DNA from: Pecten maximus | Taxonomy: Eukaryota | NCBI RefSeq assembly: GCF_902652985.1 | Contig: NC_047023.1 | Location: forward strand, 35,898,001-35,962,000 | DNA length: 64,000 bases | Direction: 5' to 3' | Shown here: positions 1 through 64,000 of the stretch, piece by piece | Numbering within the stretch: position 1 is the stretch's first letter | Layout: every line of letters begins with the position of its first letter | Translations under genes and position numbers: made by a program | The notes under the pieces: generated by a model | Told to the model about the DNA's origin: nothing | Seen by the model: the letters and a program-made list of their open reading frames with translations, nothing else | Databases searched by the model: none

Positions 1-791
1 TTCACCTCGGTTAAATCATGGTCAAGTGAGCTTATATATGTGTCAAGGCATTATGTCCATCTTTAAAACACCAGTTGTCCAGAACCTCTGAACATATTTT
101 GACTTGCTTTGTTCTGAAATTTAGTTGGGCCAATGGGGACACAATGTTCTACAGACAAAGCTTAAAGATATGGAAATAAAGTTACAGAAGCTTGCGGTCC
201 CAATGGGGATTTATAGGGACATTGATCAAATTTGAATTATATGACTATTATAATTTTTTTCATATTAGGCTACCTTGTAAAGATTTGAATACATGACTGT
301 ATTAAATCTTCATATTAGGTGACGTGAACATGTAGCATTTGCTACTGGCAACTACTGATATTTCCAGTTTTCATTCAACCTTTCAAGATAACTACTTAGT
401 ACTTAATCCGACTTTAAATTTTCATTTAGTGTTTTATCTCTTTATGATGTTTATATTTTTGTCTTTTTCCTCTTCCATTTTTCAGCTGCATAGAAATTCT
501 AACTTTCTTCTGATCAGTATGTTGAAAAGGCATTAATTCATTTACCCAGCATGATTGTTCTATTAGTGTCCCATGAATTAAAGTAATAATACCTACCTCT
601 ATTCAAATCCATCAATAGTGAAAATATATATAGGATCTGTAGCAAAAGATAACTGTTACTATAAAGTTGATTTCCATACCAGCAGCTTACCACCAGGAAT
701 GATGGCACATGTTATGGTCCTTTGCTTATTCATGTTAAAATTTGTTTAAACTATTCATCAAAATCTAATTATACATGTCATTGAATTTTAG

Positions 792-987
792 GTGTAAACA
801 GAAATGAAGTGTCTGCCCATGGGATTAACACCCTAGCCACATGGATGTTGGAACATCCACTTGACGTCCAGGAGCCTGAGGAACCAGCCACAAAAGTGGC
901 TCGAGACTCCATATCGGGACAGGAGACAGCCAGTAATATCATCAGTGACTCACAGCCATTAGAAGAGGAAATCAGAGACCCCTACAG
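792..987 (+). CDS. HERC1: HERC1 exon (UBA end, [12 protein letters not shown])
   Basis: ttttag| acceptor, AG|gtatag donor. Confidence 0.8.
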
Positions 988-3900
988 GTATAGACCTTCA
1001 GGATCGTACATATGTGTTCTGTGTCCAGTCTTAGAGCAGTGCTAAGATTGATGCTTTCACTATCTTGTTGAAGGGAAATAATATCAGCCATCATGTAAAG
1101 TCTGTCATTGGCACTGTCTCCGATGCATAAACTTATCATATTTTGAATATATTCTGGAGTTCTGCCAGTGGGGTTCAGTTCAAACTTGCAACTGCTTTGA
1201 ATGATTCTAGGATGATCCTGATAAAGTGATTTGGGTCGTTCAAAATCCAACATGGCCACCATCTTCAAAATCACATTTCTGACTTCTTCTCACATTCTGC
1301 CAGCCTGGGATTCTTTACAAGCAGCACTGCCACAGTCAAGGAACTGTTGAATTTTAGAAGGCTAAATCTTTGATATGGAATATATGTTGAAACATTTATT
1401 TACAAATTTTGGGGCCTAAAATGGTTGATTTTATAAATTGTGGTTTTTTTAAATTATTGAAATTTGATGTCATCAAAAAACATACATTCAGTAAATTTCA
1501 AATGTTTCTTACAAACATAAGTGGGAAGCCATATAGCTTATTCCATACTTAAATGGATATGTCCACATTTGCTTTTAGTATCCCTGGAACATGTCATGGC
1601 AAAATTGAAGGCATTTGATTGGTGTCAGGAATATAAACCTGGCCAATCACTAAGATGTTACATTTTTGTGAAGATCACAGAGGAGCAACAACCAAGTTAG
1701 AAAGCCAGTTAATTTAACAATGTGGTGACCTTGACATTCATTTGATGTATTTCTTTTCAAAGGATCAAACTTAGGTGTTTATTTATCTGCAAGATGGCAG
1801 TGACAGAGTCTTCAATTTTTCCATTACATAGTCGAGGGTTGAAGAGAGCAAAAGTAAACATCTTAACCCCTTGAGCATTATAGTACAGATAGAGGCAAGT
1901 TGAAAAGCACATATGTATGGTTTAATAACACAATAGTTAATACAAGGGCTGATTGATAAGCTGTGAGCCTCGTATTGAAGGAGGTACTCTAGGATGTTCT
2001 TTTTAAGTCCTACTCTTCTCTGACTATATAGGGCCGTGTACCCAAGGACTGGTCTCATTTGGTTAGTTCATATCGACAAGGTACATTTTGTAGCACTCAA
2101 AAGTAAACAAGACAAGCGGCTTTTTGCAAAATGGACAAAATCGGTTAGGGTGAAAGAATCTGTAATTGCCATGACTGCCATTCACGATTGTGGCTTTAAA
2201 TTTATTGAGCATCCACATTATTCGCCTGATCTCGCTCCATCAGACATTCATCTATTTCCAAAACTGAAAACAGCTATTTCAGGCACCCTAACCCTAACCC
2301 TAGCATGCAGTGGATGACTTTCTGAACAGCCAACAAATGGAGTTCTATAAAAGTGGCATTGAGGCCCTTAAACACCGCTGGCAAAAGTGTATAGATACTG
2401 AAGGAGATTATTTTAAGAAATAATACAATATATCTGGCATAATTCAAATCCTTCAATATGAGGCTCAGCCTGGTATCAGTTTTACACATAGTTACTTATG
2501 TAAAGTAACACTCGATCAGAAAGACAATATGTGTGGTTTCAGTATGTTGCTGTCCAGGCGTATATCTTTAGAGGGCTTATTGAACGAATCTAGTGACGAC
2601 TCTACGGAGGAGCCAGATACTCGCCGCTCTCGATATATCAGAAGTCCACGACCAATCTCACGGACACGTCATGTAGATATCAGAAGCTTTCTGTCCAATG
2701 CAGGTACGTCTACAGCTCATTAATACAGTCAAATCTGTGTGATAACGTGACTGACCAAAGTATGTCTGATTAGTCAGGGTGTAGTAAACAGTTTATCAGA
2801 TATCAAAACTAAACCAGATTAAGATGATATTCAGTAGACAAGTATATTTTACCTGTGCAGAAAGGAGATGAGCATGCATTCACAAGTTTGTTGTTAATTT
2901 CATAATCTAATGGTTATCATAGACTACTTCCTTATAAGGAGATATATGAGGGTATCTGTTATGTAAAAAAAAAAAAACTTTTGGGTATAAATCTGATATG
3001 AAGGGTCAGGATGATCTAATAATAGCAATCATGTTTTGTGTGTCATCAAGCTCCGTCGCCATTGCTATGTTTAAAATTTTCGCATTTCAAATTTCTTCTC
3101 ATTGACAAGTCTCACCTGTGGAATTCAAATTTGCATTGAGTGATTCTGAGATGAAGTGTTATTATTTTCGGGTCAGTTTGAAATCCAAAATGCCCAATAT
3201 GGCCTCCATCTTGATCTTTTACTAGATGGTCCTAATAATGTGTTGTTATTTGATTGTGGACAAAAAGTACACAATTTCTACACAATGTTTTTGGTGTGTT
3301 GTGTGGTCCTACAACTGTATTTGAAAGATTGAAAACAGATTTTTGAAATGATCAAAAAAATATATGTTTACAGCTAATGATCGTGAATTAGAGCGTTCAG
3401 AATCTTTACAAATTGGAAACGAGGGAAGCAGAACCTCAGATTTGTACGAGAGAATGTCGGAGAACCACGGACTGAGTGACACGTTTGATGCCCTCTGTAG
3501 TGACATTAGTAATATGACCGATGACCTGTATAATCTGGACAATATCGATGACCTCTTCCCAACACAGTCTGAGTCTACCTGGGATCTCATGAATGCAATA
3601 GTAAGTTGTCTATAGATTTATACTCAGAACATTTTTATTTTCTGAAATATCTATTTACACTGATCTATTAGAAGTCAAGTGTAACAAATGGAGTGTTTAA
3701 TTTGTTTGGTATATATTACTTCACCATTGTTTTCAAAATGCATCTCTATATTGCATCCTATTACAAAATCCAGACTGAGTGTTTTTGGAAGTTATTAATC
3801 ATACCTGGTCCAATATTTGTGCGTATTGAATTAAACGGATAATTGATTATAATGATAGACAGGATATTGTAAGGAATGTGTAAAGTGTAATGCTAAGTAT

Positions 3901-6900
3901 TGCTTTGTTGAAGAAAATTAAAAAAAATTCAAAGAGAAACAAAAAAGAAACAATTATTTAAACATTGATAGCAATACAAAAAATATTTAGTCAAAGTGTA
4001 TTGTGAGCATTGATTGAGACATACACATGTAGCTGTAAGGTGTTGTTTTATATTCATCATTTGAATACTAAATTAATGCAATACCTAGCTGTATGATGCA
4101 GTTGTATAAGTATATCTTTTTCATTATTATACTAAATTCATGTGAAAAGGTGCTGTACTACACTTTTGTGTCTTTTGTACAATACTTTGTAGAAAGTTTG
4201 AACATATTTGTTGTAATCTGTCTTCAAATGTTTCTATAAATAGCCATATGGACAGGTTTGTGTATCTTATCAACATTGTTATGATGGGTAATCCATTCAC
4301 TTACCATTATGGTTTCACATTTACAGAGAATGGAGTTTGAAGCCGACCCTACAGTGGTGTGTGAACTGTGTCAGCAGGAGACCGACAACTTTCAAGGACA
4401 CTTACAGCTGGACCACCCTGGCTGTGGGAGTGAGTTCTCACAACCAATCATAGTCTAGCTAGTACAAACTCTAATTAACACTGAACCAACCATAGTCTAG
4501 CTAGTACAATCCCTACTGAACACTGAACCAACCATAGTCTAGCTAGTACAATCCCTACTGAACACTGAACCAACCATAGTCTAGCTAGTACAAACTCTAC
4601 TTAACACGAAACCAACCATAGTCTAGCTAGTACAAACCCTACTTAACACTGAACCAACCATAGTCTAGCTAGTACAAACTCTACTTAACAACACTGAACC
4701 AACCATAGTCTAGCTAGTACAAACTCTACTTAACACTGAACCAATCATAGTCTAGCTAGTACAAACTCTACTTAACACTGAACCAACCATAGTCTAGCTA
4801 GTACAAACCCTACTTAACACTGAACCAACCATAGTCTAGCTAGTACAAACTCTACTTAACACTGAACCAACCATAGTCTAGCTAGTACAAACCCTACTTA
4901 ACACTGAACCAACCATAGTCTAGCTAGTACAAACTCTACTTAACACGAAACCAACCATAGTCGAGCTAGTACAAACTCTACTTAACACTGAACCAACCAT
5001 AGTCTAGCTAGTACAAACTCTACTTAACACTGAACCAACCATAGTCTAGCTAGTACAAACTCTACTTAACACTGAACCAACCATAGTCTAGCTAGTACAA
5101 ACTCTAATTAACACTGAACCAACCATTGACTAGCTAATACAAACCCTACTTAACACTGAACCAACCATTGACTAGCTAATACAAACCCTACTTAACACTG
5201 AATCAACAATTGTCTAGCTAGTACAAACTCTACTTAACAACACTGAACCAACCATAGTCTAGCTAGTACAAACTCTACTTAACACGAAACCAACCATAGT
5301 CTAGCTAATACAAACTCTACTTAACACTGAACCAACCATAGTCTAGCTAGTACAAACTCTAATTAACACTGAACCAACCATTGACTAGCTAATACAAACC
5401 CTACTTAACACTGAATCAACCATAGTCTAGCTAGTACAAACTCTACTTAACAACACTGAACCAACCATAGTCTAGCTAGTACAAACTCTAATTAACACTG
5501 AACCAACCATAGTCGAGCTAGTACAAACTCTACTTAACACTGAACCAATCATAGTCTAGCTAGTACAAACTCTAATTAACAACACTGAACCAACCATAGT
5601 CTAGCTAGTACAAACCCTACTTAACACTGAACCAACCATAGTCTAGCTAGTACAAACTCTAATTAACACTGAACCAACCAGTCTAGCTTGTACAAACCCT
5701 ACTTAACACTGAACCAACCATAGACTAGCTAGTACAAACTCTACTAAACAACACTGAACCAACCTTAGTCTAGCTAATACAAACTCTACTTAACACTGAA
5801 CCAACCATAGTCTAGCTTGCATACATGCCATACCTCCCGGTGTGAGACAAAATCTCCCTTATTTTCAAGTCATTTATTTCTCCCGGCAGGAGAGCCCAAA
5901 TTCCCGTATTTTGTAATTCCCTCCGGTATTTTTGCCGACGCCATATTTGTTTACAATTCAGTAGTTTTTCTTGCGAGATTTGGCTAAATTTAGCGATCAC
6001 GTGATCCATCTGTTCACTTGATCACTCAATCAAAATGGCGCCTGTTGGACACGGCTTTCACACGAAGCTCAGGCTAGTGTAATGTTTGCGCTAGAATATC
6101 TATCACCATGAAATAAAGGCAAGTCGCTTACAAACAATTTTAACCCTCTTTGCAAACAGACTGGAATCATTGTTTTTTTTTTTTTAGGACCATACTTTGA
6201 TGATGGTAATTGATACAGAGCCTGATCACACACAAAATCACACGTGTTTTTCATACAACATGTGTATCGTTGATCAGTGATAGCAAGCTGAAATCCGATA
6301 TTTTCTTTTAGAAAGCTATCAAAATTAGCACATCTGTTGGTCGTAGTGGTCAATCATGATGTTTACAATGACTGTACCGTCCATGACAGAGGCAATATAC
6401 AAAATCTAGAATTATCGTGATAATATTTACTGCAGTCTCCTAACATGAACATCTTCAGTTCTCATGACTTCTTGTATACATACACTTGCACACTTGGAAT
6501 AATTTTAGATCTAAGTGGTCCAACATAAGGTATCCCACAGGACATTTCATGGTGATATTTTCCAACTGATGTGTTCCCTTAGAGTGGATCAAGCTTTCTA
6601 ATTTTAAGAAAAATCCAAACTGATATATGATTAACTTTCTTGTCTTGATCTTTAGCTACATGTAATTATAATATACCCTTTTCAAATGCTGTAATATATA
6701 ATGTAATATATAATATGAATAAAGCTGTGAAAGTTTTTGTTTTACATAAAAAAATCAAAAAATAATTTCATATCATCTGAATCTAAATGTATACTATTGC
6801 ATTTTTTACCTTATTCAACTTTTTGCTGTTTGCATATACGATATGATTAATATCCGAAATAAATATAAATATTCTTTATCACTTTCAAAAATAATTTATT

Positions 6901-9900
6901 GCTTTAAAGTTGAGTAAAAATGTTGATATTCATGTCGCGTACAAATCTCCCTTATTTTAGGCAAAACTCCCTTAAAATAATCATCAATCTCCCTTATTGG
7001 TCTCCTGAAAGTATGGCATGTATGAGCTTGTACAAACTCTACTTAACAACAATGAACTAACCATAGTCTAGCTAATACAAACTCTACTAAACAACACTGA
7101 ACCAACCATAGTCTAGCTAGTACTAGTACAAACTCTACTTTTAAAACAACACTGAACCAATCATAGTCTAGCTAGACAGACAGACAGACAGACGGACAGA
7201 CTAGCTAGTACAAACTCTACTTAACACTGAACCAACCATAGTCTAGCTAGTACAAACTCTACTTAACAACACTGAACCAACCATAGTCTAGCTAGTACAA
7301 CTGAACCAACCATAGTCTAGCTAGTACAAACTCTACTTAACAACACTAAACCAACCATAGTCTAGCTAGTACAAACTCTAATTAACACTGAACCAACCAT
7401 AGTCTAGCTAGTACAAACTCTACTTAACACTGAACCAACCATAGTCTAGCTAGTACAAACTCTACTTAACACTGAACCAACCATAGTCTAGCTAGTACAA
7501 ACTCTACTTAACACTGAACCAACCATAGTCTAGCTAGTACAAACCCTACTTAACACTGAACCAACCATAGTCTAGCTAGTACAAACTCTGCTTAACACTG
7601 AACCAACCATAGTCTAGCTAGTACAAACTCTACTTAACACTGAACCAACCATAGTCTAGCTAGTACAAACTCTACTTAACACTGAACCAACCATAGTCTA
7701 GCTAGTACAAACTACTTTACAACACTGAACCAACCATAGTCTAGCTAGTACAAACTCTACTTAACAACACTGAACCAACCATAGTCTAGCTAGTACAAAC
7801 TCTACTTAACAACACTGAACCAACCATAGTCTAGCTAGTACAAACTCTACTTAACAACACTGAACCAACCATAGTCTAGCTAGTACAAACCCTACTTAAC
7901 ACTGAACCAACCATAGTCTAGCTAGTACAAACTCTACTTAACAACACTGAACCAACCATAGTCTAGCTAGTACAAACTCTACTTAACAACACTGAACCAA
8001 CCATAGTCTAGCTAGTACAAACTCTACTTAACAACACTGAACCAACCATAGTCTAGCTAGTACAAACTCTACTTAACACTGAACCAACCATAGTCTAGCT
8101 AGTACAAACTCTACTTAACACTGAACCAATCATAGTCTAGCTAGTACAAACTCTACTTAACACTGAACCAACCATAGTCTAGCTAATACAAACCCTACTT
8201 AACAACAATGAACCAACCATAGCCTAGCTAATACAAACCCTACTTAACAACAATGAACCAATCATAGTTTAGCTAGTACAAACTCTACTTAACACTGAAC
8301 TAACCATAGTCTAGCTAGTACAACTGAACCAACCATAGTCTAGCTAGTACAACTGAACCAACCATAGTCTAGCTAGTACAACTGAACCAACCATAGTCTA
8401 GCTAGTACAACTGAACCAACCATAGTCTAGCTAGTACAACTGAACCAACCATAGTCTAGCTAGTACAAACTCTACTTAACAACACTGAACCAACCATAGT
8501 CTAGCTAGTACAAACTCTACTTAACAACACTAAACCAACCATAGTCTAGCTAGTACAACTGAACCAACCATAGTCTAGCTAGTACAAACTCTACTTAACA
8601 ACACTAAACCAACCATAGTCTAGCTAGTACAACTGAACCAACCATAGTCTAGCTAGTACAAACTCTACTTAACAACACTAAACCAACCATAGTCTAGCTA
8701 GTACAAACTTTACTTAACAACACTGAACCAACCATAGACTAGCTAATACAAACCCTACTTAACAACACTAAACCAACCATAGTCTAGCTAGTACAAACTT
8801 TACTTAACAACACTGAACCAACCATAGACTAGCTAATACAAACCCTACTTAACAACACTGAACCAACCATAGTCTAGCTAATACAAACTCTACTTAACAA
8901 CACTGAACCAACCATAGACTAGCTAATACAAACCCTACTTAACAACACTAAACCAACCATAGTCTAGCTAGTACAAACTACTTTACAATACTGTTTCATT
9001 TTCTGTTTATACTTGGTGATAATTGATGACATCATCTCTGTCAGTCTCTGTCTTCCAGTGCCTGTCTGTCCATCTGTCCATTTGTCAATATTTGGTTACA
9101 AGTTCATATCTTAATTTTCAAAAACAAGTACGTGACATTTCATGCAAAATATTTTTTAAGTAAAATCTCTTAAAGGACCAGGCTTGGAGATCATAAAAAA
9201 ATTACATTCAAGTTTTTTCTCAAGCCAATCACATTTGGCGTAACTTTTCATGACTCAGTCAAAACTTAAAACAATTAAAAGAACCTCTTATCATCTTTGT
9301 TCCTGTTGTTTATTTTCAAAGTAGTGTTGAAAAATATTTTCAAATCTTAGGTCTGTATAAAACCTCTAAGCAATTTCCTACTGTGCTAATTGAACTGCCT
9401 TTTCTGTTTTATCAGGGATTTCGTGTAACAATGTATACAGTAATAATGGAGTATATGGCATGTGTCCTTGGCCTGTGGTGTGTGGTACTGGCTATCCCAG
9501 CTATGCCCTGTGTAGGGGCTGTCGGGACAGACATCGGGAGCTTCATGGCCACCGAGGGAGTAATCCTGACCAGGACAGGGCAGACGAGCACGAAGAAAGT
9601 CTAGGCAGCTCCACTCAGAGAGCACCTGATCTCCTGAATACTGTTGACTACACAACCTTGGGTATATAATTATATAAATGCTGGCTATTTCTCATTGGCA
9701 TCAGTAACCTTAATGAGGCTACACATGGTTAGAGTATAGACTGCTTTTCACATACTTTCACATATTTCTATACCAGTACTGTGGGTGCCATTTAAGGCAT
9801 TCATATCTTATTACACATCGAAAGAAAAAAATCAATAACAGTCTGCTAAAAACAATTCCTTATAAGACCCAAAAGCTACCTATCAAATAGAGGCAGAGCA

Positions 9901-12900
9901 AGATAGAATTTTTTTTGGAAATCAATTTACTAAAGTCTGACACTTTAAATTTGATGATTGTTATGCCTGAACTCTTTTAAGTAAAATATACACCATGATT
10001 GTACATATATCAACACCCCCTCCCTCTCTTCCTTCAACAAACCAGGTAGGTAAATTGGATCAATAAGACTGAGCAGATAGGTATATTGGGTCAGTAAGAC
10101 TGTGGATTGTCTCTCTGTAATACTATTATATCCAGTATAATCAATCTAAAACATCCAAACCGAGTGATAACAACTTGTTCTGGTCAATAGAACAAGAGCT
10201 ACAGATGGGATGTCGAGGTGGGACCCTTATAGATGAGACGGACAACCTCCTCCCTAAGCTTGGCATCACGGACTGGAAACCATGCCCAGACCCCCTCAAA
10301 TTCACGGAGATGGATCCCCTAGGATCCAAGCTGGTTCAGGCTGCAGCCAACACTGGTGCCTCTGTGTGTATGTAGAAATTTGATAGCAAGCTTTAAGTGT
10401 ATTTATTTTGTGAGACTAGTCGGTAACCTTAAAGTAATGTCAAGTAACTTTTTGTGATAAAACTTTGATGGTAGGAGACTTTTTGTTTAGTTATATAGTA
10501 TAGCTAAGCATGGAAGCTGCGCGAGAGAACTAGGTTGAGCTTTTCTGATAATTCTGATTATGATAAAAGATTTTGGAAGTGACTGAGTGAGAAATATTTT
10601 GGTGTAGCATTACTAACAGTAAGTCAGTTACCTCCACAATGTAAGTTTATATTTGTCTGTAACAGGGAGCCTGCCTCGGGCATCTCGTCCCGACAGTAAA
10701 TACCGCACCTTAGGGGAGCAGGCTACTAACCTAAAGACCCCCCGTGACCGACACATCGCTCTCCAGAGGATAACCTCAACCATGCAAGTGATGCTGGCAC
10801 GCAGTATTGTGATGAAAGCTTTGTCTGTCCTGGCTAGTAGGTAAGTAATACTGACACGCAGTATTGTAATGAAAGCTCTATCTGTCCTGGCCAGTATGTG
10901 AGTGATGCTGACACGCAGTATTGTAATGAAAGCTCTATCTGTCCTGGCCAGTAGGTGAGTGATGCTGACACGCAGTATTGTAATGAAAGCTCTGTCTGTC
11001 CTGGCTAGTAGGTAAGTAATACTGACACGCAGTATTGTAATGAAAGCTCTATCTGTCCTGGCCAGTATGTGAGTGATGCTGACACGCAGTATTGTAATGA
11101 AAGCTCTATCTGTCCTGGCCAGTAGGTGAGTGATGCTGACACGCAGTATTGTAATGAAAGCTCTGTCTGTCCTGGCTAGTAGGTAAGTGATACTGACACG
11201 CAGTATTGTGATGAAAACTCTGTCTGTCCCGGCCAGTAGGTGAGTTACATGAAGTTTAAAGTAGGATCTACAACCATATTCACATACAGCCACATTTTCT
11301 TTGATAGGATCCTTGGTCTTTAACACTTTTGAATCAAATGTTGTTGAAGAAAAGAGTGTAGCTCTCCTTGAGGCTCATAATGGGAAGATTAGATATTATC
11401 CTCTTATTATCCTCTTATAACAAATCATAGAAGCCCAGTCATCTTGACTATTTGTGTCAGCTCTAAAGATGTGGTTTCTTTCAATGTTAATTCTCCATAG
11501 GGGTCGGCTTAAAGAATTTTTTTCTCTAAGAGACCATTTTTCTGATATTTGTTACAGTGACTCCTCCTGTAGTTTACCGGCAGCTCTGGAGTACATCGGT
11601 CTGTCTGATATCATGGTGATTGTACAGCTGATGTGTCTGTGTGCGTCGGGTAAAATCAGTAGTCTTCAGTCAAACAGGACACAGGACAGCTTACAACACC
11701 TTACCAAAGCACTTGGCTCTCTGGTCCAAGACAATCAAGTCTCCATGAAACAGCTAGTCCGATTGTGTACCCAGGTGAGAAAAGTGTAGTTACTGTTTAG
11801 TATTAAGCTTCAAAATTGTATAAACATTATTGGAGTTAACCAAGCAGATTTAAATCAAAGAACCATCATATTATTGTAAAGTATCTATTCACGTACATGT
11901 ATAAATTGGCTGGTTATATGCTGAATGAAACAGAGTTTATCATATGACTACCGTTATATACGGTGTCATAAACCCATCACATAAATTTTCTTTATGACAC
12001 TAGTGTAATAACACCTTTCGCTACGCTGATTGGCTGGTTCCGTGAGAACTGTATTCATACGCGTGGGAACGACCTACTTCTTTTTACTACGACTCGTAAA
12101 AATGGCGACTAGTGCTTGTAAACTTTGAAAAAAAATCAACTGAACGACAAATTGGTCTATTAACATAACATATTGTACAATCAAAGATAAATCCAAGATG
12201 TAAACATCCTAAGTTTTTTAATTATATTTATACTATAAGATGTTAAATTAGGCCTGGCAAACATCTATTTTATGACCCCTAGTAACATATTTCAACTCCG
12301 ATAGAAAATTGCGGTTGCGTTGTCCGATGAGACATATCTAGTCTAGATTCTTTTCAAATAAACAAATAATAACATTATTTAATAAAATCCTCATGAAAAA
12401 CGGCAATGTAGAATCTAGTTTGTTACAACTTGCCTTCAACGGTTACTCAGAATAACATGCTGACACTGTCGTCGACAAACACGTGTAATGTCAAAACAAA
12501 CAACACTGCCAACAAATCGGCATCCAAAGTCGCTTTTCACGGCAGTCTGAACACGATGTTCAGTGGGAATATTCACGGTGGAACATTTCACATCTCCATA
12601 AACACCCGCGAGGACGAGGATAAACACAAAGCAGTGAAAAGGCGCCGTACAATGGTTCTGTACGACAGCGACAGCGAATAGACATTTGTACAACGAAGCC
12701 TCCATTATCGCGCCAAGTGACGTCACGGCTTCGTCACATCAAAAACAGTCGCTCATGAACTTTCAAACTAAAATATTTTCCTCATTGTTTCAAACACCAA
12801 GGACAATTTATCTATTATAGATTAAATGAAAAAAATGCTGAAATTTTGTTTTGAGACGTGTATTTAATAAAATGAATCCTTTTCAAGAGTCAGTTGTGTT

Positions 12901-15900
12901 AGAACTATTTCTTCTCTCGTCGGTATAATTGACCTACTTCGAAGGTTCGGGTGATTTGGTTGAGATGTGACGATTCAAGGCAAAAGAGAAAATCAGTTTT
13001 TGATGGGGAACGATGAAAGAAAACGTCATATGATAAAAAGAATCTGTCATTCGTTTCCCTTCATGTTAGATTTATGATACTCGTTTAGAATTTTTTATTT
13101 TTGCTCGCCAGAGGCTCGCAAAAATAAAAAATTCAAAACTCGTATCATAAATCTAATATGAAGGGAAACTCATGACAGATCCTCTATGTATGATAAATTC
13201 TGTTTATTTCAATGCCTTCGCTAGGGATCAAATTCATAACCTCTGGCTTACAAGTCTTACACTCAGTCTTAGTTGTTACTTGTCACCTAGGACAAAATAT
13301 TTTTTTTTTTTTTTTTAAATATGCATCTAATGTTTCTTATTGATAGTTATATTTCTATGAATTAGAAATATGTTTGTCTTTTAGGAATTGTTGTATGCAT
13401 CGATGGGGAAGTGTAGTGGACATCGCAGCAGTGCTGGAGTGGTTCGCATGAAGATCCCTGGGACGTCCAAACTCGCTCCATTTGAACCATCTATGTTCAC
13501 AGTCACACAGTCTCTTGTGTCACTCCTCACAAGGAATGGTTGGAATCGTAAGATGTCAGAGATGTTCGCCACAGGGCACAAATGTAAATAACACTTGCAG
13601 CAAAGTATTTGGGGAGGGGGAGGTTTCATGGGAAATAGGATGTCCAATGGTTTCCCAAAGTTATTTATGCTAAGACATATATGAAGGTCTGTGTTCTATT
13701 CGGTCATGTTCAATCAGAAGCTTTGATTTATGTTTTCTTCATGTTGGCATACTCATCTAACGCAATGGTAAGTCTATGTAAGGTAACTCTTACCCCACCT
13801 AGCGGCAGGATTTATTTGTATATCAAGCTTCAACAAATCAATTGATATATTGATTAAAAAACAACTTATCAATAACCAAGATTGAGAGATTATTTAATGA
13901 CCATGATTGAGAGATTATTTATTTCATTTGGTTAAGGAATAAAATCTACATCAAAATCAACTAAGAATTATCATAACCGTAGTTTAAAAATTCATTTTCC
14001 GAGATGGTCAAATGTGTCAAGATGATGGATGAAAACATCCTACAGAACTGCTTTAATGATAACTAATTTAGTGTGGTACATTTTAGATCAATGTGCTTTT
14101 CTATGTATGCTAGTATAATCAAGCAAAATTATTACAAACTTGATATTGTGTATTTCTATTCATCTAAATGAAAAAACCGACAAAAACTGACGGGAATGAT
14201 CTGGTATTGTTGTTGGCGTTGACAGAGCTGATCTCAAAATGAGGCTATGATGTGATCATATAAACAAAGACAACAAATTTACTTGGTGTTACCTGCTTTA
14301 TTATCCAAGTCTATTACTCTATATAAAGCTAAAATACGGTCATGGATAACCAGTTTATAAAGCTAAAATACGGTCATGGATAACCAGTTTATAAAGCTAA
14401 AATACGGTCATGGATAACCAGTTTATAAAGCTAAAATACGGTCATGGATAACCAGTTTATAAAGCTAAAACACGGTCATGGATAACCAGTTTATAAAGCT
14501 AAAATACGGTCATGGATAACCAGTTTATAAAGCTAAAATACGGTCATGGATAGCCAGTTTATAAAGCTAAAATACGGTCATGGATAACCAGTTTATAAAG
14601 TTAAAATACGGTCATGGATAACCAGTTTATAAAGCTAAAATACGGTCATGGATAACCAGTTTATAAAGCTAAAATACGGTCATGGATAACCAGTTTATAA
14701 AGCTAAAATACGGTCATGGATAGCCAGTTTATAAAGTTAAAATACGGTCATGGATAGCCAGTTTATAAAGCTAAAATACGGTCATGGATAACCAGTTTAT
14801 AAAGCTAAAATACGGTCATGGATAACCAGTTTATAAAGCTAAAATACGGTCATGGATAACCAGTTTATAAAGCTAAAATACGGTCATGGATAACCAGTTT
14901 ATAAAGCTAAAATACGGTCATGGATAACCAGTTTATAAAGCTAAAATACGGTCATGGATAACCAGTTCAGAAACCCACTGTTTACAATATTAAAGTTACC
15001 ATAAAGCATTCATAATCCACAGTTTTTCAATCCGATTAAGGAAAACAATCCATTGTCCATACCCTATTCTGATATTTCAGTCACTTCCCTTCAATAGAGA
15101 ACTCTGTACATGAAATCAAGGCTGCTATGCTTTAAGTTTGTTTCCCCGATTACTTACCTGTTTATTTTCGAAATTGTCTGATGTGATAAATAAATATAAT
15201 TTCAAAATGCTTGAGCAAGTGATGGTCAATATTAAATACCACTTTAATCGGTATTATCCACAACACAGTAATTGGTCACTATTGCCAGGTTTTCTTGTCC
15301 CAACAACTCCTTCTAAACTTGTGGACCGATTGTCACAAAACTTCACAGGAATGTTAGGGAACATGTGTTAGTGTGCATGCAGCTGCTTTAATTGTGAAAT
15401 AATTTGGTTGCCATGGTAACTGGTCACTGTATACAGGTTTTCCCTCTTCGGACAACTTTTCCTTAACTTGTGGACCGATTTTCGCAAAAACCTCACAGGA
15501 ATGGTAGGGAATAGATGAGCATGCAGCTGTTTTAATTCAAAAACTTTTGTTGCTGAGTAACTAGTAGCTATAAACAGGTTTTCAATGGGATTTTTTTTTG
15601 TTGCCATGGTAACAAAGTTATACACATATTATCTCATCAGTCTTTAGGTCAATTTTATTTGAACTTGGTATTTAACTTATTAGTATGCCTGTAATTTAAG
15701 GCATCAGATGTTTCCACAACCATTACTATGGAAACATAATGAAAGTTTCTGATTGATTAAAATTAACACATGTAATTTGGTTGTTATGGTTGCAAATAAG
15801 GGGTAGCAGGGGTATTAGTTAACCATTGACTTACAGTTCAAATTGTTAAACGCTAAATAAACAGTGTTAATAATGATGTTATATGATTATCTTGGTAAAG

Positions 15901-18900
15901 AATGTCTTACCACTTGAGCCAAAATTAGCCTGTCTTTATGGAAATAAATTTGGGAAATTTTCACTTGCCATTTTCTCGATTAAATTCAGTTATACAACAA
16001 ACTGAATATTACATTTATTTTGTGTCATTTTAATACTATTGGAGTTTATTTACTCATTAAATAATTTAGTATTAACTGTTGCTCACTTAAATTGCTTTAG
16101 AATTTTATTGAAAGTCATTAATAAATTTTGTATTTCATTGACTCTTTTATAACATTCTGTATTTATATAATGCAAGATAGGTCTGTCACTGTAGTGCCTG
16201 CTTTACATTTTGTATTATGTTTCAGTCCCTGGACAAGCTGATGACCATGTAGATTCCTCTGCCCACCCAGACAGCCCCAGGGTAGTGCCCCCAACCCCAG
16301 AGGATGAGGGTATCCACCCTCTCCAACTGATAAATGCCCTGGCTGGGTGTGTCCTGTCTACCAAGGTACCCCCCTCACACAAAGAATGGGCTGTCAAGCA
16401 GCTCCTCCAGTCTCTGTCCTCACATGCTGACACCACATCACGATCTGTCAACCAAGTTGACCTTGGTGGTGACCTTCCCCACTGTCCCGTGTCAAAACTT
16501 GAAGGTCACCAGAACAGACTGGCTATATGTAAATGGAGCCAGAAAAAGTCCATGCTTGCTACAAGGTAAGATTTACAATGTGCATGTCGAACACCAAACT
16601 TTTCATATTTTTCTATAATGAACCTATATATCTGTGTTTGTTTTGTCAGAGGCCACAATGGAAAATCACATATTTGGAGTCTGTATGATTATTTGTCGAT
16701 GGATATGATGATACACTACGTATTTATGTATGTTTGTTTTGTCAGTGGCTATGATGCCACACTACGTCTTTGGAGTCTGTATTATATATGTTTGTTTTGT
16801 CAGTGGCTATGAAGCCACACTACGTCTTTTGAGTCTGTATTATATATGTTTGTTTTGTCAGTGGCTATGATGACACACTACGTCTTTTGAGTCTGTATTA
16901 TATATGTTTGTTTTGTCAGTGGCTATGATGCCACACTACGTCTTTGGAGTCTGTATTATATATGTTTGTTTTGTCAGTGGCTATGATGACACATTACGTC
17001 TTTGGAGTCTGTATTATATATGTTTGTTTTGTCACTAGCTATGATGACACACTACGTATTTGGAGTCTGTATTATATATGTTTGTTTTGTCAGTGGCTAT
17101 GATGCCACACTACGTCTTTGGAGTCTGTATTATATATGTTTGTTTTGTCAGTGACTATGATGACACATTACGTCTTTGGAGTCTGTATTATATATGTTTG
17201 TTTTGTCACTAGCTTTGATGACACACTACGTATTTATGTCTGTTTTGTCAGTGGCTATGATGGCACATTACGTATTTGGAGCCTGCCTAACAAGACACAC
17301 CAGTTCCTACAACAAACATGTGTATTTAACCGCGGTGAAGATCTGTCTGGGGAAGACTTGGATGGTCACCTGTTAGGCAATGTCTGCTGGAGTGCTAATG
17401 GCCGCTTACTTGCAGGGTCAATGGACAATCTTGTTAATGTCTGGGGAACTGGAGGTAAGTCAGCTTGTGTTTTTCTTTTAAAGAATTTAACAAAGATGCC
17501 CAGAATGTACAGCTATTAAGTTCTTCTGAACAGTATGCAGTTGAAACTGTTAAAGTCTTTAAATACTTCTTCAGAATAACCAATAATATTAGAGTCATAC
17601 TTCTTCAGAATAACCAATAATATTAGAGTCTTACTTGACCAGTATCATGATGAGGTGAAGGGCCATCAAGTTCCTGAAATGAATGGCATTGAGCCACATT
17701 CAAGGTCAGAGGGGTGAAATGTTTTAAATATTTCATTGATTTTTGAGTAACCAAGAGGTATTTTGGTAACACATTTGTTCAGAACTTTTTAATTGGTTTC
17801 TTTTGAATCATTACAGTTTTAGTGATATAAGAGAACACATTCTATTTAATGTGAAAGATATAGTATGAGCATAAATTAATGAATTATAGGTGCAGAATGA
17901 AATGTGCTATTTCCTATTGGTGCCTAGATTTTATGGCCTCTTAGCCCAATAAGCCACTTAGTGAAGCTATCCACTTTGCGCCCTGCTGTTGCAATCTTCA
18001 TCATTATGATTTCTTCTGAACAATCAAGAAGCCCATAGTAACAACATCATCTCTTCATAAGCTACTACAATAGTACAGGGGAAAATACAGGTCCATTGCT
18101 ATCATAAATGAGAATGTTTTGTCTTTTTTGCTTACTACAGGTACTTTGTACCTCTTGTTATGATTGTACACAGGCTCCAAGGGTATCTTGGATGTTCAGT
18201 GCCACTGGGTGTCGGCCCTGGCCTGGCCCACTCATAGAAGTATGGTTGGTGGTTGTCTTGGTATGACCGTAGACATCCTCCTTGTGGGCAGACTTGATGG
18301 TTCCATTGCTGCAATCGAGATTCTTGGGGGTTCAAGCTTCAATCGCAAAGAACTGGAGCACTGCAGGCGTAAATCAGGTAAGTGATATATTAAGTGACTG
18401 TATTGTTCGCATTAAAAGTGGAATATAAATTTTGTAAGCTGATAAAGTATGTATTGTATAATGTTGTGTATTGTTTTATGTTCAATTTGGTATTTATAGA
18501 GGATATGTGTTGTATGTTGTTCCTTTTGTCAAATACATGTTTCATTTTAACATCTTTAATTTGTTTGTATAGGTAGAACATTCTTCTGAATCATATGTTT
18601 GTCATCATTCTCCTTCAGTAGCTGTGACTATGCTGGCATGGTTTGATGAAGACAGAAACTTTGCGGCAGCATACAGTGATGGAGTGGTCATTATTGCTAA
18701 CCGCTCGGACTTTGAAACTCCAGTCACTGCAGAGGCTCACCAGGTAGAAGTTTTCACATGTAGAAAAAAAATCTCGATGTTAAGACTTGGTGTTTAAGCA
18801 TTCAAAGCTATACAATCCCTGTTAAAATAACTATTGTGATATCAATAAGTAATTAACATGTAAACCTGAACAATTCTGTAACTCCAGAATTCTATCAGTG

Positions 18901-21900
18901 GTCTGTCCTGGGACCCCACTGGTCATCTACTGCTGACCTGTGCAGAGAAGGACAACTGTCTGAAGGTTTGGCTGCCTGGACGGGAGGGATTATCCTTGCT
19001 CTACGTTTTACCTGACTCAGCTCCAGTCTGTTCAGCCCTGTGGTGCAGCATTCCAGGCAAAGGGGAGACTAAACACCTGTTGTTGTCAAGGTAATATAGG
19101 TCATTTATACACGGGAGACTAAACATGTTGTTGTCATGGTAATGTAGGTCAGTTATATAGGGGAGACTAAACACCTGTTGTTGTCATGGTAATGTAGGTC
19201 AGTTATATAGGGGAGACTAAACACCTGTTGTTGTCAAGGTAATGTAGGTCAGTTATACACGGGAGACTAAACACCTGTTGTTGTCAAGGTAATGTAGGTC
19301 ATTTATACACGGGAGACTAAACACCTGTTGTTGTCATGGTAATGTAGGTAAGTTACATAGGGGAGACTAAACACCTGTTGTTGTCATGGTAATGTAGGTC
19401 AGTTACATAGGGGAGACTAAACACCTTTTGTTGTTTTAAAAGTTCATTGCTGTTCAGTTTAGTGGTCAGGGGAACCAACAAATAGTATCAAATATTTGCA
19501 CATACCAGTTGTTGTTTTTTGGTTGCAGTGGTAATGAGGCCGGAGTGGTGTCAATGTGGACAGTGCCACAGATCCAGTCGACCAGTCAGACACAAATCAC
19601 ACCCTTCGGTATCAGAAGGGAGACAGTGTATGAAGTTAGTATTGTTGTGTGAAGTTAGAGCTTTCTGGAATAGGGGTTTTTGTTGGGTTTTCTTTTTCAT
19701 GTTCAAACTGGGCAGTTAAAGAGAGATAAATCCTATTGTATTTCTGATGGTAAATAAAAACTTCAATTAAACCAAATGAATTCAAATTTTCAAAATATCA
19801 TATTAAACAAACTATGAATAGTGCTAATTCATATTTTCCTTCTAATAAGACATGAATATTGATGAAGTAACCTTAAAATCTAACAGAGAATTTATTGTGA
19901 GCACTGCTCATTATCTCTAGATTCCAATGAGAATATAACGACCAGTCTATAATGTTGATACAGAATCAGGACATGGAGTGTATGGAGGAGGTGAGAACTC
20001 TTAAACCCGTGAGGATTTTACAGGGACATATGACCTCTGTAACCTCCATGACCTTCAGCCCTGATGGACTTATGCTGGCCTCAGGATGTACGCGGGGATG
20101 GGTCAACATCTGGTGTCTTTCTGTGAGTAGTTCTGGTACTAAGTCCAGGCTGAATTGTCAACTTTATGATCTAACACCTGCCTCATAGTAATCAGGTTTT
20201 GGATTTCAGAATCAGTCATACTTTTATTTGTTTGCCTTTCTAAGTACATTTAACAGTTTCTGTTAATTCATGTATGCTGTAGTTGAATTATATATCATTC
20301 AACTTTAATCCCACTACATGTTTTCTAGAACATTTTGCCTGATACAAAACAATGTAATATTGTGTTGTTTGTACTTGTGATTGTTTTACTGACAACTTGG
20401 AGATAAAATGGCAGTTAACATTGGGAATCTCAGTGTTGTTTGTGGTCATGATAAAAATGCAATGATATATATTATTATTAAACACTGTTGTTTATATGGA
20501 GGTAATGACCCAATAATTAAAGTCAGTTGCACCATGTGACCATTTGCTTCGCTGGATTGTCCTTATTAGGAACAGCTTGCTTTGATGATTGTACCAGGGT
20601 ACATGAATGAAGAACAGGGTGATCGTATATCTGAATGGCTATTTTCCATCAACAGGAATCAGAATTTTTTATAGTGAGATAATAAATGTTGCTCATTGTG
20701 AAAATTAATTGTGATATTTCTACAGGATGGCTGTCTACTACAAACACACATAGAGAATGGAATGGTCAATGATCTCTGCTGGTATGCAGACTATGGACTA
20801 GCTGTTTGTTTCAATAGAATTAAGGTCAGATATCACATATTAATTAACTTTCATATTAATAATATTTAGATTTTATATGTAATTTATTCTCAAATAAGCC
20901 CTTTCCCAAAATGAGAAAGTGTTTAAGCATGGGGAGGGCTTATTTGTGAACCAATTTTAGCTTATTATTGTATCTAAAATAATGATTATTTTTAAAAGAA
21001 GAAGGGGCAAGGGCTTATTTGTGGGTAGGGTCTTATTTGCTGATAAATACATATACATGACTATATTGTATATTATAAATTTGCACTTAATTATCCGGCC
21101 AATTAATGCAAAGGAGAATAGTAAAGTGTACTCCATTTGCATATTTCCAGAGTAAAAGGTGACCTGCCTCATGGCTCACTTGATATGATAGACTACTATG
21201 AATTTTAATGGATTACTATAATAACAAAACTGATTGATTGGCAGGATGTAGTGATACTACACTATACAGCTGAGCTCCATCAGAAGTCACGATGTGTTGC
21301 CATGGCCAGAAAGAAGCTCAAACAGCAAGGCATTGTGGGATTGAACCAGGCTCCTTGCCTTCAGAGCCTTCTACAACAGCTGCCAACTATGTTGCACGAC
21401 CAATATCTGTATGAAAAGGTACTCGGTCTTAACTAGTTCTCCATTGTCAAATTAGTGTTTTAACTCGTAATACAAACATAGATAATAAATATGTGACTTA
21501 TACATCAACACAGAAGTTATTTTTGATCACATGTTCAGATGCTAGTCAGATAGTAACTGTAGTCTTGTAATTTATCAAGTTTTGAATATGTCTTTTTCAG
21601 CCAATCGTGATGTTCTGATACATGAATTTCTCAGCTTCTGCCGATTTTGTTGTTGTCAATACATAGTATTTCTGTATCAGCCAATCAGCCCACATACATT
21701 AATTTTGTCTACACCAGTACTTGTCCTGTTTCACCCAATAATTGTGTCAAATATGTTACTTTGTAAATTTGTTTCACTCATTTAGGGAGTGAAATTTTTT
21801 CTTTGAGCCAATCATAGTCTCAGATACATTTCTGTAATTTATTTCAGCCAATCATGGTCTTAGATACATTTCTGTAATTCATTTCGCCCATCATGGTCTC

Positions 21901-24900
21901 AGATACATTTCTGTAATTTATTTCAGCCAATCGTGGTCTTAGATACATTTCTGTAATTCATTTCGCCCATCATGGTCTCAGATACATTTCTGTAATTTAT
22001 TTCAGCCAATCCTGGTCTTAGATACATTTCTGTAATTTATTTCAGCCAATCATGGTCTTAGATACATTTCTGTAATTTATTTCAGCCAATCCTGGTCTTA
22101 GATACATTTCTGTAATTTATTTCAGCCAATCCTGGTCTTAGATACATTTCTGTAATTTATTTCAGCCAATCATGGTCTCAGATACATTTATGTATTTTAT
22201 TTCAGCCAATCGTGGTGTCTGGCCAGCAGCTAGTACACAGTTCCTACCTACAGTGTCTGGCTACCCTAGGGGTGGGGCTGTCTATAGAGTATGTACTGTG
22301 TCACAATCAGACACTGTTACATCACCAGCACACTTCAGAAGGTAAGGGTGACCTGTAGGATGTCTGTTTGGGGAAGTATTTAGTACACTCAACAAATCCT
22401 AACACTTCTTCTCTGGAGACGAAACCATAAATCATAGAGTGAAAGAATATGAAGACTTTAATTTCTATACAAATTTTTTTCAAAAAATCAATGTTTTTCT
22501 TTATTTACCAACCATGATATCTTTGCCTTCCTAATTTTGTAACGTCTTGAAACACAAGAAAACCTATATATAACCCCTACCCTGACAACTATAGTAGGTA
22601 CCACCGGTATAATTGTCCTCAGGAACTTGTCTGTTGATTTCAATGTTTACAAAAATCCTTACAAACTTCTTGGAATTTCCATAGGAGATTGCTCATGTAT
22701 ATTCTCTACATCATTTCACCACCGATGAACATCTTCATTTCTCAGCATTCCTTTGACATCCTATCATTGAGGATAAACATATTTGTGTACCTGGTGAGCC
22801 TTTATTTCCAGACCAAGATCTACTGGTACCAGAGTGGCAATGGCTTCTCTCCTTCTCTGCAGCCATTAAGTCAGCTGATGCACTTAATCGACGAGCACCG
22901 TTTCCAGACTCCTTCAAAATCCTCAATAAGGACACCAGAAACGGAGGATCAGTTCCTATGGTAACACTCCTCATTTACAGTACTGCTGACTTGTGTATTT
23001 ATCCTATAATAAGCCGAGGGGACCAACACATAAACTTGGTGTAGGCAGAGGGTTGTTCATGACAATTATGATGAAATTGATTTGTTGGCATTTTTATGGA
23101 ACATACATGGGTGAGATTAAAAGCTGCGGCAGTCTTTTTTCCAAGGCAAAATCTGTAGATGCCAAACATTTTTATTAGCAACTTATTAATAAGAACAATA
23201 AAAGGATATTTATCAAGGAGTTACCAGGAGAGGGGTCTTAAAATTATTCTTTTGCGTGAATTGAAAAAAAAAATTCAGTTTTGTAATAAGTAACATTTGC
23301 TTTTCTTCTTGACATGTTTTCTGCCTTGAAAATAAATGTTACAGTCTTAGACTAGCCCGTGTTCGATTTTGTAAAAATGGGGTAAGCTATTGCTTTTTAA
23401 TGTTTCATAATTCAGAGAAGAAATGCTCATATTATATTTATATAGTATTACATAATGTCCGGAATGGATAGTTCAAAACGAATTATAGTTGGGTTTATTT
23501 GTATCAAAATTCACAAGATCTCATCTACTGGATATTACAGGACAACGGTTGCTGGGACATAAGTATGGACACTCAGATCTTGTTGTGGGCATTACAGCGC
23601 CCTGAGGACTGGCAGCTCGGGGGCAAGTGTGAGGTATTCCTTTGGGGCAGTGGGCGCCACGGCCAGATCTGTGAGGGCGGTAGAGCCTCCTTTGTTCCCT
23701 CCAAGGTGTCCTCATTCTCATGTGCACAGAAGGTAACTACACACCTGACGTATCTTGTAAATGTTTACCATGATAAGTAATAAACATCCTAATGGCTTCT
23801 GTAATAGGATTTTAACCAAGTTAGATATGGAGTATCCTTGTGGGTACTTAACATGGTATAATTGGAGGTTATTTATGCATTAAACTGTTGTCTTTGGAAA
23901 ATTATGGTCCTTTAATTTCCACAGGATTTCAGACAAATTAGTCTTTAATGAATAATGCACCTTAACTCGCTATGATTAATTTGTCTGAAATCCTGTCAGA
24001 AATATGGGACTAACTTTTCAAACAAGGCAGTTTTTAGCTCGTCTCTTTGAAGAAGTGGGAGAGCCAATATATTCACGGTGCTGTCGGTGTTGGTTTTCCA
24101 ACTTAAGTTTTTGGTGCAAGTGTTGAAAGGCATCAACACATCACATTTTAATTGTACTAGCTAGGGTACTGATATTTGACATTAGGCTCCCTGTGGGGTT
24201 GTACTATTCACTCCAGGCGTAAAACTAAGGGATTTTTAGAAAAAAATATCCTGCTTTATGACATGTTTTGGACTTCGACATGTTTTACTTTTTTGAAGAT
24301 ATCATCGATTTTTCAGCTTTATATATGATGTACAATATTAAGGTTGAGCATCACAAATTTATTCTGTCAAGTACACAATATGAATCCTATTGTTTGTTTT
24401 TTTTACTCTGATAGCATGAATTTTCATGATGACAAAAATACGTACCCTTGCCAGTAATGTAGTGATGTCAGACAAAACAACGTCATTTAGTGACCACATC
24501 AGAACATTGTTCTTCATATCACTACACAAATGGAAATTCTGAGAGAATTATACCTCTAATAACTTTCCCCTTTGTTTGGTAAGGTATAGTGAAAATGTGG
24601 AGCAGATTGAAATATATATAGATCTAGTCAAGATTCAGATTCTGTAAAATCCTTTTTCCATTCATTGTGTGGATTGAAGGATTATGACTAAGACTTGGAG
24701 CATGATTTTTGGTATGAACGATACAGACCTTTGGGCCTCTTGTTTTAAACTTTCCATGTACCTTTTGTGCTACAGTCATGTAACTTTCTTGAATGAAGCC
24801 TTATAGTTTTGTTAAGAAATGACCTTGAACCTTATATTCAAGGTTACAGGATCAGTTTTGTTTAACACTCAAACAGCTTCTTCTGATTGAATGATGAGCC

Positions 24901-27900
24901 TGCAGTAATGATATTGGTTGGGAGCTTCTTACGATGAAGTTCAATTAAGTTTTTAAATTAGAAAAGAAATGATCTTGATTGACCCATATTCTAGGTGGCA
25001 CAAGACCCAAATTTGTTAAAACACTCACATAAGTGTTTTCTGATCAATTGTCTAGAATTATAACAACAGAATTTTAACATATTATTTATTGGACAATTTG
25101 TATCACAATGAAAATAATGCCATGCTTTTTCAGGTGGAATGTGGACAGAACTGCACATTTGTGATCCAGAATAATGGTACAGTGCTGGCCTGTGGGGAGG
25201 GAAGTTATGGTCGTCTGGGGCAGGGTAACTCGGATGATCATCATGCCCTTACCGCCATCTCCTCACTTCAGGGTTAGTAAGCTGCATATACCTATTACAG
25301 TAAATGTATCTCATATATACATTTTAAATCACCATATATATGTCAGATATGTTCATAGTATCATAATTAATCACCATACGACTTAGAACAGGGGATTTAG
25401 TGTCCTACATGTCACTGAGTACTATGTTTTTGAGAAATGTGAGTTATTAGAATATGATCTAATTTTTGTCTTGACTGCAACATAAAGTTGTGAAAGTGGG
25501 ATTACAGTGTTAATTTTCCAACAGCATCATCCTCCTTAACAAGTTTAGATCCATTGCTCAAATGTGTATATTACATAGTCGACATCTCAGCACAACTTTC
25601 ATTTATGGAATAATCCAGGAATTCATGATCCAGTGACTCTGAAAATAAAGGATGAAAAGTCTTTGATATGCTTCACCAGCATTGTTTGCCTGTGTGCCGT
25701 CAGTGAACTTATCACATTCCAAACTTCTTATCAAGTTCAGCCAGTGGGATTCAGCTCTGGTCTTGACCAAGTTTTGTTATTTTTCGGGTTTGTTCAAAAT
25801 CTAATATGGCTGTCATGGAAGCCATCTTGAAAAGCACAATTCAAACTTTTTCTCCAGTTCTGTTGGTGCCGTTGAGCTGAACATTGGTGGGGATGTTAAG
25901 ATAGGGGGAGCCAATAAAATGTTGCTATTTTTCGACCTGGTAAAAAAATGTTTGCCTAAACAACACCTATTTTTAACTTCTCAATTTCAACCCATAGTAT
26001 TCAACTCAAACATGCCTAAAATGATACTGAGATGGTCCAGACAAAGTGTTGTTATTTTTGTGTTAGTCAGAAATCCAATATGGTACCATGGCAACAGTAC
26101 CACTATACTTGCTACTGATTATGTATTCTACAAGGTCTTCTTTCCTTTTCCAGGGTTTGTAGTGATACAGTTAGCCACCTCTGTGGGGTCAGATGGTCAC
26201 AGCCTCGCTCTAACGGAGAGTGGAGAGGTATTTAGCTGGGGCGATGGTGACTATGGCAAATTAGGACATGGAAACAGTGACAGACAGCGGCGTCCACGAC
26301 AGATAGAGGCACTACAGAGGGAGGAGATAGTACAGGTAAGCCATATCTGTATACTAGTATTAGGTACTTTCATTAGCTGGTTATATTCAAAGAACAAAAT
26401 TATATTTTTATTTCCCTATATTTCTGGTCATTCATCAAAGCATGAAAACAATGACCCATCAAATACTTACATATACTGGTACACACAAATGTATATATTA
26501 ACTATATATTAGATATGATCTGATTAGTCTCAATTTTCATTGGCTAAAACATGGTCATGTGAAGGTCAACATATTGTGATATTAACCTGTTGTTTCTGTT
26601 TCCAGAAATACCAGTCAATATTGTGTTTATGATGTCATAATCATAGTGATGTCACAATGAATGTCCCAGTGTTTTCCTGTTATCCAGATGAATATAATAC
26701 AATTCCACCCTTTTGCAAACAAGTTTCATATCTAGTATAAAAGTGAAGGATCTTTGATTCAGTAAATATGGTGTTATACTGGCAGGTATAATCTAAATAT
26801 TGACCTCCAGCTTTGCTGTCAGTTAATATTTATTCTACCAGGCTAGTATAACACCATATTGACCTCCCCAGAGGTCTATAATTGATAATTAGCAGCAGCA
26901 TTATGTTTGCTTTAAATTTAATGCCTGTGAATTAGGTCGAACTGGGACAACCACTGAAAATTTATCTCATGAAATTTAACAGCTATAGAGTATGAACAGA
27001 TTGTTTTATTAAAAGCTGAAATTATTGATTATTGGTCTTATCTTATGGTTCTTGTTTCATCAGGGTATGAATGAGTACCATTTACAACTGTTTCAATCTC
27101 CATATAGTTTATAGATACAGAGCTGGTACAGTAGAACATGCCTATCCATACCACTCTGGGAAACAAATATGTTTCAATGATATATTTCCCGTTCAGAAAT
27201 GATGTTAAAAATATTTAGATATTTTAAGTAAATCTGTATAACTTACCAGTATATTGTGTATTTAATTGTAGCTTTCCTGTGGGTTTAAACACAGTGCTGT
27301 AGTGTCAGCCGATGGGAAATTGTTTTGTTTTGGAAATGGAGAGTATGGACGGCTGGGACTAGGCAATATCGTCAACAAGAAGATTCCACACCGAGTCACA
27401 GCACTAGATGGTTACCAGATTGGATATGTAAGTTTGTTAAATTTCTCCCTAATGTGAAGAATTGTTAACCTCTCCTAATTGTAGATGATGAATAATGTTG
27501 AAAAAATACAGGTTACAGGTAGTGAAATCCCCTTTAGTTTGCCGGACCGAAGTCCAGGGGAGATATTGCTATACCCCCAGCCTCAGTATCTTTGGCATCA
27601 ATAGACAGCTAGGTTGAAGGTTTTGTGTCACCTTTCAGCGGATGTCCAAAGGCAGCAGTCATGGCATAAATAATGTTGAGGTTTTGTGTTTAGCTCTGTT
27701 TCTGACAAAGCTAGATCAGCAAAACCTCAATCATTGATGTAGCATGGGTAATAGAGCCTACTACACTTTCTACATTTTTGGGGATAAAACTTCAAATTTC
27801 TGGACTTTGGAAAAAAAATCAAGAATGTTTATTGTGTTTAGCTCTTGCATATTTGGCTGTTTCTGACAAACTTTAAAAGCTAGAGCAACAAAAGTTAGGA

Positions 27901-30900
27901 TTCTAGGTGTTTTGTGGGATGTATAGAGTACAAAGCTGAATGCATTACACTCTTGAGTAAAATTTCTATGATTTTGTGTATTTTGTTGGTATAAACATTA
28001 AGTTTCTAGACTTTAAAGAAAATTAATGAATTTCATTAGTCTCTTCAAATATATCCTTGAGTGCCCTTGTAAAATAATTATGATATTGACAAAGCCTGAC
28101 AGGCGGCACATATAATTACACATTATTCTTGTTACATGTATATAACAGTGTATAGTCAATACTAGATAAATAAGGATACAACTAAGGTATTTGACATTTT
28201 TGTTCCTTGTGACAAGACTTTTGCATTTGTACTACATTTGCTGACCTTGACCCTGACCTTTGACCTACATAAAAAATGATTTAACCACAGTACGTTAACC
28301 ATATGAGATAGAGCTTTCATATACATTGTACAACATGTATGTGTGTTCCTTGTGATAAGACCTTTCCATTGGTTCTATATTTGCAAACCTGCTGACCTTG
28401 ACCATGACCTTTGACCTACTTTTGAAAAATCTTTAATCTTGGCTACAGTATGTTTACTGTACATGTATGAGATAGGGCTTTCATATTTTAAGTGTGTTCC
28501 TTGTGACAAGACCTTTCCGTTGGTACCGTAAAAACTTGTGTAATTTGCGCATCAGTGTAATTTGTGCATGTACTTTTTGGGGCTGAAAATGCTGAAAAAA
28601 ACTTCTATCCATATATTTTGCACATGAAAATTTTTTACCAAAAAGGATGTCCGGGAACTATATTTGTGGACTACTAACCTCAACTGGGAAAAAAAATTGT
28701 GGTCTCAAAATATCAGTCCTTTCTTCTGTTAATTTGACAGTCTTCACAATTCAGTTTTCATGCAATAACTTCCCTTAAACTTTTGAATTTGGTTTGTGAA
28801 TATGTCTTACGGGGGAATATAAGGTTTAGGTTGATAATCTTTGTCATCTATGTATAATTGGTCTGATTCATGCAATATCTTACTTAAAAGTTATAGATAT
28901 GAATAAATCTTGTAATTGGCTCAGGATTAAACAAGTATAGAGATCAAACAATGCCTAAATTAATCTTATCATTATGAGTACAGTTTATAATAAGCTTGAA
29001 TGTTATTGAATCATAATTGTTTTAGACTCCTTCTAGATCTATAAATAATAGTATAATTCTACAAAGTAAAGGATTAAATATTTGAAGGATTTGATTGTTC
29101 TTGCAGCTATACCATCAAAATGATTATGCCAACAGATGTTGATCAATATGATGTATGGTCAACTTGAAATATAGTGAAGTCAGAAACTACAAAATTCCAG
29201 CAACACCTGTTTTAAGGCCCAGTTTGCTTCATTATAAATGTGTCTTAATTATGAATTGGGAATAACAAATTGTTCTTGATGTTACTTTATTTTATTTACT
29301 GTTATCATTATTAAGTAAATATATGTAAGGTTTGATGGTTGGCACAGTGGTAAAATTCTCTTTTCATCAAGACTGATTAATACAAGCTTCAAAATTGTAA
29401 AATACATTTGTAAATGAGCATGTTGAGTATTGCTCAAGCAATACATGTCCCTTACTGGCCCCTCTTAAACATGGTGATAGTGATCTTGACCTTGACCAAA
29501 AAACCCTGAACCTTGAACTTGATCTGTAGCAATTCATACTTAAGTAACATACCAACTTTCACCAATATTACTTGAAGCATAGCTGAAAAGAGTGTGGAAA
29601 ACTGAGTGGACGGACTGACTGACAGACAGACGCAAAATAGAGGAAAACTATAGTCGCCAGGTTTCATCAGTAGGGGACTTATCAAGTGTCTACATCATTT
29701 TATATTATACAGGTAGCATGTGGGTTAAATCATACCCTTTGTGTGTCTGTGGATGGGACAAATGTCTGGGTCTTTGGTGACGGAGATTATGGCAAGCTTG
29801 GCCTGGGGAACACCACCGGTAAACATCTCCCTACCAAGATAGAGGCACTCCAGGGTCAGACCATTAAAAAAAGTGGCGTGTGGAGCCCAGTTCTCTGTGG
29901 CTCTCTCCAAAGATGGACGTGTGTTTACCTGGGGACAAGGCAAGTGACTTTCTCATCTTGTTGTCATGTCCAAAATAAGAGGAGGCTGCACAATTACTAT
30001 GCCCCTGTCATTTAATGAGAGGGGGGCAGTATACATAGTGTCCTGTTCTGAATCGATAACATACTTGGTCTAATAAAAATAAAAATCCCTCAACAGATTT
30101 GATTGATATTTATACCATAGTACAATAACATAAAATTCTACGCCTGATCTGGGTCTGGGGTCAAGGTTAAAGGAATCCAAGGTCACCTTTGACCAGGGTC
30201 CTTCTGTATAGGACACATTATTGCATAAAAGCAGGGGCATCCATGTCTTACAGACATTTTCAAGTTAGCTTTAATGTCACTTAAGTCAATTCCTCATTTG
30301 ACCTATTGACATCGTTTTTCACTTCTCTTCACCAGACTGCAACATATGTTGTTGTCTCCTTCAGAACTAAGAGGCTTAAAGTCATTATACTTGACAAGGT
30401 ACATGTAGCTAATTGAAAATAGCAAATACATGACTGTATTTACTGTATATTTGAGCAATACTTCACAGATATATATGTTTCAATACTTTTAAACACTCAT
30501 CAAACTTTAACCTTAAATATATTTATGTGAGCCCACCCATCCACTCGTTCTAATATATCAGAGTTATGTTCCCTTCAATATGTCAGTATGGTTGTGATGG
30601 TATACACTATCAATAAGCTTGACAGCTGATGAGGGCTGAAAACTAGTGTTTACTTTTATTTGTTCAAGTAAAAACACTGTGGAGACAAATTTTCATATGT
30701 GTCTAATTATTAGCTCACCTGGACCAAAGGTCCGGTGAGCTTATGTCATAGCGCGGCGTCCGTCCGTCGTCCGTCAACATTTGCTTCAAATTGCTACTAG
30801 TCGAAAAGTTCTCATTGGATTTTTACCAAATTTGGTCAGAAACATCCTTGGCAGAAGGAGATTAGATTTTGCATAAATGGTGACTCTGACCCCCAAGGGG

Positions 30901-33900
30901 CCCAATATGGGAAATTGAGGCAATACCTTCAACTCGCTACTAGTCATAAAGTTATGAATGGATTTGAACCCAATTTGGTCAGAACATACATGCCATATCT
31001 CCCTTATTTTCAAGTCCTTTATTTCCTCCCGGGAGGAGAGCCCAAATTCCCGTATTTGTAATTCCCTCCGGTATTTTTACCGACACCAATTTTGTTTACA
31101 ATTCAGTAGTTTTTCTCGCGAGATTTAATGAGATTTGGCTAAATTTAGCGATCACATGATCCATCTGTTCATGTGATCACTCAATCAAAATGGCACCTGT
31201 TGGACACAGCTTTCACACGAAGCTCTGGCTAGTGTAATGTTTGCGCTAGAATATCTATCACCATGAAATAACTTTAACCCTCTTTGCTAACAGACTTGAA
31301 TTATTTTTGTTTTCTTTTAGGACCATACTTTGATGAAGGTAATTGATACAGAGCCTGGTCAGACGCAAAATCACACGTGTTTTTCATATAACATGTGTAT
31401 CGTTGATCAGTGATAGCAAGATGAAATCCGATATTTTCTTTTAGAAAACTATCAAAATTAACACATCTGTTGGTCGTAGTGGTCAATTATGATGTTTACA
31501 ATGACTGTACCGTCCATGACAGAGATAATATACAAAATCTAGAATGATCGTATCATCGTGATAAGATTTACTGCAGTCTCCTAACATGAACATCTTCAGT
31601 TCTCATGACTTCATGTATACACTTGCACACTTGGAATATTTTTATATCTAAATGGTCCAACATAAGGGATCCCACAGGACATTTCATGGTGATTTTTATA
31701 ACTGATGTGTACCCTCAGAGTGGATCAAGCTTTCTAATTTTAAGAAAATCCAAACTGATCAATGATTAATTTGCTTGTCTTGATCTTTAGCTACATGTAA
31801 TTATAATATACCCTTTTCAAATGCTGTTATGTAATATGCATAAAGCTGTGAAACTTTTTGTGTTACATAAAAAAATAAAAAAATAATTTCATATCATCAG
31901 AATCTGAATGTATACTTATTGCAATTTTTACCTTATACAACTTTTTGTTGTTTGCATATACAATATGATTAATATCCAAAATAAAGATAAATATTCTTTT
32001 TCACTTTCAAAATTAGTTCATTGCTTTAAAATTGAGTAAAAATGTTGATATTCATGTCTCGCACAAATCTCCCTTATTTTAGGCAAAACTCCCTTAAAAT
32101 AATCATTAATCTCCCTTATTGGTCTCCTGAAAATATGGCATGTATGTCAGGAACATCCTTGGCAGAAGGGGATCAGATTTTGCATAAATGGTGACTCTGA
32201 CCCCCGAGGGGCCAAAGGGGCGGTGCCCAATAGGGGAAATAGAGGTAATTCCTTTAAATTGCTACTTGTCAGAAACATCTTGGGGGAAGTGAAACAGATT
32301 TTGCATTAATGATGACTTTGATCCCCAAGGGGCCAAATGGGCAGGGCCCCATAGGGAAATAAACGTAATTCATTTAAATTGCTACTAGTCATAAAGTGAT
32401 GAATGCATGTTCTAAAAAAAATTCTTGAGGTCTTTCAGACCCTTTAGAGAGTCTGGACTTTGTTATTTCTTTAAAGCAGTTGGGATCCACATACTATAAC
32501 TATATATAGCATTGTTTGAGATTGACAAATAAAACGAATTGAACATGAACATTATTTTGACATTTGGTCTAATCTAACCAGGTGAGCGATACAGGCCCCA
32601 TGGGCCTCTTGTTTTTAATGTTTATCCAATTTTAAAATTTTATAGAAAAAAAAACGAATAAAAAGACTGCTTAAAAAGTGCCATTTAATTTTATTCTGTC
32701 ATACCCAAACGGAAACTTTTACTGGATAATTCATTTCTTTAAACAAATGAGTACTGATATTCCAAATATTCTTCAGAGGAATTCACAATTATTAGAGGAT
32801 TAAGACAAAGACTTGTGGCATACTGTATTGAACTAATTATAAGACCCTTATTTTAATGATATTGTTTTTGTCAAAATGCCGTCAAGAAAGTGCCAGCTTT
32901 AAGTTTTACAATTTTCCTCTCTCTCTCTTTTATTTTGCTTCTAATATGTACTAATAAAAGATTGTTTGAATTGCAACAGATCGCCTGATTGGTCAGCCAG
33001 AGTTCAGAGCCCGTGGTCACATGAAGCCTCAAGAGGTGACAGCCTTGTCGGGATATTATGTAGAGGACGTAGTGTGTGGAGCTGAACACACTCTGGCGTT
33101 AACTTGTACTGGAGATGTGTGGGCCTGGGGTAACAACAGTGAGGGCCAACTAGGGATAGGTCATACCAACACACCTGTCCGCGAACCACAACTGGTACCC
33201 TGTCTCACGGGCAAAAACGTCAAACAGGTAGGTTATCTACAACTGGTACCCTGTCTCACAGGCAATATCGTCAAACAGGTAGGTTATCTACAACTGGTAC
33301 CCTGTCTCACTGGCAATATCGTCAAACAGGTAGGTTATCTACAACTGGTACCCTGTCTCACTGGCAATATCGTCAAACAGGTACGTCATCTAAATCTACA
33401 GCTGGTACCCTGTCTCACAGGCAATATCGTCAAACAGGTAGGTTATCTACAACTGGTACCCTGTCTCACAGGCAATATCGTTAAACAGGTACGTCATCTA
33501 CAACTGGTACCCTGTCTCACTGGCAATATCGTCAAACAGGTAGGTCATCTACAACTGGTACCCTGTCTCACAGGCAATATCGTCAAACAGGTAGGTTATC
33601 TACAACTGGTACCCTGTCTCACAGGCAATATCGTCAAACAGGTAGGTTATCTACAACTGGTACCCTGTCTCACGGGCAATATCGTCAAACAGGTACATGA
33701 TCTAGAGCTACAACTGGTACCCTGTCTCACAGGCAATATCGTCAAACAGGTAGGTTATCTACAACTGGTACCCTGTCTCACGGGCAATATCGTCAAACAG
33801 GTACGTCATCTAAATCTACAACTGGTACCCTGTCTCACAGGCAATATCGTCAAACAGGTAGGTTATCTACAACTGGTACCCTGTCTCACAGGCAATATCG

Positions 33901-36900
33901 TCAAACAGGTAGGTTATCTACAACTGGTACCCTGTCTCACGGGCAATATCGTCAAACAGGTACATGATCTAGAGCTACAACTGGTACCCTGTCTCACAGG
34001 CAATATCGTCAAACAGGTAGGTTATCTACAACTGGTACCCTGTCTCACGGGCAATATCGTCAAACAGGTACGTCATCTAAATCTACAGCTGGTACCCTGT
34101 CTCACAGGCAATATCGTCAAACAGGTAGGTTATCTACAACTGGTACCCTGTCTCACTGGCAATATCGTCAAACAGGTACGTCATCTAAATCTACAGCTGG
34201 TACCCTGTCTCACAGGCAATATCGTCAAACAGGTAGGTTATCTACAACTGGTACCCTGTCTCACAGGCAATATCGTCAAACAGGTAGGTTATCTACAACT
34301 GGTACCCTGTCTCACGGGCAATATCGTCAAACAGGTAGGTTATCTACAACTGGTACCCTGTCTCACAGGCAATATCGTCAAACAGGTACGTCATCTACAA
34401 CTGGTACCCTGTCTCACGGGCAAAAACGTCAAACAGGTACGTCATCTACAACTGGTACCCTGTCTCACGGGCAAAAACGTCAAACAGGTACGTCATCTAG
34501 AGCTACTACTGGTACCCTGTCTCACTGGCAAAAACGTCAAACAGGTACGTTATCTACCACTGGTACCCTGTCTCACGGGCAAAAACGTCAAACAGATACA
34601 TGATCTAGAACTATAACTGGTACAAAAAAATTCGTCAGAGAAATCGTCAGCATTCGAAAGCTAAATTAACCAATACTCCTGCCTCTTGGAACAAATTTAG
34701 AACTATTCGGAACGAAGTGATTTCTTCTATCCGAGAGGCAAAAGAAAAATACCTTTCTAAACTCCAATCATCCTTAGTTAATAAGTCTATTCCGCCCGGT
34801 AAATGGTGGCGTATTGCCAAATCAGTTATGAATCTAAAAAACAAAAATGAAACAGATGCCCCTTTGGTTATAAACGGAGAGTTAAAATTTCACCCTATTG
34901 ACAAAGCTGAATCTTTCAACGACTATTTTACGTCTATATCTGTTTCCAATAAGAATGCTGACGATTTACCACCTGATTGTCCTCAACCTCAACAGACCTT
35001 CTCTACTATCAATATTACCGAACAAGACATTATAGATCAGTTACGTCTTCTCAACGCAAGTAAACCTGTAGGTCCGGATACTATTCCCCCTAAATTTATT
35101 AAAGGTATTTCTAATTCGCTTATTAAACCACTGCATGTAATATTTAACAAGTCTATTTCTACTGGTGTTCTTCCGACTGTATGGAAACATTCTAATGTCA
35201 CTCCAATTTATAAAGGCAAAGGTTTACGATCTGATCCATCGAATTTTCGACCAATCTCTGTTACTCCTATTTTTAGTAAAATATTAGAAAAAATTGTCTT
35301 CAAGTACATGTTTAATTTTCTATCGGAGAATAATATCATTTCCAGAAATCAATCGGGGTTTTTACCTAAAGATTCAACTACTTTTCAACTATTGAATATA
35401 TATGACACAATTGTAAAACATTTGGATAAGGGTAAAGAGGCAAGAATGGTTTTCTGCGATATAAGTAAAGCTTTTGACCGAGTTTGGCATGATGGTCTAA
35501 TATATAAATTGAAAAAATATGGTATCGGCAGAAATATGATTAAGTGGTTTTCATCTTATTTAAACGGTAGGATGCAGAGAGTGGTCGTCGATGGATTCAG
35601 ATCTTCTTGGAAAACCATTCAGGCAGGTGTGCCCCAAGGTTCCGTGTTGGGTCCTTATCTATTTTTATTATTATATAAATGATATATGTGAAAATTTAAC
35701 TTCAGATTTGAAACTGTTTGCTGATGACACATCTTTATATACACTTATAGAGGGAGACCGACAGGAATCTGCAAATATTTTAAATTCTGATCTCAGGAAA
35801 ATTTCCTCATGGGCAGACGCCTGGGGAATTGTTTTTAATCCAGAAAAAACAGTAGCTCTTCTTTTTTCAAGTCGGGTTGACTCCCAGACTTTACATCCTG
35901 ATCTGGTCTTTAATAACCTTACTATCAAAAATGTAACAAATCACAAACATCTTGGTCTCTTCTATAATTCTATGGCTAACTGGTCGACTCATATCAATTT
36001 TATTTATGAAAAAGCATATAAAAGGATAAATATACTCAGGATGTTGAAATACAAAATCGATAGAAGGTCTCTTACAACTATCTATACTTCTTTTATTCGG
36101 CCTATCCTAGAATATGCTAGTATTGTGTGGTCTAACTGTACCCAGGCAGAATGTAACCTCTTGGAGTCAATTCAACTTGATGCAATACGTATAATTACTG
36201 GCTTAAGAAAAGGAACTAGTCATTCAGTATTATATTATGAAACTGGTATTGTACCTCTCATTGCTAGAAGACATCTACATCAAAATATTACTTTTTATAA
36301 TATTTTTAACAATAACTGTCCGCATCATATCACTGACTTACTACGACCTTTTATTAACACCAATGATGTCTATAATTTTCGCCATGCTAGATTGTTTAAT
36401 ATTCCTGCCTTGAGAACTCAGCTATACAGCAATAGTTTTTTTCCGTCCTTGATGTCTGAATGGAACAGTCCGTCCTGTCCGTTTCCCTCTATGTCTTCCG
36501 TACGTGAAATAAAAAAGGAATGCTTACAAGCTGGTATTACAGATAATTTCCCACTGTGTTCTGAAACATTTAAATATTCTGGCGAAAGAAAAATCAATAT
36601 TATAATATGTCAGTTAAGAAATTCCGCTAGTAATCTAAACTCTGATTTATTTTATTCTCACTTATGTGATAGTCCTGCCTGCCGGTGTGGTTTTCCGATT
36701 GAAGATTCCTATCACTATTTTCTTTATTATCCTCTCTATACTAATCAAAGAATTCGCCTAAGTAACTCCATTGCTGTATTAGATGTTAACATTCCTCTTT
36801 CTATCGAAACTTTCCTCTATGGATATAATAGTCATGTTTTTAATTCAAATGATATGTTATTGAAGATCGTACAGGAATACATTAGAGATACCAAACGCTT

Positions 36901-39900
36901 TATATAAGATATTAATAACTAATTATAATTAATTGAGTTGATTTTAGATTTATTAATTAAGATGTGAAAAATTATTAATCTAAGAGGCATTTTGACATGT
37001 CTAACATACGCTTCATGATTTATTTATATTCAACTTGCGAGACTCTCCGAAATTGTCTGTTTAATCACTATTATCTTTGCTTTACTACATATATTTTCTA
37101 GTTGTGTATTTTATGTATTGTACTGTTATCAATGTAATTATCGGGAGAGGGCTAATATAGGCATTGCCTGTTGCCCATTTCCCTTTGAATTAACATCTTC
37201 AATAAAATATTCTGAAATGAAATGAAACTGGTACACTATCTCACCAGCAAAAACATCAAACAGGTACTTTATCCAATATATCACAACTGGTGCCATGTCT
37301 AATCTACAAAAAATGTCAAACAGGTATGTTATCTGCCAGAGACTTACAAATTGTGGCCTTATAATGTTTCAGAAAAGCAAGCATAAAGCATTTTAGCCTT
37401 CATACAAAAAAACCCTCTAACTGATGGGGTCCAGATCAGTAAATTTAGATTTACAGTCTTGGTATTGGATGATTTGACTTGAGTTCTTGATAAGGACATT
37501 TGAGTGTACATTGTACTTTCAGCGGTTGAAAGCTATTTAAATCCTTTTGTTACATTTTTTTTTTTGACAGACCATTAATATAAAAATACATAATGTAGTC
37601 AAGTATTTCTGACATTCTTCACAAGGTTATTCGGCGGTTGCTAGGGAAAAGATAAATCGATCTTACACAGGGTGGGTAAAGACAGCCGGCATGCGCTATA
37701 TGACGCTGCTCACAATAATGTAACATCATCATTTTACGTTGAGTAACCAAGTCGTAAATGATGACGTCATTAATTTTGACGCACATTCCAAGGAGCAATG
37801 AAGATGGCGTGATGAAAAACTTTCATAAAAACTTATGTTTGGTTGCAAGTATGTGAGAAAAATAATCAATCATGGGTCTGTTCCGCAAACAAGGATATCA
37901 ACCCTCGTGTAAGAGTTTGGCTGGCCAGCACTCGGCAAGCCTCGTGCTGACTGGCCAAACTCTTACGCTCGGGTAGAGATATCCCTGTCCACGGAACAGA
38001 CCCATGATAGATTCTATTAATCAACTTGGTTGTATTCATTTCCATGGCTCCATGAATGTTCCATGGAAAATTTTCTGATAAATTGTTAAAGCTACTATCA
38101 AATGAAGTTGGAAGTTGAAATTGGAGTCTGATGATGACTGGTGCACACAAGCCATTAAGTCGTGATTGTTGTATTATTAATAAAAGAGCAAAATATTTTT
38201 GTTACATTCAAAATAGAATGTGAATTCTCTCTCAGATATCAGCTGGTAGGACACACAGTGCCTCGTGGACAGCCCAGCCTCCTCCCCAGAGGAAACCAGG
38301 TGTGCCCCTCCCACTACAGCTAGGCATCCCAGAGTGTGTGCCACCTCAGTACACAGCCTTGACTGGAGTCAGCCTGGAGGACATACAGGGGAGATTCAAG
38401 CTCCTCCATCACTTCTCTGACCTTATATACTCCTCCTGGCGACTACTTCCACTTACTTGTACACAGGTGCGTATCTATAAGCAAAATCTGCTTACATTAA
38501 ACAAAATATCTTATGAGATGTTATTACTCTTTGAAAACTTTTTATCTGTCACTTTCACCAAAACAGAAGGATATTAAATTGGGTTTGTCCAGCTGTCTGT
38601 CCATCTGTCTGTCCCACTTTGTTTCCATGTAATAACTGCATCAAATGTTGACAGATTTTCTTCAAACTTGGTAACACGATTTGAAACTTGAAGGGCTCGT
38701 CCAAGTTGAATTGCCACTTCACTTTTGTTGGACTTTATTTGAGGGGATTATAGCTCCTTCATTAAATAAAAATGTTGTTTTTTGCCATTTCTCTGAAATA
38801 ACTGAAACAATTGTTAACAGATATTCTTCAAACTTGATAACAAGATTAAATGCCTTAAGGGCTCATTTGACTAAGTTATGGCCCCTTAAGGGAGTTTGAT
38901 TGCCGAATATTATTTTGTAGAGTTATGTCCCCTTGATTAATTAAAAATTTTGATTTCTGCTGTTTCCATGCAACTCCCACAGATATTATCTGATTATCAT
39001 CAAACTTAGTAACAGAATTATCATTCCTTGATTTATGAAAATCATTACTTACTTGCCGTTAGGTAACTCTCAAATATTTTTTGAAAGTCTTGCAAAATCT
39101 ATTTTACTTAATCCTGTTAAACATGTTCAATAAAACATCTGACTTCTGTATATTAGGCTTTGCTTTTTTGTTCAAGTTTCAAGCAATACATTATGGCTGA
39201 AAAGAATTCATCATTCTGTCAAGTTATAATGATATGTTTAGTCCTAACTTCACAAATGTTACCCTACAGTATGTCAGAAAAGCGAATTCGCTTGTTATTC
39301 TGAATATACTGTCGGTGATCAAGCATCTTAAAGAAAGTCTGCAGGACAACATACAATGTAATACATTGTAGTTATACACTGTCAGGTACCTGGGAAATAG
39401 ATGTGGATAGCATTATACTTTACAAACTCATCTGACACCTGATTTAACTTATAACTTAGCGTGGTGGATGTACTTCTTAATCTCTAAATGGATTGAATTG
39501 ATCTATCAGTATAAATCTGTAAAGTCAGTATAAATCTGTAAAGTCAGTATAAATCTGTAAAGTCAGTATAAATCTGTAAAGTCAGTATAAATCTGTAAAG
39601 TATCATTTCTTACAATCACCAGGTTCTGTATGTTACAAAATATATTGGGACTACCACTTAAAAGCAGCCAAGCAAAAGGCTTGTTATCAAAAGACCAAGG
39701 TGAAATTATATACTCAGGTATGAGGACTGTATTTTTATTTTTATCAATAAGAATATCAGTATTTGCGTCCACAGTCTGCCCTTACTCGCTATGAGGCTGG
39801 AATGATTGGAATCATTGATGGAAGATTGCGCCCACTCCTGTCTCCCAGGGTCTACACACTGCCCCTTGTCAGGGCCATAGGCAAGACCATGGTACAAGGC

Positions 39901-42900
39901 AAAAACTACGGCCCACAGATCACAGTCAAACGCCTGTCTACCAGGTATTAAGAACTCTTTCCACTTCATAGTCTTAAGCCTCTTTTAAAAATATTTAATT
40001 AAATAAGGCAGAGTCGTGATTACTTTAAAAGATTAAATCTATATGTCATAAGATAGTTTACAACATTTTTGACATAAGTGAACTTACATCAGAATTCATT
40101 ATACAATTTATGTTAATTTCTCTATTTAGGGGTAAGAAATGTAAGAGAACTTACATCAGAATTCATTACACAATTTGTATTAATTTCTCTATTTAGGGGT
40201 AAGAAATGTAAGCCGGTGTTCTCCCAGATTGCCCAGCAGGTTGTCAAACTGAAGGCAGAAGACTTAAGACTACCTGCTCGGGCCTGGAAGGTAAAACTGA
40301 TAGGAGAAGGAGCAGATGATGCTGGAGGTGTTTTTGACGATACCATTACAGAGATGTGTCAAGTAAGTAGACTTGTGTTTTAATCCTTGGTTTTTATCCT
40401 AGATTGTATCTGGGAAATTTATCCTGGTCTTAATTTAAAGGATATCTCATCGTTTGTTTGGATCCTCCTGTTTTTAGTGTTATGATACATGAGCTTTGTT
40501 TTTAGAAGATTTTTATATATTAATGCTTTCTTTGATAGGAGTTAGAGATGGGAGTAGTCCCGGTATTAATAACAACTCCAAATGCTCAGAACGACTCTGG
40601 AAACAATAGAGATAGGTAAGTATTACATGTACTTACATTAGTACAAGACTTAAGATTCACCAGTATCTACAAATACCAACTCACTATACTTTCCATTATC
40701 AATTCACTATGTCAGTATACATTGTACATAGTGTTAATACACTGTATAGGTACAAGTAGTTTTTTATTATCATTTGTCCTCCATCAAGGTTGTTGTTGAA
40801 CCCGTCACTGACTTCGGAGGAGGACCTGGCACTGTTTAAGTTCCTTGGTATCCTGTTTGGAGTGGCTATCAGGACAAAAAAGCCCCTGGACCTGCACTTG
40901 GCACCATGTGTCTGGAAGTTATTAGTCGGCATTCCACTGAAACATGAGGACCTGGAGGAGGTAAGTATTTACCTGTCAACATCCTCCATCAAACATGAGA
41001 ACCTAGAGGAGGTAAATGTGTTAATGGTCAATATCCTCCACTCAAACACAAAAACCAAGGGGAGGTAAGTAAGTTACTGTTCAACATTCTCCACTCAAAC
41101 ACGAGAACCAAGGGGAGGTAAGTAAGTTACTGGTCAATATCCTCCACTCAAACACGAGAACCAAGGGGAGGTAAGTAAGTTACTGGTCAACATCCTCCAC
41201 TCAAACACGAGAACCAAGGGGAGGTAAGTATTTACCTGCCAATATCCTCCATCAAACACGAGGACCAAGGGGAGGTAAGTAAGTTACTGGTCAATATCCT
41301 CCACTCAAACAAGAGAACCAAGGGGAGGTAAGTAAGTTACTGGTCAATATCCTCCACTCAAACACAAGAATTAAGCCGAGGTAAGTATATTGCTGGTCAA
41401 TATCATCCATCAAACATGAGAACCAAGGAGAGGTAAGTAAGTTACTGGTCAATATCCTCCACTCAAACACAAGAACCAAGGGGAGGTAAGTAAGTTACTG
41501 GTCAATATCCTCCATCAAACACGAGAACCAAGGGGAGGTAAGTATGTTACTGGTCAACATCCTCCACTCAAACACGAGAACCAAGGGGAGGTAAGTAAGT
41601 TACTGGTCAATATCCTCCACTCAAACACGAGGACCAAGGGGAGGTAAGTAAGTTACTGGTCAATATCCTCCATCAAACATGAGGACCAAGGGGAGGTAAG
41701 TATGTTACTGGTCAACATCCTCCACTCAAACACAAGGACCTGGAGGGTTTAGGTCAGCATCAGTCAACATTCCTCTAACATAGCGGGATCTTTATAATTA
41801 TTAACATCCTCCGCTCCTAAGCTTTAACCTAAAGACAGATGGTTGGTGTCCCAATCAAAGTTCTTTACTTAGTCTCCATTTTTAACTAAGGAAACTATTT
41901 ATAATAAGATATAACTATGTGTATAGAGACTGTTTATCTTAGATGTACTGTGTGTCCTCATTATAGATAGGGACATGACGTAATTGTATATTTACATTGT
42001 ATATTTTCTCTGTTTACAGAATATATTTACATGAAGATCTTTTGTATGAAGAGATTACATGAAATTATTGTGTGTTCACAGGTAGACCATCTATATATAC
42101 AGAGCCTGATTGGTATATCTGACATACAGAAGAGTGGAGTCAATGAGACAAACTTCCATGAGGTACACACTACTGTTTACATGACATTGACATTTACCAT
42201 GGTGGCATGTAATACTGAACTTTTTATCCTTTGTCATCTATCATCTGAGCCGAGTTGTTCAAAAGATGATTAGGCTAATAATAGTTTAACAACTATTTTC
42301 AAATCATGATCAAATGGATTCTGGTAACATTAACCTGACAAAAGTTATGGAACTTCTAAATATCTCTACAACTTGTCATTTTTAACGAAGATGTACTCAC
42401 AAATTTTGTAAGAAATAGAATCAAATATTTCACTAATCAAGTAATTAAGTTAACCATCTTTTGAACAACTTGGCCCTGTTGATTTAGCATGTAAATAATC
42501 AGATACTAGTTGCACATGGTGCATAGTTAACTGTAAAATTCCTTTTGCCTTTAAAACTTTAAATTTGAATATATGTCTTCCTCATTTTATTCGTAATTCG
42601 TCTGAACTTTAAATCTCTCTCTCAGATGGCTGTTAAAGTCCCATAGGGCACTTGTTAGCCAGTGAGCTTATGCCATGACATCAGTCATACAGCATCCATT
42701 AACATTTCCTTTAAATCATTACTAGTCCTGAACACCTGAATGGATTTTGATTACCTGAAGGTAAACTTAGTCTGGAGCATTATTTAGCAAATGAGATCTA
42801 ATGTTGTAAATGAAGGATGTGGCTCCCTGGGGTCCAATAGGGAAAATTGAGGTAAACCATTTAAAATGCTACTAGTCCTGAAGGACTGAATGAATATTGA

Positions 42901-45900
42901 TGAAGTTTGTTTGTGAGCATTATTGGACAAAGGAGATCTAATGTATAAACAGGGGGTGTGGAGGTTACCAGAATATCCAGGTGAGTGATGCAGGTTCTCT
43001 GGGCCTCCTGTATATTAATGTTGCCAGTAGAGTCAATATTTAGATATAATTAAATAGAAACCTGACAATGTGTTCTCAGTCAGGCCAACACTACAAAATT
43101 ACTGATGAGTGTGAGATTTTACCTAATTACCCCTAGCAAATACATGTATTTGTAGAATAGCGATGACTTAATTCCGTTTACAATTTTCCACAGTTCATTC
43201 CACTGGACAGTTTTCTGGGACAGAGTTCAGATGGTCGTCTAATTCCAGTGATCCCAGGTGGGAGTACAATTCGTCTCCACTTTCACAACAGACGAGACTA
43301 TGTTGAGGCCGTCCTTAACTACCGACTCCACGAGATGGATCAACAGGTGAGCTGTCTCCTTTAGGAAATAAAATGGTGTTATATAAAAATGGATTGAAGC
43401 CCAGATCTGATTTATTACCAATTCTTCCATTATCGAGAAGAAAATAAAAGACAAAAAAAACATCAAGGCAAAACCATAAGAAACTAGACATATGCAGAAA
43501 TAACACATAACTTTTTACTGCCAGCTTTTGTACTTAATATCCCACTAACCCTGTGAACCATTTTATTTCATAGCTGATGTATCACTATATCAACAAGAGG
43601 CCCATGGGCCTTAGCGGTCACCTGAATTTTGATATATTTTAGTATATTTGGCCCCTGTGCCCTTGAATGAAGGTCAAGGTCATCCACTTGAACAAACTTG
43701 GTAGCCCTTCATCCTAGCATGCTACAGACCCAATATCAGGTCTCTGGGCCTGTTGGTAATTGAGAAGAAGTTTAAAATGTAAATTGTTTACGACGGACAA
43801 TGGATGACACACGACGCCGGACAAAAGGCGATCGCAATAGGTCAACTGCGACTTTGTCTCAGGTGACCTAAAAATGTTGACATAGTTTGTTGTTATTTGT
43901 ATATTCAGAGCATATATCAGTAGTAAGCTTTTATTCAACACTCAGGTGAAGTTTAGGTTTAGATTGAGTTATGTGCATTGTGTGGCAAGAAACTCAAGTA
44001 TCTATGAATGTAACCCTAGTAACTATGAATGTAACCCTAGTAACTACAAATGTAACCCTAGTAACTACATATGTAACCCTAGTAACTACAAATGTAACCC
44101 TAGTAACTACAAATGTAACCATAGTAACTACATATGTAACCCTAGTAACTACAAATGTAACCATAGTAACTAAGAATGTAACCCTAGTAACTACAAATGT
44201 AACCCTAGTAACTACATATGTAACCCTAGTAACTACAAATGTAACCATAGTAACTACAAATGTAATCCTAGTAACTACAAATGTAACCCTAGTAACTACA
44301 AATGTAACCATAGTAACTACAAATGTAACCATAGTAACTACATATGTAACCCTAGTAACTACAAATGTAACCCTAGTAACTACAAATGTAACCCTAGTAA
44401 CTACAAATGTAACCCTAGTAACTACATATGTAACCCTAGTAACTACAAATGTAACCCTAGTAACTACAAATGTAATCCTAGTAACTACAAATGTAACCAT
44501 AGTAACTACAAATGTAACCATAGTAACTACAAATGTAACCATAGTAACTACAAATGTAACCATAGTAACTACATATGTAACCCTAGTAACTAGGAATGTA
44601 ACCCTAGTAACTAAGAATGTAACCCTAGTAACTATGAATGTAACCCTAGTAACTACATATGTAACCCTAGTAACTATGAATGTAACCCTAGTAACTACAA
44701 ATGTAACCCTATTAACTACAAATGTAACCCTAGTAACTACATGTTACCCTAGTAACTACAAATGTAACCCTATTAACTACAAATGTAACCCTAGTAACTA
44801 TGAATGTAATGTTGGAACAATAGGATTAACACTTTAATGTAACCATAGTAACTAAAATCTGATTGCTTACCTACAGGCAGCAGCAGTGAGGGAGGGCATG
44901 GCGTGGATCGTACCTGTGCCCTTGCTGACATTGCTCTCCCCACGGGCCCTGGAAACGATGGTTTGTGGAATGGAGGACATGAATGTGGACATCCTCCGTA
45001 AAGTCGTCAGGTAGGCCAGAATTATGTCTTTATCAGATTACAATTTCACACTTAAAATAACACAGGTTCACTGTGAAAGGCAATGTCAGATTTTATTGGA
45101 GTACATGGGTACAAGATATGTTATCACTGCAACTGGGTACAAGATATGATATCATGGCAGCTGGGTACAAGATGTGTTATCATGGCAGCTGGGTACAAGA
45201 TATGTTATCATGGTAACTGGGTACAAGATGTGTTATCATGGTAACTGGATACAAGATGTGTTATCATGGTAACTGGGTACAAGATGTGTTATCATGGTAA
45301 CTTGGTACAAGATGTGTTATCATGGTAACTGGATACAAGATGTGTTATCATGGTAACTGGGTACAAGATGCGTTATCATGGTAACTGGATACAAGATGTG
45401 TTATCATGGTAACTGGATACAAGATGTGATGTCATGGTAACTGGGTACAAGATACGGTATGTTATCTTGGTTACTGGGAACAAGACATGTTATCACTGCA
45501 ACTGGGTACAAGATAAGTTACCATGGCAACTGGGTACAAAATATGTTATTAAGGCATCTGGGTGCACTATATATATCATCACAGTAACTGGGTACACGAT
45601 GTATAATCATGGCCACTGTCAGGGTTTAGTTCTCCATTCAGACGACACCTGCCAGATCAAGTGAATTTCCTGTTTAGGTCAACAAGTATGATTAATTCAG
45701 TACACAATCACAAAACTTTAATGAATGTTGTGAAAGAAATGAAGTTTATTGAATTGCCAGATGTGTACAATGTAAAACATTACCTTTTATCAACATCCCC
45801 CTAACCCTCTCCTCACTCACCCACAGACAACTCCATCATATGTAGAATATACAGTGTGGTACCTTCTACAATTATTTTGAATATGCTTTTGGAATTCTAT

Positions 45901-47505
45901 AATACAATACAGGTGACTCTCCTCTACCAACAGAAGTATGCTTGCTGATTTATAAACAACCCTGTATATATCCTGAAGGTTGTTAGCCAGCAGTAGAAAT
46001 GTGGTACTATCAAACATTGTGTTGCTGTAACCAGCAGTATAAATGTATTGTGTCACTGTAGCCAGCAGTATAAACGTTATACTATCAGACATTGTGTCGC
46101 TGTAACCAGCAGTATAAACGTGGTACTATCAAACATTGTGTCGCTGTAGCCAGCAGTATAAATGTAGTACTATCTAACATTGTGTCACTGTAGCCAGCAG
46201 TATAAACGTGGTACTATCTAACATTGTGTCGCTGTAACCAGCAGTATAAATGTATTGTCGCTGTAGCCAGCAGTATAAACATAGTACTATCTAACATTGT
46301 GTCACTGTAACCAGCAGTATAAATGTAGTACTATCTAACATTGTGTCACTGTAACCAGCAGTATAAATGTATTGTCGCTGTAGCCAGCAGTATAAACATA
46401 GTACTATCTAACATTGTGTCACTGTAACCAGCAGTATAAATGTAGTACATGTACTATCAAACATTGTGTCACTGTAACCAGCAGTATAAACGTAGTACTA
46501 TCAAACATTGTGTCACTGTAACCAGCAGTATAAACGTAGTACTATCAAACATTGTGTGGCTGTAGCCAGCAGTATAAACGTAGTACTATCAAACATTGTG
46601 TCACTGTAACCAGCAGTATAAACATGGTACTATCAAACATTGTGTCGCTGTACGTAGCCAGCAGTATAAACGTTATACTATCAGACATTGTGTCGCTGTA
46701 CGTAGCCAGCAGTATAAACGTTATACTATCAGACATTGTGTCGCTGTAACCAGCAGTATAAACATGGTACTAACAAACATTGTGTCGCTGTAGCCAGCAG
46801 TATAAATGTGGTATTATCAAACATTGTGTCGCTGTAGCAATATAAGCATGACACTATCAAACATTGTGTCGCTGTAATAGCTGATTTTGTGTTTCACAGA
46901 TACCGAGGTATAGACGAAAAGAGTGAAGTGGTACGCTGGTTATGGGAAGTGCTGGAGTCTTTCAGCAATGATGAACGGATCCAATTCCTGCGTTTTGTGT
47001 CAGGGAGGACACGATTGCCAGCAAATCCCTCAGATATATCACAGCGATTCCAGATCATGAACTCTGATAGGGTTAGTCTCTATGAATTATATTTAGTTAA
47101 AAAAAAATAACAATTTACAGTATTACTTTGTGTGTTTGTATTTACACTCAACATTGTGAGGGCTTGTGTAGGCTGTCAGTTTTCTAATCTCTGTTGTAGT
47201 ATAGCTCTTTGTTATGAAATATTCAGATATTCAAATAAACTCTTATTAGATGTTAACTGATTAAAGATATGTTAAATTTCCATTTCTTTCTTTTTTCTCA
47301 ATTTTAGGGAGTGGATTGTCTGCCTACATCACAGACATGTTTCTTCCAACTTCGCCTTCCATCTTATCCTAGTCGTGAGGTTCTAAGTGAAAAGTTACGA
47401 TATGCCATATACAATTGCCGGTCAATTGATATGGACAACTATATGCTAGCAAGAAATGTGGAGAATGATGTGCCATCTGACGATGAAGGAATGGAATACA
47501 TGTAA
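792..47505 (+). CDS. HERC1: HERC1-like E3 ubiquitin ligase, 3' part (36 exons; the 5' part lies upstream of the window)
   Basis: Spliced translation follows the HERC1 domain order and motifs as I recall them: LATWMLEHP (UBA end), VCELC...HPGCG, LGEQA...[11 protein letters not shown]40 ([23 protein letters not shown]), RCC1 repeats ([26 protein letters not shown]) and HECT ([38 protein letters not shown]). Exon phases checked by hand are all compatible, apart from +1 A at 29866-29872. Confidence 0.95.
2040..2490 (+). mobile_element. Degraded mariner transposase fragment (boundaries approximate)
   Basis: [20 protein letters not shown] motif; a downstream frame gives [19 protein letters not shown], typical of the mariner C-terminus. 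Confidence 0.85.
2543..2703 (+). CDS. HERC1: HERC1 exon
   Basis: tttcag|, G|gtacgt; phase 2 to 1 fits neighbours. Confidence 0.7.
3374..3600 (+). CDS. HERC1: HERC1 exon (acidic linker)
   Basis: ttacag|, ATA|gtaagt; phases fit. Confidence 0.75.
4327..4429 (+). CDS. HERC1: HERC1 exon (VVCELC...HPGCG)
   Basis: ttacag|, A|gtgagt; conserved Cys/His motif. Confidence 0.85.
4441..8985. repeat. Intronic satellite, 42-bp unit (45- and 29-bp variants), interrupted by a MITE
   Basis: Unit aaccaaccatagtctagctagtacaaactctacttaacactg; starts about 12 bp after the exon donor at 4429. Confidence 0.97.
5820..7024. mobile_element. Non-autonomous DNA transposon (1.2 kb), 14-bp TIR, 6-bp TSD
   Basis: catacatgccatac...gtatggcatgtatg; AGCTTG on both sides; second copy at 30985-32146. 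Confidence 0.9.
9416..9661 (+). CDS. HERC1: HERC1 exon ([15 protein letters not shown])
   Basis: tatcag|, G|gtatat; matches the HERC1 CGSG.PYYLLC.TCR motif. Confidence 0.8.
10191..10367 (+). CDS. HERC1: HERC1 exon
   Basis: caatag|, T|gtatgt; donor chosen by phase; encodes [12 protein letters not shown]. Confidence 0.7.
10666..10840 (+). CDS. HERC1: HERC1 exon (LGEQA...[12 protein letters not shown])
   Basis: taacag|, AG|gtaagt. Confidence 0.85.
10789..11248 (+). repeat. 57-bp tandem array of exon end plus splice donor (~8 copies)
   Basis: Unit ...cacgcagtattgtaatgaaagctctgtctgtcctggctagtag|gtaagt; the first copy is the exon end. Confidence 0.95.
11558..11774 (+). CDS. HERC1: HERC1 exon ([17 protein letters not shown])
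   Basis: ttacag|, CAG|gtgaga. Confidence 0.85.
11935..13186 (+). mobile_element. Putative Crypton-like non-autonomous element with long terminal hairpin (left boundary approximate)
   Basis: ORF remnant 12430-12681 ([15 protein letters not shown]...KRRR..YDSDSE) resembles C-termini of DUF3504/Crypton-type proteins; hairpin with ~65-bp arms at 13042-13180. Confidence 0.5.
13385..13583 (+). CDS. HERC1: HERC1 exon ([11 protein letters not shown])
   Basis: ttttag|, T|gtaaat. Confidence 0.75.
14323..14967. repeat. 34-bp tandem repeat, ~19 copies
   Basis: ataaagctaaaatacggtcatggataaccagttt. Confidence 0.97.
16226..16565 (+). CDS. HERC1: HERC1 exon (start of WD40 region)
   Basis: tttcag|, AG|gtaaga; [27 protein letters not shown]. 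Confidence 0.9.
16625..17282 (+). repeat. 58-bp tandem array of splice acceptor plus exon start (~10-11 copies)
   Basis: Unit tgtttgttttgtcag|tggctatgatgccacactacgtctttggagtctgtattatata; the last copy is the exon start. Confidence 0.95.
17252..17454 (+). CDS. HERC1: HERC1 exon (WD40)
   Basis: tgtcag|, G|gtaagt; [10 protein letters not shown]. Confidence 0.85.
18174..18377 (+). CDS. HERC1: HERC1 exon (WD40)
   Basis: acacag|, G|gtaagt; [18 protein letters not shown]. Confidence 0.85.
18619..18743 (+). CDS. HERC1: HERC1 exon (WD40)
   Basis: cttcag|, CAG|gtagaa; [10 protein letters not shown]. Confidence 0.85.
18888..19090 (+). CDS. HERC1: HERC1 exon (WD40)
   Basis: ctccag|, AG|gtaata; [13 protein letters not shown]. 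Confidence 0.85.
19061..19435 (+). repeat. 50-bp tandem array of exon end plus donor (~7.5 copies)
   Basis: gggagactaaacacctgttgttgtcaag|gtaatgtaggtcagttatata. Confidence 0.95.
19529..19634 (+). CDS. HERC1: HERC1 exon (WD40)
   Basis: ttgcag|, GAA|gttagt; [15 protein letters not shown]. Confidence 0.75.
19964..20122 (+). CDS. HERC1: HERC1 exon (WD40)
   Basis: atacag|, TCT|gtgagt; LQGH...[11 protein letters not shown]. Confidence 0.8.
20726..20824 (+). CDS. HERC1: HERC1 exon (WD40)
   Basis: ctacag|, AAG|gtcaga; DGCLLQT. Confidence 0.8.
21245..21418 (+). CDS. HERC1: HERC1 exon
   Basis: tggcag|, AAG|gtactc; GLNQAPCL...QYLYEK. Confidence 0.85.
21805..22217 (+). repeat. 40-bp tandem array of acceptor plus exon start (~10 copies)
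   Basis: agatacatttctgtaatttatttcag|ccaatcatggtct. Confidence 0.95.
22206..22341 (+). CDS. HERC1: HERC1 exon
   Basis: tttcag|, G|gtaagg; [17 protein letters not shown]. Confidence 0.85.
22812..22960 (+). CDS. HERC1: HERC1 exon
   Basis: ttccag|, ATG|gtaaca; [18 protein letters not shown]...FPDSF. Confidence 0.8.
23541..23732 (+). CDS. HERC1: HERC1 exon (start of second RCC1-like domain)
   Basis: ttacag|, AAG|gtaact; [23 protein letters not shown]. Confidence 0.9.
23882..24034. mobile_element. Short palindromic MITE-like element
   Basis: acaggatttcagacaaatta / taatttgtctgaaatcctgt inverted pair with imperfect outer arms. Confidence 0.5.
25134..25272 (+). CDS. HERC1: HERC1 exon (RCC1 repeat)
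   Basis: tttcag|, G|gttagt; [25 protein letters not shown]. Confidence 0.9.
26154..26335 (+). CDS. HERC1: HERC1 exon (RCC1 repeat)
   Basis: ttccag|, CAG|gtaagc; [29 protein letters not shown]. Confidence 0.92.
26510..26890 (+). mobile_element. Degraded element with terminal imperfect hairpin (boundaries approximate)
   Basis: aatatggtgttatact / agtataacaccatatt inverted pair at about 26766-26860. Confidence 0.4.
27272..27427 (+). CDS. HERC1: HERC1 exon (RCC1 repeat)
   Basis: ttgtag|, TAT|gtaagt; [17 protein letters not shown]. Confidence 0.9.
29713..29939 (+). CDS. HERC1: HERC1 exon (RCC1 repeat; +1 A in assembly; GC donor)
   Basis: atacag|; VACGLNHTL...IKK, then the shifted frame reads [22 protein letters not shown]; G|gcaagt donor. 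Confidence 0.85.
30710..32613 (-). mobile_element. Helentron/HINE-like non-autonomous element with nested MITE
   Basis: Terminal palindrome agctcacc...ggtgagct, (GTCC)n microsatellite, internal repeats, other end caggtgagc...ggccc/gggcctcttgtt in a T-run. Confidence 0.75.
30985..32146. mobile_element. Second copy of the 1.2-kb CATACATGCC-TIR element
   Basis: catacatgccatat...atatggcatgtatg; TSD TCAGAA/TCAGGA; colinear with 5820-7024. Confidence 0.9.
32980..33227 (+). CDS. HERC1: HERC1 exon (RCC1 repeat)
   Basis: caacag|, CAG|gtaggt; [31 protein letters not shown]. Confidence 0.9.
33189..34624 (+). repeat. 51/57-bp in-frame tandem array of exon end plus donor (27 copies; 2 more degenerate copies at 37226-37335)
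   Basis: caactggtaccctgtctcacaggcaatatcgtcaaacag|gtaggttatcta; gives the 531-aa read-through ORF. Confidence 0.97.
34625..37225 (+). mobile_element. 5'-truncated LINE (CR1/L2-group-like) reverse transcriptase, one frameshift
   Basis: RT motifs [41 protein letters not shown]; C-terminal CxC..E..H motif; aataaa plus (TGAAA)3 tail; 10-bp TSD AACTGGTACA (34615-34624 and 37226-37235). Confidence 0.93.
37600..38020 (+). mobile_element. Non-autonomous element with long terminal hairpin (Crypton-like, tentative; left boundary approximate)
   Basis: Hairpin 37869-38008: atcatgggtctgttccg...cggaacagacccatgat and gtaagagtttggc...gccaaactcttac. Confidence 0.5.
38236..38466 (+). CDS. HERC1: HERC1 exon
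   Basis: tctcag|, CAG|gtgcgt; [25 protein letters not shown]. Confidence 0.9.
39506..39600. repeat. 19-bp tandem repeat, 5 copies
   Basis: tcagtataaatctgtaaag. Confidence 0.95.
39775..39944 (+). CDS. HERC1: HERC1 exon
   Basis: ccacag|, AG|gtatta; [13 protein letters not shown]...[12 protein letters not shown]. Confidence 0.9.
40080..40212 (+). repeat. 67-bp two-copy duplication of acceptor plus exon start
   Basis: gaacttacatcagaattcatta...taatttctctatttag|gggtaagaaatgtaag twice; AGs end at 40129 and 40196. Confidence 0.95.
40197..40362 (+). CDS. HERC1: HERC1 exon (start of HECT)
   Basis: atttag|, CAA|gtaagt; [26 protein letters not shown]. Confidence 0.92.
40539..40615 (+). CDS. HERC1: HERC1 exon (HECT)
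   Basis: tgatag|, AG|gtaagt; [15 protein letters not shown]...NRDR. Confidence 0.88.
40789..40960 (+). CDS. HERC1: HERC1 exon (HECT)
   Basis: atcaag|, GAG|gtaagt; [24 protein letters not shown]. Confidence 0.9.
40930..41747 (+). repeat. 51-53-bp tandem array of exon end plus donor (~15 copies)
   Basis: cctccactcaaacacgagaaccaaggggag|gtaagtaagttactggtcaatat, derived from cattccactgaaacatgaggacctggaggag|gtaagt. Confidence 0.93.
42082..42162 (+). CDS. HERC1: HERC1 exon (HECT)
   Basis: tcacag|, GAG|gtacac; VDHLYIQSL...NFHE. Confidence 0.85.
42249..42476. mobile_element. Small MITE with imperfect TIRs
   Basis: gccgagttgttcaaaagatg ... catctttttgaacaacttggc. Confidence 0.55.
43194..43346 (+). 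CDS. HERC1: HERC1 exon (HECT)
   Basis: ccacag|, CAG|gtgagc; [13 protein letters not shown]...YRLHEMD. Confidence 0.9.
43592..43872 (+). mobile_element. Short Helentron/HINE-like element
   Basis: aacaagaggcccatgggcc start, GGAC-type microsatellite remnant, terminal palindrome taggtca...tgaccta before an A-run. Confidence 0.7.
44001..44855. repeat. 21-bp tandem repeat, ~39 copies
   Basis: tgtaaccctagtaactacaaa; ends about 20 bp before the acceptor at 44876. Confidence 0.97.
44877..45010 (+). CDS. HERC1: HERC1 exon (HECT)
   Basis: ctacag|, AG|gtaggc; [15 protein letters not shown]...LETMVCG. Confidence 0.9.
45105..45610. repeat. 28-bp tandem repeat, ~17 copies
   Basis: ggtacaagatgtgttatcatggtaactg. 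Confidence 0.93.
45985..46877. repeat. ~44-bp tandem repeat, ~21 copies
   Basis: ccagcagtataaacgtagtactatcaaacattgtgtcgctgtag; ends 22 bp before the acceptor at 46899. Confidence 0.95.
46900..47071 (+). CDS. HERC1: HERC1 exon (HECT C-lobe)
   Basis: tcacag|, AGG|gttagt; [28 protein letters not shown]. Confidence 0.92.
47308..47505 (+). CDS. HERC1: HERC1 terminal coding exon (catalytic Cys)
   Basis: ttttag|; [16 protein letters not shown]...[11 protein letters not shown]; TAA stop. Confidence 0.92.
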   Translation, partial: GVDCLPTSQTCFFQLRLPSYPSREVLSEKLRYAIYNCRSIDMDNYMLARNVENDVPSDDEGMEYM

Positions 47506-50500
47506 AAATGTAGACAAGTGCAGATAGATACAGCAATTGTCTCCATAGAAAAGACAGAAAAATATATAAAAATGGTGTTTTTGTGTACATGGATGTATGT
47601 GTGAATTTTCTGAAACAGCTTGGCATGTGTTCAAGAATGGATTCTACTCTAAAGTTTCCTAAAACCAAAACCAGGATTAGTGAACTGATAACTGTCTACC
47701 GCATCATCCTGAAACTTTGCCAAAGCATTGATAAAAATGTGAGATTGCATCTTGAAACTTGTCAGAGAGGTTTTACACAAACAGTGTTTAAAATCTTATT
47801 GACATTTCTAGCATAATATACAAAATAGATGTAAATATAGATGTTTCACAATGATTTCTGGTGATTGTGAGTGTTGGGCCCTACAAAACCATTAAATTGG
47901 TGTCAAATCTATGTAGGGTTGGTATGTTGTACCTAGAAATCCATTAGATAGGGGTCAAATCCATGTAGGGTTGGCGTGTTGACTCTAGAAAACCAGTAGG
48001 GGTCAAATACATGTAGGGTTGCACGATATGTACATTGTAATGTACAATATTTGACTGTCACATTTGTGTAACCATAGTTTGCTGTGTATATTTTGCTAAG
48101 CTAAGTTATTTCTGTATACATGTGCTAATTTATGATATTCTTTTATAACGAACTGTGATATTGCCAAGGTATGATAGGAATCTGTTTCACGTGTCATATA
48201 CACTTGTATATATATGTTTTAAATGCATGTGTAAATCCAGTATAAAGTAGAATTTGGATCAAGTCAATGCCGATTTGTATCCAACTTATTTAAATTTGAT
48301 AGAAATGAAAAAGGCAAAGATAATAGGTTCAAAACGATCTCTAAACTCTGTATTGAATTAATTCATGTCTAGAAAGTCCCTCTCCACCAGTTGTAAGGGC
48401 AAGGCAATGAGAAATGTCTTTCATTTTTATTCTGCACATGGGCAGACCTCCTATACCATAAGTTTTGTTTCATTTGCTCCTTGCATATTTTGCTGGCTAC
48501 TGTGAAATTGGAAGTTTGCGGTTGAGGTCAACACATTGTTATTCCAGTTATACCAAAGATTAATAACACATGTACACTTCAAATACTGTATACAGTTTAG
48601 ATGGTAAAATTCATCGACAAATACTGTATAGTTCGTCAAATTCATGGAGAATTAAATTTCACTATATTCGTGTTCATTAAATGCAGCACAGAAATAAATG
48701 TCCAGACAATATTCATACAAACAAATGTATATTAGTGTTAACTACAGAATGTTATCAGGGTCTGGTTGTGTGAAATTAAATACCTCCAATTAGCTATAGG
48801 TCCAACTGGAACGACCACAAATGATTAGCCCCATGGATTTTAGTATCTAAACAGTGTATAGCTTTCACTGGAGTATCCCGATATATTTTGATTTTTCTCA
48901 CGCTTGATATCATCAGATGTGGACACATTCTTATGAAGATATTTATAGGGCTCAGACCTTACATCAAACATGTAAATGACCCCATATATACCTATTGGAC
49001 TTTATAACTTGTCTTACCTTCAATGATAAGAAGGCTATGTCCAGTGACTAAAACTTTTGTTCAAGGAATGTTGAGTATAGGAGATTGAAACAAAAATGTA
49101 GATCATTGGTAACATACTAAACGTTTCTGTATACCGTCATGTGTCTACCAAATAAAATATTGTCAATGAATCAATTAGATGCCTCGTCTTATTGTCATCA
49201 GGAAGGGGGTCATTAACGGCAAACATTTATGAGGACAAACTTGATGGTCCTTTAGAGCCAGTGAGCCGATACCATGCGACATCTGCCGTTCACTATCCAC
49301 CATTGCAACTTCCAGTAGTGTTTGCTGCACTATTCTCTACTAATACATTGAAACTAAAATATCTCGACCAATGTTTCAATATCAAATCTAGAATGACTAG
49401 AGGAAAGGGACAGTGCTATAGTCTGGATAGTGTGGGTGTCATGTCTAACAACTCATCAGAGGTGTCTGTATCAAACTATATAGGTGCTTCATGGTCAGTG
49501 GGTCAAGTGGGCATTTGATACATCATGTACATTGACCTCTATTTAACACATGACCTTCACCTTTAAAAGTTTGCAACTGTTATAATTCAAAGACATTCAT
49601 TGCGGTCATCATCATCATATGCTGTGGTCCACACTAAGAATTGGTCACTGCTTACTCATTTGACTTTAATCTAAAGAATTGGATTATAATTCAGAGAAAT
49701 ATTGATTTCTGGAACATGTTTACATAGAAAAATGTTTTGAGTAGATATCACACTTGCTTTGTTAACATCCAATTGGGAATATGTCATTAACAAACCTTAA
49801 TAAACCATTTTTTAATTTTAATTTTAAATCAGAAAATATCAAACAAAATCACAAACAAATTTTATAAACTGACAGCAGAATTGTATTCAATATTGCACAA
49901 AATTTATCACAAAGTTTATACAATGAACTTGGGACATTGAGGCTGGACAATTAGGCTAGTGATATACACAATCAGCACATCAAGTATAACGACATAACAA
50001 CAGGATATTCCACGTCATGTGCGATTTATAGAACATGTCAAGGATTTTTTTCCCATTTAGTTTCCTGAATTCAAAAGACGTTAAGTCTATAGTTCATTGA
50101 CCAATATATACAAAGTATATGTGAATTCCATTTGACTTTAAATTTGGCATAACTGACTGAACTGGTATATATATTGACCAATGTCACATGTAATTAACAA
50201 TGTTAAACAAATGTTCTATACAGTTGTCTATGTGGAGATTTTACCAATACATGTACTTCTGTATATTTCCTTCATATTAATACATTTTAATGATCATCAA
50301 TTAATCATGATAAGAGAAACTTAAAGATCATACATACATAAAATAGTGTATATTATCAAAATAGTCGTAAAACAATTTCAATTTGCCATAAATTGGGAAT
50401 TTTTTTTCCAAATCTGTATATAGCACCAATGTGCTAATATAAAACCATGTTTGAATGTGTGTAGAAAGAATATACATGTACAATCACAACATGTAGATAA

Positions 50501-52267
50501 AAAAAATTGAGAAAAGAATAACTGATGAAAAAATTCCCAGTTTACAGTATACTTTGTAAGAACAAAATGAATAAGAGAATTTAAAGAATTCAACAATTTT
50601 AATAAAATATTTTTTTAACAAATTCTAACTTAATATGTAATGCAGGTATCATTTCCATAACTTTGAACAAATGATACAGTGTATATATATACCTGAATAA
50701 TTTTTATCAAACACATTAAGTTGTTACCCAACTTATATAATTACCTCGTTCATTATATACCAAACTACCTGGTATATATTTAACACAAACAATTAATTGA
50801 ATGAGACATCTTTACTGTGAATTTTCATACCAAAAATAATACTGACATTCAAAAACATTTGAAATATTTCCTATTTCTTAAAGTTATATTTCACATATAT
50901 CTACACCATATTAAACATAATACCGTGCTTGAACAGAACAATCTGACATTTATAACTCCACTTCTAACTGGCTCCTCTTATTTGTCTCTTTTTCACATCA
51001 CGTACACTGCCTGTTGATGTAATATAAGTTTTTGCTTCATTATATTACCATATCAAGGGAGATAACAATATACACCCACCGAATGGCTAATAGTGTTATC
51101 TGCATCACCTTATGAGAGTGGTTAGATGGGGAGTTTTACCCTCACCTTTCACTACAAAAATTAATTTACCAACAGTTTGAAGAATACCAGTAATCAGGAG
51201 TTTGTCTTAATATCCCTATAATTTATAAAGCCTGTCAACTTTAAAAGAAATCAATTCAAAAATGTAGAATCTCGGAATAAAAATCATATCCCAAAATAAA
51301 CAAAGGGCGAAGACCTTTTTGTAAAAGTAGTCAAATCAAAATGCCTCTCTGGGGAAACAGCTTTATATCATGGTTATAAATCCTACCAACTTTCAAAGAA
51401 ATTGGTTGAAAAATGTTAATGATCTCTGGACAAAAACCTCAAATACGGAAATAAACAATGGGCAAAAAAAAATAAAAATTTTTACTAATTATAATATTAG
51501 AATATAATCAAGCTTCTGGTTTTGATTATTCGTGAAATACGTATATATCAACATAACATTCTTGTTAAACAATTAACAATGATAAATCTTGATTTAAGAA
51601 AACCTTTTACATTTCCCTTTTTTTAAATTAAAGTACTTTTTAGCTATGGCTTCCCCATTCGAAAAATACCAAATTTCTCAGTTTTATAGCTATATTTACA
51701 CAGTTTTCCGGTGTCTACAATTTCATTTAACACCAGACCATGCTTCTTGTTTACACATTTGAACTAATTGCTTGACATGATGGGAAAAGAAATATGTCTG
51801 TTTTGAAGTTATTGATATTGATACAAAGAACCAACAAGTGTATTAAATATTGGTATTAAGAATATAACACATTTAACCAGTGTGACCTTGAAGATAGGTC
51901 AAGGTCATTCAATTGAGCAACTTTGGTAGCCTATCCCAGCATGCTACTGGTCCAATATCATGACCCTAGGCCTCTTGGTAATAGACAAATCGAAAGTATA
52001 AATTGTTCATAACGCACAACAGACGACTCACAACAGATGATGCCCCAATGTCAAACATGTCAAATTATCAAACTATATCAAAATATACAGCAAACACTTT
52101 CAACGTCAAACATGATCACTACAAAATACTAAAAAACAAACCCAAAAAGCATGTTCACTGTGTTGGAAACAAAACTGAACAACAAGTACCATTAAATGAT
52201 ACTTTTATATAAATATTGATAATATTTACAAATTTATATAACTGATGACCAACTATACATATAATGA

Positions 52268-54172
52268 TCAATGAAGTTTGATGAACTCCTCGAGTACAAG
52301 GGGAACAACTCCTTGATACTTTATATCTTGTAGCTGTATAGACTTGGCGGCAATACACTTAAGAGACAGCTTGCTGTTTGTCCTTAGAATGACAACTGCT
52401 ACACCTGATGTTGCAATTTCGATAGGCGTTTTCCGTTCACTATTGCAAATATCGAGGTGAGCACCGTTTTTTATCAAAGCCATAAGAATATGGTGAAGGG
52501 TATCAAAATCACTAATTGGATTTGAATATTTGACAATTATGTGCAAAGGGCTGTTTCTATGACAGTCCAGGGCATTCAGATCAGCCCCACACTCAATGAG
52601 CAACTTTGTAAGATTGATATTTGGGAAATTCACCACATCATTTACATGGAAATCGTCCACTAGTGTTGCACTATCCACAGCCATGTGTAAAGGACTGTAG
52701 TTATTTTTCAAGACTGGTTTATTTTTAAGGAATTTATACACCATTTTATGTAATTCATCGTTGTCCTTTGACTTCGGCACTTTCTGTGCTATCACAAGTA
52801 AATAGAGACATGTGTGTATATTGCTTTGGTAAATCTCCACAAGAGCATCCTTGTCTTCGTCTCCTTTGGCAATTCTGTCAGTGTCACGTTGCAGTTCTAT
52901 CACAGCATGATGGAAGACTTCTTCCACATTTTTGAAATCAAGATCCACCCCTATGTGAACCATTTGTGAGAAAACCTGGGCAAATCTGAGAAGATCTTTT
53001 GATATTGTTCTGTTGTTGCGCTGACGAAGCCTCATAGCATGTAGCCATAAGGCAATGCATCTGTCAAATCTGGCACTGTCCGCAAACACAGCTCCACGAA
53101 AAATAACAGGATGAGGTACTTCTGGATTGTCTTCACCCAGAATTCTTTCTCTAATTGCAAGAGATTCCATATGAAGTGCCCTGAAATCCTGTCGAATTGC
53201 ATCTAGTTCAACAAGAGTTTTACACTCAACACGATTATCGTATGCTGGCACTGGGTCACAATGCGGCTTTTCAATAATACTTTGTGGGTCACTATAGCGA
53301 ACATGCATGGCTTCTCGAAGGTATAGAAATGCCTTGTTGATATCATAGTTTTCTTTGTCATTTGCGTAAGAAGCTCCTAAAAGTTCTAGCGCATCAATCT
53401 TTTCTTCACGTTTGCATTCAGGCAGTGAAATTAAATACTCCACGACCTCAGACTTTCCACATTCAGCTGCAACTGTAAGTGGCGTCATGTTGTGATCATT
53501 CTTTAATCTTGATGCACCAAACTTTACTAATTCGTGTACGATTTCTAAGTGGCCACATTCTGATGAGAAATGCAAAGCTGTTGCTCCACAATGAGCACTA
53601 CAATCTGGATTTGCCCCGTTCTCCAGTAGGTACCGTACTACCTCCTTGTGTCCTTTGTAGCTGGATATCATCAAACATGTATTGTTGTACTTGTTGGATA
53701 TCTTGGGGTCTGCATTGTGTTCTATTAGATATTTCACAATGTCGAGTCTGCCATCGAAACATGCGGCTCTGAGTGGTGTAGAGTTTGTAAGCGTTGGGTG
53801 GTTTACATCCGCTCCATGGTCAATTAACAATTTGACCACACCGAAATGACCGGCCCCAGCAGCGCACCACAAAGACGTGGCTCCTTCAATTACAAAACCG
53901 TCAAATTTCACAACACCTGTTTGTTCTATATCTACCAAAAAGTTAGTCAACAACACAGCTACTACCTTTTCTTCACCATTTCTTGCGGCAATAATAAGCG
54001 GTGTTGTTTTCTGTCCATCTTCCTCCGAGTGGTGCTCTAAAACCTCTCTTACTATTTCCCTTTCAACGTTCCACAGCATGGCAAAGATGCTAATGGCCAT
54101 TCCATCGCGTGCAGAAGTGAATACTTTATGTTTCAAAGTTTTTATAACTTCTGGAGTATATTCAGAGGCCAT
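52268..54172 (-). CDS. FEM1B: Protein fem-1 homolog B (CRL2 substrate receptor), single-exon CDS, 634 aa from ATG
   Basis: FEM1B motifs [70 protein letters not shown] and C-terminal LSLKCIAA (BC/VHL box). The ORF-track start at 54196 is TTG; the first ATG is at 54172. Confidence 0.95.
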   Translation of the reverse strand: MASEYTPEVIKTLKHKVFTSARDGMAISIFAMLWNVEREIVREVLEHHSEEDGQKTTPLIIAARNGEEKVVAVLLTNFLVDIEQTGVVKFDGFVIEGATSLWCAAGAGHFGVVKLLIDHGADVNHPTLTNSTPLRAACFDGRLDIVKYLIEHNADPKISNKYNNTCLMISSYKGHKEVVRYLLENGANPDCSAHCGATALHFSSECGHLEIVHELVKFGASRLKNDHNMTPLTVAAECGKSEVVEYLISLPECKREEKIDALELLGASYANDKENYDINKAFLYLREAMHVRYSDPQSIIEKPHCDPVPAYDNRVECKTLVELDAIRQDFRALHMESLAIRERILGEDNPEVPHPVIFRGAVFADSARFDRCIALWLHAMRLRQRNNRTISKDLLRFAQVFSQMVHIGVDLDFKNVEEVFHHAVIELQRDTDRIAKGDEDKDALVEIYQSNIHTCLYLLVIAQKVPKSKDNDELHKMVYKFLKNKPVLKNNYSPLHMAVDSATLVDDFHVNDVVNFPNINLTKLLIECGADLNALDCHRNSPLHIIVKYSNPISDFDTLHHILMALIKNGAHLDICNSERKTPIEIATSGVAVVILRTNSKLSLKCIAAKSIQLQDIKYQGVVPLVLEEFIKLH

Positions 54173-56665
54173 GACTTTAACCCAAAACACCGTCAACAGT
54201 TTACTTTGTACAGAATCATCCTGTTTCGGCAGCCATACTTATTCAGTTTTATTGCGCATGTCAAATCAGAGTTACTTCCCCTCTTCCACACCATAAACGA
54301 GTTCGAAGCTGAATAAGTTTTTTTTGTATTATTATTTTGTTTTACATTTCAAGAGCATGCACCAAAATGAACAGCAGTCACTGAGAATATTTTTTTTTTT
54401 TAAATAATATACAATAATACGATCAATATGAAATCAGTTAAAAGGCCAGAGCAGCCACCATGCACGATTAAGTGTAACATACAAAAATTGTAGAGCTAGG
54501 TAACCATACATGTCAGTTATATGTATATATATGAATGTATATACCGTAAATTCAATTTCTGTGGAGGAAATCAATTAATTGATGACAAAAAAATGTTTAA
54601 CCAGATAATACAGTATGCGCATGAGCCAGCTGGTAACGACCATAGATAGCATTATCGTCCCATTCGAACTTGAACCAAACAAAATAATAAATGCATGGAT
54701 GAATAAGTATACTTTCTACACGCCATGGCGTATAAATAAATGACGACAAAAATCTTTTCCTATTTTAGTAACACTATCATTTCTTTATAACATATGTCCT
54801 CATTATATTATACAAAGACCTATATTTTTATATACATGTATATATGTCAAGTAGTAATAACGACAGTACAGACAAGTAAATTGTCGAATTTTCGAGGCAA
54901 TCTGCCCCTTTATCAAGACACAGGTAATACGATCACATATAGACATAGAACATGGAACAGTTACACAAATATAGAAGGTCTTAGTAATGTTATAATAACT
55001 TGTGCCTAATTCTTTATGCTTTTGAAACATATAAAATATGTTTAAATCAATCTAATGGAATTTTCAACCAAAAATACACAGAAAAAAATGTGTGTAATCT
55101 TTTTTATGCTAAACTAGTGACTAGAAAATCTATATTCCAGGTTTTTGTAATAATAGCAGTAAATTATGCTGACCTTTTGAGGGAGATGGATTGATATAAG
55201 CTTTAAGCTTGTTTCAAGATCCTTTTGCAAATTATGAAATGATATTTTGTATTTTTGTATGCAATGTCTATGAATTGAATAAAATACTGTTTTAAATTAA
55301 TTTTATGCCTTATTAACTGTGTAGTATCCTGTGTAGTATCCGGGGAAAAATCAAACGATATCTCTACATCAAAATCACACATTGATTTTCTGGCTCCGGC
55401 CAGAGCGGGCTTGTTGAGATGACGGTGTTTTTCCAAAGTTGGTCTAAGTTAGAACATCATTGGGTGAAGCTAGGTGTTATATCAAACTATGAATTTAAAG
55501 TTGTATTTTGAAAACAATTTTAACACTTATTCCCTGCTCTATAATAACTTGATGGTCCTATTCATTTCCGTTACACTATCTTTAATTCATTGCTACAGTT
55601 GAGTGTAGACTAAAGGTTACACAAAGTGCACTCCGTTTGGACTTGGAGTGCACTCCGTTTGGACTCCAGGTAAACTTGGAGTGCACTCTGAGTGCACTCA
55701 AGTTTACCTGGAGTCCTATCAGGCCCCAATTCTACCTTGGTCCACAAGTATCACATGTACCTGTAACCAAGTACATATACATGTACACATAATGTTTATA
55801 TATAGATGTATACTCATATACAATTAAGACTCCTAAAACATGTAACAATAAGATATGTGTTACTGTTTTATCTTTGTATATACCATATAATTGTGTTGGT
55901 TCATTTTTACTTGGTTAACAAACAATGCATCTAATATAATTGATTTTTTTTTATTAGAAAACCCTGTATAAGTGACTGAATAGATATGGCACTTTGTTGA
56001 AAAATATATGACAGCATTCCTTTGATTTGAAGAATTTTAACAAGCCACGCCATAAATGAATAGATATTGGGAATAAACAGAAATGTATTTGGCAAGTTGT
56101 TTGTGGTCTCTCAAAATGTACAGTCTGAATGTGTACTGGAACTATCTTGTACTCAAAGTACTACTGTTTTTAATATTTCAAATACTTTACTTCCAACAGT
56201 ATATATATTACTTAACATACAATACAAAAGAAAGCTTGTTTTTTATCACCTTGATAGCATATTCTGGATCCAATGTCTAGTTTTGTTTAGAGTTTAACAT
56301 CAGACTTACATTTCCATTTGGTAAACCAACTGTTTTTTTGTTTTGTTACACTTGCCTTATTAAATCCAGGTCATACATGGAGTTCTTTTAACTGTTATGT
56401 AAGATGTAATATACAATCCCCCCCCCCCCCCCCCCCCCCCCCCATCCCCACTCCCCACTTCCAGAATCAATATTTACCTGTATATCAAGCGTGATTACAG
56501 GGGTGTGGAGAAAGACAGACTTGTACACTGACCCCAATAATGACCCCTTCCTCCAAGTTGACCTTATAAGGTGTGAAGATCAGGACAGGTGTACACAGTC
56601 ATCTAACTAGATAAAGACCCCCTTAATTGTTAGATGGAAACTGGTCATCACACCTTACCTTTACC

Positions 56666-57723
56666 TAGCCTGAGTTTCCTCTGGCCCTGACACCATTCTT
56701 TTATTCCTTAAAGGATTACTAAACGTGAAGAAAACAGTCAATAGCTCCATGGTGTATTTTGAGACTGGTAGATATAGTTTACATGTACAACGAAAAATAA
56801 TGATCATGAAGTATTGGTTAAAGTTGTTAAAGACAAATAATTGTATATTGAAGTCATGCTATGTGGCACTGCTAGAGCTCAATATTAAAAAGCCTAATTG
56901 TAAATTAAACTGGGTCTATGAGATAAAAGATGATTTATGTAGACATGGCTTTAATTACGTTTGGATTGCTCAAAATGTTAACAATGAAAAACACTTTTTA
57001 GAATTGTATACGCAACGCTTGCATGACATATTTATACAAGATTTACATAGTTCCTTTAATAATTCTTCTAAGTGTCAAATTTATAAATATCTTGCGAATG
57101 ACTTTGAACTTCAATATTACCTGACGAAATCTCTTAATTCTAAAACTAAACAGATTTTAAGTAAATATCGTATGCAGGCACACTCTCTTCATATTGAGTC
57201 CGGACGCTATAATGCAGTTCCGAGAGGTGAGCGAATTTGCACTGTGTGTAACAACAATGATATTGAAGACGAAATGCATTTTATTTTATTATGTCCTGCG
57301 TATGTAGAATTGAGAATTAAATTTTTAAAGAAGTACTATTACAAACATCCTAGTGTATTCAAGCTAATAGAATTATTTTCATATAAAAATATTAAAACAT
57401 TACGTAATTTGGGTAAATATTTGGTGCATGCAACAGAATTAAGAAACAATCTAATGAATTTATGAACCTATGCGGTATCGTCTATAGTGCTATATTGTAC
57501 TTCATTATTTTAATGATATTAATGGTAATGAGTATTAATATTAATTTTGTACATGTATAAGGAATTATCCTCCGCCATCTTGGGACATTCTATTATTATG
57601 ATTCTTGTATTATGTATTGATATATACCTATATGTTATATGACATTTGGTAAATAAAAAACTTGAAGAAACTTGAAACCATATCTGGTGTATATGGTGTC
57701 AGGGCCAGAGGAAACTCGGGCTA
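56666..57723. mobile_element. Tiny palindromic MITE (TAG...CTA ends, 3-bp TSD; Academ-like) split by a LINE insertion
   Basis: tagcctgagtttcctctggccctgacaccat / atggtgtcagggccagaggaaactcgggcta; ACC on both sides. Confidence 0.75.
56697..57676 (+). mobile_element. 3' fragment of a LINE (C-terminal CCHC domain)
   Basis: ORF 56725-57465 with vyfETGR, LHIESGRY and RICTVC...IEDEMHFILLCPAY; aataaa plus (ACTTGAA) tail; ACCAT duplicated at the ends. Confidence 0.85.
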
Positions 57724-59313
57724 ACCTATATACCAAGTTCATATAGAATATAGGTACAGACTTGTGACTGTCTATATCTGACACTTTTGAAATGACATGA
57801 TTGTTCATTACTATTAAAATACTATTACAACAACAGTTATAAGTCATTATCATATATATAAAAAAAAACATAACAAAAGATATTTTATTTCAAACTGGTA
57901 CTATTACTTTGTGTCTTTAATATTATAATGTAAGTATGTATAGAGTATTAGAAGTCAATTATAATGTAAATCACCACAGATTAATATGATTTCCATGTTT
58001 GAGTTATAAGTAAATACTTATCAAACATTCCATACACTAACTGCAGCTTACCTTATGAATTTTTTTTAAAGTTTAAACATTTAACTTTATGATTTTATAA
58101 TTGTCTTGAACAACCATTGTACATTCATGACCTGTATCTGTGACATGTATGAGTGACACATCGATGATAGATATTGACTGCATAGGAAGAGAAAACGATG
58201 TAGTTCCAACAGGTAAGTTTTCCAGGTAAATGGTACATAGGTTGCCAGTGTCTAACTGCCACGGGGCAAATTGTACCTCAGGCAGTTTCCTGTTTCCTAT
58301 TATGATCCCATTTCCTGGACGAGAACAATGTGTACTAATTACGGGTATACGGCTATAGGTTGGTTTTGGGAAATAGTGAATTTACATTTATTATACCATT
58401 GGGAATTATACTGATTTTTTTTTTTTTTTTACTTTAATCTCTTTCTTTACAAATATTTTTTTAAAGCAATGTCTTTATATTTTTAAATATAACAAGATAA
58501 GAACTGCGTCATTTCTTAATTTGATTTACATTATTTTTTTCTGAACTTGTATCATTCAACATTTCACCTCTACATACCGGACACCTGCATAAATCGGCCA
58601 ATACGTTTAGTCTCAATGACTTACAGTTTAGACAGGTTACAATGTTATAAGAAACAGCTTATTTTTACTTTCTAATTTCGGTATAGAATAACTTCATTTC
58701 AATAAAGTTGGTCTTCTAAAACCTGTTTACCAGTTTGTTAATGGTTTTACAGCTTATTTTGACATTTCCACCTTAATTATATCGGTATTTCGTTTATAAT
58801 TTTGGTCTGATTAAGGCCTCTCAGATGGAGAGCTACAATCCTTTCCTTCAGGTCAGGAGATAATCTTACTGTTTTGATGGCCTGAGGCTACACACCCAGC
58901 TTTGCACAGCTTCATCATTTGAAGCCATACAACAACAAAGATGGACATAGGTATTTCTGTGAACCCAGGACAGTACCTGTAGCTGGCTACTAAAACTCAC
59001 CTGGCACAGTTCTCGGGTGTGTCAGGCCAGAGTCAGTCATGCATGGCCAATAATAATAGCAATTATAACAGATACTGTCATTTATTATGGGTAGTACAGA
59101 ACTAAATACTTGTGTGTACATTATGTCAGAACATTATTTTAACCAGGTAATGCTCGTGAATATTTACAGTTGTAAATGTATACTTTTTAACAATACATTT
59201 AAAAATGTAAACCTATGTAAACTATATTGATTATGTTTATTTTATAATTACTTGCCTGAACTGAGTACATATCTGTAGTTATATTTTCCTTTCATGCAGA
59301 GAATGTCTTATTA

Positions 59314-60960
59314 AACAAGAGATCCCAGAGGGATCTTGGCGCCCACCATTGAATGATCTTCATAGGTTCCATGTCAGATTGATCTTTTCTCTACTTTTCC
59401 CTTCATTTTACTAATCTGTGCAAATTGAGACATCCCTCCAGTACTTTTCAAACAAGGGAATCCTAGCTATATAAGAAATTTGAGATTTAACGATAATGGC
59501 TGTTTGTTTGCCAGGTTGTTTTCAGGACAGACTGGTCCAAAAACGCAATACAAGGGACCAAGGGGAACCTACTTATGAAATTTGAGAAAGATCCATTCAG
59601 TACTTTGAGAAATAGAGATAACAAACTTCAATTGTTAAAATCCAAGATGGCGGTCTGTCGGCCATGTTGTTTTCTGATTGGTCTCAAAACGCAATATGCA
59701 TAACTAGGCACCAAGGGCAACCTACATATGAAATTTCAGAAAGATCCATTCAGTACTTTCTCAGAAATAGTGATAACAAACTTAAATTGTCAAAATCCAT
59801 GATGGCTGCCTGTCGGCCATGTTGTTATCCGATTGGTCTCAAAACGCAATATGCATAACTAGGCACCAAGGGAAACTTACATATGCAATTTGAGAAAGAT
59901 CCATTCAGTACATTCTCAGAAATAGCGATAACAAACTTCAATTGTCAAAATCCAAGATGGCTGCCTGTCGGCCATGTTGTTTTCGGATTGGTCTCAAAAC
60001 GCAATATGCATAACTAGGCACCAAGGGAAACCTACAAATGAAATTTCAGAAAGATCCATTCAGTACTTTCTCAGAAATAGTGGTAACAAACTTCAATTGT
60101 CAAAATCCAAGATGGCTGCCTGTCGGCCATGTTGTTTTCCGATTGGTCTCAAATCGCAATATGCATAACTAGGCACCAAGGGGAACCTACATATGAAATT
60201 TCAGAAAGATCCCTTCAGTACTTTCTCAGAAATAGCGATAACAAACTTCAATTGTCAAAATCCAAGATGGCTGCCTGTCGGCCATGTTGTTATCCGATTG
60301 GTCTCAAAACGCAATATGCATAACTAGGCACCAAGGGGAACCTTCATATTAAATTTGAGAAAGATCCCTTCAGTACTTTCTCAGAAATAGCGATAACAAA
60401 CTTCAATTGTCAAAATCCAAGATGTCTGCCTGTCGGCCATTTTGTTTTCGGATTGGTCTCAAATCGCAATATGCATAACTAGGCACCAAGGGGAACCTAC
60501 ATATGAAATTTCAGAAAGATCCCTTCAGTACTTTCTCAGAAATTACGATAACAAACTTCAATTGTCAAAATCCAAGATGGCTGCCTGTCGGCCATGTTGT
60601 TATCCGATTGGTCTCAAAACGCAATATGCATAACTAGGCACCAAGGGGAACCTTCATATTAAATTTGAGAAAGATCCCTTCAGTACTTTCTCAGAAATAG
60701 CGATAACAAACTTCAATTGTCAAAATCCAAGATGGCAGCCTGTCGGCCATTTTGTTTTCCGATTGGTCTCAAAACGCAATATGCATAACAAGGCAGCAAG
60801 GGGAACCTACATATGAAATTTGAGAAAGATCCCTTCAGTACTTTCTGAGAAATAGCGATAACAAGAATTGTTTACGGACGGAGGGACGGACGGACGACGG
60901 ACGACGGACCACGGACGCAGGGCGATTTGAACAGCCCACCATCTGATGATGGTGGGCTAA
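59314..60960 (+). mobile_element. Helentron/HINE-like element with internal 155-bp tandem array (~8.5 copies)
   Basis: aacaagagatccc..ggatcttg start, 155-bp period (tccaagatggc at 59641, 59951, 60106...), (GGAC)n, terminal palindrome agcccaccat..atggtgggct, A-run. Confidence 0.85.
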
Positions 60961-61607
60961 AAAAACACATAAGTCATTAAATACTGTAAACTTTCAATAT
61001 TTTGAATAATCAATAAAATAATATAGATACATTATCTAAACTTCCTTTAAAGTCATGATATGTGTACAGAAATAAATATTCTAATTGAAATAATTTTTGA
61101 CTTCCTTAATAAAATGAAATACAGTTTAATTACATTTTAATAAAATATGAAATAATAAGCAATTAACTGTCATAAAAACCTGATTATAGCATAAATTGTA
61201 TAACTGTATTTTATGGATCTTAATAAATATAGATTTAACATGTAGGCATTATTACCATGTATTAACAATAAAATAAATATTCCTAGTAGACTATAAACAA
61301 ATGTAAATAGTAATGTGAACAGAACAAAAGTAATTTGTAAAAATCTATTTATTTATAATAAATTATATTGAAAGCATCAAAGTATTAATATTTATATATG
61401 ATATAGTCTGATTATAGACCCGGGGCAGACATGGTGTCTTATAGGACTCCAGGTAGACTCGGAGTCCACTTGGAGTGCACTCCAAGTTTACCTGGAGTCC
61501 AAACGGAGTGCACTCCAAGTCCAAACGGAGTGCACTCGGAGTGCACTTGGGTGTAACCTTTAGTCTACACTCAACTGTAGTTCTTATACCATGCACCAAC
61601 GACGTCA

Positions 61608-64000
<2,393 letters not shown>

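Follow-up and report, generated by a model that had tools for sequence, protein, structure and literature searches.

The 3' part of HERC1 in the scallop Pecten maximus raises the question of how transcripts are spliced correctly, and how such a gene arose, when seven of its splice sites lie inside tandem copies of their own exon/intron junctions. The window analysed is a stretch of 64,000 nucleotides of contig NC_047023.1, in which the host gene was identified by tblastn chains to HERC1 of the Elysia-like P0144, Anneissia (P0022), a fish (P0036) and others; one chain of 62 HSPs spans P0144 residues 9-5095 and shows the gene to be colinear with full-length HERC1. RCC1, WD40 and HECT domains were found in the exon translations with Pfam, the exons being searched singly by reference and not joined into a spliced model. 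The complete gene is 105 kb long, beginning ~57.3 kb before the first base of the window and ending at window position 47487. The window holds ~36 of its introns, so that the proportion given in a first-pass annotation of this DNA (arrays at seven of 70 splice sites) is about right.

All seven arrays were recovered by Tandem Repeats Finder (TRF) where the first-pass annotation had placed them, with coordinates agreeing to within 1 nt, units of 40-67 bp, 2-27 copies and 88-94% matches (Table 1). Reading of the sequence upholds the description of the units as independent local copies: every one consists of the edge of an exon plus the adjoining splice signal, and the exon parts fall in exons that align to HERC1 homologues. 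Dozens of intact GT or AG decoys had been claimed and ~67 were counted; they match the splice consensus as closely as the authentic sites do, and the sequence thus gives no account of the preference for the final acceptor in an array. By a rough measure, inner units are mutually alike at 0.88-0.96, while the authentic copy scores 0.69-0.91 against them, and in the HECT-exon donor array the inner units have derived changes in common that are absent from the first and last copies. The exon fraction of the array unit spans 0.07-0.93 evenly, indicating no fixed phase between unit boundaries and the junction.

Table 1. Features of the window, 5' to 3'; decoys are array copies that keep the GT or AG of the authentic site.
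Feature	Position	Strand	Junction and unit	Decoys	Evidence
3' part of HERC1 orthologue, Pecten maximus	1..47490	+			tblastn chains, Pfam on exon translations
Comparison minisatellite, complex 42/45-bp, 4.5-kb	4442..8979	+	starts 12 nt past donor (GT at 4430); donor not included		TRF
Donor array, 57 bp x 8.1	10787..11245	+	last exon base 10840; unit ~54 nt exon + GTA/GTG	7 of 7	TRF, sequence reading, tblastn
Acceptor array, 58 bp, ~9.5 copies	16724..17277	+	authentic AG 17250-17251; first exon base 17252; unit ~24 nt intron tail + ~34 nt WD40 exon start	7 of 9	TRF, sequence reading, tblastn, RNA contigs
Donor array, 50 bp x 7.5	19061..19434	+	last exon base 19090; unit ~30 nt exon + 20 nt intron	6 of 6	TRF, sequence reading, RNA contigs
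Acceptor array, 40 bp x 10.5	21798..22216	+	authentic AG 22204-22205; first exon base 22206; unit ~24 nt intron + 16 nt exon	8; AG gone from 2 copies	TRF, sequence reading, tblastn, RNA contigs
Donor array, 51 bp x 26.8	33188..34595	+	last exon base 33227 (RCC1 exon); unit ~39 nt exon + 12 nt intron; in frame, stop-free	25	TRF, sequence reading, tblastn, Pfam
Non-LTR retrotransposon fragment	34609..36904	+			RVT_1, E = 7.7e-24
Acceptor duplication, 67 bp x 2.1	40075..40212	+	authentic AG 40195-40196; first exon base 40197	1, acceptor identical to authentic one	TRF, sequence reading, tblastn
Donor array, 53 bp x 15.4	40933..41740	+	last exon base 40960 (HECT exon); unit ~28 nt exon + 25 nt intron	13	TRF, sequence reading, tblastn
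Comparison minisatellite, 44-bp	46016..46876	+	stops 22 nt short of acceptor (AG at 46898-46899); acceptor not included		TRF

Homologue coordinates are contiguous over all seven array-bearing introns in tblastn comparisons with Anneissia, Elysia, fish and others, which bears out the claim that the protein is completed by the copy nearest the exon. At three of the seven arrays the exon-proximal sites are also joined in RNA contigs from three studies (16563>17250, 19088>19527 and 21416>22204), and at donor 19090 the sole joint in three RNA runs leaves from the first copy, i.e. the most upstream donor. The proximal junction at the other four is placed solely by homologue contiguity: P0068 residue 1329 at donor 10840, with homology resuming at 11562; P0022 residue 2647 at donor 33227, resuming at 38227; P0022 residue 2780, contiguous, at acceptor 40196; and P0019 residues 1018/1017 at donor 40960, resuming at 42079. 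No decoy joint is listed in the RNA contigs of the three studies, which are blind to rare isoforms. The first-pass annotation also described a strict polarity, with donor arrays extending downstream and acceptor arrays upstream; use of the proximal copy stands, but the polarity merely restates which site is spliced.

Arrays of this kind have been described before. Amphioxus (lancelet) mirages were reportedly first described by Canestro et al. in 2002. They are found in the amphioxus genes for Adh3, troponin C (TnC), the globins BflGb6/9 and PGBD5, where they leave splicing undisturbed (PMC3087553, PMC3902484). The scallop arrays are 'mirage'-type minisatellites: in HERC1, head-to-tail units, of a length within the ~10-160 bp typical of mirages, hold part of an exon and the end of the intron with its splice signal, the authentic copy is the one next to the exon and the inner units change in concert, by the same rough measure as above. 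Amphioxus mirages are likewise built of units of tens to ~160 bp, many of which retain AG or GT, with normal mRNA, concerted evolution of the inner units and distinct boundary units. Unlike the cephalochordate cases, those of the scallop occur in a bivalve mollusc, at far higher density (seven in 47 kb and 12 per gene), with copies to ~98 and without a linked new intron position. A similar arrangement exists in human F7 intron 7 (IVS7), a 37-bp VNTR of 5-8 copies whose first element spans the exon/intron boundary; among its identical 5' sites only the most upstream is used, a mechanism tested with 50 constructs (PMC1557585). The scallop donor array at 19090 uses its most upstream donor in the same way in RNA contigs, rare use being beyond their reach, whereas F7 is confined to donors at one locus. 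Acceptors are amplified as well in the scallop, and from such an array it is the final copy that is used. The amphioxus and F7 cases contradict the earlier suggestion that such a system was undescribed, and the literature yielded no report of such junction arrays for molluscs.

The model of Rogers and later work, as cited in the amphioxus literature (PMC3087553), derives intron gain and internal gene duplication from tandem duplication of AGGT-bearing segments. Splice signals travel with the duplication in both settings, but the scallop arrays only lengthen old introns and create none. The exon limits of HERC1, in protein coordinates, are identical in P. maximus and another invertebrate, which indicates that the introns are old, and intron creation by tandem duplication does not fit the acceptor array at 17251, where a related bivalve has the intron without the array.

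The favoured reading, to which a probability of roughly 0.65 is given, is that the junction arrays are mirage-type minisatellites, mostly a neutral by-product and tolerated since the exon-proximal site wins. A short tandem duplication of 20-70 bp, probably arising by replication slippage or unequal exchange, would by chance straddle an exon/intron boundary, after which its additional copies would multiply as in any intronic minisatellite. The spliceosome would join the exon-proximal copy (the first donor or the last acceptor), leaving the mRNA unchanged, and most mis-splicing at decoys would give a frameshift or stop and presumably be cleared by nonsense-mediated decay (NMD). Arrays may thus persist through doing little harm, a near-neutrality judged from contigs in which rare isoforms would go unseen. 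Frames and unit lengths predict a stop or frameshift from decoy use in ten of the 12 arrays of the whole gene; for example, read-through at donor 10840 reaches TAA 2 nt past the junction.

The raw material for such a process is abundant. In scallop genomes tandem repeats form the largest class of repeat (PMC10225492), ~45 tandem arrays lie within the 105 kb of HERC1, and 84 arrays make up 25% of 155 kb in twelve myosin genes. Ordinary scallop intronic minisatellites resemble the junction arrays in unit size, copy number, identity and the filling of short introns, and are unlike them in that the junction-array unit includes coding sequence together with a functional splice signal. Many arrays merely abut a splice site (12-64 nt away) or end at the dinucleotide itself, and many large ones lie far from any junction. 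One candidate, at 95696-96202 in full coordinates, was rejected as an acceptor array and counted as non-straddling, its units lacking the 25 nt at the 3' end of the intron. With arrays collapsed, host introns measure 143-460 nt for most junction arrays, and where introns are short and minisatellites many, a sizeable share of seeds will overlap a junction by position alone. Two origins had been proposed, a duplication process biased towards junctions or duplications everywhere that survive where the proximal site wins. The second fits best because minisatellites fill introns, the proportion of exon in the unit varies so widely and uniform seeding explains a third to half of the cases; junction bias is neither needed nor shown.

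A mutational process targeted to splice junctions, which would make the boundaries true hot spots of tandem duplication, is the strongest competitor and is nevertheless unlikely. It might begin with polymerase pausing, R-loops or breaks where splicing takes place co-transcriptionally, and proceed by template switching. The test of enrichment proposed earlier was carried out in sampled introns (the window, 100 kb upstream of it and 155 kb of myosin genes) against a null model in which array seeds are uniform within each host intron. In the window, seven junction arrays were observed and 2.6 expected, an excess of 2.7-fold (P = 0.003) that is biased upwards because the pattern was the reason for choosing this window. 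Upstream HERC1, outside the flagged window, adds five further junction arrays, making 12 in the whole gene, with 21-57-bp units in as many as ~98 copies. Pooling the sampled introns gives 13 observed against 6.1-6.8 expected (~2-fold, P = 0.002-0.006), but the unflagged sequence shows a 1.7-fold excess that falls short of significance (P = 0.10), and the myosin genes alone show one of 1.25-fold. Myosin exon limits were taken from Pfam matches only, so that junction arrays at unmapped exons would escape the count; five arrays there reach the splice dinucleotide, with 0-1 exon nt (one donor array with ~11 nt at most). Several of the myosin arrays start or stop precisely at GT or AG, as a junction-aimed process might produce, and non-straddling arrays lean weakly to intron ends (mean relative offset 0.40, KS P = 0.07). 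Against this, unit boundaries lack phasing, large arrays occur far from junctions and the uniform-seeding null accounts for a third to half of the junction arrays. Genome-wide, triplets of the donor consensus AGGTRAGT at a spacing of 15-45 nt number 19,650, which is 5.4 times the 3,637 of the pattern in reverse; a few long arrays dominate these counts. This ratio is not robust, because a second motif of equal composition was matched 7,890 times and its reverse 16,511 times, compared with the 19,650 of the donor motif. The fuller proposal, that junctions are real germ-line hot spots of tandem duplication, e.g. via splicing-coupled polymerase pausing or breaks, and that thousands of 'splice-site satellites' exist, is a shade more doubtful again.

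Comparison with relatives, also proposed earlier, was made and speaks to the age of the arrays. A related bivalve (~80% exon DNA identity) lacks the array of acceptor 17251 in its orthologous intron, so that this array looks young. In another invertebrate, the orthologous 20 kb (the 3' part of the gene) has no array touching a junction; it does have a polymorphic 32-bp array, 34 nt past an orthologous donor, with 1 versus 20.8 perfect copies, which shows a fresh expansion out of single-copy intron DNA. This ordinary intronic array of another species is the sole direct copy-number difference seen.

The first-pass annotation regarded the arrays as a regulatory reservoir of alternative splice sites with NMD-tunable dosage, for which no support was found: the RNA contigs of the three studies list proximal joints only and the intron of the related bivalve is array-free. 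That selection keeps the arrays as a length-variable store of such sites, giving NMD-tuned HERC1 dosage or in-frame inserts, is accordingly very improbable. The consensus-like context of the decoy GT and AG dinucleotides would suit such a store, as would the two donor arrays that open in frame (21 bp and 51 bp) and the divisibility by three of five of the seven donor units. However, the other invertebrate has no junction array in the orthologous 3' part either, arrays of like kind adjoin junctions without including them, and the concerted drift of inner units leads away from the coding copy. To stay open in frame, the 51-bp array requires just four stop-free intron codons, copied 27 times, and an insert from it would land within an RCC1 blade. 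A variable protein insert from this array was considered and rejected, since those four codons suffice to explain it and it has no RNA support.

That the arrays are artefacts of long-read assembly has next to no likelihood, as their units differ by 5-12% in fixed patterns, their lengths of 0.1-1.4 kb in the window are far exceeded by PacBio reads (PMC7191990), and DNA run X3, from a separate study, contains 71% of sampled words and yields contigs that pass from unique flanks into the arrays on both sides, with k-mer depth within arrays 3-7 times that of the flanks (~7 times at 19061..19434). Nothing was found that speaks for an artefact; short-read contigs do break within the arrays and collapse them, as is to be expected.

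Correct splicing beside as many as dozens of sequence-identical decoys amounts to a natural experiment on splice-site choice, with a bearing on 5'-to-3' scanning for donors and on the less understood matter of why the last acceptor is chosen. Should the pattern prove genome-wide in P. maximus, scallops would offer thousands of cases compared with a handful in amphioxus, and if junctions did prove to be hot spots, co-transcriptional splicing would leave a mutational signature in DNA. Furthermore, such arrays will mislead gene predictors in bivalve genomes through long false open frames, of which the 548-codon read-through at 32970-34613 is an example, as well as short-read variant calling. The non-LTR retrotransposon fragment, whose reverse transcriptase is split between two shifted frames, shares its intron with the 51-bp donor array and follows it directly.

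Seven HERC1 splice sites in the window are amplified into tandem arrays that copy exon edge and splice site together, as the first-pass annotation had proposed. Tandem Repeats Finder resolved about 16 separate arrays with a period of at least 15 bp within the gene part of the window, and these seven, when their sequence is read, consist of units that join the last 16-54 nt of an exon to 3-51 nt of adjoining intron including the GT (donor arrays, named here by their units of 57, 50, 51 and 53 bp) or the first 14-34 nt of an exon to 3-51 nt of adjoining intron including the AG (acceptor arrays, 58, 40 and 67 bp). There is no relatedness among the seven units, in agreement with the same annotation. 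The host gene is HERC1: 62 colinear tblastn matches reach from residue 9 to residue 5095 of a molluscan HERC1 (5097 residues), and the exons have RCC1, WD40 and HECT signatures. The mitochondrial COI of this Pecten maximus assembly matches other Pectinidae best, with 89% to Argopecten. Homologue residues continue gap-free from the exon edge into the next exon at 7/7 array junctions of the window, which fixes the authentic sites and confirms that it is the exon-proximal copy that completes the protein. Counted as copies of the 20-nt junction, approximately 67 decoys retain the GT or AG dinucleotide, so the "dozens" of the earlier estimate are borne out, and many have a context identical to that of the real site.

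Four studies supplied one DNA run and three RNA runs, which were compared with window positions 16400-22380, a stretch including three arrays. Independent DNA contigs extend from unique flank into each of the three, where summed k-mer depth is 3-7x that of the flanks, as collapsed tandem copies would give; the array structure is real and striking. RNA contigs from 3/3 studies contain the joints 16563>17250, 19088>19527 and 21416>22204, i.e. the last acceptor, first donor and last acceptor of the respective arrays, demonstrating that the proximal site is used at these three. No decoy joint is listed in the RNA contigs of the three studies over 16400-22380, although such contigs drop rare forms and low-level decoy use is therefore possible; a few low-depth pieces from RNA run X6 fall inside the donor array and could represent either pre-mRNA or decoy use. 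That exon definition lets the last among many equal acceptors win is a guess. Within the same region, two versions of one intron joint reflect alternative splicing over 3 nt or else a difference between alleles, and an intronic segment of high depth is a dispersed, SINE/MITE-like repeat also found in transcripts.

Arrays of this kind have been published before. Boundary minisatellites of the mirage type are known in amphioxus, with earlier cases cited in Adh3 and other loci; either exon boundary can be hit, splicing is undisturbed, and the units undergo concerted evolution that leaves out those at the edges (PMC3087553). Pavelitz et al. added the PGBD5 and troponin C cases (PMC3902484). In human F7 the exon boundary falls inside the first unit of the intron 7 VNTR, and identical pseudo-sites are silent, oriented scanning picking the most upstream site (PMC1557585). 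Our literature search found no report of such arrays in molluscs, and the HERC1 arrays add a new, molluscan case of unusual density to a known kind.

Extending the analysis by 100 kb upstream of the window gave a HERC1 gene of about 105 kb with around 45 arrays. Five further arrays straddle junctions in this upstream part: donor arrays of 57 bp (34 copies, at an RCC1 exon edge), 21 bp x 98 and 45 bp, and acceptor arrays of 47 bp x 19 and 25 bp x 22. Others merely abut splice sites at 12-64 nt, one of them reaching 7.8 kb and 179 units. From predicted reading frames, decoy use would shift the frame in 5/5 acceptor units (58, 40, 67, 47 and 25 bp) and, among the donors, in the 50-bp and 53-bp units. 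Three in-frame donor arrays would run into a stop within 1-8 nt. The 21-bp and 51-bp donor arrays alone are open on read-through. For the 51-bp array, an open frame takes just four intron codons that contain no stop, multiplied 27 times, and so by itself says nothing on function. Its long read-through frame can mislead ORF-based gene callers.

Among the repeat classes of scallop genomes, tandem repeats are the largest (PMC10225492), and twelve myosin genes (155 kb) contain 84 arrays that make up 25% of the sequence. With every array reduced to a single unit, most junction arrays lie in introns of no more than 143-460 nt, so a random 50-bp seed would often overlap a boundary. With the straddling chance of each array within its own intron summed over arrays, 2.6 junction arrays were expected in the window and 7 observed (P = 0.003), against 1.9 and 4 in the upstream part of HERC1, unseen in the first-pass annotation (P = 0.09), and 1.6 and 2 in myosin introns (P = 0.5). 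Capping intron length at 600 nt, which allows for later transposon insertions, changed the result little. The unflagged sequence together gives 3.5 expected and 6 observed (P = 0.10), and everything pooled gives 6.1 and 13 (P = 0.002). Non-straddling arrays lean weakly to intron ends (KS P = 0.07), and the exon share of units is evenly spread from 0.07 to 0.93, hence seeds show no phasing with the boundary. Counted across the genome, one motif exceeded its reversed pattern 5.4-fold, but a second, composition-matched pair of motifs reached counts nearly as high, so that the 5.4-fold ratio is not robust. Position alone explains a third to half of the junction arrays, on top of which junctions may be favoured up to about 2-fold.

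The check across related species was made for the 58-bp acceptor array. Both flanking exons are covered by a Logan contig of a bivalve whose exon DNA is around 80% identical, and its orthologous intron (~305 nt) is free of repeats; an array is likewise missing from this intron in two more distant relatives. In a further invertebrate, no array touches a junction across the orthologous 20 kb of HERC1. Two metagenome contigs show that a 32-mer starting 34 nt after its donor orthologous to window 33227 is present as 20.8 perfect copies in one individual and single-copy in another, a very recent, polymorphic expansion out of ordinary intron sequence; arrays can therefore grow beside the same donor without a junction in the unit. 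In the scallop arrays, inner units are 0.88-0.96 alike by a rough measure, compared with 0.69-0.91 to the authentic copy, and bases lost from all inner copies of the 53-bp array survive in its first and last copies, as expected for one early duplication followed by internal amplification.

A near-neutral account of the junction arrays is best supported. Minisatellites would be born frequently in short introns, sometimes including the boundary; an array would be tolerated when the exon-proximal site is used, and splicing errors would mostly be cleared by nonsense-mediated decay. How the arrays arise by mutation, their neutrality and the part played by decay are what we infer.

Coordinates of splice sites and other features (window positions unless prefixed; G000:C2, C5 and C9 are contigs of the scallop assembly, L-numbers fetched stretches)
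Feature	Position	Strand	Details
Authentic donors	after bases 10840, 19090, 33227, 40960	+	homologue residue continuity
Authentic acceptors	before bases 17252, 22206, 40197	+	homologue residue continuity
Variable intron joint	18373-18618		18373>18615 in RNA run X8; 18375>18618 plus one extra letter in RNA runs X6, X14
Dispersed repeat	20880-21050		depth 10-20x flanks in DNA and RNA contigs, many loose ends
Read-through frame	32970-34613	+	548 codons, through 51-bp array
Non-LTR retrotransposon fragment	34609-36904	+	RVT_1 across two shifted frames
Related short ORFs	30801-31058, 32103-32306		common peptide motif
Related short ORFs	5815-6021, 30789-31076	-	common peptide motif
Ankyrin-repeat ORF	52271-54238	-	656 codons
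Second ankyrin copy	61611-62807	-	truncated
Repeated ORFs	53479-55191, 62048-63763
Satellite	59553-60864		155 bp, 8.5 copies, 93% matches
Giant minisatellite, upstream HERC1 intron	G000:C9:35855534-35863354		44 bp x 179, 7.8 kb, starts 64 nt past donor
Second giant minisatellite, upstream HERC1 intron	G000:C9:35864613-35869334		41 bp x 119, 4.7 kb
Array in upstream HERC1 intron	85988-86991, stretch including upstream sequence		155 bp
Myosin gene	G000:C5:46329401-46345600		16.2 kb, 62% minisatellite
Myosin gene array	G000:C2:24751996-24753076 (L025:1696-2776)		39 bp x 28
32-mer, further invertebrate	L033:8902-9566; L032:9550-9581		array; single copy

In the G000:C5 myosin gene, a 22-bp x 36 array fills an 838-nt intron, leaving just 23 nt at the donor end and 13 nt at the acceptor end. 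The donor GT is the very start of the G000:C2 myosin array, and each unit therefore opens with GTATGT. Among neighbouring elements in the window, the retrotransposon fragment lies 14 nt downstream of the 51-bp donor array and accounts for about half the length of intron 33228-38226. The related short ORFs lie in several HERC1 introns and, recurring on both strands, form a dispersed element family. Further downstream, the repeated ORFs indicate that a block of a few kb was duplicated about 8.57 kb downstream, and the 155-bp satellite lies between the two ankyrin copies.

What the first reader, a model, noticed from the sequence alone, without database searches (positions are those of the whole stretch)
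33189..34616. 27-copy, fully in-frame, stop-free donor array: a possible variable-length protein insert
Seen: every unit is 51 or 57 bp (19 and 7 units after the first copy), there is no stop for 1.4 kb, and 26 copies end in CAG|gta in the same phase as the real donor. Splicing from any of them to 38236 would keep the frame and add n copies of [17 protein letters not shown]-like peptide (up to about 440 aa) within the last RCC1 blade, with HECT intact. Many decoys are identical to the true CAG|gtaggt. Unlike the other arrays, mis-splicing here would escape NMD. Whether the open frame is selected or a chance property of the founding unit is unknown.
Basis: partly seen in the sequence, partly recalled or inferred. 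Interest (0 to 1): 0.8.

Follow-up and report, generated by a model that had tools for sequence, protein, structure and literature searches.

The report
In-frame splice-donor minisatellite in scallop HERC1
A HERC1 intron in the king scallop starts with 27 tandem copies of the exon end plus its splice donor; they keep the reading frame, but the mRNA contigs examined use only the first donor, so it looks like a neutral repeat of a known kind.

Summary
At 33188-34623 lie 27 tandem units, with spacings of 51 nt (19 times) and 57 nt (7 times). They carry 26 phase-0 CAG|GT donors: the real one plus 25 decoys, 14 of them identical to the real 9-mer. The exon's frame stays open to a TAA at 34614-34616.

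The gene is the HERC1 orthologue of Pecten maximus (assembly size and scaffold count match exactly). The exon is the last-but-one piece of RLD2, and HECT exons follow downstream.

The functional reading is not supported:
- Spliced contigs from 4 runs in 3 studies show a single joint, 33227|38236.
- No contig lies on the array in any run, and no decoy joint appears.
- Changes between units fit neutrality: 8 synonymous, 17 non-synonymous and 1 stop, against about 29/67/4 % expected.
- Periods and length variants of 61 neighbouring arrays are not biased to multiples of 3.
- Only 1 of 7 candidate donor-seeded arrays in or just upstream of this gene is open in frame, about the chance rate.

This is a junction-spanning minisatellite of a known kind: amphioxus "mirages", and the human F7, IFI6, CBS, LMNB2 and PDGF arrays. 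Rare or tissue-specific decoy use and copy-number variation remain untested.

The scan's first readers noted similar donor arrays on other DNA of this genome, at least three of them described as in-frame and stop-free.

The parts
32980..33227 (+). HERC1 coding exon (RLD2, penultimate piece); codons run from 32982 and the last codon is CAG at 33225-33227
   Evidence: RNA contigs cover 32978-33224(+3) without a break. It aligns to human HERC1 RLD2 4o2w residues 311-391, domain E 1.5e-28. Pfam RCC1 8.7e-17.
33228..33229 (+). Authentic 5' splice site GT (CAG|GTAGGT), intron phase 0
   Evidence: Joint 33224->38233 'cut +3', GT..AG ends, in all 4 runs.
33188..34623 (+). Junction-spanning minisatellite: 27 units of 51 or 57 nt plus a 6-nt partial unit. 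Unit 1 is the exon's last 40 nt plus the first 11-16 nt of the intron.
   Evidence: The unit-type string is ABCDBEFBBGBHBBGBIBDBBJKLMNO, with 11 identical B units and a duplicated 5-unit block (units 8-12 and 13-17).
33279..34546 (+). Span holding the 25 GT-bearing decoy donors, all in phase 0: 14 CAG|GTAGGT, 9 CAG|GTACGT, 2 CAG|GTACAT
   Evidence: None is joined to 38236 in any contig.
34593..34601 (+). Degenerate donor of unit 27 (CAG|ATACAT; the GT is lost)
34614..34616 (+). First in-frame stop (TAA, a CAA>TAA change in the last unit)
34650..37222 (+). 5'-truncated non-LTR retroelement in the same intron; reverse-transcriptase ORFs at 34717-35682 and 35591-36907
   Evidence: Pfam RVT_1 6.7e-24. 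Repeat-derived contigs end near 37222. The element's boundaries are approximate.
38236..38466 (+). Next HERC1 exon (77 codons, phase 0 to 0), the acceptor used by the first donor
   Evidence: Contigs cover 38233(+3)-38466; sequence. Two other-species ORFs start at the same point, which suggests a conserved intron position.
40760..47502 (+). Downstream HECT-domain exons, ending at the stop after 47502
   Evidence: Pfam HECT matches cover profile positions 28-302 over five ORF pieces. ORF list.

Best explanation
This is a young, neutral or nearly neutral intronic minisatellite. A segment of 51 or 57 bp spanning the 5' splice junction of a HERC1 exon was duplicated in tandem. It then expanded by slippage or unequal exchange. 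The middle of the array was homogenised and the edge units decayed. The spliceosome uses only the first, upstream-most donor, so all later copies are removed with the 5-kb intron and are not translated. The fit to the reading frame is a by-product of four things: a phase-0 donor, a founder unit whose length is divisible by 3 and which has no stop, one 6-nt length variant, and too little time for stops to accumulate. Shown here: the anatomy, the exclusive first-donor joint in assembled RNA, the neutral substitution pattern and the local base rates. Inferred: the mode of origin, and the reason the first donor wins (5'-to-3' first-come choice or exon definition, as shown experimentally for human F7).
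For: 1. RNA. In 4 runs from 3 studies, one long spliced contig per run (4277, 7572, 4978 and 426 nt) joins 33227 to 38236 with GT..AG ends. Depth is zero over 33382-34545 and there is no other joint involving the array. Decoy products would carry no premature stop, so their absence cannot be put down to NMD.
2. Direction. The exon end is ancestral: it aligns residue by residue to human HERC1 up to ...GKNV(K/R)Q. The exon therefore seeded the array, not the reverse.
3. No coding constraint. A minimum spanning tree of the 15 unit types gives 8 synonymous, 17 non-synonymous and 1 stop change. Neutral expectation is 29/67/4 %. The one stop expected did occur, in unit 27.
4. Founder effect. Frame +1 is also nearly open, with 4 stops from 2 events.
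5. Base rates. The 61 arrays in 264 kb have period mod 3 of 22/22/17. Of 44 non-modal unit-length classes in 26 arrays, 12 (27 %) differ from the mode by a multiple of 3. Among 7 candidate donor-seeded arrays in or just upstream of this gene, periods are 57, 41, 45, 57, 50, 51 and 53. Four are divisible by 3 and only this one is open.
6. Typical minisatellite turnover. There are 11 identical B units and a duplicated 267-bp five-unit block. The ancestral AAAAAC variant survives only in unit 1 and units 24-27.
7. Precedent. Junction-spanning minisatellites whose downstream donors stay silent are documented for human F7, LMNB2 and PDGF and for amphioxus mirages.
Against: The RNA evidence is assembled contigs, which drop rare variants and carry no tissue information. 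An isoform of a few percent, or one confined to an unsampled tissue or stage, would be missed. Three of the four runs are RNA only by inference from their spliced contigs. In human IFI6 and CBS the two most proximal pseudo-donors are used, so silence is not universal. Fourteen decoys are identical to the true 9-mer, so nothing in the donor itself forbids their use. Copy number and frame in other individuals were not tested. The neutrality test rests on about 26 inferred events, several at one recombining site, so its power is low.
Confidence: 0.8

Rival explanations
1. The array is a source of HERC1 isoforms. One or a few proximal decoys are used at low level, or in particular tissues or conditions. 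This would insert 17n residues just before the last strands of RLD2, as in human IFI6, where two downstream repeat donors give extra mRNAs.
For: All 25 GT decoys are in phase and stop-free, and 14 are identical to the true donor. Their products would escape NMD. IFI6 and CBS show that proximal pseudo-donors can be used. Contigs cannot exclude rare forms.
Against: No decoy joint appears in 4 runs from 3 studies, at word depths of 26-36 in three of them. There is no sign of purifying selection on the would-be peptide. The insert would fall inside the closing blade of a beta-propeller, which is inference from the alignment. In IFI6 the decoys used lie very close to the true site (a 12-nt unit, from my own knowledge); here the nearest is 51 nt away.
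Confidence: 0.12
2. The array acts in cis on RNA processing. A cluster of 25 U1-binding sites behind the exon would strengthen exon definition, or suppress premature cleavage and polyadenylation in an intron that carries a retroelement.
For: Many intact strong donors are retained. A sense-strand retroelement lies directly downstream. HERC1 alone has several such arrays.
Against: Nothing tested here supports it. Retention of donors is expected in a young array, and the edge units are already decaying, with GT lost in unit 27. Arrays of unrelated sequence cover 23.5 % of the sampled region, which argues for a mutational process rather than function.
Confidence: 0.05
3. The array's size or internal order is an assembly artefact of the long-read assembly. 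The true allele would have fewer copies or a different arrangement.
For: No DNA reads were laid on the array. RNA contigs do not cover it. No second haplotype copy exists in the assembly.
Against: The graded structure is what real minisatellites show: diverged edge units, a homogenised core and multi-unit blocks. Dozens of similar arrays lie nearby. The published assembly was polished and curated. Even a wrong copy number would not change the reading.
Confidence: 0.04

Closest known systems
Human F7 intron 7 minisatellite (37-bp VNTR; Borensztajn et al. 2006, PMC1557585)
   Same: The first unit spans the exon-intron boundary, so the authentic donor is followed by identical pseudo-donors. Only the most upstream site is used.
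   Different: F7 has 5-9 units of 37 bp, which is not a multiple of 3, so most pseudo-sites shift the frame. Here there are 27 units of 51 or 57 bp, all in frame. In F7 the pseudo-sites were shown to be functional by mutagenesis; here nothing was tested experimentally. F7 is a vertebrate gene and this is a bivalve gene.
Human IFI6 (6-16) exon 2 / intron 2 minisatellite (Turri, Cuin and Porter 1995, as summarised in PMC1557585 and PMC4526556)
   Same: The authentic donor is followed by 25 pseudo-donors. This is the same number of GT decoys as here.
   Different: In IFI6 the two most proximal repeat donors are used constitutively and give three mRNAs. Here no decoy use was seen. The IFI6 unit is 12 nt (my own knowledge, not checked here); the unit here is 51 or 57 nt.
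Amphioxus 'mirages' (Adh3, TnC, globin Gb6/Gb9, PGBD5; PMC3087553, PMC3902484)
   Same: [quoted passage not shown] Several occur per gene or genome. Regular splicing is not disturbed. Cores are homogenised and boundary units excluded.
   Different: They were described in cephalochordates. In my searches of the held library I found no description for bivalves. Length or somatic instability is shown for Adh3 and globin but was not tested here.
Human CBS intron 13, LMNB2 and PDGF junction minisatellites (listed in PMC1557585)
   Same: Repeats of 15-20, 10-15 and 16-18 units that reiterate the donor. In LMNB2 and PDGF only the authentic donor is used.
   Different: CBS uses two pseudo-sites. The paper's introduction says the mechanism that prevents pseudo-site use was not investigated in those genes.

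Membership tests
Junction-spanning ('mirage'-type) minisatellite | Head-to-tail array with a minisatellite-size unit (about 10-160 bp) | tested here: met
   27 units of 51 or 57 bp, 89 % matches.
Junction-spanning ('mirage'-type) minisatellite | The first unit contains an authentic exon-intron boundary, so the splice signal is reiterated in the intron | tested here: met
   The array starts at 33188, inside the exon. The donor used in RNA, at 33227|33228, lies in unit 1. 25 further GT donors follow.
Junction-spanning ('mirage'-type) minisatellite | Regular splicing is kept: the authentic site is the one used | tested here: met
   A single joint, 33227->38236, in 4 runs from 3 studies. This is contig-level evidence, so rare forms are not excluded.
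Junction-spanning ('mirage'-type) minisatellite | Length polymorphism or instability between alleles | not tested
No second haplotype is present in the assembly.
IFI6-type multi-donor minisatellite that yields protein isoforms | Reiterated donors keep the reading frame | tested here: met
   All donors are in phase 0, units are divisible by 3, and there is no stop before 34614.
IFI6-type multi-donor minisatellite that yields protein isoforms | Downstream repeat donors are used in mature mRNA | tested here: not met
   No decoy joint or contig in 4 runs. The result is inconclusive for rare or tissue-specific forms.
HERC1 orthologue (host gene) | A C-terminal RCC1-like domain most similar to HERC1 RLD2, followed by a HECT domain | tested here: met
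   The best PDB match is HERC1 4o2w, 1.4e-63 overall, ahead of HERC2 and UVR8. HECT profile positions 28-302 are covered downstream. The rest of the gene was not modelled.

The most novel reading that the evidence does not exclude
The array could be an IFI6-like isoform generator in a conserved giant E3 ligase. Proximal decoys would be used at low level or in particular tissues, giving NMD-immune HERC1 forms with +17n residues at the RLD2 closure. Copy-number alleles would then set the range of possible inserts. A separate use holds even if the decoys are silent: this locus and the other in-frame arrays noted in the genome would be natural, NMD-free reporters of 5' splice-site choice in a mollusc.
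Probability: 0.1. Interest if true: 0.55.

Novelty: new member of a known kind. Interest (0 to 1): 0.3.

Why it matters
On its own this locus is an ordinary example of a known class, with no sign of function. It has two modest points of value. First, every decoy product would be in frame and so invisible to NMD. The exclusive first-donor joint is therefore a cleaner natural readout of the rule that the most upstream identical donor wins than out-of-frame arrays can give, and it extends that rule from mammals to a bivalve. Second, it belongs to a strikingly dense population of minisatellites in Pecten maximus: 23.5 % of 264 kb sampled, and seven candidate donor-seeded arrays in or just upstream of one gene. 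That resembles the amphioxus 'mirage' phenomenon, and I found no description of it for molluscs. The genome-wide pattern, not this array's open frame, is what deserves follow-up.

Tried and rejected
- Word search with the next exon. The aim was to find short public ORFs joining an inner unit to 38236. It returned only two ORFs from other species, so it says nothing about scallop isoforms.
- PDB search with the next exon: no match. Only about 11 residues would overlap the HERC1 RLD2 construct.
- Own-genome search with the exon plus the array start: only the locus itself. There is no haplotig or paralogue to compare frames with.
- Pfam on the hypothetical array peptide: seven weak hits, none with a stretch that passes on its own. 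I read these as repeat artefacts and rejected them.
- RNA folding of 33150-33400: z = -1.8. Donors pair with neighbouring units, but the true donor and the decoys behave alike, so structure does not explain the choice.
- Recursive splicing at the CAG|GT sites: considered and rejected by reading the sequence, because no pyrimidine tract precedes the CAG.
- Satellite-first origin (the exon end captured from a repeat): rejected, because the exon end aligns to human HERC1.
I re-ran it by coordinates.
- The large representative-protein search was not used, because the protein's identity was not in doubt.
- The fetch from genomes returned 10 kb rather than 20 kb per stretch, so the regional sample is 200 kb plus the window.
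Full report
**Observation**

The sequence between 33188 and 34623 is a head-to-tail array.
- A 16-nt anchor occurs 27 times.
- The exon's frame has codons from 32982 and the real donor follows the CAG at 33225-33227. In that frame there is no stop until the TAA at 34614-34616.
- All 27 exon-like ends are in phase 0. The donors are 15 CAG|GTAGGT (the real one plus 14 decoys), 9 CAG|GTACGT, 2 CAG|GTACAT, and one degenerate CAG|ATACAT in the last unit.
- Use of a GT decoy would add 17 to 439 residues.
- The next exon is 38236-38466, phase 0 to 0.

**Host gene and organism**

The exon 32980-33227 aligns over its whole length to human HERC1 RLD2, chain 4o2w, residues 311-391 of 404. This is the best of all PDB matches. 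It also matches the Pfam RCC1 repeat.

Five downstream ORF pieces between 40760 and 47502 cover HECT profile positions 28-302.

The window is G000:C9:35898001-35962000 of an assembly of 918,306,378 bases in 3,983 contigs. These are exactly the figures published for Pecten maximus xPecMax1.1. The animal is the king scallop.

Because the exon end is conserved with human HERC1, the exon seeded the array and not the reverse.

**Is any decoy used?**

I laid Logan contigs of four runs from three studies on 32800-38600. One run is on record as RNA-seq. The others are shown to be RNA by their spliced contigs.
- Each run has one long contig (4277, 7572, 4978 and 426 nt) that runs through the exon without a break. 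It then jumps from 33224(+3) to 38233(+3) with GT..AG ends.
- Word depth is zero over 33382-34545 in all four runs.
- The only other joint listed lies in a repeat at 37882-37971.
- No contig fits two places of the stretch.

So the dominant mRNA uses the first donor only. Decoy products would have no premature stop, so NMD cannot explain their absence.

The limit is that contigs drop rare variants and carry no tissue label. A minor isoform cannot be excluded.

**Selected or chance?**

(a) There are fifteen unit types. A minimum spanning tree between them gives 26 substitutions: 8 synonymous, 17 non-synonymous and 1 stop. All single changes of the consensus units would give 29 %, 67 % and 3-4 %. 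The one expected stop did occur, in unit 27. By contrast, three of the four exonic differences seen in the RNA contigs are synonymous. That is a very small sample.

(b) A second frame is nearly open too, with four stops from two events. Openness is therefore largely a property of the founder unit. A phase-0 donor reads GTA GGT and imposes no stop.

(c) I took 20 stretches of 10 kb upstream on the same contig and ran TRF on them together with the window.
- 61 arrays cover 23.5 % of 264 kb.
- Their periods fall 22/22/17 into the three classes mod 3.
- In 26 arrays with at least 10 copies, 44 non-modal unit-length classes occur. Twelve of them (27 %) differ from the mode by a multiple of 3.
- One +6 length variant in this array is therefore unremarkable. 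An array of period 31 shows the same +6 step.

(d) Seven arrays on the gene's strand, in or just upstream of the window, repeat an open frame's end plus a donor-like site. The exon status of the three upstream ones and of 10787 and 19061 rests on ORF reading only. Their periods are:
- 57 (L023:6852)
- 41 (L024:4613)
- 45 (L025:3337)
- 57 (10787)
- 50 (19061)
- 51/57 (this array)
- 53 (40933)

Four periods are divisible by 3, and only this array is open in its exon's frame. One in seven is about what simple probability gives for a donor of any phase. That estimate is one third for the period times roughly 0.5 for the absence of a stop.

**Structure of the array**

Eleven units are identical (type B). 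Units 8-12 and 13-17 form a duplicated five-unit block of 267 bp. The AAAAAC variant of the true exon survives only in unit 1 and units 24-27, while units 2-23 carry AATATC. The last units are the most diverged, and the last one has lost its GT.

This is the usual picture of unequal exchange: a homogenised core and decaying edges. The same pattern was described for amphioxus globin mirages.

A 5-nt match (ACAAC) at the exon-side start and at the end of each unit could have mediated the first duplication. The 57/51 difference sits between two ATCTA copies 6 nt apart. Both points are inference from reading the sequence.

**Mechanism**

The best reading has three parts:
- A junction-spanning tandem duplication is harmless as long as the outermost donor is chosen, so it can drift and expand.
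- The spliceosome commits to the first donor it meets behind the exon.
- The rest of the array leaves with the intron.

The choice of the first site is shown here at contig level. Its cause is inferred from the human F7 work. There, identical pseudo-donors are functional but never compete with the most upstream one, even when they would keep the frame. RNA folding gives no difference between the true site and the decoys.

**Comparison with what is known**

The class is established:
- Human F7 intron 7 (37 bp): only the first site is used.
- Human LMNB2 and PDGF: only the authentic site is used.
- Human CBS and IFI6: two proximal pseudo-sites are used. IFI6 has 25 pseudo-sites and three mRNAs.
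- Amphioxus mirages in Adh3, TnC, globin and PGBD5: splicing is undisturbed.

This array meets the tested defining features of a junction-spanning minisatellite. It fails the one feature that would make it IFI6-like, namely decoy use. I found no paper describing such arrays in bivalves. That is only a search of the held library.

**Earlier notes of the scan**

First readers recorded many donor-seeded arrays in this genome. At least three more were described as in-frame and stop-free. I did not verify those. They fit the base-rate argument.

**Verdict**

- The functional interpretation is not supported by the RNA available, and the open frame is explained by chance.
- This is a new member of a known kind.
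- Interest is low to moderate. It lies mainly in the locus as a natural NMD-free reporter of donor choice, and as one instance of an unusually dense, mirage-like minisatellite landscape in a mollusc.

Noticed in passing
window 1-64000 plus L006-L025 (G000:C9:35.50-35.89 Mb): Minisatellites (period 15 or more, at least 4 copies) cover 62,095 of 264,000 bases (23.5 %) in 61 arrays, about one per 4.3 kb. The published repeat table for this genome lists simple repeats at only 0.99 %.
   Followed up: partly
L023:6852-8424; L024:4613-9334; L025:3337-3871; window 10787-11245, 19061-19434, 40933-41740: Six further arrays on the HERC1 strand repeat an open frame's end plus a donor-like site (periods 57, 41, 45, 57, 50, 53). 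L023 repeats an RCC1 motif end (…WGEGDYGRLG|GT) 28 times, and 40933 follows a HECT exon. This looks like many more junction arrays than random placement would give; I made only a rough mental estimate and no formal test.
   Followed up: partly
window 16724-17235: A 58-bp array whose unit reads as an intron end (pyrimidine run plus CAG) followed by a WD40-like exon start (…[10 protein letters not shown]…). It appears to be an acceptor-side counterpart of the donor arrays.
   Followed up: no
window 37456-38037: An intronic repeat with very high word depth in RNA contigs (over 3000 in X1 and X2, against about 36 for the HERC1 exons) and many loose ends. It is probably a highly expressed dispersed element such as a SINE.
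   Followed up: no
window 34650-37222: A 5'-truncated non-LTR retroelement (RVT_1) on the sense strand directly behind the array. Its reverse-transcriptase reading frame is split between two overlapping ORFs. Related copies are transcribed.
   Followed up: partly
window 38377: All four RNA runs read A where the assembly has G (GAG to AAG, E to K) in the exon after the array. The reference animal carries a minority allele, or this is a polishing error.
   Followed up: no
window 59553-60864; L008:7170-7995; L025:3988-4991: A 155-bp tandem repeat family recurs at several places in the region, in both orientations. It is a dispersed satellite or an element-borne array.
   Followed up: no
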